Source: an uncultured Nitrospiraceae bacterium
GTDB taxonomy: Bacteria > Nitrospirota > Thermodesulfovibrionia > Thermodesulfovibrionales > Dissulfurispiraceae
Direction: 5' to 3'
Assembly (NCBI GenBank): GCA_963705105.1
Contig: CAVPIW010000006.1
Location: 512,001-576,000 of the forward strand
Length of the DNA stretch: 64,000 bases
Part shown: positions 1-64,000 of the stretch, piece after piece
Position numbering within the stretch: the first letter of the stretch is position 1
How the letters are laid out: each line of letters opens with the position of its first letter
Translations under genes and position numbers: made by a program
Notes under the pieces: generated by a model
What the model saw: the letters and a program-made list of their open reading frames with translations, nothing else
What the model was told of the DNA's origin: nothing
Database searches by the model: none

Positions 1-21
1 AAAAGGCGTCATGGGGGAGCT

Positions 22-519
22 CTATGTGCCCGCCTTCTTCTTCATGAACTCCCGGGCGATGGCGACCTTTCCGGTCCTGACGAATTCCTTGATGCCCATG
101 GGCCTCATGAGTTCGATGAAGGCGGCGATCTTCTTGTCGTCTCCCGTTATCTCGATGGTGTACGTCGTCTGGCTTGAATCGACGATACGCCCCCGGAAGA
201 TCTCCGCTATCCTGAGCACCTCGGCCTTGTTTTCCTTCTTGGGATTGACCTTGATCAGGATCATTTCGCGCTCGACGTGATCGATCTCGGTGAGGTCCAC
301 GACCTTGATGACATCGATCAGCTTGTTGAGCTGCTTGGTGATCTGCTCCACGATCCAGTCGTCGCCGGTCGTGACGATCGTCATGACGGACATCTGGGGA
401 TCGATGGTCTCCCCGACGGAGAGACTCTCGATATTGTAGCCGCGACCGCTGAAGAGACCTGCGACCCTCGACAGGACACCGAATTTGTTCTCCACAAGCA
501 CTGAAATGGTATGTCGCAT
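22..519 (-). CDS. ilvN: Acetolactate synthase small (regulatory) subunit
   Basis: ACT-domain N-terminus [33 protein letters not shown]; lies directly downstream of the large subunit. Confidence 0.96.
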
Positions 520-531
520 CTCCGACCTCCT

Positions 532-2265
532 CTATTTCACGGCCTTCAGTTTCTTTTCGGCCTTCTTTTCCTTTTCCTCGAACATCATGTTGTCGATGGT
601 CGCGCCTGCCGGGACCATGGGGAAGACCTTCTCCTTCCAGTCGACGACGAAATCGATGAATACGGGCTTCTTGATGCGGAAGGCCTCCTTCAGCACCGGC
701 ACGACCTCGTCGGGTTTCGTCGCCCTCAGGCCGACGGCGCCGTATGCCTCGGCGACCTTCACGAAATCGGGCACCACGTCCAGGTTCGTATGGGAGTAAC
801 GCTCGTTGTAGAAGAGCTCCTGCCACTGCCTCACCATGCCCAGGTAGCGGTTGTTGATGATGGCGACCTTGACGGGGAGCTTATAGATGACCGCCGTGGC
901 AAGCTCCTGGATGTTCATCTGGATGCTCCCGTCACCGGCGATGTCGATGACCAGCTTGTCGGGATGGGCGAGCTGCGCGCCGAGGGCCGCCGGGAACCCG
1001 TAGCCCATGGTGCCGAGTCCTCCCGAAGACAGCCAGGTCCTCGGCTTGTCGTAATGGTAGAACTGGGCCGCCCACATCTGGTTCTGACCCACCTCAGTCG
1101 TGATGATGGCGTTTCCTTTCGTCAGCTCGTGGATCTTCTCGACGACGAACTGCGGCTTGATGACATCGCCGCTCTGCCTGTACGTCAGGGGCCTTTCCTT
1201 TCTCCATTCGGCGACCTGTTTCAGCCAGGCCTTTCTCACCTCGTCCCACTGCTCCTTGATCTCTTCCTTCAGGAATTTGTTCAGGACAAGGAGGACCCGT
1301 TTCACGTCGCCCACCACAGGCACGTCGACGCGCACATTCTTCCTGATCGACGTGGGGTCTATGTCTATGTGGACGATCTTCGCGTTCGGGGCGAAGCCCT
1401 CGATCTTCCCGGTGACGCGGTCGTCGAAGCGCATGCCGATGGCGACGAGAAGGTCTGAATTCTGCACGGCCCTGTTCGCATAGAAGGTGCCGTGCATGCC
1501 GAGCATGCCGAGGGCCAGCTCGTGGCTGCCGGGGAAACTGCCGAGCCCCATCATCGTCATAGTAACGGGGATCTGCGCAATCTCGGCGAGCTCACGCAGC
1601 TCCTCCGAGGCATCAGAGATGATGCAGCCTCCTCCCGCAATGATGACGGGCTTCTTCGCCTTGGCGATCTCGTGGGCCGCACGCTCGATCATCCACTTGT
1701 TCCCTTCGTACGTGGGATTGTAACTCCGGATAGAAATCTTCTCGGGCCAGGTGAAATCCGTCTTCATGGAGGTCACGTCTTTCGGAAGGTCTATCAGCAC
1801 CGGCCCGGGCCTGCCCGTGGAGGCGATATGGAAGGCTTCGCGGATCTGCCTCGCCAGGTCCTTGACGTCCTTGGCGAGGATGTTGTATTTCGTGCAGGGC
1901 CTCGTAATCCCCACGATGTCCGCCTCCTGGAAAGCGTCGTTGCCGATCAGCGCCGTCGGCACCTGGCCGGAGAGCACGACCAGGGGAATCGAGTCCATGG
2001 AGGCCGTCGCTATGCCCGTGACGGTGTTCGTTGCGCCGGGGCCGGATGTGACGAGGGCGACACCCGGTTTGCCTGATGCCCGCGCGTACCCGTCGGCGGC
2101 ATGAATGGCGCCCTGCTCGTGACGCGTCAGGATGAGCTTTATATCCTTGTCATCGTACAGCAGATCAAAAATATTCAGGATGACCCCGCCGGGATACCCG
2201 AAGATATACTTCACGCCCTCTCTCTTAAGGCACTCAACAACGATCTCCGCCCCTGTCATCTTCAT
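532..2265 (-). CDS. ilvB: Acetolactate synthase large subunit (biosynthetic)
   Basis: [20 protein letters not shown] and TPP-binding GDGSIQMN motifs; GMVRQWQ. Confidence 0.96.
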
Positions 2266-2401
2266 AATGTCAACACCTCGCTTGTGAACTGATTTCTTTT
2301 TTGAACCTATAAGTTATCATATTTTCAATTGTCTTTTCCAGAAAAACGGGGACAGGGGGAGGACAGGAAGAGGGCCGGAGGCGTACAAAGCATCCATATG
2401 T

Positions 2402-2596
2402 CTATTGCTCTTCTTTCCTGACAAGCCTGTATGTTTCCTCATAGATCCGCTCACGCGGACCGATCGCCACAATGTCAATCGCTCTCGACGAAACGCGGCA
2501 GATGATCCGGAAACGGCTCACACTGAAGCTCCTTAGTCCGGCGAGTTCATCCTTCAGGGCCTTGCCCGACGCCGGCTCAGGAAGGAAGGACGGCGC
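2402..2596 (-). pseudogene. C-terminal fragment of a RelE/ParE-family toxin, no start codon
   Basis: Manual translation gives ...SGKALKDELAGLRSFSVSRFRIICRVSSRAIDIVAIGPRERIYEETYRLVRKEEQ*; the frame begins right after the DUF190 stop codon. Confidence 0.7.
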
Positions 2597-2935
2597 TCAG
2601 GGCTCCCTTTTTTCGAGACCCTTGAGCACGACGGCGTCGCTGACCTCCACGAGCCCCTTTTGGACGATCCTCAGGAGTTCAGGCAGAACGGAGGCGATCA
2701 TTTCTTCGGTGTCGATGACGACGATCATGAGGGGCAGGGATGAGGAGAGGTCGACGATCTTCGCAGTGTGAAAGACCCTGTCTCCCCCGTAGCCGGCTAC
2801 TCCCCTGAAAACGCTCACGCCGGCGACCCGCTTTTCATAGAGGAGATCGGTCAGGACCCTGTAGACCGGCCTGCCTTGCCAGGAATCGCCCTCATCGACA
2901 AGAACGGTGAGCCTCTTCGCCGCTTTTCCTTCCAT
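2597..2935 (-). CDS. DUF190 family protein (PII-like, usually crcB-linked)
   Basis: GVSVFRGVAGYG...IVDLSSSLP motif; downstream of crcB. Confidence 0.85.
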   Translation of the reverse strand: MEGKAAKRLTVLVDEGDSWQGRPVYRVLTDLLYEKRVAGVSVFRGVAGYGGDRVFHTAKIVDLSSSLPLMIVVIDTEEMIASVLPELLRIVQKGLVEVSDAVVLKGLEKREP

Positions 2936-2946
2936 TGTGAACTCCT

Positions 2947-3321
2947 TTATAATGACCTCGCGATGGCCTCACCCATTTTTAAGGCGGCGAAACCGACGAT
3001 TACGCTCGACAGGACGTACAACAGGGCGGTCATCCAGTCACCGTCGGCGATCAGGCCCCCTGTCTCGTACTCGAAGGCTGAAAAGGTCGTATAGGCGCCG
3101 AGAAAGCCGACGACGAGGAAGAGCCTCCAGAGCGGATTCACCATGAGCTTCTCCATCAGCAGGGGCATGAGAAGGCCGATGAGCAGGCTCCCGGTGATAT
3201 TGACGATGAATGTGCCGAGGGGAAAATTCTTCCCCCACCTCTGGCCGACATAATAGCCGACGGAATACCGGGCGATGGCGCCCAGAAATCCCCCGAGACC
3301 GATGATGATGAATTTGGTCAC
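2947..3321 (-). CDS. crcB: Fluoride efflux channel CrcB/Fluc
   Basis: GGFLGAIARY, FPLGTFIVNITGS, GFLGAYTTFSAF motifs. Confidence 0.95.
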   Translation of the reverse strand: MTKFIIIGLGGFLGAIARYSVGYYVGQRWGKNFPLGTFIVNITGSLLIGLLMPLLMEKLMVNPLWRLFLVVGFLGAYTTFSAFEYETGGLIADGDWMTALLYVLSSVIVGFAALKMGEAIARSL

Positions 3322-3338
3322 AATGATAGTATAAATGA

Positions 3339-3366
3339 TTCTCCCATCCCGGGCGGGATGGGAGAA
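3339..3366. terminator. Perfect 12-bp hairpin between the usp gene and crcB (terminator or regulatory hairpin)
   Basis: TTCTCCCATCCC-GGGC-GGGATGGGAGAA. Confidence 0.5.
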
Positions 3367-3395
3367 CTCCGTCGAACGGACTACCGGGACGACCT

Positions 3396-3821
3396 TTACT
3401 TGACGATTGTTACCGTGCAGGGAGCCTTCGCCGCAACCTTTGTGGAGACCGAGCCGATCATGTATTCGTCGATGCCCGACTTGCCCCTCTGTCCCAGAAT
3501 GATCATGTCGATCGCGTTTTTCATCGCAAAGCTGATCAACTGGTCAGCCACATAGCCTTCGCCGATCGCCGTCCTGATCCCGATGCCCTGTGCTTTTGCC
3601 TTCTCCGCGAGATCCTTGAAGAGTCCCTCGAACCGCTGCTTCTCGGAGTTTACGATGGCGCCGATATCGATGTCGACAAGCTCCGACGGGGCATACGCAA
3701 CCGCCATGACGGTGATGTCGAGCGCTGCCCCGGAAGTCATCTTCGCCAGGTCGAGGGCGAAATCGAACGCCCTGCCGGCATTGTCCGATCCATCATAGGC
3801 CACACAGATCTTCTTGAACAT
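3396..3821 (-). CDS. Universal stress protein (UspA family)
   Basis: FKKICVAYDGS and DMIILGQRG...GSVSTKV...APCTV motifs. Confidence 0.92.
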   Translation of the reverse strand: MFKKICVAYDGSDNAGRAFDFALDLAKMTSGAALDITVMAVAYAPSELVDIDIGAIVNSEKQRFEGLFKDLAEKAKAQGIGIRTAIGEGYVADQLISFAMKNAIDMIILGQRGKSGIDEYMIGSVSTKVAAKAPCTVTIVK

Positions 3822-3999
3822 ATTGTCCTCCTCCTGCTTTCCCTGTGTTGGTTACTCCGTCGCCCTCAGAAGAGTCCTGAGGGCACCGCTCAACATCCTT
3901 TTTGTACGATCCACGTCCTATGAATGCAAAGAAATTCAGGAACCGTCCCGTGTAACCGCAAGGAAACCGAAGAATCAAGAAAATCGTCCCTTTTTTAAC

Positions 4000-4380
4000 C
4001 TAAACATACCAAAGAAATGGCTGTCTGTCAACATAAAACTGTCTTGCTCGGCCGGGCGTTGATTGACTCGCCCTCGAGCTGTCCGCCTGCCGGGTTGTCT
4101 GAACTTCAGACTGGCCGAGCCAGTAACACGCTAATGGGGCCGGAATCTTGAGAAGCTTTGTATGCGCTGGAGAATCATCCATAGAGATTACAGAGAAATC
4201 GCTTAAGTCCCGGGTAATCACATATCCCCGGGAGACCTTTTTCTGAACGCAAAACGTCGCCATACCCTTGAGCTCACCCAATCCTGTCTTCTGACTCCGG
4301 TACTTGACCTCAAAGGGCACGAGCCTGCCCTGCATATCCGCAACGATATCGACCTCTTCATGCTTGCCGCTGCGCTCAAG
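4000..4380 (-). pseudogene. 3' fragment of an ATP-binding protein (DUF4143 / restriction-endonuclease-like C-terminal domain), truncated at the CRISPR array
   Basis: GKHEEVDIVADMQGRLVPFEVKY (EVD...EVK motif); the upstream part of the listed ORF is CRISPR repeat sequence. Confidence 0.65.
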
Positions 4381-5751
4381 GTCGCAATCCCTTCTAATTG
4401 AGGTCTTTTTTCCTACGAGTTCAGGGAGGTGGGAACAATGGGGAGTGGGTCGCAATCCCTTCTAATTGAGGTCTTTTTTCCTACTTCGGCTAAAGGGTGA
4501 ATTCAAGACGGCGTCAGTGTCGCAATCCCTTCTAATTGAGGTCTTTTTTCCTACGCGAGGATCGCCCTCGGACTGCCGGTCTAGCACGTAACGTCGCAAT
4601 CCCTTCTAATTGAGGTCTTTTTTCCTACGTATCGTCCGCGACAACTGAAGCTCGATATTTTAGTCGCAATCCCTTCTAATTGAGGTCTTTTTTCCTACGA
4701 TTAAACTCGCCATATCAACCCTCGATGATCGTCGCAATCCCTTCTAATTGAGGTCTTTTTTCCTACTTGGCAACTGGGGATAAATTGCCCGTTGCAAAAT
4801 GTGTCGCAATCCCTTCTAATTGAGGTCTTTTTTCCTACGGCTTTCCACGATAGTAACAGCCCTGGCAATTATGTCGCAATCCCTTCTAATTGAGGTCTTT
4901 TTTCCTACGATAAGAGGAGGGAGAAATGACAAAAATAGTTATGTCGCAATCCCTTCTAATTGAGGTCTTTTTTCCTACCGATATCTTAGCTGATAACCGG
5001 CAAAGGGGGAAGTCGCAATCCCTTCTAATTGAGGTCTTTTTTCCTACAAGTATGACACTGCGGACGCTATGATATCGGGTCGCAATCCCTTCTAATTGAG
5101 GTCTTTTTTCCTACGTTGATTTTGAATCATACCGAGCAAAATATCCCTCGTCGCAATCCCTTCTAATTGAGGTCTTTTTTCCTACTTCACCTGATTATGT
5201 CTGTCGGTGCAATGATCCTGTCGCAATCCCTTCTAATTGAGGTCTTTTTTCCTACCCGAATATGCAAAGTATCTCAAATGGCACCTATGCTCGTCGCAAT
5301 CCCTTCTAATTGAGGTCTTTTTTCCTACAATTACTTCAGCATGACCTTAGATGTGTACGACGAGTCGCAATCCCTTCTAATTGAGGTCTTTTTTCCTACC
5401 ACAGGGATTAACGGAGAGCCGGTTCCGGCTGAAGTAGTCGCAATCCCTTCTAATTGAGGTCTTTTTTCCTACAGGGAATTATCCCATGGTTGCAGTACGC
5501 GGCGCTGTCGCAATCCCTTCTAATTGAGGTCTTTTTTCCTACCCCAAAGTGTTTCCATTTGGAAACACATTCCCAGTCGCAATCCCTTCTAATTGAGGTC
5601 TTTTTTCCTACGGTCATACCGTCGAATATACTTCACACAGGGAGTCGCAATCCCTTCTAATTGAGGTCTTTTTTCCTACCGCTCTCCCCTACAGAGAAGC
5701 TGTTCGCAGAGTTGGGTCGCAATCCCTTCTAATTGAGGTCTTTTTTCCTAC
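4381..5751 (-). CRISPR. CRISPR array 1: 20 identical 36-bp repeats and 19 spacers of 31-38 bp. Repeat on the transcribed strand: GTAGGAAAAAAGACCTCAATTAGAAGGGATTGCGAC
   Basis: Repeats counted directly. Orientation inferred from the type III-like 3' end ATTGCGAC and a conserved leader on the right-hand side. Confidence 0.98.
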
Positions 5752-5860
5752 CGTCCCCCCCTATTTTTCGGAGGAGAATCAATAGGTTGTAGCGGGTCTT
5801 TTGCAGACTTCGCCGCTCTCGGCGACTTACTGAAGAAACGTTTCAGAAACATTTCAGCGT
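5752..5860 (-). promoter_or_regulatory. Leader of array 1, including the tandem palindrome at 5835-5855
   Basis: Gapless similarity to the array 2 leader (CGTCCCCCC, TGCAGACTT, ACTTACTGAA, GAAACGTTTC-A-GAAACATTTC). Confidence 0.85.
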
Positions 5861-5940
5861 TATCAAAGAACAACACGACATCTGAACCGGCGCCGGCAAG
5901 AAATCCAGCGCAACAGACGTATGATTGAAAGTATATCACA

Positions 5941-6882
5941 TCATTCCTCAACCACCGAGTATCTCCCCAACCCGAAACTGGTGCCCTTTCCGACATGCAG
6001 CACCTCGCCGGCCTTCAAAAAGGGCAAGAATGGTCCCAGGTTCCCGGAGTACCGGATTTCTCCCACGAGGCCGCCCATTTTCATGCGCACGCCCTGGCGG
6101 GTCGAATATCTCTCCCAGTCATGCCACCGGAGAGCATTGTCGGCAGTCTCAACCTTCTCGGCTTCTCTGATTATACGTTTATGATCCCATGAGGGGGGCC
6201 TTCTGTCGCCGTGGAAATAGGACAACAGGCAGATCCTCCTCAGCAGGCTTCTCATGAGGATATGAAACCGGCAATCCACGACAAGGTCTCTCTGGTGCGC
6301 GATCCTCACCGGAGTGAGGAACCTGAGCGTCACCGAACGGTCTCCCGTCGCCGAAAAATCCTGCTCGTCGGGAAGAAAGAGTTCCTCGTGATCTGTCGCC
6401 ATGATGACCTGATCCAGCGAGGTATAAACAGTTTTGTCGTTCTGACGGACTTCGACAAGAGAGAATCGTCCCCTGCCCCTACCGATACCGCTCTTGCCGA
6501 GCTCATGAAAGGTATAGACGAAATAGGGGACATGGTCTTTCGCCCTCCCGATAAGGGTCAGCCCGAATGCGAGGGTATCACCGGGCCGGCAGACGCGGCC
6601 GGTCTCCATCGGCGGCTCTATGATAAAGGGGTGCGGGACCGCTTCGTATTTCCTCATGTTCATGATTGCCGCGTCCGCGCCGGGCGATGTCTCGAAGATA
6701 TAGGCGTAGATGCAGCTTGTCCGCAGGAGGCATTCCCTGCACTCTTTCTGCCTCAGGGCACAGACGACCCGCTTGAAGGCGACGCCGAAGCCGCCCCTGA
6801 GCGTCGAGCCCTTGTAATCCGGCAGAACGATCGTATCGACGGCTTCAATGACAAAGGTGAGTTTCCGGTATTCGATCTTCAT
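5941..6882 (-). CDS. cas6: CRISPR pre-crRNA processing endoribonuclease Cas6
   Basis: GSTLRGGFG, Cys cluster CALRQKECRECLLRTSC, C-terminal G-rich loop HVGKGTSFGLG; start at MKIEY overlaps the cas2 stop (ATGA). Confidence 0.93.
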   Translation of the reverse strand: MKIEYRKLTFVIEAVDTIVLPDYKGSTLRGGFGVAFKRVVCALRQKECRECLLRTSCIYAYIFETSPGADAAIMNMRKYEAVPHPFIIEPPMETGRVCRPGDTLAFGLTLIGRAKDHVPYFVYTFHELGKSGIGRGRGRFSLVEVRQNDKTVYTSLDQVIMATDHEELFLPDEQDFSATGDRSVTLRFLTPVRIAHQRDLVVDCRFHILMRSLLRRICLLSYFHGDRRPPSWDHKRIIREAEKVETADNALRWHDWERYSTRQGVRMKMGGLVGEIRYSGNLGPFLPFLKAGEVLHVGKGTSFGLGRYSVVEE

Positions 6883-7157
6883 GACAAAAACACGTTCACT
6901 CCTTCCGGTATTCTGTCGCCGCATCCGATGACGACGACCTTCAGCTCCGACGGCAGAGGGTAAATCCTCACGTCATCCTCCCTCTTTTCGATCAATCTGT
7001 GCAGGCGGTCCTTCAATTGTAGCAGTTCCTGCCATGTCAACCGGCAATAGAAGACGGAATACTGTATGTGCAGGCCCTGGCGTTTCAGACACCTGAAGAC
7101 CCGCGCGAGACGTCTCTCGTCGCTGATATCGTAACAGATCAGGTAATTCGCTTTCAT
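6879..7157 (-). CDS. cas2: Cas2 (copy 2)
   Basis: YLICYDISDERRL...QYSVF...DDVRIY. Confidence 0.95.
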   Translation of the reverse strand: MKANYLICYDISDERRLARVFRCLKRQGLHIQYSVFYCRLTWQELLQLKDRLHRLIEKREDDVRIYPLPSELKVVVIGCGDRIPEGVNVFLS

Positions 7158-7975
7158 AGACGCAGCTCCCGCGCAAGTTCGAAAAAGCCGTCCACGACCG
7201 TCTCGGTCCTCTCCCGCACAGCCTTGGCCCTGTTTTCAAAGCGATGGATAATGTCGCGCAGCCCCGTCTTTGTCACAATCCACCCCCCTCTTTCCCTGCT
7301 CATGCGCGCCTGCGTCCCGTCGGCCCGCAGGAACTGCTGGGTCTGCGTGTCGATCTCCGCGTCCAGGGCGTGGCAAAGGTCGAGGGCAAAGCCGAAGTGG
7401 TCTCTCCTGTGGACGATGCCCAGATGGGGATCGAGACCGGCCTTCAGGATGACGCCGATGACCAGCTCCCGGAAGAGGTTCGCGACAACATCCCTCGCCG
7501 CAGTCCATGTCTCATCGCCGGCGGGGGCGAACCTCCCAAGGATTTTCCTGTAGTCTTTCTCCCGGAATCCTTCCCTTTCCCAGGACTCCACGACATTTCC
7601 GGCAATCCTCTTCAGGCAATCAAGCTGTGTCATCTGTCTGTGCGCCGACAGGAATGTCCTATACCGCCCGACGGCGGCTTCCGAAGAGAGAAAGGCCCTC
7701 TGTTTGTCATGATGGCGGGGAAACCGGTCCGCACAGGGCAATGACACGGCGGACGCCTCGCCCCGTCTGTTCATGAACGTCACGGGGATGCCCCGTGCTG
7801 CAAACAGGGTGATGACTCCCGCGTCCATGCGCACATTGCCGATGACGACGACCCTGCCGATGAGGCGGGCGGGGACCCTTGTCCCTGCTTTGCCTTCCTG
7901 GGTCACCCACAGGGACGGCCCGTCCCTTGTGACCACCAAACCCCTGTTTTCGGTGAGATAGAGTGTTCTGTCCAT
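7154..7975 (-). CDS. cas1: Short, divergent Cas1 paralog
   Basis: Cas1-like N-terminal beta domain (RVVVIGNV...GIPVTFMNRRG) and GLDPHLGIVH...ALDL. It lacks a recognisable EGxxxxxYF segment and the NALLSLxY helix. Start set at MDRTLYL with an AGAGG RBS. Confidence 0.75.
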   Translation of the reverse strand: MDRTLYLTENRGLVVTRDGPSLWVTQEGKAGTRVPARLIGRVVVIGNVRMDAGVITLFAARGIPVTFMNRRGEASAVSLPCADRFPRHHDKQRAFLSSEAAVGRYRTFLSAHRQMTQLDCLKRIAGNVVESWEREGFREKDYRKILGRFAPAGDETWTAARDVVANLFRELVIGVILKAGLDPHLGIVHRRDHFGFALDLCHALDAEIDTQTQQFLRADGTQARMSRERGGWIVTKTGLRDIIHRFENRAKAVRERTETVVDGFFELARELRL

Positions 7976-7989
7976 GGCAACCTCTGTTG

Positions 7990-8050
7990 ATTCAATGTTC
8001 AACGTTCAATGTTCAAACTGGCTTTTGAACGTTGACTCTTGAAGTTGAAT
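7990..8050. repeat. Heptamer tandem repeat (TTCAAyG-like x4) followed by an imperfect inverted copy
   Basis: TTCAATG TTCAACG TTCAATG TTCAAAC ... TTTGAAC GTTGACT CTTGAAG TTGAAT. Confidence 0.7.
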
Positions 8051-8066
8051 TCTTTTCAAAGCCTGG

Positions 8067-9008
8067 TCATTGTCCCATGATCCGCCGGGCCAGGTCCCGT
8101 GCCGTTTCTGCAAAGCGGGGCCTCATCTCCTGTGCCCATTCCTCGTAGACGGGGTAAAATCTCTTCCTGCTCTCCTTTTTCAGGTAGCAGCCGGGCCTCT
8201 CGTTGTCTGAGGAGAAATCCCTGTCCGTGAATTGCCGCTCCCTGAAGACGGTCCAGACAAGCCGGTCCACACTGGGCCTGCAGTCCTCGACGAGATCGCA
8301 GGCGAGAGATTCCCTGCCGTAGTCGAACTGATGGTAAAAGCCGATCGTCGGGTCCAGGCCGATCACCTCGATCTCCCGCACCATCTCGAAGTGCAGGAGC
8401 GTATAACAGAGCGACAGGAGAGCGTTGACAGGGTCTCCCGGCGGCCTCCGGTTGCGACGCTTAAAATTCAGCGAGTCCGGAAAGAGCCGCACATAGACGG
8501 AAAAGTATGCCGACGACGCGCCCCCTTCGAGGCCCCTGACGCTGTCGATCGGGAGTGCCGGGTCAATGAGTTTGCCCATTGTTTTCTCCATGACGTCCAG
8601 GACCGGCCGCAGATAGACACCCAGCTCCGGTTTCGCATCGAGGGCTTCCCGCAGCAGATCCGACTGCGCCGAGAGCTTCGAGGTGACGATGCGGGCGGAA
8701 AAGTCACGGGGAAAGGGGCCGAGCGATTTTTCGTACTGCTTCAGCCTGAGGAGCCCGTTCTGATGGAGCCTGCCGTGCAGCATGCCGCAGAACCGTGTCC
8801 GTCTTCCCGAGAGGAATATCACCGATATGTCGGACTCCGCCAGCTTGCGCAGGACGGCCGCCTCGAGCGTGACATTGCCGACGACGATGACGCGCTTCAG
8901 CGGGTTGATCGGCACGATGCCCTCCTTGTTCCCGTTCAAGAAGAAGCCCAGGGCGTTGCCGTCGAGCTTGACGAGCATCTCCTTTCTGTCCAGATAGAGC
9001 GTTCCCAT
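8067..9008 (-). CDS. cas1: Cas1 integrase
   Basis: RGLEGGASSAYF, RRPPGDPVNALLSLCY, GLDPTIGFYH, SLACDLVE: catalytic E/H/D present; GGAGGT RBS before MGTLYL. Confidence 0.96.
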   Translation of the reverse strand: MGTLYLDRKEMLVKLDGNALGFFLNGNKEGIVPINPLKRVIVVGNVTLEAAVLRKLAESDISVIFLSGRRTRFCGMLHGRLHQNGLLRLKQYEKSLGPFPRDFSARIVTSKLSAQSDLLREALDAKPELGVYLRPVLDVMEKTMGKLIDPALPIDSVRGLEGGASSAYFSVYVRLFPDSLNFKRRNRRPPGDPVNALLSLCYTLLHFEMVREIEVIGLDPTIGFYHQFDYGRESLACDLVEDCRPSVDRLVWTVFRERQFTDRDFSSDNERPGCYLKKESRKRFYPVYEEWAQEMRPRFAETARDLARRIMGQ

Positions 9009-9055
9009 CTCCGTCACCTCCAGTCAGTGGCGTTCAAAATATTCCAAATCAAGGC

Positions 9056-9337
9056 CTATCCCACATAGAAATAGGCAGGGTCCTTCGGCTGGGCGGCGAT
9101 GCCGAGAACATGCGTCCTGCTCCTGCCGTCGAGGCTGAAGATGTGCACCCTGTCCTCATCGTGGACGATCAGCCTGCCGAGTTTGCTCGAAACGAACTTC
9201 AGCTCGCCGTCCGTCAGGAAGCACTCGTAGACGGACTTCTGCCCGCCCGTGCTGTACCCCTTGAGAAAGCGGCGCACGGCATTCAGCCTGTAAGGCTCCC
9301 TGATGTCATAGGCGATGAGATACAGCGATCGTTCCAT
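9056..9337 (-). CDS. cas2: Cas2 (copy 1)
   Basis: YLIAYDIREPYRL...GQKSVYEC...EDRV. Confidence 0.94.
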   Translation of the reverse strand: MERSLYLIAYDIREPYRLNAVRRFLKGYSTGGQKSVYECFLTDGELKFVSSKLGRLIVHDEDRVHIFSLDGRSRTHVLGIAAQPKDPAYFYVG

Positions 9338-9405
9338 GCAGACCCCCGGTCGATTCGACGTTCAGAGCGCAGGATTCAGCGCTGTGAACCGTCGTTCATA
9401 CCTTC

Positions 9406-9461
9406 AGTCTACCGGAGCAGGCGGGATAAGACACGAAAAGAAACGTTTCAGAAATGTTTCA
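9406..9461 (-). promoter_or_regulatory. Putative promoter of the adaptation operon: -10 TAGACT (9411-9406) plus tandem-palindrome operator (9440-9460)
   Basis: GAAACGTTTC-A-GAAATGTTTC; same motif-to--10 spacing as at 24043-24098. Confidence 0.65.
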
Positions 9462-9607
9462 AGGAAAGGGTGTAGCCGGGGGGAAGCTTTTCGGAATCGT
9501 GCCCTCCTTTTCCGGAGGGCCGATGCAACGATAGGGGCGAGTCACCAGAATCGATGGCGACCGGTAAAAGCAATTTGCAAGTCTGACCCCGGGGATGGGC
9601 CGTCTTT

Positions 9608-10855
9608 TTATTGCCCGATCTTGGGAAACGTGGGCGCGTCGGCGGATGAAAATATTTTTAGATCGAGGATGAAATCCCTGAGTTTTATGTAAGTCGTTTC
9701 CTTTGACGACTCAAAGCCGTGCGCCAGATAGGAGTGATTCCTCGACGATTGTATGTCCCGAAACCGACCTTCGCCGGCAGTGAAGATTTTCCCGGTCTCG
9801 TCGCCCAATTCGCCGAGCAGCCTGAAAGCCGCCGTCATGGGGAGTTTTATCTTGTTGTCATGAGCGCCCGTGTGGTTTTTCACGAACTCGTCGCGCAGGC
9901 TCTCGGGGATTTGATCCTTTCGCGCATTCGAGACGTCGATCGCGTATGAGTTCATGAGCTTCTCCTGCGCGACCATCTCCACCAGCCTGTACAGTCGCAA
10001 AACCGCGTCATCGACCTTTCCTTCTTCGAAACGTCGCTCGGCGTTCGAGAACATGTCCAATATGGAAAATACGGAGGGTTTTTTTGCCCTGGCGATAATT
10101 TCATTGAGAAAGGGCAATCTTTCCTGAGTGGCCCTGGCAAAGGCCTTCAAGGAACTGTCGTCGCTTTCCATGATCTCCTCGATCTTTGCACGGTCAAAAG
10201 CCTTTTGGGCATCCTTATGGCGGAAGAGATCCCAATTCTGATACCCGTCAATGAGAAAACTGATCTTCCTGAAGAGCGACTTGTATTTCGAGCTTTTTTC
10301 GAGCAACCCGTCGATCAGGTCGTTGGCGGCTTTGAACTGGTATTGATTGAAAAGAAGCGCAATTTTCTTCTTTTCCTCCACGGCGAGGAAGTCCCAGGGG
10401 TTTATGCTTTTGTAGACGATTTCGTGTCCGTCGACGACGACCCCGACACCGCTTTTGGTCCTCTCGCTGCCGCCGACATAAGAAAACGACACACCATGCG
10501 TAATCGCTGCCAGGGCCAGGGCGACAGACATGTTCTTCGTGCCGCCGGTGTAATCGACGATGACATTATCTCTTTCATACCCTCTTCTCATCACCCGCTG
10601 AACCGCCTCTTCCGCCTTCTCATGGCAGTGAAGCAAGTCGTTGACGTCGTCGGCGAGAGTGACCTCGCTTTTTATGGAAACGCCCTGGGCTTCCAGAGAT
10701 GACTTGATCTGTGCTATTAAGTCGCAGGTATCCTGTGATGCGAAAAATGAGACGAATTCGGGTCTATGTTCAAAGATCGACCGCTCGATCGGTTTCGTCG
10801 ATCCCCCGACAGTCACGACCATTGCTTTTGACACATTTTCCTCCGTTGTGACCAA
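9608..10855 (-). CDS. CARF-HEPN cOA-activated ribonuclease (TIGR02710-like, Csx1/Csm6 class)
   Basis: CARF motifs VTVGGS and VDYTGGTKNMS; HEPN motif RNHSYLAH. Confidence 0.85.
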   Translation of the reverse strand: MVTTEENVSKAMVVTVGGSTKPIERSIFEHRPEFVSFFASQDTCDLIAQIKSSLEAQGVSIKSEVTLADDVNDLLHCHEKAEEAVQRVMRRGYERDNVIVDYTGGTKNMSVALALAAITHGVSFSYVGGSERTKSGVGVVVDGHEIVYKSINPWDFLAVEEKKKIALLFNQYQFKAANDLIDGLLEKSSKYKSLFRKISFLIDGYQNWDLFRHKDAQKAFDRAKIEEIMESDDSSLKAFARATQERLPFLNEIIARAKKPSVFSILDMFSNAERRFEEGKVDDAVLRLYRLVEMVAQEKLMNSYAIDVSNARKDQIPESLRDEFVKNHTGAHDNKIKLPMTAAFRLLGELGDETGKIFTAGEGRFRDIQSSRNHSYLAHGFESSKETTYIKLRDFILDLKIFSSADAPTFPKIGQ

Positions 10856-10936
10856 TTTTATCCCTTATGCAAAACGAAAAGCTTCCCTTGCACGGCAAGA
10901 CATAACCGGGGCCAGTCCTGCTATTGTCGTGGGCGG

Positions 10937-11598
10937 GTCTCAATCCCTTCTACGTGAGGTCTTTTTTCCTACCCTCGCCTACGACAATCAGGAATTCATG
11001 ACGTGGGGTCTCAATCCCTTCTATTTGAGGTCTTTTTTCCTACCAATACCTGTCAGGAGAAGTTTATGAAGGGCGGTCTCAATCCCTTCTATTTGAGGTC
11101 TTTTTTCCTACTTAGTCAGTACTGAGCAAAAGCCCGTCAGGAAAGTCTCAATCCCTTCTATTTGAGGTCTTTTTTCCTACAGCTCCGACAGGCCGCCCGT
11201 GCTCCCGAGGCCCGTCTCAATCCCTTCTATTTGAGGTCTTTTTTCCTACTAAATCCCGAAACGGAATGAGGAGGTTTTAACGAGTCTCAATCCCTTCTAT
11301 TTGAGGTCTTTTTTCCTACTGGACGTCCTCTCAAGCTCAGTCCATGAGTACGTCTCAATCCCTTCTATTTGAGGTCTTTTTTCCTACAGAATCGCCGCCA
11401 GAATAGTTGCAGACCTCTGCGCGTCTCAATCCCTTCTATTTGAGGTCTTTTTTCCTACAGCAAAGTACGACGACAGGATTCGGTTAGGTATCGTCTCAAT
11501 CCCTTCTATTTGAGGTCTTTTTTCCTACAGGCTTACGAGATGGTGTCAGACTGGCGTGCGTCGTCTCAATCCCTTCTATTTGAGGTCTTTTTTCCTAC
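10937..11598 (-). CRISPR. CRISPR array 2: 10 repeats and 9 spacers of 32-35 bp. Repeat on the transcribed strand: GTAGGAAAAAAGACCTCAAATAGAAGGGATTGAGAC
   Basis: Counted directly. The leftmost repeat (10937-10972) is degenerate, as expected for the trailer end, which supports minus orientation. Confidence 0.98.
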
Positions 11599-11703
11599 CG
11601 TCCCCCCATAAAATATGGCTGCATTTCAAAGGGTTCCAGAGGCCCTTTTGCAGACTTTTTCGCCTTGAGGCACTTACTGAAACAATATTTCTGAAATGTT
11701 TCA
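11599..11703 (-). promoter_or_regulatory. Leader of array 2, including the tandem palindrome at 11682-11702
   Basis: Same motifs at the same offsets from the first repeat as in the array 1 leader. Confidence 0.85.
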
Positions 11704-11791
11704 TATCGTGCATCAATAACCAGCGTTGTCAAAGAGCGGAGCGGGTGATCAACTGTTCCTGATCGACTCAAGATACCTCTGAATATTCACG

Positions 11792-12040
11792 TCAATCCGG
11801 CGAATGGTCGAAGATCACCACATCGCCGGTCACCGGCGAGCGGTAGACCAGCTTTCGCGCCTTGCCGTGCAGGGCGTGGGCAATCTTCAGATAGAGCCAC
11901 ACCGGCCCCGCGCCGGTGAGAACGACGTCATTCCCCTCGTCGGCGAGTTCCCGCGCCCGGAGGACGTAGGTGTCGAGATCCCGAAGCTTGGCGGAGGTCG
12001 AGTAAAGGGATTTGACGTCGATCATCACTTCATCAGCCAT
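11792..12040 (-). CDS. csx3: Csx3/Crn3-family ring nuclease
   Basis: 82 aa; VVLTGAGPVWLYLKIAHALH and C-terminal VIFDH motifs. Confidence 0.8.
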   Translation of the reverse strand: MADEVMIDVKSLYSTSAKLRDLDTYVLRARELADEGNDVVLTGAGPVWLYLKIAHALHGKARKLVYRSPVTGDVVIFDHSPD

Positions 12041-12043
12041 TCT

Positions 12044-13213
12044 TCAGGACCTCTCGCTGGGCTCGCTCAACATCTTCGATACTATCGCGCCGAATGCCGC
12101 CACCTTCGACGGCGGTATGACCTCCGTGTTGAATTGCTCGGCCCGGGCTCGCACGGATTCCTTCATCTGACCGTCTTTCAATATATACGGAGATGTTGTG
12201 ACGAGGATACTTCTGACGCGCAGACCAAATTCTTTCTGGAGAGCACCTATTTTGTAAAGCACTTCCGTTTTCCTGTCATCATGCTGATCAAGAGATTTGC
12301 ACTCAATGAAATAAAGCGCGTTTTCCTTTGTAAACATAACATCGAATTCGTTGTCCCGACCCTTGGCGTTCATCAGTTGCACACCCAGGACGACATCGTC
12401 CACGCTTTGACCGAGAACGGCCGTTATTTCGTTGAAACAGTATTCCTCCAACCAGCCGCCGGTCAAATATCTGATCTCAGAACGATTGAACGTTTTTGAA
12501 ACCACACCATTGCTGTTATCGTAAGACGCTCCCACTCTCGCGATGAATTCATTCTCCTCGCGGGATGCGCCCAGAAAAGGAGCATTCACGAAGTATTGCT
12601 TATCGTCCCTATGAGACCTAAGGACGCCGCTCATCCATACAAGGAGATTTTTTATCTTCTCATACTTCAGCACTATCCAATCTGTGAACTCCCTTCGCTG
12701 AATAGCGTCATCTTTGTAACCTTTTAACTTTTTCTCGTTCATGACGTTCAGACCATAGCTCGTCAGATAATCCACGACACTCAGCCTGAGAGCAAGACTT
12801 GTCGGTTTACTGGGGCTCTTCTTCGGAAAGGGTACAATGAATTCATTCTTTGGTAAGGGTATATAAATCATCCTGCTGCTGTAGTCCTTGAAATATTCAT
12901 ATGCTGCAATCGACATGATCTTGGTCCCACAGGTTAGATTCACTGTAAATTCAGCATCTTCCCAACCTTCGATCCATGCGTCGATTTTGCGGTGACAGTC
13001 AAGTATGGAGTCCTCTTGCACCGTTATCTTGTCATGTCTTTTTTCATAATGGAGACCCAGCCGGTGCAGTGTTTCTATGATGCTCTGAGATTTCCCCCTA
13101 CCCTCCATATCATTTGTTGTGACAAAAAGCAGCCTGTCAGGCTTGAAATGGTGAACACCAAGGATGTTCGGTATTGTCTGATCCGAAACCAGACAGACAT
13201 GGATTTGGGTCAT
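12044..13213 (-). CDS. Card1/Can2-like CARF + PD-(D/E)xK nuclease (DUF1887)
   Basis: HVCLVSDQTIPN and NLTCGTKIMS CARF motifs; GGWLEEY and NEFDV...FIECKS nuclease motifs. Confidence 0.88.
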   Translation of the reverse strand: MTQIHVCLVSDQTIPNILGVHHFKPDRLLFVTTNDMEGRGKSQSIIETLHRLGLHYEKRHDKITVQEDSILDCHRKIDAWIEGWEDAEFTVNLTCGTKIMSIAAYEYFKDYSSRMIYIPLPKNEFIVPFPKKSPSKPTSLALRLSVVDYLTSYGLNVMNEKKLKGYKDDAIQRREFTDWIVLKYEKIKNLLVWMSGVLRSHRDDKQYFVNAPFLGASREENEFIARVGASYDNSNGVVSKTFNRSEIRYLTGGWLEEYCFNEITAVLGQSVDDVVLGVQLMNAKGRDNEFDVMFTKENALYFIECKSLDQHDDRKTEVLYKIGALQKEFGLRVRSILVTTSPYILKDGQMKESVRARAEQFNTEVIPPSKVAAFGAIVSKMLSEPSERS

Positions 13214-13229
13214 ATTTTCATCTCCCTTG

Positions 13230-13625
13230 CTACATCCTCAGATGCTGCCTTACGGCGTTCAGGAAGTGCCTTGCCTTGTCCACTATCGCTTTTGCCTTAG
13301 CCGTGTCAACCTGCTCAAAAGTCCTGTAGTCAGAGACCTGACGAATTTCAAAGGCCTTGTGAAAGTCCCGGGAAAGGTCTCTCGAAAGAATCCCTGACCG
13401 CACGAATTCAGCATCGAAAAGGCTGATCACTCCTGTGTGTTTCGACGGAACTCTGCCGACCGTCTGCAGGAGGGCGAGCGCCGCATAGAACATCGTGTAA
13501 TACGCTCTATTGACAATGCCTTGCGGGCTGCGTCCGCCCTGCAACAAAAACTCTGCATCCTCGAGCGCGGTCTGCGCCTGCTCGATGCGGTGCCGCACGA
13601 GAATGGAGACGTCGTCTTCTCTCAC
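13230..13625 (-). CDS. HEPN-domain protein (MNT-HEPN toxin partner)
   Basis: NRAYYTMFYAALALL, SKHTGVISLF, RQVSDY. Confidence 0.88.
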   Translation of the reverse strand: MREDDVSILVRHRIEQAQTALEDAEFLLQGGRSPQGIVNRAYYTMFYAALALLQTVGRVPSKHTGVISLFDAEFVRSGILSRDLSRDFHKAFEIRQVSDYRTFEQVDTAKAKAIVDKARHFLNAVRQHLRM

Positions 13626-13945
13626 AGGAGCACTCCCTGCTGTTCCACTGCCTGGGCAAGCAAAGATGATCGTTCAGGAGTGTCTTCCCACTCTCTTCTT
13701 CTGAAGATAACAGGCACGATAACAATCCCGGCATCGAATCCCGACTCCCAGGCGAGCTCGCTCACAATGTCCACATCCCGATCGGTTGCGGAATCGTCGA
13801 GAATGACGACCACATCCATATCCGACAGCGGACCCGCTTCGCCTCTGGCCCTTGATCCGAAGAGAATCAGCCTGACAGGACCGACCTCCTTCTCGATCGA
13901 CGATTTCAGTCTTCCCAATACTTCCCTGTCTCTTGCTTCCATCAT
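13622..13945 (-). CDS. Minimal nucleotidyltransferase (MNT) antitoxin
   Basis: LILFGSRARGEA...SDMDVVV (GS...DxD); overlaps the HEPN start. Confidence 0.88.
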   Translation of the reverse strand: MMEARDREVLGRLKSSIEKEVGPVRLILFGSRARGEAGPLSDMDVVVILDDSATDRDVDIVSELAWESGFDAGIVIVPVIFRRREWEDTPERSSLLAQAVEQQGVLL

Positions 13946-14117
13946 GCCTCCGTCACATCTGCCAGTGATCCCCTGCACGATTTGTCATACTTAGTCTATA
14001 CCAAATGACCGTCAACTGCCGACTCCCTTCTGTACCGGATGCTTTCGCTTTCATGAAGCACCCAGTGACTCACCTCACCGAGCCTCTGCGCAGCCGGCTC
14101 CACGAGATGTACGCCCT

Positions 14118-14342
14118 TCACAGTTTCATCTCCTTTTCGATCATCGGAACAAAGGGCTTCGGCTCATGGTCGATGAATTCATTGAAGTGATTAAGAAACT
14201 CGATGTAGGCGTCCGCATCGACCACGCCGTCTATTACGAAGGCGTTTGCCCAGCCTGCCCTGAGTGTATCCATGTCTTTTCTGAAGTTATCAGAGCCGGC
14301 CAGGTCGAGAAGTTCCTTTTCGGCGGCGCGGGAAAGGTTCAT
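14118..14342 (-). CDS. Small hypothetical protein (74 aa)
   Basis: MNLSRAAEKELLDLAGSDNFRKDM...; coding-like composition; start uncertain. Confidence 0.55.
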   Translation of the reverse strand: MNLSRAAEKELLDLAGSDNFRKDMDTLRAGWANAFVIDGVVDADAYIEFLNHFNEFIDHEPKPFVPMIEKEMKL

Positions 14343-14475
14343 TTCTCTTGGTCTCCGTCTACCAGACAGTGCTACCATGGTCACACAGGGGTTGTAAATC
14401 CCCACGACCGAGCCGGACCTGCTGTTCTTCAAGGGAGGCTGGGAATTTATCAAGAACGATCCTGAACTCCATCGT

Positions 14476-16221
14476 TCACTCCTTCAGGAATGCCATGATG
14501 TCCAGCACTCTCTTGACCGACTTGTCTTTCTTGGCCTTTGCAGGATCAGGATTGTCGATCCACCCTCCTTCTTCAATCATCATATCTTTAATCCGGCCAG
14601 CCACCTTCCTGGCATCCTCCTCACCCCAACGTCCCTCCTTGAGTGCGTTGAACAGGGCGATGCTGGGTTTGAGGTTGGGATCTTTACGCCCGGCCACAAC
14701 GTCCTCTATCATTCGATCGAGCGGGGAAAGCTTTGCAAGCCTTTCCTCCTCAATCTTCTTGCGGGCCTCCTCTTCTTGTTCTTTCCGCTGCTTCTCGGCC
14801 GCAGCCGCCATCTGACGAGCAAGTTCGGCTCTCTCTTTCTCCTCCTCAGCCTGTCTCTGCGCGTCTACTTGCGCACGAGCGAGAGCCAACTTATCCTGCA
14901 TCTCCTTAAGCCTGACAGCAACCGCAGAGGCTTCGGTGAGATATGGTTCGCAAATATCACTTAATTCCTTCCATTCGTTCGGGTGAGCGAACATCGGATA
15001 GACTTCGACCAGCAGCCAACCGAAGGGCAACAAATTACTTGTCTGATCCAATTCTTGAGCAGCAAGCCAGAAAGTGCGAGCGGCCTTCTCCGATGTGAAT
15101 CGCTGTTTCTTTGTTGCCTGGTCCCTATCAAGCATGATCCTGATACTTCGGACTCCATTCAGCGTGACCGACTCAGCGCCGGAATGACGTCCGACACGGA
15201 GGAGGAATATTTCTCCGCGTTCCATGCGCTCTTTGCAGCTATTCAGAAGCATCTGTGTTGACTTTTCCCAGGTTATATCGAGGTATCCGCGCTCTATCAT
15301 AAGCTGATTCTCTGCTTCGAGTATAGGCTCATAGAAAGTATTGCATGCGTGGGCAATGTCGGTGATGTCGAAGCGAAGTTCTTTTGCGGGAATATTCTTG
15401 CTATAATGCTTATCGAGGTCGGTCATGCACTGGATATTGATCTGGTTGGTAAATGCTCTATAGCGCCAGCCAGGAATGCATTCGAGTATTTGATAGAGGT
15501 CTCTGCTTTCGGCCTGAGACTTTCTGAGGTTACCTTGCTGGTCTTTGACCGGTGCCTTCTTACGGTTGATAGCCAGATACACCTGTGCGGCTGGGATATC
15601 CCTCTCACCTGACCAAACGGCATCGGACACATGGATAAGCCGCATGGGATCCTTCTCCAGAAACAACTTCCTCTTATCGGGATCACGATACCTAAAAAGA
15701 CCGCCCTGAAATTCATGTAGTCCCTTCTTGTCCTGAGTCAGTGCACCAGCATTTACCCTATCTAATAGAGCAGTTCGCATTGCACCCTTCATGGATGAAC
15801 CATACAAAAGCGGCAGGCGGGTAATGGAATCAAATCCCGTCCGATCAATTTCCAGCCGGTTAATGACCTTCTTACCCCCTGATTCGAGATTGGCAGTCTG
15901 ACCGATACGATTCTTATAAAGATTCGCAACACCTGACAGAACAGGAATCCTCTGAACCGAATGGCTCATCAACAACGCACGCCGATCAAAGAAAAAGCGT
16001 TGCACAGCAAGTACCATAGTCGGACCCGGCGTTCCGCTTGTAATGTTTTGCAGTTGCGCACGATCTGTCCTCGTAAGCACCTGCATGACTGTGCCAGTAT
16101 CAAACTCGTACAGCACACCCTCATCGATAACGTAGTTTGTCGGCTCATAGCTCTCGCCAGTGCCGATATGAATGGGCGAAAGGGGCGTAATTGACAATCT
16201 ATAAGAAGTAAGAGCTTTCAT
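14476..16221 (-). CDS. csm5: Type III-A RAMP Csm5 with a long C-terminal extension
   Basis: PLSPIHIGTG, LYGSSMKGAMRTA, LLRVGRHSGAE, LPFGW; position after csm4. Confidence 0.9.
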   Translation of the reverse strand: MKALTSYRLSITPLSPIHIGTGESYEPTNYVIDEGVLYEFDTGTVMQVLTRTDRAQLQNITSGTPGPTMVLAVQRFFFDRRALLMSHSVQRIPVLSGVANLYKNRIGQTANLESGGKKVINRLEIDRTGFDSITRLPLLYGSSMKGAMRTALLDRVNAGALTQDKKGLHEFQGGLFRYRDPDKRKLFLEKDPMRLIHVSDAVWSGERDIPAAQVYLAINRKKAPVKDQQGNLRKSQAESRDLYQILECIPGWRYRAFTNQINIQCMTDLDKHYSKNIPAKELRFDITDIAHACNTFYEPILEAENQLMIERGYLDITWEKSTQMLLNSCKERMERGEIFLLRVGRHSGAESVTLNGVRSIRIMLDRDQATKKQRFTSEKAARTFWLAAQELDQTSNLLPFGWLLVEVYPMFAHPNEWKELSDICEPYLTEASAVAVRLKEMQDKLALARAQVDAQRQAEEEKERAELARQMAAAAEKQRKEQEEEARKKIEEERLAKLSPLDRMIEDVVAGRKDPNLKPSIALFNALKEGRWGEEDARKVAGRIKDMMIEEGGWIDNPDPAKAKKDKSVKRVLDIMAFLKE

Positions 16222-17195
16222 CGCTGCTCCTCCTGTTGAGGCAGCCTTATTGCCACTACCGGCGCATAACCTTGATGGACAGTTTCCCGGATAGACGCAG
16301 AAAGACTTCCATTCGAGCCGAGACCTTGCCCGATTACATGTCTATTTTCGAATTTAGCGGGGGTTAAGACTGCACCGGTGTCAGCAAGCAGTATGGGCGT
16401 TTTGAAGGGGTTGTCAGTAAGCACGCCGACATCACCATGTCGACCAAAGCGCGTGAATGGCTGGTAAAAACACCGAGATTCATCCCAATCCAGCCCCTGT
16501 GGTGCACAGGGTGATAGTGTTATCCATGCGTTCGAGTCGTCCTGGTCAGGAAGTCTGAACTCATCCAGCGCAATCAGCTCAAACTTACCCAGTCCGATGC
16601 TGGCATCCCTACCATATCCTATTTGGCCGATAGTGGTGAGCAAATATCTCAAATCATCCTGCATCAGGCGTTCTTCATCAAGGATGACATATAAATCGAG
16701 AAGCATCGAACCCTGCTCTTGTCTCTGAGCATTTTTGGCTCCGTACCACAGCTGCAGCATAGAATAAGGTGCGAACTCTCCCACGCCGGTTCTACCAGTT
16801 TCACGATTCAATGTGTTGTGGGGTTGAGGATGTTCCTCTGGCACTGCACCATTTAAAGCGCTGGATGGTTCAGAATACCTAAGCCATTCTGCCACAGGTT
16901 CCTCGAAGTGCGCCAAAGGCATCCAGACCCGTTTCTTGATAGACTTCAGATCATCGTGCTCATTTCCCACGAACCAATGAGTAGGCAGACTGGGCCTTGG
17001 TAGGTAATCAGCCGGAAACGCGTCCGAGATTACGGCATAGGGACGACCGGCAATGTAACCATCAAGGAGTAAGGTAAGCCGATCTATACCATATATGTTC
17101 CGAGCCGCCCAGCATAATTGACCAAACAGCGTATCGCCCTTGAGCGGCGTGCCAAAGGCGGATTTGGGGCTAATTCGTGCACGATATGAACGCAT
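16218..17195 (-). CDS. csm4: Type III-A RAMP Csm4
   Basis: GDTLFGQLCW, ISDAFP, GYGRDASIGLGKF. Confidence 0.92.
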   Translation of the reverse strand: MRSYRARISPKSAFGTPLKGDTLFGQLCWAARNIYGIDRLTLLLDGYIAGRPYAVISDAFPADYLPRPSLPTHWFVGNEHDDLKSIKKRVWMPLAHFEEPVAEWLRYSEPSSALNGAVPEEHPQPHNTLNRETGRTGVGEFAPYSMLQLWYGAKNAQRQEQGSMLLDLYVILDEERLMQDDLRYLLTTIGQIGYGRDASIGLGKFELIALDEFRLPDQDDSNAWITLSPCAPQGLDWDESRCFYQPFTRFGRHGDVGVLTDNPFKTPILLADTGAVLTPAKFENRHVIGQGLGSNGSLSASIRETVHQGYAPVVAIRLPQQEEQR

Positions 17196-17205
17196 AGTTA
17201 TGGCC

Positions 17206-17931
17206 TCACGTTTTCTGTTCGGATGAAATACTCACGGCCTCAATTTTCGGCAAAACATCTATGCCGTCCAAGGAAAGTCCTGTGAACCTGATCTTGCCAT
17301 AACCACGGGATCCAGACCCACCCAATCCGGTAAGTTCCAATAGCTTCAGGCCACGCCAGACTGTTGGCAACAGATCTTCGTCGTCATGTTGCCGAATGGT
17401 GAGATTGAACTCGAACCGAGCGCCAGCCGGCACTCGTTCCGTGTTTCGAGGATGCTCGGCAACACCCCGGATGCGGTCAATCATGTTTTCCATCTTTGTT
17501 TCGGTGAGCAGAAGGTTGCGGCGATTCATCTCATCAACCCAACGTCTATCCAACGGACAATCCCAGAAGGCCAGCCGAGTCGGGCCAATTTCTTTCACCA
17601 GTGCATCACTGGCACCATCACCCTCCGGGGCTCCACCAAAGAGCCTCAAGATGTCTCTTGCCTCTTTGACATTTGTCGAAATATCTTTAATATGCTTGAA
17701 CCCCAGGGGCACGCCACCAGTTATACCAACCAGCCCAAGCTCCCACTCCAGGAGGCTTCTCATCTTTCCTTTGATGCTGGAACCCGGAATATACGGTTCC
17801 AAGGTAACTGGATGTTTGATCACTGGATTATCTGTCCCCCCAATATGCATTTCATTATTGCCGCTGCCGATGTGCAATCCAGTCACTATCTCGATAGTGC
17901 CGGTAATTTTTTTGATGGCAGAGAGTTTCAT
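17206..17931 (-). CDS. csm3: Type III-A RAMP Csm3 (target RNase)
   Basis: TGLHIG, IGGTDNPV (catalytic Asp), PYIPGSSIKGKMRS, LGGSGSRGYG. Confidence 0.96.
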   Translation of the reverse strand: MKLSAIKKITGTIEIVTGLHIGSGNNEMHIGGTDNPVIKHPVTLEPYIPGSSIKGKMRSLLEWELGLVGITGGVPLGFKHIKDISTNVKEARDILRLFGGAPEGDGASDALVKEIGPTRLAFWDCPLDRRWVDEMNRRNLLLTETKMENMIDRIRGVAEHPRNTERVPAGARFEFNLTIRQHDDEDLLPTVWRGLKLLELTGLGGSGSRGYGKIRFTGLSLDGIDVLPKIEAVSISSEQKT

Positions 17932-18235
17932 ATCTTGGCCTCCTTTAATCTTGGCGTTCCTGCTTGTAGAAACCTATGAACGCTTCCCAAAAAAGCTTGC
18001 ATGTCGTTAGAGTCTCAGGACTGATTACCTCTTGCAGGGTGTGCGAGAAAAGAGACACGAACGTCTTATCAACAAGTTTGCGACCTTCTGCATAGGCTAT
18101 CTTCGCATTCAGCATGCGGATAAATGGCAGAAACTCGTTAAATTTTTCTGGCTGTTGGTTGACCCTTGTTTCCCAGAGCATGAGCTCGTCATAGAAGCGT
18201 CTAAGTTGAGTTGTCTTGTTACGATTGTGATCTGC

Positions 18236-19606
18236 GAGGTCATGTCAATAGGTGTGTAAAAAGCCATCAGGCGGCGAACCTTTCGACAGACTCTTCCTGC
18301 TCGACGGCAATGCCGTCTGTGAAGAGTTTCCCCTCGTGGACATCCCTCAGTAACCAATATCCCTTGAGCCTGCGGAATCTCTTCTCAGCGACTCCCAGCA
18401 ACTTCCAGATCATCGCCGTCGCGTTTTGGACTTTCCTATACCGCTTCGCCGCATCCGTTCTCAAACGCACCGCGCTGAACGGTGACTCCACCACATTGGT
18501 CGTCCTGATATGCACCCAGTGCTCTTTCGGCAATGAATAGAACGTCACCATTCGCTCCCAATCTCTCCTCAGGGTCTCCGTCGCCTTCGGAAAATCCCTC
18601 CCATACCGGCTGATAAAGCTGTCCCTGAGCCTCTCACACTCTGCCTGCGTCTCTGCATAGGGGATCTTGGTGAGATACTCGCCTGCCTCGGCACGTATCC
18701 TCTTGGGCATCGCATCCAGCACGTTGGTTATCTTATGGTTCCAACACCTCTGCTCCTTGCCCTCGGGATGAAGCTCTCCCAACGCTGACCATATCCCCAA
18801 ATGACCATCGGCAACCGTCAATGTGCCCAGCTTCAGTCCCCGAGCGGTCAGATCCCTCAGGACCCCTGCCCAGGATTCCTTGCTCTCCCGATACCCGCTC
18901 TCGCAGGCCAGCAGGATCTTTTCCCCCGTAACCAACGCCCCGATGATCACCAGCAATGCTGCTTTGTCTTTCTCCAACCCGGCCTTCACGTATATCCCGT
19001 CCGCCCACTGATAGACGACCTCAAGCCCGGAAAGATCCCGAGCCTTCCACTCGTCGTATTCGCACTGCCATTTGCCCTTCAGCCGCTGGATCGACGAGGA
19101 CGACAGCGGCGCCCCTTCTCCCAATAACCCCCGAAGCGCTAAATCAAAATCCCCCTGCGCCAGTCCGTGGAGATACAATTCCGGCAGTAACTGCCCCACT
19201 TCTTTTGACCGACGTATGAATAACGGCAGGACCTTGCTCTCAAATCGCTCCTCCGCTCCCCGCACACGGGGCCGTCGGACCGTGATCGTCCCGTTCATCA
19301 GCGTGAACTTCTTCCCCTTCCCGTGTCCGTTCCAATACCCCCGCTTGCTATCCACCTTCTTGATCCTCTCGGATTTCTTCCTCCCTAAAAAGATCTCGAC
19401 TTCCTCTTCCAGTATGTCTTGAATGTATTCCTGGACTCTCTGCCGAACTATCCCTTCCAATGCCTCGTACGTCGCCCTTGACGGCTCAACTGCCTCGGTG
19501 ATACTCTTGTCCATGGTGGTGTCTCCTTTCTCTTTGTTGATTCCAGGTCAACTGATTAAGGATACACCGCCTTCTCACTCATTTACACACTTTTTGATCT
19601 TACCTC
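18236..19606 (-). mobile_element. IS256-family insertion sequence (1371 bp)
   Basis: 25-bp imperfect IRs (GAGGTCATGTCAATAGGTGTGTAAA / GAGGTAAGATCAAAAAGTGTGTAAA); 9-bp target duplication GTGATCTGC at 18227-18235 and 19607-19615. Confidence 0.95.
18267..19514 (-). CDS. IS256-family DDE transposase, intact
   Basis: WADGIY, VADGHLG, QRCWNHK, RTTNVVES. Confidence 0.95.
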   Translation of the reverse strand: MDKSITEAVEPSRATYEALEGIVRQRVQEYIQDILEEEVEIFLGRKKSERIKKVDSKRGYWNGHGKGKKFTLMNGTITVRRPRVRGAEERFESKVLPLFIRRSKEVGQLLPELYLHGLAQGDFDLALRGLLGEGAPLSSSSIQRLKGKWQCEYDEWKARDLSGLEVVYQWADGIYVKAGLEKDKAALLVIIGALVTGEKILLACESGYRESKESWAGVLRDLTARGLKLGTLTVADGHLGIWSALGELHPEGKEQRCWNHKITNVLDAMPKRIRAEAGEYLTKIPYAETQAECERLRDSFISRYGRDFPKATETLRRDWERMVTFYSLPKEHWVHIRTTNVVESPFSAVRLRTDAAKRYRKVQNATAMIWKLLGVAEKRFRRLKGYWLLRDVHEGKLFTDGIAVEQEESVERFAA

Positions 19607-19795
19607 GTGATCTGCTCGCGAAACATCCTGGGCAGCTATAAGAGCTGCGCTGTTAAACAGTTCCGGATCGAGCGGCCTACGGAAAGAAATATTCCGCAGA
19701 TTTATCGAAGGCTGTGAACTACCTGCGCCTTGATCTTGTCGATGCCCCTGTTGCGGACGATTTTGACGGTTCTCGTACTGCATTGCGATCCTCCT

Positions 19796-22567
19796 TTAGT
19801 CTCGTTCCTGATAGAGATATGTGAATAGTGTAATCTTGTAAGCGTTTTGGTGCTTCTCGATGCCTTCGATTTTTATCTCACGCGCCAGATTCTCCAGCAG
19901 TTGTTGTCGTTGCCTTTCACGTTCAGCGCGGTCGCTCACATCCCTATACCGAGTTTCCGCAAACCGTCTCGTCCTGTAACGAAAATAAGAGTGCCATATA
20001 GCATTTTCTGGCCGTTCATTTACCTTGCCTGCCATTTCTGTCAAATGAAGCAGGCCGTAAAGATAACCTTTTGAAAGCGCATACTCGTCAGTTACCTTTC
20101 GCAGGTCCTTTTCACGTTCCATGAGCAGGTCGAACTGAGCCCAGGTAACCGGCTGGTCAAAGGACGCAACGGCATTCTTAGGAGCTGGCTGGACTTTATT
20201 TGGATTATGTGTTTTGGCTTTTTCCAATGCCTCTTCTGCCAATATTGCCATGTGCCGAATGGGAAATCCCGGTTTCGTCATGGAAAAACCTACAGAAAAA
20301 TGGATATCTTGGTTTTCAGCAACGTATCGCACAAACTCGTTTTTCAACCGCTGTGCAAGTTTGATCATAGAAAGCCATGGTCCGATCAGAAAAAAATCAT
20401 CACCACCGGCAAATACGGTATAGGTGTTCGGAAATTCATTCTTACATAGCCATGGAAGATAGACAGTGAAAAAGGAATTCATCTGCCTCGATAGGGCAGC
20501 CATCTTGGCAAAAGTCGGATTATGCAGGCCCGTTTGAAATATCTTACCCAGATTGTCCACGTCGCCTTTAAAAGTCATCAACGCCTCAACTCCAATCCAT
20601 TCATCTGTCTCATCATTAAGATGCTGATCATCCCTTGCGAGGTGATTCAAGGTTTTTGGTGTTCCAATGCGTTCGTTTTCCCGATCATCTTTACTCATGC
20701 CTTCGTATCGTCTCAAAAAGGCATTATTCAACTCTGCGCTCTTAAATCGTGGAACAAACCCATTGATGTTGCGACGTGCATATCCATCCCAGAGGGGAGC
20801 ATCTGCGTCTTCTGGCAAACTGAAATCCCACGCTCGCAATAGGTTGCCAGAACTTGCCTCATTCCCGAACTTGCCGGATCGTTCTTCTTCCCGTGTAAAG
20901 AGAAGATGGTAGCCGAAAATGGGCAACTCAGTCTTATGAAGACTCTGTCCTTCTGCACGCGGGGTTATCGGTTCACCTGTTACGAGCAAACGATCTTCCG
21001 TGACAAGCCATTTTCCAACTTGAATTTGATCGAATGCGAGTGTACTCACCCATACATCTTTCTCGATTTCTCTTGTAGCTGGAGAACGTCCGTCAATCTG
21101 ACATTCACGGTGTACGAATCGATCCAGAAAACCGTGAAATACCGATATGGCAGGCTTCCTGCCACATAACTCGAATCGTTGCATCTTTGCTGTCTCTAAT
21201 TGCTCGAACAATTTTTTCATTAAATTGCGGAAAGGAGACTGTCCTCCGTCTGCTTGCCGAAAATCGCGCGCGGCTGCCGGTAACCAAGCAAGCCCCACCC
21301 CGGATTGTCCCCATGTGTTGGATAGAAACCATTCCTCCAACTCTGCTTGAACGCCATGAAGTCGATCGATTGTCTCTTTGGTGTTGTGAGCGACGATGAG
21401 AAATTTGCCCGCGGCATTAACGACTTGTGACGTTGACGGCAGATTGAGCACGTCGAGCACTTTGAGGGCAGCAAGTTCTGTCAGTAAAGAAACGTAAAAC
21501 GAACGACCACGAAGCAGTTTTGCGGCACTTTTTTGTGTCTGCCCACCTTGGGCAAATATGAAATTCTGTATGCCGAAGAAATCGCCCTGTACGAGTAGGT
21601 ATTTTTCTTCATTCCAGGCATCCATTGCCTCTGGCGTGTGCTCACGTTCTTTATCCCATTGCACGCGCAGTTGTTCACGCACAATTTCTGATGCGTGGCC
21701 TAAATCATGATGATACCGCCACAACCCAACGGCAAGTGCTGCGGTAGCCTTGGAATGGTCAAAAAGTGATACATCTGGACGTACCTTGCCTGAGATGCCG
21801 GTAGTGGCAGAGGGGATCGCATGGGTAAAGACAAGCCAGAGACTCTCGAAATGGTCAAGCCATAGGGGAAGATTACTTCGATGGCTTACGGGTATTTTAG
21901 CGAGTGCCTGTTTGAATATATTCCATAGATTGAGGTATTCATGCTGAGCAGCTACATTGTCAGGCTTTGCAGTCTTGTCAATTGCCGCGGGGTATATGGC
22001 GCGTGGTGAAAATGGTTTGAGAGGGTATCGCCACACACTTGTTTCCGGGCGTTCAGTAAGACGAATGCGCTCAAAAAGAGTTTCCTGACGGACCGTGTAA
22101 TGTGTAAGTTCGGGGTCTTTTGTTTCGTCTATAGCAGCATTATAGACATCAAAGGTCTCACGTTCGAATCCGGAAGCCAGCCGATCAGCTGTGGCAATGA
22201 TCCATTGTAGACAGGTGTCGGGTCTATGATGTTTGGATGCTGCGTTTATGATCGAATCATCAGCACCCTTATCTTTCCATGGAGCAAAAGGATTCATTTC
22301 TTCACCGACGATGTCAGGCAGATGCTCTTCAAGTATATCCATACCAATTGCCGTATATGCGCTATGGACGTGTGTACGTCGCCCTCCGTATTCCGGGCAA
22401 TAAAGTCCCTCATTTATCGACTGTCGCATATTGCCTTCGGCATCCTTGATCCGAGCCTCAGGAATGCGAGATCGTTCAGCAAATTTGCCTAAATCATGCA
22501 GCAAAGCCGCCAGTGCCATGCGGCTCGATGCATCAAGGATTTTTTTATCGCTCACCGTGTCCTCCAT
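19796..22567 (-). CDS. cas10: Cas10/Csm1 large subunit
   Basis: HD nuclease motif LLHDLGK, Palm GDFFGIQNFI, and intact cyclase motif FAGGDD. Confidence 0.97.
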   Translation of the reverse strand: MEDTVSDKKILDASSRMALAALLHDLGKFAERSRIPEARIKDAEGNMRQSINEGLYCPEYGGRRTHVHSAYTAIGMDILEEHLPDIVGEEMNPFAPWKDKGADDSIINAASKHHRPDTCLQWIIATADRLASGFERETFDVYNAAIDETKDPELTHYTVRQETLFERIRLTERPETSVWRYPLKPFSPRAIYPAAIDKTAKPDNVAAQHEYLNLWNIFKQALAKIPVSHRSNLPLWLDHFESLWLVFTHAIPSATTGISGKVRPDVSLFDHSKATAALAVGLWRYHHDLGHASEIVREQLRVQWDKEREHTPEAMDAWNEEKYLLVQGDFFGIQNFIFAQGGQTQKSAAKLLRGRSFYVSLLTELAALKVLDVLNLPSTSQVVNAAGKFLIVAHNTKETIDRLHGVQAELEEWFLSNTWGQSGVGLAWLPAAARDFRQADGGQSPFRNLMKKLFEQLETAKMQRFELCGRKPAISVFHGFLDRFVHRECQIDGRSPATREIEKDVWVSTLAFDQIQVGKWLVTEDRLLVTGEPITPRAEGQSLHKTELPIFGYHLLFTREEERSGKFGNEASSGNLLRAWDFSLPEDADAPLWDGYARRNINGFVPRFKSAELNNAFLRRYEGMSKDDRENERIGTPKTLNHLARDDQHLNDETDEWIGVEALMTFKGDVDNLGKIFQTGLHNPTFAKMAALSRQMNSFFTVYLPWLCKNEFPNTYTVFAGGDDFFLIGPWLSMIKLAQRLKNEFVRYVAENQDIHFSVGFSMTKPGFPIRHMAILAEEALEKAKTHNPNKVQPAPKNAVASFDQPVTWAQFDLLMEREKDLRKVTDEYALSKGYLYGLLHLTEMAGKVNERPENAIWHSYFRYRTRRFAETRYRDVSDRAERERQRQQLLENLAREIKIEGIEKHQNAYKITLFTYLYQERD

Positions 22568-22708
22568 TGTCCCTTCTGCTCGGCATCGCCGAGAAAGGCT
22601 GGTGTTACAAACTGAACTTTGTAGGTCAATTTTTTCATCGTACGCTCCACGTTCTAATGCTTTTTACAGCCACAAAAATTACTGTGCCACCATTGACAGT
22701 TCTTGTCC

Positions 22709-22831
22709 TCATCTCATCAAATAGATGTCCGCCGTTGCCCGCGGGATTCCATAGAGATTGACGGCAATTCCCCCCGTGACGAGGTACCGAACGGAGTGAT
22801 CATTCAATATGCGGAAGAACTCCCTAGGCCC
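22709..22831 (-). pseudogene. N-terminal remnant of a nucleotidyltransferase
   Basis: Manual translation gives EFFRILNDHSVRYLVTGGIAVNLYGIPRATADIYLMR*; GG-x-A...R-x-T-x-D-I-D motif with the last D lost; no start codon. Confidence 0.6.
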
Positions 22832-22881
22832 TCACTGTCAGCTATGTCGGGTGTTTCTGCTCATCGAGCAGATGTGATCAC

Positions 22882-24036
22882 CTATTCTATCCATATCTTC
22901 CCCTTATCCACCCTCACCCCGTATTTGCTCACTGCGTACCTGCGGTCGCTCGTCACGACATAGTACGGTAAAAGCGTCTGATCGCTCAAATGGTCTTTGA
23001 AGGCCCCTTTGATTTTCGTGATGATCTGCCGCAGCAGCTCCTGCCTGAGGCCTTCGGGGTGCTTGCCGAGCAGCTCCTCGACGACGAACTTCTTCTGCCT
23101 GTAGATGACCGCATAGTCTTTCGCCATTTCTTCCAGGGCGGGCCGTGTCGTCAGCTCGGCCAGCGACAGGTAACAGCCCTTGCAGTCATGACAGTAAGGC
23201 CGGTCCGGGTATTTGCAGTGTTCCGTTTTCTGCCTGAGGAACATCGTGTAGAGCATGAGCTGCATGGGCACCATCTCGACGAGGGTTTCGCCGACATAGG
23301 TCGTGCCGTCCGGCAGGCTGACCTTCACTTCCGGCTGGATCATGGCGATGTCGATCTCGCGCTGCCCCTCGTTCACGAGTTCATGAAAACTCTTCGCGTG
23401 GAGGGAGAGCTTACCGCCGAGGCGTACAAAAGGCAGTTCGGCGAGGACTACCTCCGCGTCGTTCGTGTTCAGGCTCCGGGCGGTTCCGTCAGGCATCCTG
23501 CACTCGATGACTGTGTTCTCTCTCGGTTTATAGAAGAAGTTGGGATTGGACTCGAACTCGGGGGTGACGAGCACGTGATAAAGCCTGTCCCAGGGCCTGC
23601 CGAAAAGCTGAAGGGCGGCGCCGAGGTAGAAGCTCATCGTCTTGCGCCCCCCGGCCAGAGAGCAGTGGAGCCTGAGACCCTGGTCGGCGGTCTTCTCCCT
23701 GATCAGGGCCGTAACGAGGTCGCCGAGGGCTTCGTTGTCCGCCGCCGTCTTGATGTCGGCCAGTTCCCTGCCGGACCTGTCTTTGACAAGCAGTATTCCT
23801 GAAGGATCGATGTGCAGGCCGGGAATGCCGTAATCCGCAGCGAGCCGGGCGAGAACACCATCATGGATGAGCGCATCTTCGAGTCTATCTTTTCCTGTTG
23901 TCGTGGTGACGACATTGATCTCGTCAGGGTGAACAGGGGGCTTCCGCTGCGACAGGGCGTAAATGGTCTCCGTCACGATCTGAGGCGTCGACCCGACCAC
24001 GAAGACAAGGCATTCTCTGTATCCTGTCCCGTTCAT
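22882..24036 (-). CDS. NE0113-family CARF protein with a putative C-terminal winged-helix domain and Cys4 insert
   Basis: GSTPQIVTET and SLAGGRKTMS CARF motifs; HCKYPDRPYCHDCKGC; helix ELLRQIITKIKGAF followed by a beta-hairpin (wHTH inferred). Confidence 0.82.
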   Translation of the reverse strand: MNGTGYRECLVFVVGSTPQIVTETIYALSQRKPPVHPDEINVVTTTTGKDRLEDALIHDGVLARLAADYGIPGLHIDPSGILLVKDRSGRELADIKTAADNEALGDLVTALIREKTADQGLRLHCSLAGGRKTMSFYLGAALQLFGRPWDRLYHVLVTPEFESNPNFFYKPRENTVIECRMPDGTARSLNTNDAEVVLAELPFVRLGGKLSLHAKSFHELVNEGQREIDIAMIQPEVKVSLPDGTTYVGETLVEMVPMQLMLYTMFLRQKTEHCKYPDRPYCHDCKGCYLSLAELTTRPALEEMAKDYAVIYRQKKFVVEELLGKHPEGLRQELLRQIITKIKGAFKDHLSDQTLLPYYVVTSDRRYAVSKYGVRVDKGKIWIE

Positions 24037-24042
24037 GCATTA

Positions 24043-24098
24043 ATTGTATGGAAATCGCAGCCAGCGTGCAAGGGATGAAATATTTCTGAAATGTTTCA
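24043..24098 (-). promoter_or_regulatory. Sigma70 promoter (TTGCAC-N17-TACAAT) with an upstream tandem-palindrome operator; probably a leaderless transcript
   Basis: -35 at 24071-24066, -10 at 24048-24043, 6 nt before the ATG; TGAAATATTTC-T-GAAATGTTTCA at 24076-24098. Confidence 0.75.
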
Positions 24099-24197
24099 CA
24101 CATGCATCGCCCTGTCGTATACCCCTCGTCGGGTTTAAACTCAAACTGCGTGCGATCCGGGCCATGCATGTGGATCGTGTGGCGGGAAGTGATGGCG

Positions 24198-25493
24198 TCA
24201 GGTACCGTTATACCGCTTGACGGATAACTTGAGGTCGGCGATTTCTGCGGGATCGTATCCCGAATAGAGACTGGAAAAGATCGTGTTGTTCGTGAGGAGC
24301 GGGTCGAGGTCGTCCGGGATAACGCCGGACCGGACGAGGTCGTCCCAGCACCGAGTCCCCTTGATCGGTGAAAACTCGGTCAGATGGATTGTGACCCCGA
24401 GGCCCTCCAGGAAGCGGACCCCTTCCCTGACCTCGTCCAGGCCCTGACCGGGCAGTCCATACATCAGGTAAACGCCGATCTCCTGCTTGGTAAAGCCCCG
24501 GGCCCTGAGGTTCTCCACGGCAGCCTCCACGTCGTCCCGCCTGACCTTGCCTCCCGTCCTGTCCAGTCTCTCCGCATCGACAGTCTCGAGGCTCAGCCGG
24601 ATCGTCCTGAACCCCGATTTCCGCATGAGACCAGCCAGTTCAAAGTCGAGATACCGCGCGTGCAGGCCGTTCGGCGTGTGAAACCGGCCACGTATGCCTG
24701 CCGACTGCACACCCCTGAGGATAGGTTTTATGTGATCATCGGGGTCGACAAGGAGTGCATCGTCGTAAAACGCGAAATCGCTTATGCCACGAGCGCTGTA
24801 ACCGGCGATCTCTTTCAGCACCAATGCCGGAGAGCATCGAACAAACCCTTCATTGAGAAGGGAAGCGGAGCAGTAAGAGCAGCGGAAGGGACAGCCCCGG
24901 GAGGTGAGCAGCGGTGCGAAAGATTGAGATGGTTGCGGTGCCGGGCTGCGCGGCTGCGACGCCTTTCTCCTTTTGGGCCTGAAACCGAAGGTCGAGAGAG
25001 CGAACAGGAACCCTCTCTCGACAGGCCCCGCATGGACGTAATCAGCGCCGGAGTAACGTGCGGCGTGTTCGCCGCAGAGCGTCGCGTAAATGCCGCCGAG
25101 CAGGACAGGCACATCGCCCAGGGTATCTCTCACGAGTTCAATGGCCTTTTGAACACCAGGATACCAGTACGTCATCAGGGATGTGACAAGAACAAAGTCG
25201 TAGGGCCCGGAAGCTCTCATCCTCCTGACGAAGTCATCGGTCCCGATGCCATATCTCTTGTACCGCCGGCGGATGTCCGCCAGGGGGGCGGGGTTGGCCA
25301 CCACCTCGCGGCGGTAACGGCCTTTGCCGTATTCCTGAATCGTGCCGGCGGCAGTACAGTCGATCAGGTCCATTTCGATATCGTAGTCGCTCAGGAATTC
25401 AGCGACACGGTACAGACCAAGGGGACAGGCCCACAGGTTATACGCTGCAAAGTCGCAGATCCATGGATTGATAAGGAGCGCTCTGAGCTTCAT
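24198..25493 (-). CDS. B12-binding-domain radical SAM protein
   Basis: TSRGCPFRCSYC (CxxxCxxC); VLLGGIYAT. Confidence 0.9.
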   Translation of the reverse strand: MKLRALLINPWICDFAAYNLWACPLGLYRVAEFLSDYDIEMDLIDCTAAGTIQEYGKGRYRREVVANPAPLADIRRRYKRYGIGTDDFVRRMRASGPYDFVLVTSLMTYWYPGVQKAIELVRDTLGDVPVLLGGIYATLCGEHAARYSGADYVHAGPVERGFLFALSTFGFRPKRRKASQPRSPAPQPSQSFAPLLTSRGCPFRCSYCSASLLNEGFVRCSPALVLKEIAGYSARGISDFAFYDDALLVDPDDHIKPILRGVQSAGIRGRFHTPNGLHARYLDFELAGLMRKSGFRTIRLSLETVDAERLDRTGGKVRRDDVEAAVENLRARGFTKQEIGVYLMYGLPGQGLDEVREGVRFLEGLGVTIHLTEFSPIKGTRCWDDLVRSGVIPDDLDPLLTNNTIFSSLYSGYDPAEIADLKLSVKRYNGT

Positions 25494-25495
25494 CG

Positions 25496-25681
25496 CCTGT
25501 ATTACAATAGGACATCGTGGAAGGCGGGGCGGAGATGCTGAAAAGCCTTGGTGCTGCGAAACCTATGCCTTCCCATACGGATCAATTCAGGCCAACGGCT
25601 GAAAAAAGTGAACCTTTTACTGACACTCACACTGACACTGTTTTGGAGCACTTTGTCCCGCCTTTGCATGCAACTGGAAGG
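25496..25681 (+). repeat. MITE-like intergenic repeat, copy A
   Basis: GAAGGCGGGG...GGTGCTGCGAAACC...CCCGCCTTT-GCATGCAACTGGAAGG; near-identical to 33597-33790. Confidence 0.85.
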
Positions 25682-25733
25682 TTCACCTTGTCACCCTTCC
25701 CTTCCCCCGTCATTCTGCATCATAATACAAATC

Positions 25734-26597
25734 ATGGGCTACTATGAATTTATCCTGACCGTCGACGCCGAATCAACAGATGCGCTCGAGCAGCGGATGC
25801 ATCTCATGGGATGCCTCGGCATCGTTGAACAGGACGGGCGGATCATCGCCTATTTCCCCGACGTCCTCGGAATCGGGACGATCGTCGACGGAATCAACGA
25901 GTTCAGGCCCATACTGTCCCTGTCCGGCCTCGGCAGCAACCTCACCTTCCGGTATGAATTCATCTCTGAAAGGGATTGGAACGAGTCGTGGAAAAAGAAG
26001 TTTCAGCCCATCGACGTGGGAGCCAATCTTGTCATCCTTCCACCCTGGGCTCCCCCGAGGGAAGGCAGGATCAACATCATCATCGATCCGGGGATGGCCT
26101 TCGGAACGGGCCACCACGAGACGACAAAGACCTGTCTCCTGCTCATCGAAAAACTTTCCCGCAGGCTCCGGCGCGGGAGATTCCTCGACGTCGGCACAGG
26201 GACGGGGATTCTCGCCATCGGCGCCGCGAAGCTGGGTTTCCGCGAGGTTGTGGGCGTTGACACCGATCCTCTCGCCGTCGACGCGGCCCTCAGAAACATG
26301 ACGCTCAACGGGATCGGCAATGCCGTGATGCTGCCCGGCACGATAACGGAGGCATCAGGGAGATACGATCTGATCGCCGCAAACCTGATGTCCGACATCC
26401 TGATCGGCGTCGCCCCGGACATCGCCGCACGGCTCGAACCACGGGGAAGGGCGCTCCTGTCGGGCATGATCGCCGGTCAGGAGGAAGACGTCATGCCGGC
26501 GATGGACAGGGCGGGGTTGCGATGCATGAAGGTTATCCCCGACGGGCGATGGGTGTCGCTCGTCATGACTCACAAAAAGGACCGCTCTCTGTCCTGA
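25734..26597 (+). CDS. prmA: Ribosomal protein L11 methyltransferase
   Basis: IDPGMAFGTGHHETT, LDVGTGTGILAI; the listed ORF's extra N-terminus is repeat-derived. Confidence 0.93.
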   Translation: MGYYEFILTVDAESTDALEQRMHLMGCLGIVEQDGRIIAYFPDVLGIGTIVDGINEFRPILSLSGLGSNLTFRYEFISERDWNESWKKKFQPIDVGANLVILPPWAPPREGRINIIIDPGMAFGTGHHETTKTCLLLIEKLSRRLRRGRFLDVGTGTGILAIGAAKLGFREVVGVDTDPLAVDAALRNMTLNGIGNAVMLPGTITEASGRYDLIAANLMSDILIGVAPDIAARLEPRGRALLSGMIAGQEEDVMPAMDRAGLRCMKVIPDGRWVSLVMTHKKDRSLS

Positions 26598-26598
26598 A

Positions 26599-26943
26599 TC
26601 AACCCGTCCCCGTGATCTTTCTTCTCTCCTGGCCCGTGTACCCCCCGCCTCTGCCGATCCGGACGGGGTCGCAGCCCAGGGTCACCCAGCCGCTGGACCG
26701 GTAGAATTTCCTGATCTTGGCGTCGAAGATCAGAGCATCGAGAGCGGCTTCGTCGACAAGCGCCATGGTCTTGTCTTCATACTCGACACGGATGCGGCGG
26801 GGACCCTGGATTGTATAATGGGGGCAGCGCCTGAACTCGCTGTTCGAACAGTACTGCTGCCTCTCGGCAACGCTCGGGATGTAGGTCGCAACCTGGGAAA
26901 GACAGATACCGCAGTACTCCTCAACGAAAAAATGGCAGGTCAT
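26599..26943 (-). CDS. Small protein: Cys-rich N-terminus plus GSU3473-like C-terminal domain
   Basis: IRVEYED...KFYRSSGWVTLGCDPVR...YTGQERR. Confidence 0.6.
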   Translation of the reverse strand: MTCHFFVEEYCGICLSQVATYIPSVAERQQYCSNSEFRRCPHYTIQGPRRIRVEYEDKTMALVDEAALDALIFDAKIRKFYRSSGWVTLGCDPVRIGRGGGYTGQERRKITGTG

Positions 26944-27059
26944 GACAGACCCTCCTTTCCGTTCGACCGAGCCTTCGGCTCCATCGAGGACGTGAGGCGC
27001 ATCATGCTAAATCAACTTCTAATTAATAGATACCACAGAATGGGGCCAATGTCAACTCA

Positions 27060-28157
27060 TCACACGTTGAAGCGAAAATTGATGATGTCGCCGTCCCTGA
27101 CTTCGTAGGTTTTCCCCTCGAGCCGCAGCAGCCCCTTCTCACGCGCCGCAGCGAGGCTTCCGGCCCCGACAAAGTCATCGTAGTGGACCACTTCGGCCCT
27201 GATGAATCCCCTCTGTATGTCCGAATGGACCTTTCCGGCGGCGAAAAGAGCGGTCGTTCCCCGCCTGATCGTCCACGCCCTGACCTCGTCATCGCCGACG
27301 GTCAGGAAGGAGATCATGCCCAGCAGCTCGTAGCATACCCTGATAAGCCTGTGGAGGGCCGGCTCGGTGATTTTGAGGTCCTCCAGAAAGGCCTCCGCCT
27401 CTTCCGGCGGGAGTTGGGCGATCTCCATCTCGATTTTCCCGGATAGGGTGACGACCCTCGTCTCCCTGCCGCCTTCCCTTTCCGTCAGAAAGGCCTCAAT
27501 CTTCGCGGTGACCGCCGTCGCGTCGGCGCTTTGCAGGTCCTGTTCGCCCACATTTACAACAACGACTTCGGGTTTGATCGAGATGAACTGGAGCGGGCTC
27601 ATCGCCTTCCGCTCCTCTTCGTCAAAGTCCACGTCCCTCAGGGGAATTTCCTTTTCGAGGATGTCCCGCAATTTCAGGAGCAGATTCCGCTCGGCCTCAT
27701 TCGGTTTCTTTCCCTTCTTTGCCGATTCTTCCATCCTCGTGAGTCTCTTTTCGATGAATTCGAGGTCCCCGAAGATCATTTCCAGTTCGACGGTCTGGAA
27801 ATCACGGAAAGGGTCCGGCCCGCCCAGGGGGTGGGAAACAGCGTCGTCTCTGAAGGCACGAACGACGTGGACGATCGCGTCGGCGTCCTTGATGAGGTCG
27901 AAGACCTTCCTGTTCTGCTCCACATCCCCCTTTGTCAGGCCGAGGTAGTCGACATACTCGACGGTCGCCCAGGTCGTCTTCTTCGGGCGGAACAGGTCCG
28001 ACAGCATGTCGATCCTCGGATCAGGGACCCTGACCGTCCCGTAATGGGGTTCTCCTGCCGCTGTCGGGTATATCGTGGTCACCAGATCCTGGCCGGTCAG
28101 CGCGTTGAATATGGTGGTTTTGCCGGAATTGGACAGTCCGGTGATCGCAATCTTCAC
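27060..28157 (-). CDS. ychF: Redox-regulated ATPase YchF
   Basis: GLSNSGKTTIFNALT, VHSDIQRGFIRAEV, LEGKTYEVRDGDIINFRFNV. Confidence 0.93.
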   Translation of the reverse strand: MKIAITGLSNSGKTTIFNALTGQDLVTTIYPTAAGEPHYGTVRVPDPRIDMLSDLFRPKKTTWATVEYVDYLGLTKGDVEQNRKVFDLIKDADAIVHVVRAFRDDAVSHPLGGPDPFRDFQTVELEMIFGDLEFIEKRLTRMEESAKKGKKPNEAERNLLLKLRDILEKEIPLRDVDFDEEERKAMSPLQFISIKPEVVVVNVGEQDLQSADATAVTAKIEAFLTEREGGRETRVVTLSGKIEMEIAQLPPEEAEAFLEDLKITEPALHRLIRVCYELLGMISFLTVGDDEVRAWTIRRGTTALFAAGKVHSDIQRGFIRAEVVHYDDFVGAGSLAAAREKGLLRLEGKTYEVRDGDIINFRFNV

Positions 28158-28201
28158 AATGCCTCCTGAATATTCATGAATTTTTCAATAAGAACGCCTG
28201 T

Positions 28202-28231
28202 CTCGCGCAAAGCCGCAAAGAGCGCAAAGAA
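28202..28231 (+). repeat. Short (CGCAAAG)x3 intergenic repeat; other copies at 33552-33581 and 58989-59018
   Basis: CGCAAAG-CCGCAAAG-AGCGCAAAGAA seen three times. Confidence 0.7.
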
Positions 28232-28320
28232 AAACAACCTCTATTGCACTCCCGTCCTAAATACCCACCGGCAAATCGTTAAAACAATGTTGGCGCCTGG
28301 CGCCGTGCCGGCGACGGTCA

Positions 28321-28599
28321 TCAGAAAATGCTGATATGCCGCTCCCGGGCGAAGTTCCGGATAACCATTTGAGCCGTATATAATCGCTGGAGCCTCACAT
28401 TCCTCCGCCGGATCAACTCGGGATTGTTGTAAGGAAAGGGCTGGGTGCGGATGGTGGCCTGGACGCGGGAGATCGCGTCATAGAGCGCCTTGAGGGCAGG
28501 TTGATCATAGGGTTTGAGGAAGAGGGCGTTCACCGTGATGAACCCCTCGGAGATGTCGACGGCAATGGCCTTGACGTTTCTACTCTGCGGTCCCGCCAT
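28321..28599 (-). CDS. Hypothetical protein (92 aa)
   Basis: MAGPQSRNVKAIAVDISEGFITVN...; overlaps the tatC 3' end. Confidence 0.6.
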   Translation of the reverse strand: MAGPQSRNVKAIAVDISEGFITVNALFLKPYDQPALKALYDAISRVQATIRTQPFPYNNPELIRRRNVRLQRLYTAQMVIRNFARERHISIF

Positions 28600-29383
28600 C
28601 GTCCTGCTTCCGCGCAAAGAGGGGTGAAATCCATATCCCGACCTCGTACAGCAGGATGATGGGTCCCGCCATGAGGATCTGGTTGAATGCATCGGGTGTC
28701 GGCGTCAGGAAGGCCGCCAGGATGAATGCTATGAGGACCGCGTACTTCCTGTTCCTGGCAAGGGTCTTCGTCGTCACGATCCCCATTCTCGTCAGGAAGA
28801 CGATGACGATCGGCAGCTCGAAAACGGCGCCGAAGGCGAGGATGAACTTCAGGCAGAAATCGACGTACTGCCCGACGGAGAGCATGGGCATGAGGATGTC
28901 GCCCACCTTGTAGGTCAGGAGGAAACTCATGGCGAAGGGCAGGACGATGAGGAAACAGAAGGCCGATCCGACAAGAAAGAGGCCCGTGGCGGTGAAGATG
29001 AAGGGCAGCACGTACTTCCGCTCCTGGGGCAGGAGACCGGGTGTGATGAACTTCCAGAGTTGGTGGAAAATGACGGGCAGGGAAAGGATCAGACCGGCCA
29101 CCATGGAGACCTTCATATTCATCCAGAACGCCTCTGCAGGGGCGAGAAAGACGAGCTTGATGCCCTGCAGCTTGTCCTGGGGCACCAGCAGGAGATAGGG
29201 ATTACCGGTGGACAATTCGATGGAATATTTCAGGGGAAACATGAGGACCCTGAAGATGTCCTCGGAAAAAGTGAAGGCTATGATAAAGGTGATGAGAAAA
29301 GTGACAAGAGAGGTGATGATCCTCGTCCTGAGCTCTGTAAGATGGGATGTGAGGGGCATTTTTTCATCTTCCATCTCCCTCAC
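28580..29383 (-). CDS. tatC: Twin-arginine translocase subunit TatC
   Basis: MPLTSHLTELR, QLWKFITPGL, FELP, TPTPD. Confidence 0.96.
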   Translation of the reverse strand: MREMEDEKMPLTSHLTELRTRIITSLVTFLITFIIAFTFSEDIFRVLMFPLKYSIELSTGNPYLLLVPQDKLQGIKLVFLAPAEAFWMNMKVSMVAGLILSLPVIFHQLWKFITPGLLPQERKYVLPFIFTATGLFLVGSAFCFLIVLPFAMSFLLTYKVGDILMPMLSVGQYVDFCLKFILAFGAVFELPIVIVFLTRMGIVTTKTLARNRKYAVLIAFILAAFLTPTPDAFNQILMAGPIILLYEVGIWISPLFARKQDDGGTAE

Positions 29384-29434
29384 CTCATGAAAAACGGAAA
29401 TACGCTGTCCTGAAGACTGTCCGATTCAGGCAAA

Positions 29435-29646
29435 CCTTATTGTTGCATGCGCCCCACCGAAAGGCAGGGTGTATGCGCCGAAAACCTTGGTGCGGCGACA
29501 CCTTAATCGCCACAGAAGACAACATTTCAAGCCAATGGTCGATCACGCAAAGAATGGAATCCTGAAAAACGATGCTAACAATGCTCATCGTCGCCTTCAG
29601 CAGGGCGTTGAGGCGCTTCGCCCTGCCTTTTCACGCAACGACAAGG
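29435..29646 (+). repeat. MITE-like intergenic repeat, copy B
   Basis: CCTTATTGTTGCA...GAAAGGCAGGG...CCCTGCCTTTT-CACGCAACGACAAGG. Confidence 0.8.
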
Positions 29647-29656
29647 TAAATGTCTC

Positions 29657-29935
29657 TCAGGTGATCTTGGTCTTCTCATGGAGTTCCTTTTTCAATTCCT
29701 TCGCCTCCCTGTCGATTTCCTGCAGTCTCTTGTAGACTTCCGAATCCTGCTTGAGAGGCTCCTTGATCTCGTTCATTTCGGCATCCATCTGTTCCTTCAC
29801 GCCGTGGAGGGCCTTTCTCAGCTCGGCCATACCCTTGCCGAGGGTCCTTCCCAGCTCGGGGAGGCGCTTCGGCCCGAAGACAAGGAGGGCGACGATGAAA
29901 ATGACGATGAGCTCCTGGATGCCGAGATCGAACAT
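29657..29935 (-). CDS. tatB: Twin-arginine translocase TatB (TatA/B family)
   Basis: MFDLGIQEL...FGPKRLPELGRTLG; upstream of tatC. Confidence 0.75.
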   Translation of the reverse strand: MFDLGIQELIVIFIVALLVFGPKRLPELGRTLGKGMAELRKALHGVKEQMDAEMNEIKEPLKQDSEVYKRLQEIDREAKELKKELHEKTKIT

Positions 29936-29957
29936 AACTTTTAATTATACCAAAAAC

Positions 29958-30740
29958 CTATTCTTCGTAGATTGTCTTGACCTCTGTCTTTTTGAAGGGA
30001 AGGATGAGGCTGAGGGAAAAGAAGAAGCGGTAGTCCGGTGTCCTGTCCTTGATGTCGAAGCCTGCACCGAAGGTTGTGAAGATGTTTTCCGTCGTCGCTA
30101 TCCTGTAGCCTATTCTCCATTCGAGCAGGTTGAGCTTGTTTTCGGTGTAATCTTTTCTGCCGATGAGCTCGGCGAGTATTTTCGATTTGTTTGAAACGGC
30201 CAGCTCGGCGCCGATATTGAGGGAGTAGAAATCGTTCAGGTCCGTTTTGTCGGGTTTCGAATAGAGGGCGTTGATGTGGCCCTTGAAGGGCCCGATTTTC
30301 TTCGTCAGGAGGAGCCCGCCGCCCACATTGCCGTCCGTCGAAAACTCGTCTTCTCCCGTCGGGGCCGAGACGGTGAGGATATAGGCGACGGCCGGGCTGT
30401 AGGTCCCCTCGTCAAGGATGCGGTGCTTGAAGCCGAAGGCGAGGTCCTCGAAACCGTCCACACGGTTTTCCCATTCACTGACATAGGGGGCCGTCAGCAT
30501 GAGCTCCACACGGTCGTGCAGCGCGTAGTCAAACTGCAGGAGAAACCGCCAGAAACCGGGATCATAGGACTTTTCAACGCCGAGGCCGAAACCGACGGTG
30601 TTCCGGGCCGGCGATTCAGCGCTGAATGTCGAAAAGACGCCGTAGGGAGGAAGGGGCTGCAGTCCGATGACATCGAAGGCGTGCAGGCTTCCGGCGGGCA
30701 GGAGCACGAGGACAATGATCAGAGCGGACCATCTTCGCAT
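29958..30740 (-). CDS. Secreted or outer-membrane beta-barrel-like protein
   Basis: Signal peptide; alternating aromatic beta-strand pattern; GFEDLAFGFKH. Confidence 0.6.
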   Translation of the reverse strand: MRRWSALIIVLVLLPAGSLHAFDVIGLQPLPPYGVFSTFSAESPARNTVGFGLGVEKSYDPGFWRFLLQFDYALHDRVELMLTAPYVSEWENRVDGFEDLAFGFKHRILDEGTYSPAVAYILTVSAPTGEDEFSTDGNVGGGLLLTKKIGPFKGHINALYSKPDKTDLNDFYSLNIGAELAVSNKSKILAELIGRKDYTENKLNLLEWRIGYRIATTENIFTTFGAGFDIKDRTPDYRFFFSLSLILPFKKTEVKTIYEE

Positions 30741-30822
30741 TCTTTCTGAGAATAGCAGAATTGCGGCGGCCTGTCAAACGGAAAGCCCGTCCTGCGAGAC
30801 TCCGGAGGCATGGCGAGCGCGG

Positions 30823-33501
30823 CTACAGTTGGAGCACCACCCTCACCATGTCTTCATCATCATAGGCCTGCCTGAATCCGTATTTCGACCCGAGCTTGAG
30901 CATCCTCCTGTTCGACTTGAGGATCTCCATCCAGACCGTCTTGAGCCCGATCTCACGCGAAACGTTGATCATGTACTCCATCAGTATCTTCCCGACCCCC
31001 CTCCCCTGCCAGTCGTCGGAGATGAGGATCGAGACCTCGGCGTTTTCAAGGTCAGGAAGCTTGATCATGCGCACGACGCCGATGATCTCTTCCCTGTTTT
31101 CTCCATCCCTTACGGCGGCGACGAAGGCCATTTCCCGGTCGTAGTCGATCTGGCAGAACCGGACCAGGCGCTCGTGGGAGAACTCGGTGATCTTCTGGCA
31201 GAAGCGGTTCATGATCGTCTCTTCGGACAGGGATTTAAAGAGCCGGTCGATGAGCGGCTCATCCTCGCCCCGTATGGGACGTATCATTGCATCCGTGCCG
31301 TCACCGAGGCTCATCTCCCGGACGTATTTGTACGGGTACGGGCAGATGGACAGGTGAGGGGGACAGAAATCTCCCTGGAATACGCGGTAATCCTTCGGCA
31401 TCGCTTCGTCGATGAGGGCACGGCAATAGAGCGCCCTGCAGTCATCCTCGGAAATGATGACGGGGTTGATCTCCATTTCCTTGATTTGCGGGAAATCGAT
31501 GACGAGCTGAGAGAACCGCACGATGATCTCCTCGAGCTGCTTCAGCACGTCCTCATATGCGGGGAGGTGCTGCAGGTGGCGGTAGATCCTCGTCTCCTCC
31601 ATCATGCGCCGGGCCAGTGTCTGATTGAGGGGGGGCAGGCCGATGGCATAGTCACTCATCGCTTCGAGGAATCCCCCTCCCGTTCCGAAGATGATGACGG
31701 AGCCGAAGCCCGGATCCCTCCGGGCCTCTATGGTCAGCTCGAAGGTATGTCTCTGTTCCTTGCGCTGGACGATGACCGTCCCGTCGGGACATCCCGAAGC
31801 GGCAGCGGCATCCCGGAGTCTCCGGTAGGCTGTTCTCACCGAGGGCTCGCTGAGGACTTCGGGGAAGACGTGTTCCTTGCCAGAGGCATTCCCGCACTCG
31901 ACTCTCATGACAACGGGATACCCGATCGCCGAGGCGATCCTGGCCGCCTCCTCTTCATCCGCTGCACTGTGCGTCTCGATCATCGGTATTCCGTAGACGC
32001 CGATGATCTCTCTCACCTCTTCGAGATGGAGCCTCGGGTCATTCCGCTCAGCAGACCGTTCAATGACGCGTCTGACCTTCTCGACGTCAGGGGTAAAATC
32101 GACGAGGATCGCTTCGGGAGTCTCGCGGAGCAGCTTGAGATTGTAGTCGTATTGATACATATAGAGAAAACAACGTATTGCCTGCTCAGGGGCGACGAAG
32201 GTCGGTATGCCATGGCTGGTGAGAAACTCCCTGGACAAATCGATCTGTTCCGCCCCGAGGAGAACGGAGAGGATGGGGAGGTCGGGTCGTGCCTTCGACG
32301 CAGACGCAATGGACGAGGCGATCTCCCGGGGATTGACGCCCGGATAGGGGAGATAGAGCGCCAGAACGCCGTCCACATCAGGGTCCTTCATGCAGCTCGT
32401 CAGGGCATTCTCATATGCTGCAGGCGTAACCTCGGAAAGGAGATGGACGGGATTCTCCGCCCCGGAACCGACGGGAAGACCCGTTCGGATGCCCTCCGTC
32501 GTCTCGCGTCCGAGCGTTGCGAGTTCACCTCCCTGGCGCAGGAGGCAGTCGACGACGATGGAAAGGGAACTTCTCGAATTGGTGACGACGGCGAGCCGTT
32601 TTCCTCTCGGACGTTTCTGCTTGGCCAAAGCCTCCGTCATATAGTAGAGATCGAGCATTTCATCGATTCTCACGGCGCCGCCCCTCTTCAGGACGGCTTC
32701 ATACACCCCGTCTTCAATCTCAGCGGGACCGTGAACACCCGCACCCGTGCCGGCGTGACCGCCATAGGTCCCGGACCTGACGACGATGATCGGTTTCATG
32801 TTGGCGAAGCTCCGCAAGGCCGCCAGGAACTTGCGCCCCCTTGTGACGTGCTGCATGAAGAGGATGATCGCCCTCGTCTCCATGTCGAACCCGAGGAAGT
32901 CGATGAGATCGGAAAAATCGATGTCCAGTTTATACCCGAGGGAGATGAAATAGCTGAACCCCACGCTCCTGCTGACGGCCCGTTCAAGGAAGGCCGAAGA
33001 AAAGGTGCCGGCCTGGGAAATGAAAGCGATGTTCCCCCTTTGCGGGAGGAGGGGATAGAGGCTGGCGTTGAGATGTTTTGAGGGCCGCAGGAAACCGAGT
33101 GAGTTCGGCCCGAGCATCCTGAACCCGTAGATGGACGACAACTCGGTGATACGGGACTTCAGTGCATCGGGGTCCGCCACGCGGTAATCGAAGTCCGGAG
33201 CAAGAAGCACGACACCCTTCACATCCTTCTGTCCGCACTCGTCGAGGATCTCCGGGAATTCCGAGGGGTCGTTCGCCACAATCGCAAGATCGACGGGATG
33301 CGGGACTGCATTGATATTCCTATGGGCCTCAACACCCTGGATACCGTCAGCGGCGGGATGGATCGGAAAGACGACTCCCCTGAAGCCTTTTCCGACGAGG
33401 TTGCGGAAGACATGGTATCCGAGACGCTTCGGGTCTTCGCTCGCGCCGATGACGGCTATTTTCTTCGGGTTGAAGAAGACATCGAGATGCTTGATCGACA
33501 T
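30823..33501 (-). CDS. Acyl-CoA synthetase (NDP-forming)-GNAT fusion, Pat/YfiQ-type protein lysine acetyltransferase
   Basis: AVIGAS, GPNSLG, SQAG; C-terminal GNAT IRPIRGED...QIDYDREMAF...WQGRGVG. Confidence 0.9.
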   Translation of the reverse strand: MSIKHLDVFFNPKKIAVIGASEDPKRLGYHVFRNLVGKGFRGVVFPIHPAADGIQGVEAHRNINAVPHPVDLAIVANDPSEFPEILDECGQKDVKGVVLLAPDFDYRVADPDALKSRITELSSIYGFRMLGPNSLGFLRPSKHLNASLYPLLPQRGNIAFISQAGTFSSAFLERAVSRSVGFSYFISLGYKLDIDFSDLIDFLGFDMETRAIILFMQHVTRGRKFLAALRSFANMKPIIVVRSGTYGGHAGTGAGVHGPAEIEDGVYEAVLKRGGAVRIDEMLDLYYMTEALAKQKRPRGKRLAVVTNSRSSLSIVVDCLLRQGGELATLGRETTEGIRTGLPVGSGAENPVHLLSEVTPAAYENALTSCMKDPDVDGVLALYLPYPGVNPREIASSIASASKARPDLPILSVLLGAEQIDLSREFLTSHGIPTFVAPEQAIRCFLYMYQYDYNLKLLRETPEAILVDFTPDVEKVRRVIERSAERNDPRLHLEEVREIIGVYGIPMIETHSAADEEEAARIASAIGYPVVMRVECGNASGKEHVFPEVLSEPSVRTAYRRLRDAAAASGCPDGTVIVQRKEQRHTFELTIEARRDPGFGSVIIFGTGGGFLEAMSDYAIGLPPLNQTLARRMMEETRIYRHLQHLPAYEDVLKQLEEIIVRFSQLVIDFPQIKEMEINPVIISEDDCRALYCRALIDEAMPKDYRVFQGDFCPPHLSICPYPYKYVREMSLGDGTDAMIRPIRGEDEPLIDRLFKSLSEETIMNRFCQKITEFSHERLVRFCQIDYDREMAFVAAVRDGENREEIIGVVRMIKLPDLENAEVSILISDDWQGRGVGKILMEYMINVSREIGLKTVWMEILKSNRRMLKLGSKYGFRQAYDDEDMVRVVLQL

Positions 33502-33596
33502 TGACCCGTCCTTTCTGTCGCTACACTTTCAATATAAACGGCTCAGTCTGTCATACGCAAAGCCGCAAAGAACGCAAAGAAAGAAAACAGCATCTA

Positions 33597-33790
33597 CCTT
33601 ATCATTGCATACGCCCGACCGGAAAGACGGGGCGAATGCGCCGAAAAGCATCGGTGCTGCGAAACCTTTGCCTTCCCATGAGGATCAATTCAGGCCAACG
33701 GCTGAAAAAAGTGAACCTTTTACTGACACTCACACTGTCACTGACACTGTTTTGGAGCACTTTGTCCCGCCTTTTCATCCAACTGGAAGG
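33597..33790 (+). repeat. MITE-like intergenic repeat, copy C (TA-flanked at both ends)
   Basis: ta|CCTTATCATTGCA ... TCCAACTGGAAGG|ta. Confidence 0.88.
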
Positions 33791-33803
33791 TATAGTTAGC
33801 GCT

Positions 33804-35090
33804 TTATTTTTCCTTGTTCAGAGCCCTTTCGACGGTCTTGATCGCGCAAAATTCGCCGCACATGCTGCAGACCTCCGCAACCGCCGGCGGCGCTTCGCCG
33901 CGCCATGCCCGGACCCGGTCGGGATCGAAGCTGAGCGCCATCTGCCCCTCCCAGTCGAGGTTTTTCCTGCACCGCGCCATCCTGAGGTCCTTCTCGATCG
34001 CCCCGGGCACTCCCTTCGCGATGTCGGCGGCGTGGGCAGCTATCTTCGACGCGATGACACCTTCGCGGACGTCGTCGACGCCGGGCAGGCGGATGTGCTC
34101 CGACGGCGTCACATAGCAGAGGAAGTCGGCGCCGGCGGCGCCGGCGATCGCTCCCCCGATGGCCGCAGCGATGTGATCGTACCCCATCGCGATGTCGGTG
34201 ACAAGGGGGCCGAGGACATAAAAGGGTGCGCCCTTGCAGATCTCTTTCTGGATCTTGATGTTCAGCTCGACCTGGTTGAGCGGCACATGGCCGGGTCCCT
34301 CGATGATCACCTGCACGCCCGCGTCGACGGCCCTGTCTCGCAGCTCGCCAAGGGTGATCAGTTCGTCGAGCTGGGCCCTGTCCGTGGCGTCGGCAAGGCA
34401 GCCCGGCCTCAATCCGTCGCCGAGGCTGAGAGTCATGTCATAACGCCGCGCAATGTCGAGGAGGCGGTCATACTGCTCATAGAGCGGGTTCTCTCTGCCG
34501 TTGTAAATCATCCACTCCAGGAGGAACGCCCCGCCACGGCTGACCACATCGAGCACCCTCCTGTCTTCCCTGAGGCGTTCGATCGCCCGGAGGGTGACCC
34601 CGCAATGGACCGTCACGAAATCGACGCCGTCCTCTCCGTGTCCTTCGATGACGGAAAACAGGTCGTCGGCGGTCATCTTCGCTATCTGGCCGTGATTTTC
34701 GACAGCCCTGACGACGGACTCATAGATCGGCACCGTCCCGACGGCTATGGGCGATCTGGCGATGAGGTCCCTGCGCATCTCCCTGATCGCGCCGCCTGTG
34801 GAAAGGTCCATCACCGCGTCGGCGCCGTACTTCACGAGGGTATCGAGCTTCAGGATTTCGTCGTCAAAGTTCATCCTGTCTTTCGAGGTGCCGATGTTCG
34901 CGTTGATCTTCGTCCTGAGACGCCTGCCCACACCGAGCGGCGTAATGGGACGAAGCGTGTTCCGCGTGATGACGGTGAATCCCCGGGCGATGTCCGAGGC
35001 AAGCTGTTCCGGTTCAATATGCTCCGCCGTCGCGACGGCCTTCATCTCCTCCGTCACGCCACCCTTTTTTGCATGTTCGATCCGTGTCAT
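33804..35090 (-). CDS. thiC: Phosphomethylpyrimidine synthase
   Basis: KINANIG, MDLSTGG, SLGDGLRPG, CSMCGEFC. Confidence 0.97.
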   Translation of the reverse strand: MTRIEHAKKGGVTEEMKAVATAEHIEPEQLASDIARGFTVITRNTLRPITPLGVGRRLRTKINANIGTSKDRMNFDDEILKLDTLVKYGADAVMDLSTGGAIREMRRDLIARSPIAVGTVPIYESVVRAVENHGQIAKMTADDLFSVIEGHGEDGVDFVTVHCGVTLRAIERLREDRRVLDVVSRGGAFLLEWMIYNGRENPLYEQYDRLLDIARRYDMTLSLGDGLRPGCLADATDRAQLDELITLGELRDRAVDAGVQVIIEGPGHVPLNQVELNIKIQKEICKGAPFYVLGPLVTDIAMGYDHIAAAIGGAIAGAAGADFLCYVTPSEHIRLPGVDDVREGVIASKIAAHAADIAKGVPGAIEKDLRMARCRKNLDWEGQMALSFDPDRVRAWRGEAPPAVAEVCSMCGEFCAIKTVERALNKEK

Positions 35091-35728
35091 TCCTCACTCC
35101 CCCACAGACTGTTAAAACTCTCCGCAGCATGCCTGCGATCCGGCGCCGAAAGGATGCCGCTGATGAGAGCTATGCCGTTTACGCCTGTCTCCATGACTTC
35201 CCTCACGTTGTCCGATTTTATCCCGCCTATGCCGAACATCGGCACCGATACACGTTCCCTTACCGCCCTCACGGTCTCAAGTCCGATGGGCGCTCCGTAC
35301 CTGAGCTTCGACGGAGTCGGGAACACAGGCCCGATCGTTATGAAATCCGCCTTCTCCTCCTCCGCCTGCAGGGCCTCTTCGACGGAGTGCGTCGAAACCC
35401 CGATGAGCATGTCATCAGGCAGGACCTTTCTGACGGCGCGGACAGGCATGCCTGCCTGCCCGAGATGGACCCCCTCCGCCCCGACAGCCAGGGCGATGTC
35501 GGCACGGTCGTTGATGAAGAGCGAAGCGCCGTATCGACCCGTCACATCGCGCATACGATAGGACAGGCTGAGCAGCTCTCTTGTCGGCAGGTCTTTTTCC
35601 CGGACCTGAACAGCCCTGACTCCGCCTTTCAATGCCTCCTCAACCCCTTCCAGGAGTCCGTCGATGCCGCTGAAAAGGCGCCTGTCCGTGATGAGATAGA
35701 CCCTGAAGCCGATGTCCCGGGGCATCAC
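35087..35728 (-). CDS. thiE: Thiamine-phosphate synthase
   Basis: VQVREK, INDRADIA, GVHLGQ, GPVFPTPSK. Confidence 0.95.
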   Translation of the reverse strand: MMPRDIGFRVYLITDRRLFSGIDGLLEGVEEALKGGVRAVQVREKDLPTRELLSLSYRMRDVTGRYGASLFINDRADIALAVGAEGVHLGQAGMPVRAVRKVLPDDMLIGVSTHSVEEALQAEEEKADFITIGPVFPTPSKLRYGAPIGLETVRAVRERVSVPMFGIGGIKSDNVREVMETGVNGIALISGILSAPDRRHAAESFNSLWGSEE

Positions 35729-35792
35729 CGGCGTCCGAAATAACCTTGTCGCAGCACTCGTCCCGCCTTTCCGTCAATGGCGCCATTGTGTC

Positions 35793-36764
35793 TCAGAGCA
35801 TGCCCTCAATGGGACTGCTCGCCGTTGCGTAGAGCTTTTTCGGTATCCGCCCGGCCCTGAATGCCAGTCTGCCGGCAATGACGGCATGTTTCATCGCATC
35901 GGCCATGGCGATGGGGTCACGAGCGCTTGCAATGGCTGTGTTGATGAGCACGGCGTCACAGCCCAGCTCCATGGCGATCGTCGCATCCGAAGCGGTACCC
36001 ACGCCGGCGTCGACAATGATCGGCACTTTCGCGGCTTCGAGAATGATTTTGATCGTGTAAGGGTTCCTGATGCCAAGCCCTGATCCTATCGGCGCCCCGA
36101 GGGGCATGACGGCGATGGCCCCTGCATCTTCGAGTCTCTTCGCCATGACCGGGTCGTCGTTCGTATAGGGAAAAACGAGAAAGCCCTCTTTCGCAAGGAT
36201 TTCCGTCGCCATCAGGAGGCCGATCGTGTCGGGGAACAGGGTCTTTTCGTCACCGATCACCTCGAGCTTGATCATGTCGGACACACCGGCCTCACGGGCG
36301 AGCCGGGAATACCGCAGGGCATCGTCGACGTTGTAACAGCCCGCCGTGTTCGGCAGAATCTTGTAGACTTTCGGGTCTATATAATCGAGCAGGTTCGGCT
36401 GTTTGCGGTCCGTGATATTGACCCTCCGGACGGCAACGGTCACGACGTCGGCGCCCGACGCCTCGATAGCCCGCGCCGTTTCGTCGAAATCCCTGTATTT
36501 TCCCGTGCCCACCCAGAGCCGGGAGCGAAATTCGATATTCCCTATCACAAGTCTGTCTTCCATGGAACCTCCTCCGCCGACAAAATTGACGACCTCAACG
36601 GCATCTCCGTCGCTGAGCGGCGTCGTGTCAATATCAGCCTTCCTGATCACCTGCATGTTCACCTCAACGGCGACGCGTCCCGGCGTGATCCCGAGGCGAT
36701 TCAGCAGTTCGCCCACAGTCCTGCATTCCGTCTCGTACGACTCGCCGTTGAGCCTCAGTTTCAC
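35793..36764 (-). CDS. thiG: In-frame ThiS-ThiG fusion (sulfur carrier + thiazole synthase)
   Basis: ThiS from GTG 36764 (LNGE...VAVEVN...EVVNFVGGG) runs without a stop into ThiG (ATG 36563; [27 protein letters not shown]). Confidence 0.9.
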
Positions 36765-36779
36765 TTTTCCGTCCTCAAC

Positions 36780-36811
36780 AAAAAACCCCTTTCCGGGATG
36801 GGAAGGGGCAT
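36780..36811 (-). terminator. Intrinsic terminator (riboswitch expression platform)
   Basis: GCCCCTTCCC-ATCC-CGGAAAGGGG followed by a T run on the minus strand, between the aptamer and thiS. Confidence 0.75.
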
Positions 36812-36825
36812 CTGTGCGTCTATGC

Positions 36826-36918
36826 ATCCCGTTCCCTCCGCCGGTATGATCCGGATCAGGTTCGAGGGGTCTTTCCCGCAGAGCGGGAAACTCTCAGGCC
36901 CGCAGCCTCCCCCAGGGT
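36826..36918 (-). ncRNA. TPP riboswitch
   Basis: GGGG...GCCTGAGA...ACCCCTCGAACCTGATCCGGATCATACCGGCGGAGGGAA upstream of the thi operon. Confidence 0.95.
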
Positions 36919-37006
36919 TTTTATTATTATACAATGTTTCCCCTGCTGGTGCATAATAAAGCTGAATGTTGTTTCCGAAGCTTGGTTGCAGGAGGTTTGG
37001 ATCACA

Positions 37007-37462
37007 ATGATCAGCAGGAGAATCATCATGGCAGTCTTGATGTGTATCGCCACATTCGGCGTGGCCGACGCGTTTTCAGAGATCCGCTGGATTACGCTCA
37101 AAGAGGGCATGGAGAAAGCCCGGGTGGAGCGGAAGCCCGTCATCGTCGATTTCTTTTACGGGAAAGGCTGCCGCCGCTGCGAAGTGCTGGAAAAAACGGT
37201 GTACGGCAACGCCGCCATTATACAAAAGGTGGGGGATCACTTTGTCGCCGTCAGGATCGATCTCACGAAAAAGCTGTCCGCCGAAGAGGAAGAACTCGGG
37301 AAAACCTATGATTTCAGGGACGATTGTCTCCTTCTCTTCCTCGACCATACCGGCGAGGTCATGAAAGACGTGAGCGGCAAGAGACTCTGCTTCATCGATG
37401 CCGTTGACCCGGAATGGTTTGACCGGTACCTGGACATGGTGCGTGAGCGTTACAGGCGGTGA
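37007..37462 (+). CDS. Exported thioredoxin-fold protein
   Basis: Signal peptide; KPVIVDFFYGKGCRRC (CxxC). Confidence 0.82.
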   Translation: MISRRIIMAVLMCIATFGVADAFSEIRWITLKEGMEKARVERKPVIVDFFYGKGCRRCEVLEKTVYGNAAIIQKVGDHFVAVRIDLTKKLSAEEEELGKTYDFRDDCLLLFLDHTGEVMKDVSGKRLCFIDAVDPEWFDRYLDMVRERYRR

Positions 37463-37591
37463 ACGTTCCGCCGCATCAGCCCTTGTTATTCGTTGACAAA
37501 GGGTGTATATTTCATATAACATTTGTATCCACATGCGGTCCCAGCGCGGAACACGACACCCGATGGAGACTTGCTGCCGTGTTTAATCCCA

Positions 37592-38470
<879 letters not shown>

Positions 38471-40552
38471 ATGCAGAATAACATGGAATTCTCGCAGAGC
38501 GCCTCTCTCCTGCTCGTGGAGCTCGGAACGGAAGAGATTCCCGCCCGGTTTCTTCCCGAGGCGATCGCAAAGCTGCGTGAAAACGGAGAGCGGCTCTTCG
38601 CCGAATACCGCCTTTCCGTATCGACTCTTAAGGCCTATGCGACGCCCCGCCGGCTTACTCTCCTGGCGGACGTTGATCCTGTCCAGACGGCGGTGGAGAG
38701 GGAAGTCTGGGGACCTCCCGTCTCCGCGGCCTTTGACGAAACCGGCAACCCGACGAAGGCGGCGGAGGCCTTCGCGAAGGCGCAGGGCGTCCCTATCGAT
38801 TCTCTTCAGCGCAGGGAGAAGGGCAAGGGCGCGTACATCGTGGCCTCGGTGAAAGAGGAGGCCCGGCCGGCGACGGACGTGCTGCCGGAGATCCTGACGA
38901 AGCTCATCCTTTCCCTGAACTTCCCGAAATCAATGCGCTGGGGCGACAGCGATTTCAGGTTCGTCCGGCCCATACACTGGATCCTGAGCCTCTACAACAA
39001 TGAAAAGGTCGTATTCGAGATCCGGGACCTGCAGAGCGGCAGCACGACGCGCGGACACCGGTTCCTCTCTCCCGCCTCCTTCGAGATCAGGGACATCAGA
39101 GCGTACATAAACCTCCTGCGCAACAACTATGTCATTCTCGACCCCGAAGAGCGGGTCCGCATGATCCTTGAGGGATCGAACAGGCTGGCCGCCTCGGTGA
39201 ACGCCGTGCTCGTCCAGGACGACGAACTGCTGAACCATGTCTCCTTCCTCATCGAGTATCCCGTGCCCGTGCTCGGGACCTTTCCCTTCGAGTACCTCGC
39301 CCTGCCGAGGGAGCTGCTCATCACCGTCATGAAGGGTCACCAGAAATACTTCGCCCTGGAAGACAGGTACGGCAAGCTTTCCAACTCCTTCATCATAGTC
39401 AGCAATACCAAGCCGGACAATGCCGAAACCGTCCGGAGAGGGGCGGAGCGGGTCATCAAGGCGCGCTTCGAGGATGCCCGGTTCTATTTCGAGGAAGACC
39501 GGCGTGTGCCTCTCATGGAGCGACTTGAGGGGCTGAAAAAGGTGATTTATCATGAGCGACTCGGCAGCATTCATGCCAAGACGCTCCGGATAGACTCCCT
39601 GGCCGGGTTTATTGCCGAACGGTGCCATCCCGGCAGGAAAGAGGACATTCATACGGCGGCCCTTCTCACAAAGACGGACCTCATCAGCGGCGTCGTCAGG
39701 GAATTCCCTGAGTTGCAGGGCATCATGGGCGGGTATTACGCGCGGCTGGAGGGGTACAAAGAGGATGTCGCCCGGGCCGTGTCGGAACATTACCGTCCCG
39801 CCTTCTCGGGTGACAAGGTCCCTGAGACGGACATCGGCGCCGTCGTCAGCCTTGCGGACAAATGCGATAATCTTGCTTCATTTTTCATGCTCGGGCTCAC
39901 GCCGACGGGCACTGAAGACCCCTTCGCCCTGAGGCGCCAGGCTCTCAGCTCGCTGGCCATCCTGATCCAGAGAAGGCTCGACATCTCTCTTGAAGAGATA
40001 CTTTCCAAAGCCCTGGAACCATACAGCATCGACAACAGGGACGCTATCGTCGACCAGTTGATCGCCTTCATCGCCCAGAGGGCGGAGCACTACTTCCAGT
40101 CCGAAGGGTTCCCTCAAGACGTCGTGGCCGCCGTGATGGGTCACCTGAGGAACAGGCCTCTCCACAGGGTGATTGAGACCCTTGCCGCCCTGAAGACCTT
40201 CAGGGAAGACCCCGGCTGCGCGCCGTTCCTGCTCGTCATGAAGAGGGTGAACAACATTGCGCCTCGGGAAGAGATGCCGGAGGTGTCACCGGCCCTTTTC
40301 GTGGAGAATGAAGAGAGGGTCCTGTGGGAGCGCCTCGGGATGGTGAAAACGGGGCTTCCGGCAGCGATAGCATCACACGATGACAAGGCGGCCATCGACC
40401 TCCTGGCGACACTTCAGGAACCCGTCAACCTGTTTTTCGACAAAGTCCTCATCATGGATAAGAGGGATGAGGTAAAGAGGAACCGCCTGTCGCTCCTCAG
40501 GCAGATCCTGGACCTCTCGATCCGGGTCGCAGACTTTTCAAAGCTCTCCTGA
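38471..40552 (+). CDS. glyS: Glycine-tRNA ligase beta subunit
   Basis: LLVELGTEEIP, TPRRL, FVRPIHW, EFPELQG, DPFALRR. Confidence 0.96.
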   Translation: MQNNMEFSQSASLLLVELGTEEIPARFLPEAIAKLRENGERLFAEYRLSVSTLKAYATPRRLTLLADVDPVQTAVEREVWGPPVSAAFDETGNPTKAAEAFAKAQGVPIDSLQRREKGKGAYIVASVKEEARPATDVLPEILTKLILSLNFPKSMRWGDSDFRFVRPIHWILSLYNNEKVVFEIRDLQSGSTTRGHRFLSPASFEIRDIRAYINLLRNNYVILDPEERVRMILEGSNRLAASVNAVLVQDDELLNHVSFLIEYPVPVLGTFPFEYLALPRELLITVMKGHQKYFALEDRYGKLSNSFIIVSNTKPDNAETVRRGAERVIKARFEDARFYFEEDRRVPLMERLEGLKKVIYHERLGSIHAKTLRIDSLAGFIAERCHPGRKEDIHTAALLTKTDLISGVVREFPELQGIMGGYYARLEGYKEDVARAVSEHYRPAFSGDKVPETDIGAVVSLADKCDNLASFFMLGLTPTGTEDPFALRRQALSSLAILIQRRLDISLEEILSKALEPYSIDNRDAIVDQLIAFIAQRAEHYFQSEGFPQDVVAAVMGHLRNRPLHRVIETLAALKTFREDPGCAPFLLVMKRVNNIAPREEMPEVSPALFVENEERVLWERLGMVKTGLPAAIASHDDKAAIDLLATLQEPVNLFFDKVLIMDKRDEVKRNRLSLLRQILDLSIRVADFSKLS

Positions 40553-40944
40553 TCATTAGATCTGCGCAGTTCGCGTTCCTCGTGCACCGCAGAGTGCATC
40601 GCCTGTCAATGTCACTGTCTTCCTTACCTCTTCCTGTTCCTTGAACTGTCAGCGCGCAAACCTTACGACACTGCAAGCACTTTCTTCTTGACCGCCACTG
40701 ACCATTCGAAATATAAAATATTTAATTACTATTATGACTCATGTTAGACAAAATAATGTATTACATTGTACAACATACTATTTGCCGTTTTTTACGAATA
40801 CGTTAACTCAAGTAGTTACTCTTTATGTGAAATCTGTTTTTTATTTAGAAGTATGAAAATTGCCGGAGTTATCGAGTTAACTATGTAAGAAATCTTTCGC
40901 GGCGGCTTAACTGCCTCATTAGTTTCTCGAAATGGATACGATCG

Positions 40945-42005
40945 ATGACTCTAAGTCTTTTCATATTAATGACGCTTGCGAGCGAATTTGACGACATCTA
41001 CGAGTATTTAATTCGATTTGCAGTCGGTGATTCTTTATTCGATGTTGTTCGCGCGTATGATATTCGTAATCAGCGGAATATCCTTGCCGACATAGTGCAA
41101 GCTATTACCGATTCTGATTTGATCATTGCTGATCTGTCCACGGCCAATGCAAACGTTTATTAAGAACTCTGCCTTGCACATGCCTTTGGCAAGCATCTAA
41201 TTCTCCTCGCTCAAGATATTGAGGAAGTGCCTTTTTACCTTCGCTCCTATCGATTATTGACCTATAAGACCCATTTCTCCAACATCAATGAGGCAAGAGA
41301 AGAACTGATACAATTGGCTCTTGGCGCTCGGGATATTACCGTTCAATTTGGAAGTCCGTTGTCAGACTTCCGCGCACTATCCGGACCCATGGCCACCCCG
41401 ATAATTTCCGTTGCTGAGCAAGGTATTACAGTAACGAAGGACGATCGTGGCTTTCTCGATTTTCAGAATGATCTCAAAGACAGTTTTGAAGTAATTACGA
41501 ATGTGCTCGTGGAATTTATCACTCGTTCCAGTCGCTTAACTCTGAGATCGTGACGACTAGAGAACAGCTGCAAGACTCAGCCAATACGTCTTCCAAGAAA
41601 CGCAGGGTAATAGTTCGCGCCCTCGCATCCTCGTTGGAGGAGTACGCAAAGTGTCTGCGCGGAGGCAATACTCAATATCGCAAGGCGTTGGCTCGAATCA
41701 GCGAGACTCTCAACGCTTTGTTCATTGTAGATTTCGAAATAGAAAAGGACGCTTTGCCGCAACTGCGCGCATTTATATCAACGATGCGCAGCATTGAGCA
41801 ACAAGCACATGCATTACGTGAAACGTTTTATGGCCTTGTCGGCACAATGGAAAGATTGCCACGGATCGAGAAGGAATTTAATCGCGCGAAGCGGTATATG
41901 GCGTAAGAATTAAAGGAACTACTGAACAATATTGAGCAAACGGTATCAGCCTTGGCGAAGGCGCGTAATGCATCAACGCAGCTTCTTAGCGACAACGAAA
42001 TCTAA
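40945..42005 (+). pseudogene. Decayed nucleoside-2-deoxyribosyltransferase/TIR-like gene cassette
   Basis: ADLSTANANVY*ELCLAHAFGK (stop replaces Tyr); frameshift near 41520-41550; second in-frame stop at 41904; final TAA lies within ATCTAAC. Confidence 0.72.
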
Positions 42006-42118
42006 CTTTAAGTCGAACAGACGTTCCGCAGGCGCCGCGCGCTTCAGGAACGCAAAAATTAATTGAATAATCATGGCGCCACCGCAATCAGTTTACGCAG
42101 CGGAAGCTCAAATAGATC
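42000..42118 (+). other. Degenerate attC-like site
   Basis: RYYYAAC inverse core ATCTAAC overlapping the stop codon, followed by an attC-like left arm; right core eroded. Confidence 0.45.
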
Positions 42119-43793
42119 AATCAGAAAATTAAGAAATACTATCAAGTGAAAGCGAATCAAGGGCAAGAGCAAATTATTCTGTAAATACGACTTTGTTGAC
42201 ATGCAGTAGTCCACATTTTTTTAAGAAACTTCATGGTCGGCAATTGAATGACCCTCAAAGACTTTGTAAGCATCTCGTCAAAGCCCTCACTATTAGTGGC
42301 ATTCCGGACTATTTAAAACAATATAGCGAAGACATACACTAGTTTGCTCAACACAATGTTGCATTTACAACGAGAGAAAATGCACTTAAAAGCAAGAAAT
42401 GGGACAAAAAGTTTCCGATATCAGACTGCAGCATTAAAACGACCAAATCAGCGAAAAAGAAAAAGTATCATTACATTGAAGGCATTGGAGACGAAAAGAA
42501 AATCTAGGCGAATCTTCTACTATCTGAAGGTGCTATCTCTTTTACCATAAGTAATTTTCATGGGAGTTATGACCTGAATTCTCAAGCAAGTCATATTCAT
42601 TGGAATTATAGAGACATGGAGCAAGCAGTCATTAATTGGATAAATGGACGAATACAACAGAACGAAAAAAGATGACGCTCCAGTGGCTACAAAGAGAACT
42701 ATAGTAAAGAAGCTTAATCCTGAACCAATCTTCGTGAGCAGCATGAAAACAATTGCTACTGAAAAAGTCGATACGTCATCGGGTCTCTTGGAGTTGCCCG
42801 ACGGACTTATCCATGCGATTTGATGAAATCAAGAAATATGATGATGTCATAGGCGGTATCGAACGCAATAAGGTCAATACTTACATTTCAAATACAAGTA
42901 ATTTGCTAATATATTCCATCAATGAAGCATGAACATATTACTATAACGTTTGTCCTTCGTCAGCCACATCAGAGATTAGCTTACCCGAAGCAGGCATCTC
43001 GTCACCACTGCGGTTCGTTATAACAATTGACGGCGCAGATAACTTTCCCAAGAACTTTCTTTTCATGGAAAAAGCAGTTAAGCAGTGGCTCACAGATGAA
43101 TACAACAAAATTAGAAACACTGAAATCTGAAAACAAAGATGAAGACAGCGTACAATCGGTTAAGGGACGGCGTTTCGCCGTCCCTCCCCACACCACTTGG
43201 CTTGCGGGTACGCACCGGGCGGTCTGTGGAAATCATCGGGCCATAGCCGGATTGAATCCAAATCTGCAATGAACACAAGCGCTCTCACGGAGACCAGATC
43301 GGCGTGAAAGCATTCCCTACGCGCCGATGTTCAGTTCCTTAGGTTGGTTTCAGCGCCGATATGGAACTCTTTGGGTGCACCAGCTCATTTCCACGTTCGG
43401 GCCTTCCTTCCGGGTTGCGGGAAGCAATCATGCCGTCTGCTGAATTCTGCGTGCTGACCGGATATGTTTCCACATCCGGCGCTCCGGGAATGCTCATGAG
43501 ATGCTGTCTGCTTTGTGTTTCCCTGAAGGGGCTCATATCCGGCCACAGCAGCAGGGTATGCCGGGTCATTGATCAACCGGATAGCGCTCGTCCGGATTCT
43601 GCTCATGAATCTCCTGTCGCATGACGCGCTTATCTCCCCGGATAAGAGCGTGAACTTTCTGTGCACAACCGCCGCATTTACCCTATCCCCTGAACCTGCG
43701 GGCTTCGTTGTGTTGTGCCAACTCGCCCGGGGACTGAGCCTTGTATGCGGTGTCTGTCCGTCGGATCAAGTCCAGGGAAGGCTCCAGCTCGCA

Positions 43794-45154
43794 GGTAGTG
43801 TCAAGAATCTTTCGCACATTTGATTTGGCGACCTCGATCCAGTATTCCCATTAAGCTGCCGTTATTCCCCGCGCCAGGTCGTCGATCCGGTCCATTCTGA
43901 GATATTGCCTGGTGCCCCACTTGGTGGCCGCGATATGCCTCAGTCGTGCAGCCACCAACATCAATGCCGAGTTGCCGTCGGGAAAGCAGCCAACGACCCT
44001 GGTCCGTCTCCTGATTTCCCTCATGATCCTCTCAAGGGGATTATTCGTCCGTATCCGCAGCCAATGTTCACGGGGAAACTCATAATACCCCAGCGTCTCT
44101 TCAATCCCCTCACGGACTATCCCAGCCGCTTTGGCCAGTCTCATCTCCTGGAGCTTCCTGCAGACCATCGCCGCTTTCTCCCGTGCCTCTTTCCGATCCT
44201 CCTGCGCATGGATCGCTTTGAGCATCGCAGCGACATCCTTCACTTTCTCCTTCGGCACTGCTGTAAAGACATTCCGGTAAAAATGCACCATGCACCGCTG
44301 CCACAGCGCCTCCGGGTAAAATTCCCCCAGTGCCTCAATCAGTCCAAGACACTTATCCGTGATGAACAGCCTGACGCCTTTCAGTCCCCTTTCTTTGAGG
44401 TATCTGAGGAAAATAACCCAGCTTGCTTTATCCTCCTTTGCACCCTCCGCTACCCCAAGAACCTCACGATAGCCACTCTCGTCAACTCCCACGGCAACCA
44501 GAACCGCGACGTTCCTGACTTCCCCTGCCCAACTGCGCTTCAGTGCTATCCCGTCCAGATAGACATACGGATGCTCCCCGTGGATCGGCCTCATCCTCCA
44601 TGCCTCAATGGTCTTATAGATCTTCGCATTCAGTCCAGAGACTGTCCCCGGACTCACTCTTGTGCCCCAGAGGGCTTCGGTAATATCCTCCACTCTCCTG
44701 ACGGATACCCCGGCGAGGCACATTTCGACAAGGGCCTCCTCGACCGATATCTCCTTTCGCCGGTACCGCTCAATGATGGCTGTCTCAAAAGGCAGTGATC
44801 TGAGCTTCGGAACCTTCAGGATTACCTCCCCAGAGGTCGTCTGAAGCTTCCTCTAATCCTTGCCCGCCCTCGTGTCTTTCCTGCTCTCCGTCCGCTCATA
44901 TCGCCTGGCATTGCAAAGCCGGTCCGCTTCTTCGCTCAGAAGGGTATTTAGCGTCTCTTCCACTGCCGTCCTGACAACTTCTCCCACATGCGCTCGTACC
45001 TGCCCCTCATCAATCCTGATAATCTTGCCCTTCTTTGGTGTCCAATTCTTCTGAGTCATGGTGTGCCTCCTCCGGTAAGGTGTTTTTGGCAAAACTACAT
45101 TACCAGATTCGAGGTCACCATGACTCAATTGTGCGAAAAATATCGTACGTTATC
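43794..45154 (-). mobile_element. IS256-family element (1361 bp)
   Basis: IRs share TTTCGCACA; 8-bp target duplication AGCTCGCA at 43786-43793 and 45155-45162. Confidence 0.9.
43851..45059 (-). pseudogene. IS256 transposase with an in-frame nonsense codon
   Basis: TAG at 44855-44853 separates two same-frame ORFs; YLDGI, ITDKCLG, QRCMVHF, RTNNPLER. Confidence 0.88.
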
Positions 45155-45359
45155 AGCTCGCACATTCGCACTCAGGCTTCCTTCAGACCCCTCCTCGCGG
45201 AGACGCCCCCGGATCATGTCCGGGGCGGGCTCTTGCCTTCGGCTCATACTTGTGATAGCATTCATATGTATGAACACTTTCCGGTTCTCGTACAGGGGAG
45301 TTTCACCCCATAAGCTCACGCTCATGCCTGGCGTACACAAATCGCACAAGGAGTGACAG

Positions 45360-46274
45360 ATGACCGGCCCGGTCGAGATCTTCTTCTCGTACGCGCACGA
45401 AGACGAAGACCTCATGAACGATGTGCGACGCCAATTGGTCGTCGAGGAACGCAATGGACGCATCCTCAAGTGGCATGACCGCATGATTCCGCCGGGCGAA
45501 GACTGGCGAGAGCAGATTGACAGGCGCCTAAACAGAGCTGCCATCGTTTTGCTCTTTGTGAGCCCGCACTTGGTCAAATCCCGGCTATTACTCCGAGATC
45601 AAGGGCAGTCGGTTTTTCAGCGGCAAGAGACGGGAGAGGCACGAGTCATCCCCATAATCTTGCGGCCATGCATGTGGGAACGGGCACCGTTCGGAAGGTT
45701 GCAGGCGCTTCCCCGAGACGCCCAACCGTTAAGCAGGTGGCCGGATCGCGACGAGGCATGCTTGGACGTGGCCAGGGGCATAATGGCCGTAGTCGACGAA
45801 GTATTGGGTGGGCGCTCTTCCGGCGGGGCGATGCCAGCCCGACCCATCGCTGAAGAATCCGGCGGACAAACGGTTCGATCGTCCGCCGACACGTCCGCCG
45901 GCCAGCACGCCAGGATTGAACGCCTGATGCCGGATCTGCTCAGCGAAATGCGGAAGGACCTCACTAAACATCCGACCACACGCGAGTTCGTCGTGCTCAA
46001 GCGCGGGTGGGTGTACAACAGGCGTGGCTTCTACCTAGCGTACTACTTGGATGAACACGACGACCTCGAAGGTAAGCTTCAAATCCTAGAGAACCTCGGT
46101 TGTATCCGAGAGATTACGTACAACAGTGTTCGGCGTTTCGTATTCGAGGAGCATTTTGTCGATTACCTGACTGAGCCGGCTAATCGGGTAAGGGACGGCT
46201 TTAGCCGTCCCTCCCCACACCACCCGGCTTGCGGGTCCGCACCGGGCGGTTCGCGGAAATCATCTGGGCCGTAG
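45360..46274 (+). CDS. TIR-domain protein (likely degenerate); its 3' end runs into intron 2
   Basis: IFFSYAHED, WHDRMIPPG, IVLLFVSP, VIPIILRPC; AAGGAG RBS. Confidence 0.8.
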   Translation: MTGPVEIFFSYAHEDEDLMNDVRRQLVVEERNGRILKWHDRMIPPGEDWREQIDRRLNRAAIVLLFVSPHLVKSRLLLRDQGQSVFQRQETGEARVIPIILRPCMWERAPFGRLQALPRDAQPLSRWPDRDEACLDVARGIMAVVDEVLGGRSSGGAMPARPIAEESGGQTVRSSADTSAGQHARIERLMPDLLSEMRKDLTKHPTTREFVVLKRGWVYNRRGFYLAYYLDEHDDLEGKLQILENLGCIREITYNSVRRFVFEEHFVDYLTEPANRVRDGFSRPSPHHPACGSAPGGSRKSSGP

Positions 46275-46777
46275 CCGGATTGAATCCAAATCTGCCGTCT
46301 GCTGACTTCTGCGTGCTGACCGGATATGTTTCCACAGCGGCGCTCCGGGAATGTTCATGAGATGCTGTCTGCTTTGTGTTTCTCCAAAAAGAGACTCGCA
46401 TCTGCCCACAGCGGACGGAATGCGCAGGGTCATTGGTCAACCGGTTAGACCTCGTGCGGATTCTGCTCAATGAAGGTCCTGTCGCGTGACAAGCAGATCT
46501 CCCCGGAAAAGGCTTGTCCCGGACTCCGATCCGGGAACGTGACCTTTCCGTGCACAACCGCCGCATTTACACTATCCCCTGAACCTGCGGGCTTCATTGT
46601 GTTGTGCCAACTTGCCCGGAGACTGAGCCGTGTATGCGGTTTCTGTTCCCCGGATCAGGTCCGGGGCGGGCTCTTGCCTTCGGCTCGTACTTGTGATAGC
46701 ATCCATTAGTATGAACACTCTCAGGTTCTCGTACAGGGGACTTTCACCCCATAAGCTCACGCCCATGCCGGGCGTAC
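46183..46777 (-). mobile_element. ORF-less group IIC-attC-type intron (595 nt)
   Basis: 5' GTACGCCCGGCATGGGCG; 3' ...CCCTTACCCGAT; paralogous to 43155-45336; exons rejoin as GGCTA|ACAACCGG. Confidence 0.85.
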
Positions 46778-46850
46778 ACAACCGGCTCGACCAGATGGCG
46801 AATAGCCTGAGCGGTTCTTGCAAAGGTGGTTGACGCCACTGGTCGGCCTC
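46778..46850 (+). other. attC site (left core split by the intron, right core lost)
   Basis: GACCAGATGGCG pairs with CGCCACTGGTC leaving one extrahelical base, as is typical of attC hairpins. Confidence 0.65.
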
Positions 46851-46933
46851 CTTGCGAGAAAGAGGGGATCGTCAAGAAAAACAAATGAGGAATATCAAGA
46901 CTTAAAGATATAATAGAGACGAAAGGAGGCGGA

Positions 46934-47155
46934 ATGACACAAAAACTAACCGCAATAATAGAGAAAGAGAACGACGGCTACGTTTCTCTTTGTCCGGAGC
47001 TTGATATTGCAAGCCAGGGAGATACTATAGAACAGGCACGTGACAACCTCAAAGAGGCTCTGGAGCTTTTCTTTGAGACCGCCTCTCCCGAGGAGATAAA
47101 ACACCGGCTTCACGGTGACATATTTGTGACACAAATTGAGGTAGCTGTTGGGTAG
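46934..47155 (+). CDS. hicB: HicB-family antitoxin
   Basis: YVSLCPELDIASQGDTIEQARDNLKEALELF. Confidence 0.9.
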   Translation: MTQKLTAIIEKENDGYVSLCPELDIASQGDTIEQARDNLKEALELFFETASPEEIKHRLHGDIFVTQIEVAVG

Positions 47156-47369
47156 ATTTCGCATCCTTTCAGGAAAGGAAGTATGTGACATTCTCGCACG
47201 TCATGGCTTTGCCGAGGTAAGAAGAAGAGGCAGCCATATCATAATGCAGAAGAGGCTGTCTGACGGCACAATTACTGTCCCCGTGCCTGACCATAACGAA
47301 ATCAGAATAGGTACTCTCCAATCCATAATCAGACAGTCGGGAATTCCCAGATCAGAATTTGAATCGTAA
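47148..47369 (+). CDS. hicA: HicA-family toxin
   Basis: HGFAEVRRRGSHIIM...VPDHNEIRIGTLQSII. Confidence 0.9.
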   Translation: MGRFRILSGKEVCDILARHGFAEVRRRGSHIIMQKRLSDGTITVPVPDHNEIRIGTLQSIIRQSGIPRSEFES

Positions 47370-47470
47370 AGAGATTTACCATCCCCTAAACCTGCGTGAA
47401 TTTTTCTTCAGAAACGGCACCCTGTCCTCGTTTTCAAGGTATCGCGGCAAGATATTTTGGACAGCGGTCA

Positions 47471-47500
47471 TCGTACAGGGGACTTTCACCCCATAAGCTC
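47471..47500 (-). repeat. 30-bp fragment of the group II intron 5' region
   Basis: TCGTACAGGGGACTTTCACCCCATAAGCTC, identical to intron 2. Confidence 0.75.
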
Positions 47501-47508
47501 CCCACCCG

Positions 47509-49041
47509 TCAGTAACGGGCAACGCCGCGTATGAGCTGAGTCGGGAAAAGACCGGTTAAATCCTCAATGTGCATCGTCACTTTGTCGGCCTCGAACCTGA
47601 AGGCGACGCGGAAGTGATTGACACCGTCGGCCTCGGCATAGTCGATAAAGAATTCGTCGCTGCCGCTCCATTGCCCTCTCACCGCCAGGGTCGGCCCGGC
47701 AGGATCGGGTGTTGAGAACCGGTAATTCCCGTCCAATCCGACCGCCAGTGTGAGTGTGTCCTTCCCGAGACGCAGATCGAGTGCGGCTTCCTCCCGCCCC
47801 TTAAAGTGCAGGGAAAAGCGCTTTATGTCCAGCAAGTTGGGCTCAAACATATATACCCGGCCGGAAAACTCACGGGCCCGCTTCGGCAGTCCCGGGGGCG
47901 GTGCGGGTGGAGGCGGCCGTGCGGCAGAGGCGATCTTGTCTGTCAGTCGCCGGAAAGCGGGTTCATTCTCCGGCAAGGTCCGGTCCGGTTTTAACGACGC
48001 CAATAAAAGAGGAGCAAGCAGGCCAGGGTCGAGACCGGCCCCGTTCACGACCACGACCAGGTCCGCCCCCGGCCAGACCAGGACGCGCTGCCCTCCCCGG
48101 CCCGCCGCCGTGTACATGCCGATCAGGTTGCGAGGTCCAATCCACCAGCCGTATCCGTAGTCCGCATCGCCCTTCGGGACGTTAACCCTGCGGTTTGCCG
48201 ACTGGCGGACCCAGCCCGGAGAGAGGATCTGCCAGCCTCGCCATCGGCCTTCGTGCAGATAGAGGTAGCCGATTTTGGCCATGTCGCGCGGATGCATCCT
48301 CAGGTCTGTCCAGCCATAGGTGATACCCTGAGGATCGGCAGGCCAGATAACATCCCGGATCCCCAGCGGCTCGAACAGCAGCAGACGCCCGAAATCCAGG
48401 GCACTCACACCCGCTGCGCGCGTCAGGACGGCCGAAAGCAGATGCGTCGAGCCGCTGCAATAGGAGAACTCGCTGCCAGGCTTCGTTCGCATCGGCAGAT
48501 TGAATACGGCGGCAACGAAATCCTCGCTCCGCTGCATTTCAAGCGCCTCGATCTCACCGGGCCGGTACCCGCAGTCCAGGCCGGCCGTCATGGTCAGGAG
48601 GTGCTCGACGGCTATGCTTTTCTTTGCATCGGGAAGAACGTTCCCGTATTCCGGAAAGAAGTCGATCACACGCTGCCCGGTGCCCTTGATATACTCATGA
48701 TCAACGGCAAGCCCGACAAGGGTGGAGGTGATGCTCTTCGTTACCGAGGCCCAGGAGTGCAGGGTCCTGCCGTCATAGGGATAGAAGTAGGCCTCCAGAA
48801 CGATATAACCGTGGCGTATGATGAGGAGGCTATGAACGGGTAAGCCCTTCTCCTTGATGACGTCGAGGGCTTGTCCCAGGGCTTCGGAATCGATGCCCTG
48901 CTGCTCGGGAGTCGAGGTCCTCCAGGCTTCCGTCGGCCAGTAGAGGGATTCAGGTTTCGGCGTCGCAACGCAACCCGCAAAGCCAATGGCGCACGCGACG
49001 ATGAGCCCAACGAGGAGTGCAACCCGAACGCGATTGCTCAT
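47509..49041 (-). CDS. Serine hydrolase, beta-lactamase-like lipoprotein
   Basis: Lipobox FAGC; SVTK (SxxK); FSYCS; start at MSNRV (the upstream extension is repeat-derived). Confidence 0.85.
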   Translation of the reverse strand: MSNRVRVALLVGLIVACAIGFAGCVATPKPESLYWPTEAWRTSTPEQQGIDSEALGQALDVIKEKGLPVHSLLIIRHGYIVLEAYFYPYDGRTLHSWASVTKSITSTLVGLAVDHEYIKGTGQRVIDFFPEYGNVLPDAKKSIAVEHLLTMTAGLDCGYRPGEIEALEMQRSEDFVAAVFNLPMRTKPGSEFSYCSGSTHLLSAVLTRAAGVSALDFGRLLLFEPLGIRDVIWPADPQGITYGWTDLRMHPRDMAKIGYLYLHEGRWRGWQILSPGWVRQSANRRVNVPKGDADYGYGWWIGPRNLIGMYTAAGRGGQRVLVWPGADLVVVVNGAGLDPGLLAPLLLASLKPDRTLPENEPAFRRLTDKIASAARPPPPAPPPGLPKRAREFSGRVYMFEPNLLDIKRFSLHFKGREEAALDLRLGKDTLTLAVGLDGNYRFSTPDPAGPTLAVRGQWSGSDEFFIDYAEADGVNHFRVAFRFEADKVTMHIEDLTGLFPTQLIRGVARY

Positions 49042-49048
49042 ATGTGAA

Positions 49049-49253
49049 CCTTGTCGTTGCATAGAAAGACAGGGCGAAACGCTCTGAAAGACAGTGTACG
49101 TGTCAGTGTGAGTGTCAGAAAAAAGGCTCGCTTTCTTCTGACAGCGGCTTGAATCATTTTCTTTTGTGACGGTTACGGCGTCGCCGCAGCAAGGTTTTCG
49201 GCGCATACGCCCCGCCTTTCCCGGGAGTGTAGTGCAACGATAATGTGATAAGG
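49049..49253 (-). repeat. MITE-like intergenic repeat, copy D
   Basis: CCTTGTCGTTGCA ... CCCCGCCTTTCCCGGGAGTGTAGTGCAACGA. Confidence 0.8.
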
Positions 49254-49261
49254 TCCGCCGG

Positions 49262-50089
49262 TCAGGATGATGCCTTTTCCCCCTTTGCAAGGTAGGCTGC
49301 ATAGGCCTTTGCAAGCTCCGTGAGAGCGGAGAGATAATCGCCGAGGACAGGGTTTTGCGTCTTCCTTTCCTTCATCTCCCTGCGGCAGAGGCGGGCCTGG
49401 TTGCTGATAAAGCGATGGTATTCCGCGGCGGTGAAACCAGCGGCGTCAAGGATCTCAAAGAGGACCGGCAGCGGGATGGGGACTTCAAGAATGCCTTCCC
49501 CCTCAAGGAGGTCCCTGAAGGCTTGGTGTCCCCGGAGCATCGAGAGAATCTTTTCCATAAAGGGCCGCTGCTTCAGAAGGCCGGCCTGATACCGGTGAAA
49601 GGCCCTCCCGTATGCGGGATCAATGAATTTGCCCTGCGACCAGACGACGGCATCCTTTTCATCGGCGGGCCTGAAACCCCTGCACCGGGAGAATTTCCCC
49701 TGCCGCTGGTCCCTGAAAACGATGTACTGCATCTCCTCGGGGTAGATCGCGCAGAAGGGAACGAGTCCGCACTGGGACGGCTTTCTGTTCTCCCCGTGGA
49801 GGCTGCAGAGGTTGTCGTCGCCGAGGGCCCGGCACCGCCTCCGGAAACGATTGCCGGCAATGAAGTCGCCGACGATGTATGTGCCGCCCGCCCTGAAGCC
49901 GATGGATGCGAGGAGGTCCCTGTGACTGTCGCTCAAAGGGGCGCATCGCCTGAACCCGACGGTGACGGGAAAGACGTCGTCACAGGCCCTGATCTCGTCG
50001 ATCGTCACAAGCGTCGCCCCGCCGCAGCACCACTCGGCGCAGTCGATAGTGCAACGGAAGGCGCATTCTCTGTCAGTCACGTCGCTCAT
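49262..50089 (-). CDS. YkgJ-family cysteine-cluster protein
   Basis: FRCTIDCAEWCC; C...L...NLCSLH...KPSQC...PF. Confidence 0.72.
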   Translation of the reverse strand: MSDVTDRECAFRCTIDCAEWCCGGATLVTIDEIRACDDVFPVTVGFRRCAPLSDSHRDLLASIGFRAGGTYIVGDFIAGNRFRRRCRALGDDNLCSLHGENRKPSQCGLVPFCAIYPEEMQYIVFRDQRQGKFSRCRGFRPADEKDAVVWSQGKFIDPAYGRAFHRYQAGLLKQRPFMEKILSMLRGHQAFRDLLEGEGILEVPIPLPVLFEILDAAGFTAAEYHRFISNQARLCRREMKERKTQNPVLGDYLSALTELAKAYAAYLAKGEKASS

Positions 50090-50219
50090 TTCATCAATCA
50101 GTCGTCTGCTGTGCTATTGTACCAAATCGCACGGCCTGTGTGCCGACCCTCAAAGGCCCCCGAAACAGTCCCTTGAAACAGCTTGACCATGGATCGATTC
50201 AGTGGTATTATTATGCCTG

Positions 50220-51197
50220 ATGAGAAGAATCGCCCACACATTAACTGTGATACTGTCCCTGCTGCTCCTCCCGGCATATGCCCAGGCCGATGAATGCCGC
50301 GGCAACCGCTGGCAGCCGACCTTTGTGCGGCATGACAGCGTCGCGCCCACCCTTTATTATGTAGAACCGGGCGGTGGTTTTACTCCCATGCGCACGCCGC
50401 AGGAGGCCCAGGAAACCTGCCAGGCCAGGGGAGTGCGCAACACAATCGACGGCCAGAACTGCTGGCAGAGGCAGTGGGGGGATTTCGGCTGCGGCTGCAA
50501 CATCACCCCATCGCCGAACTCCACCTGCGCCAGATTCCAGGATTTCCTCAGATCCCGCTCCGCCGCCGGTGCGGGAATGGAGCAGGACGTCGACCGTCCG
50601 GGCGGTGACTACAGGAATTTCGCGTCTCCCACCCCGAACCCCGCGGTCTGCCAGAATGCATGCCAGAGCGAATCACAGTGCAGGGCATGGACTTATGTTA
50701 AACCGGGTATACAGGGTGCTCAGGCGCAATGCTGGCTGAAGTCGACTGTTCCCCCGCCGCGCCAGAGCACCTGCTGCATTTCCGGCGTTATGTCCTCCTC
50801 GGCGGGATCCGCACCTCCCGGCGTCATGCAGCCGAACGACCGAATCTTCCACAATCCGTCAGTCAACGGTATTCGCGTGGACTGGTGCCTCCAGTGGGGA
50901 AAATATTGCGGCAAGCCTGCTGCTGATGAGTTCTGCCGCCGCCAGGGATTCACAGAGTCGCGGAGCTTCAAGGTCCTCAACGACAGCCCTCCAACCCTCG
51001 TGATCGGCAGCGGTCAGGTATGCCGCGAGTCCTATTGCGACGGGTTCTCGGAAGTCATCTGCGCCGGAGGTTCTTCACCGTCTCCCGGAGGTTCTGCGCC
51101 GCCCCAGCCGCGTGGTGGGTTGCCGGGTGGAGCAACCTGCAATAGCAACACGGACTGCGCCAGCGGCATGTGCCTGCTCGGGGTGTGCTCCAACTAG
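50220..51197 (+). CDS. Secreted cysteine-rich protein with a PAN/Apple-like module
   Basis: Signal peptide; DRPGGDY...CQNACQSESQCRAWTY...CWLK. Confidence 0.75.
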   Translation: MRRIAHTLTVILSLLLLPAYAQADECRGNRWQPTFVRHDSVAPTLYYVEPGGGFTPMRTPQEAQETCQARGVRNTIDGQNCWQRQWGDFGCGCNITPSPNSTCARFQDFLRSRSAAGAGMEQDVDRPGGDYRNFASPTPNPAVCQNACQSESQCRAWTYVKPGIQGAQAQCWLKSTVPPPRQSTCCISGVMSSSAGSAPPGVMQPNDRIFHNPSVNGIRVDWCLQWGKYCGKPAADEFCRRQGFTESRSFKVLNDSPPTLVIGSGQVCRESYCDGFSEVICAGGSSPSPGGSAPPQPRGGLPGGATCNSNTDCASGMCLLGVCSN

Positions 51198-51246
51198 GAC
51201 CCTGCCGTTCCTTGGCTGCGTTCGTCCTTGTCTTTTCTCCGTCCGA

Positions 51247-52863
51247 CTATCGATTGCCATTACTGTTTGACTGCGGCTGCTTTAAAGAAATGTCCATGCC
51301 CTTGTCCATGGTATAGATCGGATGGACGCGGTACCCCTGCACCCATGATTGCACCACGACGTAGTCGGTCTTGTGCCAGAAGGAGACCCAGGGGACATCC
51401 CTGTTGATGATCTCCTCGGCCTTGCGGTAGAACTCATCCCTCTGCACCAGGTCCTTCGACGACCGGCCCCCTTCGATCAGAGCATCCACGCCGGCATTAA
51501 TATATCTCGTGCGGTTTCCGGCGGCACCGTGGTTGGCTGAATGAAAAAGGGGAAAGAGGAAGTTTTCAGGGTCGGGGTAGTCGGCCCACCAGCTCAGCCA
51601 GAAGAGGTCCGGTTCTCCCCTGTTCACGGCTTCCTTGAAGGCGCTCCATTCGAGCTGCCTGATGACGACATCGATCCCGGCGGCCCGGAGGTAGGACTGG
51701 ATGATCTCGGCGAGATCGACCACCTCCTGGTCGGCGGTGACGAAGAAGTTGACCTTTCTTCCCGCCATGCCGCTGCGCCTGGCGATCTCCTTTGCCAGTG
51801 CGGGATTGTATAGTTCAGCGGCGCCGATCCTCCACGTCCTGAGCAGATCGGGCACAGGTCCCCCGGCAAGCCGCCCCCTGCCTTCGAAAAAGGTTTGCCT
51901 GATCTTCTCCCGGTCGATGGCAAGGGAGACGGCCCTCCTCATATCGGCATTGCTGAAAGGCGGCTTCGATGCGTTCAGACCGAGGTAATACGTATTCAGC
52001 CCCTCGATGGAAAAAATGTGACTCTTCCAGGCTTTGTCTCCCCTGAACCGGGCATATGCCGATGCAGGGAGGGCAAGCACGTCCAGGTTGCCCAGTTCGA
52101 ACTCCGTCACTGCCGTCAGGTCTTCGGGGATGATGCGGTAGACGATGCCGTCGACGGCGGCTCTCCCGTCGAAGTAGTCCTGCCGCCTCTCGAGGACGAT
52201 CTCCCTGTCGGGATGCCAGTGCCTGAGAATGAAGGGGCCTGTGCCGGCGGGGCGACGCGAGAAATCAGGGCCCTGCTCTGCCACCACCTCACGGGGAACG
52301 ACATAACAGGGCGACATGGTGAGTATGTTCAGGAAAGGAGAAAAGGGCCTCTTCAGGCGGATCTCGAAAATATGATCGGCGACGACCCTGAATCCCGCCA
52401 CTTCCTTCGCCTTTCCTGCAAAAAATTCAGCGGCCCCGTCGACACTGTCAAAGACCCAGGCATTGGGCGATCTCGTTTTCGGGTCCAGGATCCGCTGGAA
52501 AGAGAACTTGAAATCGGAGGCGAGGACTTCCCGCCCGTTCGAAAACCGCACGCCGGGACGGAGAAAGAAGGAATAGACCTTTCCATCCGCCGACACCTGC
52601 CAGTGACTCGCAATGTCCGGCACGACGGTCATGCCGTCGCCGAGCCTGATCAGGCCGTTGAAGAGCTTGGCGGCGACGACGGCGCCCGTGACATCCGTGA
52701 TAAGCGCGGGATCAAGGGTAGAGGGGTTTGCATTGAGACGGTAGGAGACATGTCCCTCCACCCTGTTCGTTGTCGTGCAGGAGGGGAAAGCGAGGAGCGA
52801 AAGGATCGCTCCTGCAATAATGGACAGAGCGGCCAGGGAAAGGCCGGGAGAAGGCCCTCTCAA
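51247..52863 (-). CDS. ABC transporter substrate-binding protein (family 5, peptide/nickel)
   Basis: TLDPA, GTGPF, WWADYPDPENFL. Confidence 0.92.
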   Translation of the reverse strand: MRGPSPGLSLAALSIIAGAILSLLAFPSCTTTNRVEGHVSYRLNANPSTLDPALITDVTGAVVAAKLFNGLIRLGDGMTVVPDIASHWQVSADGKVYSFFLRPGVRFSNGREVLASDFKFSFQRILDPKTRSPNAWVFDSVDGAAEFFAGKAKEVAGFRVVADHIFEIRLKRPFSPFLNILTMSPCYVVPREVVAEQGPDFSRRPAGTGPFILRHWHPDREIVLERRQDYFDGRAAVDGIVYRIIPEDLTAVTEFELGNLDVLALPASAYARFRGDKAWKSHIFSIEGLNTYYLGLNASKPPFSNADMRRAVSLAIDREKIRQTFFEGRGRLAGGPVPDLLRTWRIGAAELYNPALAKEIARRSGMAGRKVNFFVTADQEVVDLAEIIQSYLRAAGIDVVIRQLEWSAFKEAVNRGEPDLFWLSWWADYPDPENFLFPLFHSANHGAAGNRTRYINAGVDALIEGGRSSKDLVQRDEFYRKAEEIINRDVPWVSFWHKTDYVVVQSWVQGYRVHPIYTMDKGMDISLKQPQSNSNGNR

Positions 52864-53981
52864 AACCTCAGAAATGCACCGATGCCGCCGGCGTCTTCGA
52901 GCTCTTTATTTGCGTCGATGACATCGATGGGGGCGCCCTGCTGGATAGCCTTCTGTCCTGCCAGGTCGACAATGGTGTCGACGGGGGTCAGCGGTCCCTT
53001 GCAATAGGGACAGGCATCGGCGGGCTGTGTCGCCAGCGCGTTGCAGGAGGGGCAACTGAAACCGCTTGCCCTGTATTGCCTGCTATAGACGAGTCTCATG
53101 ACGCGCTGCTCCTGCAGGACATGGAGCACGTTGTCGAGGCCGAGCACCGCCCGTTCGTTCTTCATCGCTTTGGCGACGAGGTCTTTGACCATGGCGTTGT
53201 TCTTTTCCTTTTCATATGCGGCGACGACCGGCTCGACCTTTTTGATCACATCGTCATTCTTGGCGAACATCTCGACTTTGACCGTGCCGATGACCTTTTC
53301 GAGGATACCCTTGTTCAGGATTCCCTTCACCATGGAGAAGGCTTCATCGGAGCCGCCGATAATGACCCGCCCGATGGCCTCGCCTGACATGAACTCCGCC
53401 AGCCTCTCCGTCACTTCCTTCAGGTGGAGGCCGACGTGCACATCGGTATGCCGCTCGAAATTGTTTTGCGAAAGGGCGAACCAGCCGCCCTTCTTGTGCT
53501 TCCCCGGTATGTCCGGCGTGTGCACCTCGCCGTATTCGACGATCTCGCCGAGATGGACCACGAAGATCCGGGCCGACTCCTTGTCCACAAGCAGGACGGC
53601 ATATCGCTCGTGCCTGTCCAGAATATCCAGCAGGGGGCGGATGAAGGGGGCCTTTTCGACACGGAGGTCGTTCATGACGGGGACACTGAGGTTGAACTCG
53701 CGCCAGAGGCCGCTCTCCGATGAGCTGATGATCGACAGGCCCTTCTTGAAAAGCCGCTTGTTGGCGAAAACGTAAGCGTCTATCTTGTCGAGGTCCGCCT
53801 TCACCCTCTTGTAGACGGCCTTGTCGAGGGACTCGGAGGTCTCTTTCATCATATTCTTGAAATGGACGAGAAAATCCCCCCTCTGGTTATGGAGGGGATC
53901 GACGTTCAGGTACATGCTCACGCAATAGTTGTCATTCCCCTCGAGAGATGCGAGCGCTTTCAGATCATTCAGGTTCAGCAT
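52860..53981 (-). CDS. Bacterial aeRF1/VLRF1-like release-factor homolog with Zn ribbon
   Basis: PGKHKKGGWFALSQNNFERH; CPSC...CPYC; eRF1-domain-3-like end GGIGAFLRF. Confidence 0.8.
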   Translation of the reverse strand: MLNLNDLKALASLEGNDNYCVSMYLNVDPLHNQRGDFLVHFKNMMKETSESLDKAVYKRVKADLDKIDAYVFANKRLFKKGLSIISSSESGLWREFNLSVPVMNDLRVEKAPFIRPLLDILDRHERYAVLLVDKESARIFVVHLGEIVEYGEVHTPDIPGKHKKGGWFALSQNNFERHTDVHVGLHLKEVTERLAEFMSGEAIGRVIIGGSDEAFSMVKGILNKGILEKVIGTVKVEMFAKNDDVIKKVEPVVAAYEKEKNNAMVKDLVAKAMKNERAVLGLDNVLHVLQEQRVMRLVYSRQYRASGFSCPSCNALATQPADACPYCKGPLTPVDTIVDLAGQKAIQQGAPIDVIDANKELEDAGGIGAFLRF

Positions 53982-54013
53982 GGTATCCTCCTTCAGTACT
54001 GCGTTGTCCCTCC

Positions 54014-54811
54014 CTATCGCGGCGCCTTCTTTCCCAAATCTGTGACGGGGCGTCCCATCCTGTCTTCGGGAAGACGCCGCGCGCTCCTGATGAAGGAGTT
54101 GAAGAGGAGAGCGGAAAAGTTATTATAATTATAGCACGACCTTTCCCCGGCACCATCCGACGCTTTTTCGAGGCGCCGCTCGGGGTGCCACTGCACTCCC
54201 ACGAGGAACGGATAGCCTTCCAGAAAAAAGCCTTCGACGATGCCGTCCTCGGCGGAGGCAAAGACGACAAGCCCCTCGCCCCGTTCTTTCACCGCCTGAT
54301 GGTGGCTGGAATTGACCGTCAGGGCGGACAGGGGTACTTCGAAGGGCAGACCCGGCGGGGACGTGAAAAAGACGGGGTGATCCCCTTTCCGGTGATCGGG
54401 GGAGCATTGCCTCTGCGTCCCGATATCCTGGTAGAGCGTTCCTTTGAAGATGACGTTGATGAGCTGCATGCCGTAGCAGATCGCGAGGATCGGTTTTCGC
54501 CGGGCCGTCATGGCCTGAACGAGGGCGGTCTCGAAATCTGCCCTCCCGTCATTGACAAGGTGCAGGAGACCTTCGGGAACGACAATCCTTTCGCCGTACC
54601 TGGCGGGGTGCAGGTCACCGCCTCCCGGCAGGAGGAGCCCGTCGATCCGTTCCGCAATAAGGTCGCATTCCTTTCCCTTCGCTCCCTCCTGCAGTGAAGG
54701 GGTGAGAATGAGCGGCATTCCCCCGGCGGCCGACACAGCATCGACGTACTCCGTTTTCAGCCTGAAGAAGCCGTCAGCGATGTCAGCCGTTATGCCGATG
54801 AGTGGTTTCAT
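54014..54811 (-). CDS. Gamma-glutamyl-GABA hydrolase / peptidase C26 family
   Basis: LPGGGD, AICYGMQ, VNSSHHQAV, GVQWHPE. Confidence 0.9.
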   Translation of the reverse strand: MKPLIGITADIADGFFRLKTEYVDAVSAAGGMPLILTPSLQEGAKGKECDLIAERIDGLLLPGGGDLHPARYGERIVVPEGLLHLVNDGRADFETALVQAMTARRKPILAICYGMQLINVIFKGTLYQDIGTQRQCSPDHRKGDHPVFFTSPPGLPFEVPLSALTVNSSHHQAVKERGEGLVVFASAEDGIVEGFFLEGYPFLVGVQWHPERRLEKASDGAGERSCYNYNNFSALLFNSFIRSARRLPEDRMGRPVTDLGKKAPR

Positions 54812-54814
54812 TTA

Positions 54815-55026
54815 CCCTGTCATTGCAATAGGACATCCGGAAAGGTGGGGCGAAGATGCCGAAAAGCCTTGGTGCTGCGAAACCATTGCCTTCCCATGCG
54901 GATCATGTCAGGCCGATGGTTGATGACGCAAAGGTGGAATCCCCAATGTCCAATTTCAAATGATCATGCTCGCTATCAGCAAGGCTTTGAGGCACTTCGT
55001 CCCGCCTTTTCATGCAAACGGAAGGG
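54815..55026 (+). repeat. MITE-like intergenic repeat, copy E
   Basis: ta|CCCTGTCATTGCA...CCCGCCTTTTCATGCAAACGGAAGG. Confidence 0.82.
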
Positions 55027-55031
55027 TTTAC

Positions 55032-56612
55032 TTACCCGTGAGATGATCTCAGCACCCTGCCGGGACGGGCGCCTGTCGGCTCACCGTCCCGGACCACGGG
55101 GGCGCCGTTGACGAAAACGGCGACGATGCCGTCAGGCTTTTGAAAGGGGTCAGAAAAAGTCGCCCTGTCGGAGAGTTTGTCGCGATCGAACACGGTAAGG
55201 TCTGCAAACATGCCGGCCTGCAGCCTGCCCCGGTCCCTCAGACCGAAAGTATCCGCCGGCAGGGACGTCATCCTCCGCACCGCCTCTTCGATCGGCAGGA
55301 GACTCTTTTCCCTGGCGTAACGGGCGAGGAAACGGGGGAAGCTGCCGAAACCCCGCGGATGGGGCTTCCCCCGGCGCGTAGGGCCGCTGAAAGACCGGGC
55401 CGAGCTGTCCGAGCCGATCATGAGATAAGGCAAGCGGAGGAAATGGAGGAGGTTCTCTTCACTCATGGAAAAGAAGATGGCGCCGACCCGGGTCCTCTCC
55501 GCCACGAGGAGGTCAATGAGGGCAGTGTGCACAGACTTTTTCTCTGCCCCGGCGATGTCGGCGACGCTCCTGCCTTCCATCCAGGCGCGTTCTTCCGTCG
55601 TGACGGACGACACGACGACGTTCTTCCAGTACGGACTGCCCTCCGGCTGCACGTCCGCCAGGATTTCTTTCCGCGTCAACGGGTCTGTCAGGCGCCTCAG
55701 TTCCTCGTCCGTCCCTCCCTCATAGGCCCATGACGGCAGGACCGTGTCGAGATCGGTGCTCGCCGCCACGTAGGGGTAACGGTCGCAGGTCACCTGCACG
55801 CCTGAGCGCCGCGCCTCTTCGATGCATGCGATCGCGTCCTGACGCTTCCACCAGTTCTGCTCCCCTGACGTCTTCAGATGAGAGACGTGCACGGGAATGC
55901 GGGCCCTCCGGCCGATCGTGACCACTTCGCCGATGGCCTCGATAAGTGCGTCACCCTCGCTCCTCATATGAGACGCGTAGATCCCGCAAGGGACATCCGA
56001 AAGCCCCTGGGCCAGGGCGACGAGTTCCTCCGTCTCCGCATAGACGCCGGGCGGATAAATGAGCCCCGTCGAGAGCCCCTTTGCACCATCGCGGAGGGCT
56101 TCGGCGAGGAGCGACTTCATGCGGGTCATGTCGCCGGGGTCAGGCCGCCTGTTCCGGTACCCCATAACGGAGCCGCGGATGTTGCCGTGACCGCAGAGGG
56201 TGGCGAAATTCAGGGAGATGCCCCTCGATTCGAGAAGTGAAAAATATTGGGTGAAGGTCGACCATCGTTCGGCGATGCCGAGTTCCCTGAGGTCCTCCTC
56301 ACGTCGCTGCATCGCCTCACCGAGGAGGGGCGCAGCCGAGAGCCCGCAGTTGCCGCTGATTTCGGTTGTGACACCCTGGCAGATTTTGCCCTCGGCCCTG
56401 CCGTCGGCAAGGAGGGTGAATTCGGAGTGGCTGTGTGTGTCGATAAATCCGGGCGCGACGATCAATCCGCCGGCGTCGATGACCTGCGCGGCGGCGGGTT
56501 CACCGCTGCCCATGAAGACGATCCGGTCTCCCTTTATGCCGACATGCGACTCGTAAAGGGGCGTCCCCATTCCGTCAACGACGAGTCCCCCCCTGATCAG
56601 GAAATCAAGCAT
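55032..56612 (-). CDS. N-acyl-D-amino-acid deacylase (amidohydrolase)
   Basis: PGFIDTHSHS, GNCG, HMRSE, HPRGFGSFPR. Confidence 0.9.
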   Translation of the reverse strand: MLDFLIRGGLVVDGMGTPLYESHVGIKGDRIVFMGSGEPAAAQVIDAGGLIVAPGFIDTHSHSEFTLLADGRAEGKICQGVTTEISGNCGLSAAPLLGEAMQRREEDLRELGIAERWSTFTQYFSLLESRGISLNFATLCGHGNIRGSVMGYRNRRPDPGDMTRMKSLLAEALRDGAKGLSTGLIYPPGVYAETEELVALAQGLSDVPCGIYASHMRSEGDALIEAIGEVVTIGRRARIPVHVSHLKTSGEQNWWKRQDAIACIEEARRSGVQVTCDRYPYVAASTDLDTVLPSWAYEGGTDEELRRLTDPLTRKEILADVQPEGSPYWKNVVVSSVTTEERAWMEGRSVADIAGAEKKSVHTALIDLLVAERTRVGAIFFSMSEENLLHFLRLPYLMIGSDSSARSFSGPTRRGKPHPRGFGSFPRFLARYAREKSLLPIEEAVRRMTSLPADTFGLRDRGRLQAGMFADLTVFDRDKLSDRATFSDPFQKPDGIVAVFVNGAPVVRDGEPTGARPGRVLRSSHG

Positions 56613-56652
56613 GATTCGCCCTGCCTTTCCGGGGGTTTCCGTAAGGGGGTTA

Positions 56653-57062
56653 CCTTGCAGTTGCATGGATAAAGCGTGGCGAAGCGCCTCAAAGCCTTGC
56701 TGATCGCGACTCTCCTCCGGGAAGGCAAATATGGTTCAAAGCCTTTCCAATGCGATGATGAGGACCATTTCGGCAGGTGCACCGAAAGGCAGGGCAAAGT
56801 GCCTCAAAGCCTCGCTGATTGCGAGCATGATTGGTTATTATCGGTTGTGAAGATTTCATCCTTTGTATTATCAACAGTTGTGCTTCCATGCTCTCAACGG
56901 GACGGCAGCGGTTTCGCAGCACCGATGCTTTTCGGTACTTCACCCCGCCTTTCGGTCCGGCGTATGAGGCAACGTGTCCATCTCAGGGTGTTCAGCCTCT
57001 GATGCCTGACGGGCACTTGGTATAGATCGACACGGCAAAGGGTGGTCTGGGGATCAATAAGG
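56653..57062 (-). repeat. Long composite MITE-like copy F (TA-flanked)
   Basis: ta|CCTTGCAGTTGCA ... CAATAAGG|ta; inverted homolog of 61983-62422. Confidence 0.82.
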
Positions 57063-57122
57063 TATCTTAGAGGAAAGGTTTTTCACCACATCAGCCTTCC
57101 CGTCGGTACGATTGTCGTCCGG

Positions 57123-57353
57123 TTTCCGTCTTTGCATGCTGTCTATTGTCTATGTAGGAGTGGCATAGAAAGGCGGGGCGAAACGCCTCAAAGCCTTGCT
57201 GAAGGCGACGATACTCCTCGTCATCTTCGTGTTTCAGGATTTCACTCTTTGTGTCATCGACCATTAGCATATAGTTCATCTTTCGTTTTGATACAGGTGT
57301 CGCCGCAGCAAGGTTTTCGGCGCATACGCCCCGCCTTTCCATGCAACAGCAGG
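57123..57353 (-). repeat. MITE-like intergenic repeat, copy G
   Basis: GAAAGGCGGGGCGAAACGCCTCAAAGCC...CCCCGCCTTTCCATGCAACAGCAGG; left boundary approximate. Confidence 0.75.
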
Positions 57354-57359
57354 TTTCAC

Positions 57360-58628
57360 CTATCTCTCGGTATACGATGCGGGAATGGCGCGATTGCCGC
57401 CGGACCTGGCGGTCTTCTGCTGCGGCACCGATGAAAAGTAGCCGTGGATCCCCCTGGCGATGGATTCCGCCAGGGCCTGGCGGTAATGGTCCTTCGACAG
57501 AAGGGTTTCCTCTATGGGATTGCTGATGAACGAGACCTCCACAAGAGCCGAGGGCATTTTCGCACCGACGAGCACATAGAACAGCGCCTGCTTGACGCCG
57601 AGGTCCGTCACGAGGGAATATTCATCCCTCATGTTTGTGACAAGGGTGTTCTGGATGTTGCCTGCCAACTTCACCGATTCGTTTCTCTTCGCCTCCCGTT
57701 CGAGCGAAGCGAGAATGAACCCGAGCTCACTCTGGACCTGCTTCATTTTTTTCAGGGAAATGGCGTTTTCTCTGGCCGCCACCTTCATCGCCTCGATGTC
57801 GTTTGTCCAGTTCAGCAGGTACGTCTCGATGCCCTTGGCATTCCTGTTCGTGCTTGCGTTCGCATGGATTGACACGAAAAGGTCCGCCTTGTTCTTGTTG
57901 GCGATCGACGCCCGCACGTCAAGGGGGAGAAACACATCCTTGTCTCTCGTCAGCATGATCTCGTAGAGGGGATACTCTCTCGCCATGATCTGCCTGACCC
58001 GCAGTGCGACGTCAAGGACGACGTTCTTTTCATAGAGGCCGTTGCGGCCGACGGCGCCGGGGTCATGACCGCCGTGCCCGGCATCGATGACGACCCTCCG
58101 CTTCAGGGACGGGTCGGCCCGGATGACGGGCTGCTTCACATCTTCCTTCTTCTCCTGGATCTTCGGCTCCGGAGCATTCAGCTCCGGCGTCTTCAGCCCC
58201 GGCGTTCTTGAGGAGATATCGATGACAAGCCTCGACGGCTCCCCCTGCCATGAGACACGGTAATCATAGTCCGCCTTCACGATATCGACGACGACGCGGA
58301 CCGTCTCCCTGTCGAACCGGCCGATCCTCACCCCTTTGACAAGGCCGTCGTTCACGGGAAGCGCGGCAGGCACACCGCGGCCGATGACGGCCCCCTTCAG
58401 GTCGATGAAAACCCTCTCGGGGTTGCCGATTCTGCCTTTGGCAAATTCGGCCTGGCCGGAAAGGCCGATGGAAATGCGGGTCTGGTCGGCACCGGAGGCA
58501 TGCCTGAGGCCGTTCACTTCCAAAGCATGCTTGCCCTGCCCGGAGGCGGAACTGACGACGAGTACGACGAACATCAGAGCGGAAAAAAACGCAAAGGCTT
58601 TCGCATGTGTCGCCGCTTTCGTGCTCAT
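57360..58628 (-). CDS. N-acetylmuramoyl-L-alanine amidase with AMIN domains (AmiC-like)
   Basis: VIDAGHGGHDPGA, FVSIHAN, SALVEVSFISN. Confidence 0.92.
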   Translation of the reverse strand: MSTKAATHAKAFAFFSALMFVVLVVSSASGQGKHALEVNGLRHASGADQTRISIGLSGQAEFAKGRIGNPERVFIDLKGAVIGRGVPAALPVNDGLVKGVRIGRFDRETVRVVVDIVKADYDYRVSWQGEPSRLVIDISSRTPGLKTPELNAPEPKIQEKKEDVKQPVIRADPSLKRRVVIDAGHGGHDPGAVGRNGLYEKNVVLDVALRVRQIMAREYPLYEIMLTRDKDVFLPLDVRASIANKNKADLFVSIHANASTNRNAKGIETYLLNWTNDIEAMKVAARENAISLKKMKQVQSELGFILASLEREAKRNESVKLAGNIQNTLVTNMRDEYSLVTDLGVKQALFYVLVGAKMPSALVEVSFISNPIEETLLSKDHYRQALAESIARGIHGYFSSVPQQKTARSGGNRAIPASYTER

Positions 58629-58645
58629 GCCTTCCCCCCGGCTCG

Positions 58646-58873
58646 TTATTGCCGTTCCTTGACGGCACGAATCTCGGGAATCTCTTTCTTGAGAGTCGTC
58701 TCGACCCAGTTTTTCATTGTCAGTGTCGACATGGGACAGGTCTCACAGGCGCCGGTCAGCCTGACATAGACGACATCATTCCTTATCTCGACGAGCTCTA
58801 TATCACCGCCTTCGGACTTCAGCCCGGCCCGTATCTTGCCGAGTACCTCCTCAACCCTTTCCTGCGTAACCAT
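58646..58873 (-). CDS. NifU/Nfu-family Fe-S carrier
   Basis: EGGDIELV...LTGACETCPMS. Confidence 0.9.
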   Translation of the reverse strand: MVTQERVEEVLGKIRAGLKSEGGDIELVEIRNDVVYVRLTGACETCPMSTLTMKNWVETTLKKEIPEIRAVKERQ

Positions 58874-59203
58874 TCCAGCCTCCTCTGCACCCTGAAATCC
58901 TTATGGATAGCAGTTTCTATCTTCATCATAGCCGAAGATGCGCAAATTATCAAGATTTATATGCATAAGGAACGGTCGTTCAAAACAGTCTCACGCAAAG
59001 TCGCAAAGAGCGCAAAGAAGGAACGTGTTCGTGCAAGATTATTTTGAACAGCGGTGTTCCTTGGTATAATGATATCCATGGACATCACGCTCACCTATCC
59101 CCATCAATTATTCGAGCGAAATCCCGCTGTGCAGGAGGGACGAAGTGCAGCGCCTGTGCACCGGCCATATCCGGAAGGCTGAGCGGTTTCTCGAAACCCT
59201 TAC

Positions 59204-59671
59204 GTGACAGGAGGACATGTTGTGCAGGATGCGGAAAAACTCATCGGGCGTATAAGGAGAATCCTGACATCGCAGCGGCTTGCGGTGCTCTCGACCTATG
59301 GCGGCGATCAACCCTATGCAAGCCTTGTCGCCTTCACTGCAACTGATGACCTGCAACAGATCTTTTTCGCCACCACCCGCTCCACACGCAAGTATGCCAA
59401 CCTGTCGGAGAAAGACAAGGTCGCCCTGCTCATCGACACCCGCAGGAACAGGCCGGCGGACTTCGCGAACGCCGTCGCCGTGACCGCCATCGGACAGGTC
59501 CGCGAGGCGCCGCCGGGAGAGCGGCGACGGCTCATCGCCATACACACGGCGAAGCACCCGGCCCTCACTTCCTTTCTCGCATCGCCGACGTGCGCACTCC
59601 TTGTCATGGACGTCCGGGCATACTACTTCGTCAGCCATTTTCAGGACGTCCGGGAGGTTCATCTCCGATGA
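59204..59671 (+). CDS. Pyridoxamine 5'-phosphate oxidase-like (split-barrel) protein
   Basis: AVLST...PYASLVAF...TRKYANL...VALLID. Confidence 0.85.
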   Translation: MTGGHVVQDAEKLIGRIRRILTSQRLAVLSTYGGDQPYASLVAFTATDDLQQIFFATTRSTRKYANLSEKDKVALLIDTRRNRPADFANAVAVTAIGQVREAPPGERRRLIAIHTAKHPALTSFLASPTCALLVMDVRAYYFVSHFQDVREVHLR

Positions 59672-61824
59672 GATATTGCATAGCCCTGGATGCCATAGAG
59701 CAGTCCGACCGCGACAACGTGGGGGGCAAGGCCTACGCATTGTCCGGTGTCCTCCGCGAGGGGCTCACCATCCCATCAGGCCTCGCGATCACGGCAGCGG
59801 CGTACGATGATTTCGCCAGGATCACGGGACTGCGGGAGCGTATTATGATCGAGCTGGGCCGCAAAGACTTCCGTGCTATGCGGTGGGAGGAGATATGGGA
59901 CGGGGCGCTCAGAATACGGAATCTCTTCGTGACGACGCCCCTTCCACCCGAGATGAGCGCGGCATTGCACGGGGAGTTTCAACCTTTCGGAGATGGGCGG
60001 CCTGTCGTCATTCGCTCCTCTGCCCCCGGTGAGGACTCGGCGGAGCGGTCTTTTGCCGGTCTGCACGAATCCTATGTGGGCATCGCCGGCATTGCAGCCA
60101 TCATCGACCACGTGAAGCTCGTCTGGGCGTCCCTCTGGTCCGACCGGGCCCTTCTGTACCGTCGGGAACTGGGCCTCGATCCCTTCAGGAGCCGCATGGC
60201 CGTTGTGATCCAGGCGCTTGTCGAGGGGGAGGTGTCGGGCATCGCTTTCGGCAAACATCCTGCGAACCCGTCGCACCGGGTCGTCGAGGCGGTCTCGGGT
60301 CTCAACCAGGCGCTCGTGGACGGCTCCATTACGCCGGACCGCTGGACCGTCGACCGGATGACCAACAGGATCATCGCATACGAGGCAGGCGATCGCGGGC
60401 GCCGCATGATCATGACTGCCGGAGGACCCGTTTTTGAAGAAACCGGTGACAGCCAGGGGATGGCACCCCTGTTGACGGAGGAAGCCGTATCAGCCGTTAC
60501 ATCGGCAAACGCCCGTCTGGAAGAGCTTTTCAAGAGCCCCCAGGACGTGGAATGGACGATGACAGGCACGCGGCTCGTCATACTCCAGTCCCGGCCCATC
60601 ACCACATCCTCCGCCGGCAGTGACGATCAAAGGCCATGGTACCTGAGCCTTACCCGCAGTTTCGGGAATCTCAGGACCCTGCGCCGGAAGATCGAGGACG
60701 ATCTCATTCCCCGGATGATCGCCGAAGCGGACGATATGGCTGCCAGGGATCTCTCCGCCTGTGATGAAAAAGCCCTCGCGGCGGAGGTGCTCCACCGCGC
60801 CCTCCGCTACAGCGCCTGGGTCGATACCTATTGGGCCGATTTCATTCCCTATGCCCACGGCGTCCGCCTTTTCGGGATGATCTACAATGACGCCGTGAGG
60901 CCCGACGATCCCTTCGAGTTTACGGCACTGCTTGCCGAAAACGACCTCGAATCGGTCCGGCGGAATGACCTCATCGAAGACATGGCTGAGATGGTGCGCC
61001 GCGATCCCGTGCTCCGTTCGGCACTGCGCGACGGCGTCTTTGCCGACGAGACGTTCAACGGACTGCTCGAAACGTTCATCGGGGCCTTCGGCGATCTTGC
61101 CTGCGGTGCTGAGGCCTGTGTGAGCGGCAGGCAAGCCGTGGCGGGCATCGTCATCGAGACGGCTGCGAGGCCGCGCGCCGCCCGCGCCGGGTCATCTTAT
61201 CCGATACTACGGGAACGATTCCTCTCACGCTTTGATGCCGGGCGCCGTGACTTCGCCGAGGAAGTGCTTGCGCTGGGCCGGTCGAGCTACAGCCTCAGGG
61301 ATAATGACAACCTCTATCTCGGGAGAATCAAGATGCAGTTCATCAGGGCACTCGAGACCTTTCAGGACCGCTTCGGCTCCATCGACGGCCTGAAAGGGGA
61401 ACACCCTGAAATCGCCCGCGCCGTCGGGATGCTGCCGGACGACCATCCTCTCAGGCCGGCGACAACCGCCGGCGCACTCACGACGGACAAATTTGTCACC
61501 AGGGCGCGCCAGCTCACCGGCCAGCCTGCCGGACCCGGCATCGCCCGCGGAACCGCCCGGGTCATCATCAATCACGGTGATCTTTTCACCTTCAAAGCCG
61601 GGGAGATCCTGGTCTGTGACAGCATCGACCCAACCATGACTTTCGTCATCCCCCTCGCGGCAGCCGTCGTCGAGCGCCGGGGAGGCATGCTCATCCACGG
61701 CGCCATCATCGCCCGCGAGTACGGGCTTCCCTGTGTGACGGGCATCCAGGACGCCACCCTTTTCATAAAAACCGGCGATACCGTGACAGTCGACGGATAC
61801 CTCGGGATCGTCACCATGGACTGA
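59668..61824 (+). CDS. PEP-utilising phosphotransferase (PPDK-N ATP-grasp + swivel His domain; rifamycin-phosphotransferase-like architecture)
   Basis: VGGKA, RSSAPGED...SFAG, QDVEW, LQSRPIT, GGMLIHGAIIAREYGLPCV. Confidence 0.85.
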   Translation: MRYCIALDAIEQSDRDNVGGKAYALSGVLREGLTIPSGLAITAAAYDDFARITGLRERIMIELGRKDFRAMRWEEIWDGALRIRNLFVTTPLPPEMSAALHGEFQPFGDGRPVVIRSSAPGEDSAERSFAGLHESYVGIAGIAAIIDHVKLVWASLWSDRALLYRRELGLDPFRSRMAVVIQALVEGEVSGIAFGKHPANPSHRVVEAVSGLNQALVDGSITPDRWTVDRMTNRIIAYEAGDRGRRMIMTAGGPVFEETGDSQGMAPLLTEEAVSAVTSANARLEELFKSPQDVEWTMTGTRLVILQSRPITTSSAGSDDQRPWYLSLTRSFGNLRTLRRKIEDDLIPRMIAEADDMAARDLSACDEKALAAEVLHRALRYSAWVDTYWADFIPYAHGVRLFGMIYNDAVRPDDPFEFTALLAENDLESVRRNDLIEDMAEMVRRDPVLRSALRDGVFADETFNGLLETFIGAFGDLACGAEACVSGRQAVAGIVIETAARPRAARAGSSYPILRERFLSRFDAGRRDFAEEVLALGRSSYSLRDNDNLYLGRIKMQFIRALETFQDRFGSIDGLKGEHPEIARAVGMLPDDHPLRPATTAGALTTDKFVTRARQLTGQPAGPGIARGTARVIINHGDLFTFKAGEILVCDSIDPTMTFVIPLAAAVVERRGGMLIHGAIIAREYGLPCVTGIQDATLFIKTGDTVTVDGYLGIVTMD

Positions 61825-61839
61825 CCGGGACCTTCTTTA

Positions 61840-61890
61840 CCTTATCGTTGCAATACACTCCCGGGAAAGGCGGGGTGTATGAGCCGAAAC
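61840..61890 (+). repeat. Partial MITE-like copy H (left arm only)
   Basis: ta|CCTTATCGTTGCAATACACTCCCGGGAAAGGCGGGG. Confidence 0.7.
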
Positions 61891-61982
61891 AGCAGACAAG
61901 AAACAGTAGTCAGTCGTCGGAACAGGGCTGCGAACAGCCGGACGGGAAGGCTGATGTGGTGAAAAGCCTTTCCTCTAAGCTA

Positions 61983-62422
61983 CCTTGTGTATCCCCAGAC
62001 CACGCTTTGCCGTGTCTATTGATACCCTAAGCCCGTCAGGCAGCAGGCGCTGAACAACCTGAGATGACATATTCTTCATATTCCCGACCGGAAAGGCGGG
62101 GTGAATGCGCCGAAAAGCATCGGTGCTGCGAAACCGCTGCCGTCCCGTGAAGAGCATGAAAGCACAACTGTCGACGATACAAAGGATGAAAATGTTTAAA
62201 ATCCAATAATAAATAATCATGCTCGCTATCAGCGAGGCTTTGAGGCGCTTCGCCCCGCCTTTCGGTGCATCTGCCAAAATGGTCCTCATCATGGCATTGG
62301 AAAGGCTTTGACCCCTATCAGCCTTCCCGGAGACAGCGGTCGTGACACCGACACTGACACTGACACTCACACTGTCACTGTTTTTCAGAGCGCTTCGCAC
62401 CGCCTTTTCACGCAACTGCAAG
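61983..62422 (+). repeat. Long composite MITE-like copy I
   Basis: ta|CCTTGTG ... CGCCTTTTCACGCAACTGCAAG. Confidence 0.82.
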
Positions 62423-62465
62423 ACCCCGTTCACAAAAATTTCCAGCCTCGTGTATACTATGAGCC

Positions 62466-63383
62466 ATGAAAAAAGTCGGCTTCCTCTACGATGACATATT
62501 TCTGAAGCACGAGACCCCCATGGGTCACCCGGAGAACAAGGAGCGTCTCGTCCATATCCTTCATGTCCTCAGGGAATCGGGCCTATGGGATAAGCTTGTC
62601 CATATCAAACCCCGCAAGGCGTCCTTCGACGACATCGCCCTCGTTCACGAGTCGCGGTACATCGAGCGGGTGCAAAAATTCGGCACGGGATATCTCGACC
62701 CCGACACCTACGTTTCGAAAGACAGTGTCGAGGCGGCGCTCTATGCTGCAGGAGCCGTCATGGAGGCGATCGAGAAATGCAAGTCCGGTGAGATCGACCG
62801 GGCCTTCTGCGCCGTGAGACCGCCGGGTCACCACGCCGAATCCCACCGGGGCATGGGGTTCTGCATCTTCAATAATGTCGCTGTCGGCGCCCGGCATGCC
62901 CAGAAGATCGGATACGAGAAGATCTTCGTCATCGACTTCGACGTCCACCACGGCAACGGGACCCAGCACCTCTTCGAGGAGGACGACAGCGTGTTCTATT
63001 TCAGCTCCCACCAGTATCCCCACTATCCCGGAACGGGCTCCGCATCGGAGACGGGACGGGGCAAGGGAAAGGGAAACACGTACAATGTTCCCCTCCACTG
63101 GGGAGCCGACGATGACGATTTCATCAAGATTTACGGGACTATCGTGCCTGAGCTGGTCGACTCGTTCAAGCCCGATCTGCTCCTCGTCTCATCGGGTTAT
63201 GACATCAGGAAGGAAGACCCCCTTGCGGGAATCCGCGTCACCGGTGAAGGCATAAAGGGCATCGTCTCGGGCATCCTCTCGGCCACATCGAAGCCCGTCA
63301 TCTTCAGCCTCGAAGGCGGATACAATCTGAACGCCCTGGCCGATTCCGTCCGTATCACCCTCCTGGAAATGCTCAGCCACTGA
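62466..63383 (+). CDS. Histone-deacetylase-family (Zn-dependent deacylase) protein
   Basis: [33 protein letters not shown]. Confidence 0.95.
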
Positions 63384-64000
63384 GCGCCTCAAGAGCGGCC
63401 CGCACCCTCCTCCCGTACTCATCCCTGCAGGTCTGCTCGATCGCGCAGAGTCGTTCGAAGGGCTCCCGGAAGTCCTGCGCCCCCGCCGTAAAAACACCAT
63501 GGCCGTAAACGATGGCGCCCCTGCCCTCCCGCATGGCCGCAGGCACGGTGTGCATGAGACCTGACGGACCGGTCCCGATGTCCCCCGACACGACAGGAAT
63601 GCCGGCGATGCGGTCCCTCATCATGGCCCCGGGAGCTATTGTGCAGACGTCTGGGGAAGAAACCATCGACATGATGACTGCGAACTTCGGATGGCCGTGG
63701 AGTATGGCCCTGCATTGCGTTTCGGCATAGATGTTCCGGTGGGCCGACAGCTCCGACGACGCGGTGATGCCGACCGATGACGACCCGTCGAGCGGCACGG
63801 CGTCGATGCACCCCCCCAGCTCGTCCATGGAGCTCCCGGTCTGGCTGATGAAGATGCTGCCGTCATAGAGATATGAGATGTTGCCGAAGTAGGAATCGAC
63901 AAGGCGGCGGTCCACAACGGCCCTGCCCGCCTCGCAGATCATCGAGATGACGTGGTCCTCGTCAACTGGAGGACCCGGCAGGAGGGATGCCGTCTCCCCG
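63373..64000 (-). CDS. Class II aldolase/adducin-domain protein (5' part outside the window)
   Basis: [23 protein letters not shown]. Confidence 0.8.

Follow-up and report, generated by a model that had tools for sequence, protein, structure and literature searches.

Among the closest described systems are the Csa3 proteins, CARF-winged-helix factors that bind cA4 and whose expected site consists of two palindromes (accessible text of PMC8844856). For S. solfataricus Csa3, the same text reports specific DNA binding in vitro that is unchanged by cA4, so that a response to cyclic oligoadenylate (cOA) should not be assumed for Csx14, the CARF protein considered here. A role as transcriptional regulator was predicted in 2014 for the NE0113 family (accessible text of PMC4012209, which also mentions RtcR), and a survey with a length limit of 250 aa merged Csx14 into Crn1 (PMC12409355), a limit that leaves out the 384-aa form of Csx14. 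Our literature search found no published operator or regulon for Csx14/NE0113. The comparative analyses reported below suggest, with a probability that we put at roughly 60%, that Csx14 is a locus-encoded regulator that binds a 21-bp operator and acts as a cOA-responsive activator of its own operon, of the adaptation unit and of the CRISPR leaders.

The CRISPR locus and its 21-bp element

The features of the locus are given below by their positions in the window, that is, the whole 64-kb stretch of DNA analyzed; CRISPR arrays were searched for between positions 4000 and 26000 (-, minus strand;., no strand assigned).

4381-5751 (-), CRISPR array 1, with 36-nt repeats (20 copies) and its leader at the high-coordinate end
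5835-5855 (.), candidate operator site 1, in leader 1, with a gap of 83 nt between motif and first repeat
5941-6924 (-), cas6 (Pfam PF10040, E 2.6e-20)
6879-7157 (-), second cas2 (NCBIfam TIGR01573, E 7.3e-13)
7154-8002 (-), cas1', divergent, with a Cas1 profile match limited to the N-terminal third
8067-9017 (-), cas1 (Pfam PF01867, E 9.1e-71)
9056-9337 (-), cas2 (Pfam PF09827, E 9.8e-15)
9406-9434 (-), putative cas2 promoter, read from the sequence: -35 GTGTCT (9434-9429), 17-nt spacer, -10 TAGACT (9411-9406)
9440-9460 (.), candidate operator site 2, with 5 nt between it and the cas2 -35 downstream
9608-10855 (-), csm6, CARF-6H-HEPN effector (Pfam PF09670, PF22205; NCBIfam TIGR02710)
10937-11598 (-), CRISPR array 2, 10 repeats
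11682-11702 (.), candidate operator site 3, in leader 2, with an ATTGT variant as promoter-proximal half-site
11792-12040 (-), small ORF, Crn3/Csx3 ring nuclease match below threshold (NCBIfam TIGR02579, 30.6 bits, cut-off 55.4)
12044-13213 (-), card1/can2, CARF plus nuclease effector (Pfam PF23400, PF09002)
13230-13978 (-), gene pair of HEPN (13230-13625) and nucleotidyltransferase (13622-13978)
14476-16221 (-), csm5, by RAMP Pfam match and gene order
16218-17195 (-), csm4, named by position only
17206-17931 (-), csm3, by RAMP Pfam match and gene order
17945-18181 (-), C-terminal piece of csm2, by Csm2 Pfam match and gene order
18267-19514 (-), Mutator-family transposase of an IS element inside csm2 (Pfam PF00872, E 5.7e-49)
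19583-19783 (-), N-terminal piece of csm2, from its position and the reading of the csm2 halves, with no Pfam match
19796-22567 (-), cas10/csm1, with an HD motif (residue 24) and GGDD (residue 721)
22568-22881 (-), csx14-cas10 spacer, without operator
22882-24036 (-), csx14 (NE0113 family): CARF (residues 10-209), linker helix, winged helix with Cys4 insert (215-384)
24037-24076 (-), csx14 promoter: 5 nt, -35 TTGCAC (24071-24066), 17-nt spacer, -10 TACAAT (24048-24043), 6 nt, ATG
24077-24097 (.), candidate operator site 4, which covers roughly -61 to -41 in the csx14 promoter

The repeat 3′ end is ATTGCGAC on the minus strand and a degenerate repeat lies at the low-coordinate end, indicating that the arrays are read on the minus strand and that the array motifs are on the leader side. 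The order cas2-cas1-cas1'-cas2 is also found in another genome (G268), and the csx14-cas10 spacer contains the remains of two genes, one nucleotidyltransferase-like and the other, represented by its start, RAMP (cmr1-like), to be compared with the layout of genome G035.

Two 10-bp GAAAYRTTTC units with a single N between them (unit spacing, 11 bp) make up the 21-bp element, which is usually followed by TTTTC; its central YR pair varies, and complementarity between the units is not kept. As originally predicted, GAAAYRTTTCWGAAAYRTTTC has exactly four matches in the window (up to three mismatches, both strands), and none of 100 dinucleotide-preserving shuffles of the window contained any. Sites 5835-5855, 9440-9460 and 24077-24097 have no mismatches; site 11682-11702 has two, which fall in its array-distal half (+ strand). 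This half, previously called degenerate, has ATTGT, a variant that is seen again in relatives, in the promoter-proximal half-site. The element is not common genome-wide: a scan of the whole genome (4,226,846 bases in 19 contigs, up to two mismatches) retrieved five sites, four in the CRISPR locus and one outside the window (G000:C6:652593-652613), which is a duplicated csx14 promoter ahead of a TANGO2-family gene. The reversed-pattern control had no matches in the whole genome, and the relaxed pattern GMAAYRTTKYNGMAAYRTTKY, with up to one mismatch, found the identical five sites and no additional ones.

The spacings claimed for these sites proved to be exact. The final repeats of the two arrays end at 5751 and 11598, and the leader motif starts 84 bp on in each case; the minus-strand 5′ ends of TAGACT (9411) and TACAAT (24048) each lie 29 bp away from the edge of the motif. 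Between GTGTCT (9434-9429) and TAGACT downstream of it there are 17 nt, a geometry that agrees with that of the csx14 promoters compared below; in the csx14 promoter of the window, 6 nt separate the -10 from the ATG, pointing to a leaderless mRNA. In the window, the promoters of cas2 and of the leaders are poor in core elements, both leaders showing TGCAAA, without the usual A2 and T6, at the expected -10 position; of the four promoters proposed in the window, none was picked up by a consensus scan.

Association of the element with csx14

Among 401 genomes of the phylum, which are related and give non-independent counts, 67 encode a Csx14 homolog and 31 contain the motif; 26 of the motif-bearing genomes also have the homolog. 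In two of the five exceptions (G268 and G035) csx14 is cut by a contig end; the remaining three have one motif site each, equal to the rate of the reversed-pattern control, which matches 3 of the 401 genomes. Using a cut set by hand (E ≤ 1e-15), 62 genomes were Cas10-positive: the motif is present in 22 of the 46 with Csx14, among them all 11 genomes from the family to which the window belongs, and in none of the 16 without it, so that we did not find it in these type III genomes lacking the CARF protein. Likewise, it is in none of the 17 genomes with a homolog of the CARF half only.

The co-occurrence anticipated in the original prediction was also seen in a wider set of 80 homologous loci from several phyla (labeled Nitrospirota, Syntrophorhabdus, Syntrophus, Aminicenantes/Saccharicenans, Nitrospinota, Deferribacteres and others), several of which share their genomes with loci of the 29-member phylum set described below: the motif is present in 68 and adjoins csx14 in 61. 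Five mononucleotide shuffles of these 418 kb contained no motif matches. In 12 of the 80 loci no motif occurs within 2.5 kb; the motif-free loci include one each from Nitrosomonas, Geobacter, Syntrophorhabdaceae and Syntrophaceae, as well as several Nitrospirota records.

Within the phylum, the motif adjoins csx14 in 22 of 29 loci, being upstream of the gene in 17 (39–41 nt from the ATG in 14 of these) and over the stop codon region in 11. Across 40 distinct csx14 promoters, the ATG is 39–41 nt past the motif in 36, which implies a leaderless, self-regulated promoter, and 36 share the register of the window, in which the motif ends 5 nt upstream of the -35. The -10 agrees with TATAAT in at least four of six positions in 38 of the 40, and the -35 agrees with TTGACA in at most three positions in 22 and in at least four in 18. 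Additionally, cas2-cas1 is preceded by the motif, at a distance of about 40 nt, in 10 related genomes; in relatives the motif is also found ahead of cas10/cmr operons, of a gene for a Cas3-like helicase and of a CARF gene of the Card1 type; one relative has an array leader laid out like those of the window, with 82 nt between motif and repeat.

Csx14 as the candidate regulator

Profile matches and structure models agree with the original description of the protein encoded at 22882-24036 as an NE0113-type CARF protein with a winged helix. NE0113 matches in Pfam and NCBIfam are confined to residues 10-209, and the C-terminal half has no family match, not even to Pfam Trans_reg_C when the sequence is compared at E 10. 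The AlphaFold model of the full-length protein has a pLDDT of 87.5; its N-terminal half matches the structures of Cad1-CARF and Crn1, including, with Foldseek, the small Crn1 enzymes Sso2081 and Sis0455. The C-terminal model (pLDDT 88.5, pTM 0.84) is predicted to be an OmpR/PhoB-type winged helix, since its best 18 VIA-align matches are DNA-binding domains of the OmpR/PhoB/ToxR/CadC type (Z 9.8 to 7; BaeR, Z 9.8, rmsd 2.6 over 98 residues); the closest ones include GlnR, AfsR and TcpP, activators seen in transcription-activation complexes. This domain has an N-terminal beta-sheet and an insert of about 60 residues with four invariant cysteines. Csx14 is also predicted to form a dimer (ipSAE 0.73, best control 0.08; at least 69% of contacts agree among runs, pLDDT at least 84), at a mark that 20 of 30 solved homodimers also attain, as does 1 of 23 proteins whose structures are single chains, although the pass may reflect memory of structures because CARF dimers have already been solved. 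The ring-nuclease-type CARF motifs GxT and GGRKT are conserved.

Together, the checks that could be run in silico (motif rarity, gene association and winged-helix fold) all favor a regulator encoded in the locus, and most likely the CRISPR system controls its own expression. We infer that Csx14 binds the motif directly, that cOA changes this binding, and that the effect is activation rather than repression. In the proposed mechanism, the CARF domain would bind cOA from Cas10, most likely cA4, and each winged helix of the dimer would sit on one operator unit. Promoter-proximal OmpR-type sites lie at about -61 to -41, as does the operator, 5 nt upstream of the -35, so bound Csx14 would aid RNA polymerase. 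Four units would be activated: the leaderless csx14 gene, with the csm operon by readthrough; the adaptation genes cas2-cas1-cas1'-cas2-cas6; and the leaders of the two CRISPR arrays. Target RNA would thus lead, through Cas10, cOA and Csx14, to more sensor, effector and adaptation proteins and more crRNA, in a positive loop limited by cOA cleavage, to which Csx14 itself might contribute slowly, given its conserved ring-nuclease-type motifs.

The opposite sign, with ligand-free Csx14 repressing at the operator in negative autoregulation and cOA derepressing the regulon on infection, seems to us somewhat unlikely. Operators beside a regulator's own gene are often repressive, and the usable -35 in about half (18/40) and good -10 in 38/40 of the csx14 promoters make basal activity plausible. 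Csa3b has likewise been reported as a repressor of cas genes (accessible text of PMC8844856). However, the site never covers the -35, the -10 or the start, stopping 5 nt before the -35 both in this locus and in 36 of the 40 promoters compared, which is the position of an activator; moreover, the poor core elements of the cas2 and leader promoters and the activators among the structural neighbors of the winged helix argue against repression.

It is clearly improbable that Csx14 is merely a ring nuclease, its winged helix having no sequence-specific role, and that another host or locus factor binds the motif. The winged helix of the large Crn1 enzymes is likewise assumed to have no sequence-specific role, the NCBI family is named "ring nuclease Csm6", and Csx14 appears in reviews among the predicted ring nucleases (PMC12409355; accessible text of PMC8284326); the conserved GxT and lysine motifs fit a protein whose main job is cOA degradation. 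Nevertheless, the motif accompanies csx14 into at least five differently labeled phyla at a fixed distance of 40 nt, which a host factor would not explain, and the loci have no other DNA-binding gene in common, their neighbors varying among III-A, III-B and adaptation genes; the absence of the motif from the 16 Cas10-positive genomes without csx14 and from the 17 with CARF-half-only homologs points the same way. A structural signal, either a weak bidirectional terminator hairpin or a site anchoring Cas1-Cas2 or an IHF-like protein to the leader, is very improbable indeed: the 21-mer is self-complementary, with TTTTC after it and AAAA before several sites, and two of the four window sites are in leaders, but the predicted RNA hairpins are weak (-2.5 to -7.0 kcal/mol) and no better than shuffles (z +0.26 to -1.38), and the varying YR pair does not keep complementarity between units. 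Furthermore, the majority of sites are at gene promoters in a fixed -35/-10 register rather than in leaders, and an integrase site is not expected ahead of csx14, cas10 or cmr1.

The proposed loop may not run in this genome. The original prediction placed a site upstream of the CARF gene heading the cas10-csm operon, and the motif is indeed at 24077-24097; however, cas10-csm lacks an operator of its own, which relatives have at the csx14 stop codon, and csm2 is split by an IS element, so that the signaling arm may be dead here. The GGDD motif of Cas10 is kept.

Comparison with described systems

As predicted or proposed for Csx14, Csa3 (Csa3a/Csa3b; type I-A/III archaea and Thermus) joins a CARF sensor to a C-terminal winged helix in a dimer, binds cA4, targets cas adaptation genes and CRISPR leaders, and has a site described as two palindromes, as in the two-unit motif (accessible texts of PMC8844856 and PMC8284326). 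Csx14 differs in belonging to a separate sequence family (NE0113/TIGR02584) found in bacterial III-A/III-B loci, in the predicted OmpR/PhoB type of its winged helix, with N-terminal beta-sheet and Cys4 insert of about 60 residues, and in its particular candidate operator sequence and fixed leaderless promoter layout. It also keeps ring-nuclease-type motifs, whereas S. solfataricus Csa3 is described as devoid of ring-nuclease activity (accessible text of PMC8844856). The large Crn1 enzymes (Sso1393, Sis0811; CARF7 plus HTH) resemble Csx14 in having catalytic-type S/T and K motifs followed by an HTH; the accessible text of PMC9638899 describes no DNA target for the Crn1 HTH, whereas a conserved candidate operator accompanies csx14.

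The predicted fold of residues 235-384 matches the OmpR/PhoB response regulators (Trans_reg_C). OmpR and PhoB boxes are made of units with 11-bp periodicity beside the -35, and so is the Csx14 motif, although each of its units is itself palindromic. Unlike these regulators, Csx14 lacks a receiver domain, phosphorylation and a Trans_reg_C sequence match, carries the Cys4 insert and would take its input from the CARF domain. Other systems also turn a cyclic-nucleotide or CARF-type input into a transcriptional output: CalpL-CalpT-CalpS is a cA4-activated protease that releases an ECF sigma factor, and RtcR is a CARF-sigma54 activator. The former acts by anti-sigma proteolysis and the latter as an AAA+ sigma-54 activator, whereas Csx14 would be a one-component binder beside sigma-70-type promoters.

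The 21-bp motif within the CRISPR-cas locus

A search of the 64-kb window with the pattern GAAAYRTTTCWGAAAYRTTTC, allowing up to three mismatches, returned four sites, three of them exact (5835–5855, 9440–9460 and 24077–24097) and one with two mismatches (11682–11702); these are the sites of the original prediction, which had seen no others, and none of 100 dinucleotide-preserving shuffles of the window contained any match. Every coordinate and spacing proposed was correct on re-measurement: the motifs at 5835 and 11682 lie exactly 84 bp from the first repeat of their arrays, and the edges of those at 9440 and 24077 lie exactly 29 bp from the hexamers TAGACT (9411) and TACAAT (24048), respectively. 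The motif is also rare in the genome, since the whole assembly (4.23 Mb, 19 contigs) contains only one further copy (G000:C6:652593–652613), 116 kb away, retrieved with both a strict and a relaxed pattern, and no match to the reversed pattern, used as a control.

All the CRISPR-cas genes are on the minus strand of the window, as are the reading directions of the two arrays, of 20 and 10 repeats, and therefore the motifs at 5835 and 11682 fall in their leaders. From high to low coordinates, the order on the minus strand is as follows.

Features of the locus, in minus-strand order
radical-SAM gene, then candidate operator (24077–24097)
24036–22882, csx14
22568–22881, csx14–cas10 spacer of 314 bp, with decayed pieces of a nucleotidyltransferase-like gene and of a RAMP gene start
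cas10, after the spacer, with HD and GGDD motifs
17945–19783, csm2, interrupted by an IS element of the Mutator family
csm3, csm4 and csm5, then an unknown 111-aa ORF
13230–13978, nucleotidyltransferase/HEPN pair, between the effector genes and card1
card1/can2
11792–12040, 82-aa ORF between card1 and leader 2, with a sub-threshold match to the ring nuclease Crn3/Csx3 (30.6 bits, cut-off 55.4)
leader 2 with candidate operator, then array 2
csm6, then candidate operator
cas2, cas1, cas1', cas2 and cas6
leader 1 with candidate operator, then array 1

From this order, each of four transcription units would be headed by one operator. The effector belongs to type III-A, with matches to Cas10 palm2, Csm1_B, Csm2 (PF03750) and RAMP families and the GGDD motif at residue 721. 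Gene csm2 is in two pieces, a 66-aa N-terminal and a 78-aa C-terminal one, with a transposase gene (PF00872; 18267–19514) between them, and the effector may be non-functional in this genome through this split. In relatives, a second operator at the stop codon of csx14 serves the effector operon; the csx14–cas10 spacer of the window has gene remnants there instead and no operator left, so that cas10-csm would rely on read-through from the csx14 promoter. The circuit may be partly disabled in this genome, with its operators still intact.

The spacer (22568–22881) contains frame fragments similar to a nucleotidyltransferase gene and to the first part of a cmr1-like RAMP gene (MKKLTYKVQFVTPAFLGDAEQ...), in agreement with the order csx14-nucleotidyltransferase-motif-cmr1 found in another genome, G035. 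Because of this agreement, the sequence suggests that a III-B operon, together with its operator, was replaced by the csm operon in the window. The HEPN/minimal nucleotidyltransferase pair has an equivalent place in a type III-B locus of G035 (L039, 3695–4470). The adaptation module (6879–9337) is organized as cas2-cas1-cas1'-cas2, and the match of the second Cas1 covers no more than the first third of the Cas1 profile; this order also occurs in genome G268 (L036, 596–3143), and thus it is conserved and not a product of decay.

The single copy outside the window (L005, 9594–9614, plus strand) sits in a block of around 66 nt that duplicates the csx14 promoter with two mismatches (motif, TTGCAC, 17 nt, TACAAT), around 190 nt upstream of a TANGO2-family gene (L005, 9834–10595; PF05742, E = 3.2e-73), in what looks, from the sequence, like promoter capture involving a non-CRISPR gene.

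Association of the motif with csx14 and the promoter layout

The link between motif and csx14 was examined in 401 genomes of the same phylum, using thresholds of E ≤ 1e-10 for the homologs and up to one mismatch for the motif; these genomes are related, and the counts are not independent. Homologs of Csx14 were found in 67 genomes and the motif in 31, with 26 containing both. Among the five genomes with the motif alone, two, G268 and G035, contain three sites apiece, every one of them close to a contig end: in the former, a csx14 gene starts 40 nt past the motif and is cut off by the contig end after 23 codons, and in the latter a contig end carries the last 51 residues of a Csx14 homolog. These two cases are thus assembly artefacts, derived from the truncation of csx14 by contig ends, and the other three genomes, with one site each, equal the rate of the reversed-pattern control (3/401 genomes). 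Within the Dissulfurispiraceae, the family of the window, the motif is present in all 11 genomes bearing the gene, plus G268, and the other 22 lack both. A search for the Cas10 palm domain, with a cut-off of E ≤ 1e-15 because unrelated cyclases match this family with weaker scores, retained 62 genomes and served to separate a link to csx14 from a link to type III systems: the motif was absent from the 16 Cas10-positive genomes lacking Csx14 and present in 22 of the 46 that have it. Likewise, none of the 17 genomes whose only homolog matches the CARF half alone carries the motif. Together, these results indicate that the motif tracks csx14 and not type III systems in general, as the original prediction required.

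The position of the motif is similarly constrained. It abuts csx14 in 22 of the 29 best loci from the phylum; it is upstream of the gene in 17, in 14 of which it lies 39–41 nt from the ATG, and it starts at or just past the stop codon in 11, and there serves the following operon. Scanning a single genome per species yielded 80 further loci, some from genomes shared with those 29, labeled as Nitrospirota, Syntrophorhabdus, Syntrophus, Geobacter, Aminicenantes/Saccharicenans, Nitrospinota, Deferribacteres and others; the motif is within 2.5 kb of the gene in 68 and abuts it in 61, with no matches in five shuffles of these 418 kb. A host factor binding the site would not explain this pattern, because the element follows csx14 through such different hosts.

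Comparison of 40 distinct regions upstream of csx14 revealed a common order: motif, 5 nt (consensus TTTTC), -35 box, a spacer of around 17 nt, -10 box, around 6 nt and ATG. The -35 box has TT in at least 34 regions and G in the third position in 21, with no more than three of six matches to TTGACA in 22, while the -10 has at least four of six matches to TATAAT in 38; the ATG is 39–41 nt past the motif in 36. The window promoter fits this layout exactly (ATCCC, TTGCAC, 17 nt, TACAAT, TAATGC, ATG). From this conserved layout, the csx14 mRNA is very probably leaderless, with the operator at about -61 to -41. Gene cas2 also appears leaderless in relatives (L053, L055, L059, L064 and L073), because it starts 6–7 nt after the -10 of the operator-linked promoter; in the window, cas2 starts around 60 nt further downstream and a 7-codon ORF occupies the ancestral start position in its leader. 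Both array leaders of the window contain TGCAAA at the expected place for the -10, with TGCACA in the distant relative G320; this sequence is conserved between the two leaders and G320 but is no standard -10. A scan with the sigma-70 consensus (5700–24300) was uninformative either way: it called 14 promoter-like sites where 13.2 were expected, with none of the four proposed promoters among them. A search for RNA runs covering the locus gave a single row, a sediment metagenome with 0.05 of the sequence words.

A second element, GYTCTTTGAYAAC, which contains TTGACA, occurs in the leaders on the array-sense strand (5859–5871 and 11724–11736), and several other genomes have it in leaders or in sequence resembling them (L046, L047, L050, L060 and L063). 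It lies 3–22 nt upstream of the operator. We considered whether its TTGACA could be the -35 of a promoter running through the motif, for which we found no consistent -10; the variable distance to the operator argues against a fixed promoter role.

The original prediction envisaged a regulon of four units, and this turned out to be the common pattern of the family, as deduced from 31 motif sites away from csx14 and three singletons. Ten sites, from ten genomes, precede a cas2-cas1 gene pair by around 40 nt, and three more are within about 420 nt of cas1; five precede cas10 or RAMP-led csm/cmr operons, as do sites at both cmr operons of G035, and one precedes a Card1-type CARF gene. At another, 82 nt separate the motif from the first array repeat, compared to 83 nt in the window, and three are in leader-like sequence at contig starts. 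One site (L057, G157:C17:46158–46178) precedes a Cas3-like helicase gene by around 140 nt, a possible sign that the type III-linked regulator also controls a type I system. A few sites precede unrelated genes: a PEGA-domain gene, sulfur-transport genes and a TraT-like lipoprotein gene that, in one genus, heads the csx14 operon.

Predicted structure of Csx14

Csx14 is a member of PF09623 (Cas_NE0113; 155.9 bits, cut-off 23) and matches TIGR02584 (218.9 bits, cut-off 80.65) only along residues 10–209, whereas its score against TIGR03642, "cas_csx14", is under the cut-off (35.5 against 90.35 bits). Its relatives appear in source records under the names "Csx14" or "ring nuclease Csm6"; cultured carriers among these records include Dissulfurispira thermophila, Thermodesulfovibrio hydrogeniphilus and Syntrophorhabdus aromaticivorans. 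Residues 215–384 matched no Pfam family, Trans_reg_C included, at E ≤ 10, and a sequence search against solved structures gave no matches at E ≤ 1. There was no Csa3 model among the Pfam and NCBIfam matches, and these libraries may hold none.

An AlphaFold2 model of the full-length protein, built from 37 sequences, had a pLDDT of 87.5. Its N-terminal half showed Foldseek matches to Cad1-CARF and Crn1 structures (E = 1e-5 to 1e-3), and residues G15, T17, G129, G130, R131 and K132, within the CARF motifs GxT and GGRKT, are invariant or nearly so. The predicted fold and dimer, together with motifs I (GxS/T) and II (with its basic residue), place this half in the CARF superfamily, and the conserved pocket residues make it a putative Crn1-like ring nuclease that could cleave cA4. 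The predicted homodimer reached an ipSAE of 0.73, compared to 0.08 for the best control, a mark attained by 20 of 30 solved homodimers and by one of 23 proteins solved as single chains, with at least 69% contact agreement and pLDDT of at least 84 across runs; since CARF dimers have already been solved, this result may only reflect likeness to them. The predicted interface involves residues 127–144, the motif II region and the linker helix.

The C-terminal half folded alone gave a pLDDT of 88.5 and a pTM of 0.84. Foldseek retrieved nothing at E ≤ 0.001 with this model; the best match (E = 0.08) was also to the OmpR/PhoB family. In an all-against-all comparison with VIA-align, the best 18 rows were all DNA-binding domains of the OmpR/PhoB/ToxR/CadC type, with Z scores of, among others, 9.8 for BaeR, 9.0 for VanR, 8.7 for GlnR and DrrD, 8.5 for CadC, 7.1 for ToxR and 7.0 for KdpE. 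Because models without a clear match usually attain top Z scores of 7–8, the support for the fold comes from BaeR and VanR exceeding this level and from all 18 rows belonging to one family. The winged helix postulated for this domain is thus supported and refined to an OmpR/PhoB type, a likeness that is purely structural and pertains to the predicted model, and this architecture corresponds to that of the Csa3-type CARF-wHTH proteins. The modeled domain comprises an N-terminal beta-sheet, a helix, an insert of around 60 residues, a further helix with strong conservation (consensus IRQNISKIN) and a wing hairpin. Within the insert are the invariant cysteines C274, C282, C285 and C288, which could form a Zn site or hold an Fe-S cluster and are possibly a second input; they follow a CX7CX2CX2C pattern, or CX5CX2CX2C in one clade, and their codons are at 23173–23217.

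Proposed regulatory role and relation to known systems

The site can be read both as two direct 11-bp repeats and as an overall palindrome. Domains of the OmpR/PhoB type bind direct repeats of 11 bp, while the palindrome suits a CARF dimer with two-fold symmetry. Conservation resides in the quartets GAAA and TTTC; variation is free at the central YR pair, complementarity between units is not required, and genome G208 has three units in tandem. By eye, we found no clean one-to-one pattern between the recognition helix (IRQNISKIN) and the TTTC or TTGT/TTGC variants of the motif. The palindromes could alternatively act in RNA, as a hairpin or terminator, but the four sites fold at only -2.5 to -7.0 kcal/mol, no better than shuffled sequences, and for this reason we prefer a protein-DNA interaction. 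The conservation of the element at csx14, cas2-cas1, cas10/cmr and leaders points indirectly to binding of Csx14 to these promoters and leaders, and we estimate a probability of about 0.8 that the motif is the operator of the locus-encoded Csx14. The original observation is therefore confirmed, and its interpretation is supported as far as computation reaches.

It is somewhat probable, and less so than the operator itself, that Csx14 is a cOA-responsive activator. Activation has roughly twice the odds of repression, because the site abuts the -35, this box is often weak and the fold is common to activators in activation complexes. A response to cOA would follow from the CARF domain and the GGDD motif of Cas10, and the signal is likely, by analogy, cA4, as used by Card1/Can2 effectors (PMC8284326). 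Caution is advised by S. solfataricus Csa3, for which PMC8844856 reports that cA4 left its specific DNA binding in vitro unaltered.

More speculatively, Csx14 and its operator could act as a feed-forward switch for type III CRISPR systems, both portable and self-contained, a proposal that we consider tentative and, for all its steps jointly, rather doubtful. The cOA produced upon target recognition would convert the Csx14 dimer into an OmpR-like activator, which would raise together crRNA production and the expression of the effector operon, the Cas1-Cas2 adaptation module and its own leaderless transcript, thereby coupling interference to the uptake of new spacers. The ring-nuclease activity of Csx14 would time the pulse, and the invariant four-cysteine insert would supply an additional input, either metal or redox. 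The cassette would have moved with its operator among at least five phyla, and in this genome it would also have captured the non-CRISPR TANGO2-family gene.

The operator would be a widely conserved and precise regulatory element, leading to a new reading of a family that databases currently label "ring nuclease Csm6" or "Csx14" and whose long forms are set aside in ring-nuclease surveys. If Csx14 proteins regulate their loci, many bacterial type III systems would possess an unrecognised transcriptional arm of cOA signalling, so far studied chiefly through archaeal Csa3. Additionally, the 21-bp operator, the fixed promoter layout and the list of target units make directly testable a long-suspected feedback in bacteria, from type III interference to cas, adaptation and crRNA expression, and the operator is a practical marker for new genes recruited to the regulon.

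Direct regulation of transcription was predicted for those CARF families that lack effector domains, "such as Csa3 and NE0113" (Makarova et al., 2014; PMC4012209). In later texts, Csx14 is listed among the predicted ring nucleases (PMC8284326), one survey included it in Crn1 under a length limit of 250 aa (PMC12409355), and a survey of type III effectors deferred predicted transcription factors to a later study (PMC11229360). We found no operator, regulon or DNA-binding fold for Csx14/NE0113 in the literature searched, with most subscription journals outside it. From its sequence and predicted structure, we file Csx14 as a putative CARF-wHTH regulator of CRISPR loci, a kind typified by Csa3, from which it differs in belonging to another sequence family and to a bacterial type III context, in the type of its predicted winged helix, in its Cys4 insert and in retaining ring-nuclease motifs.
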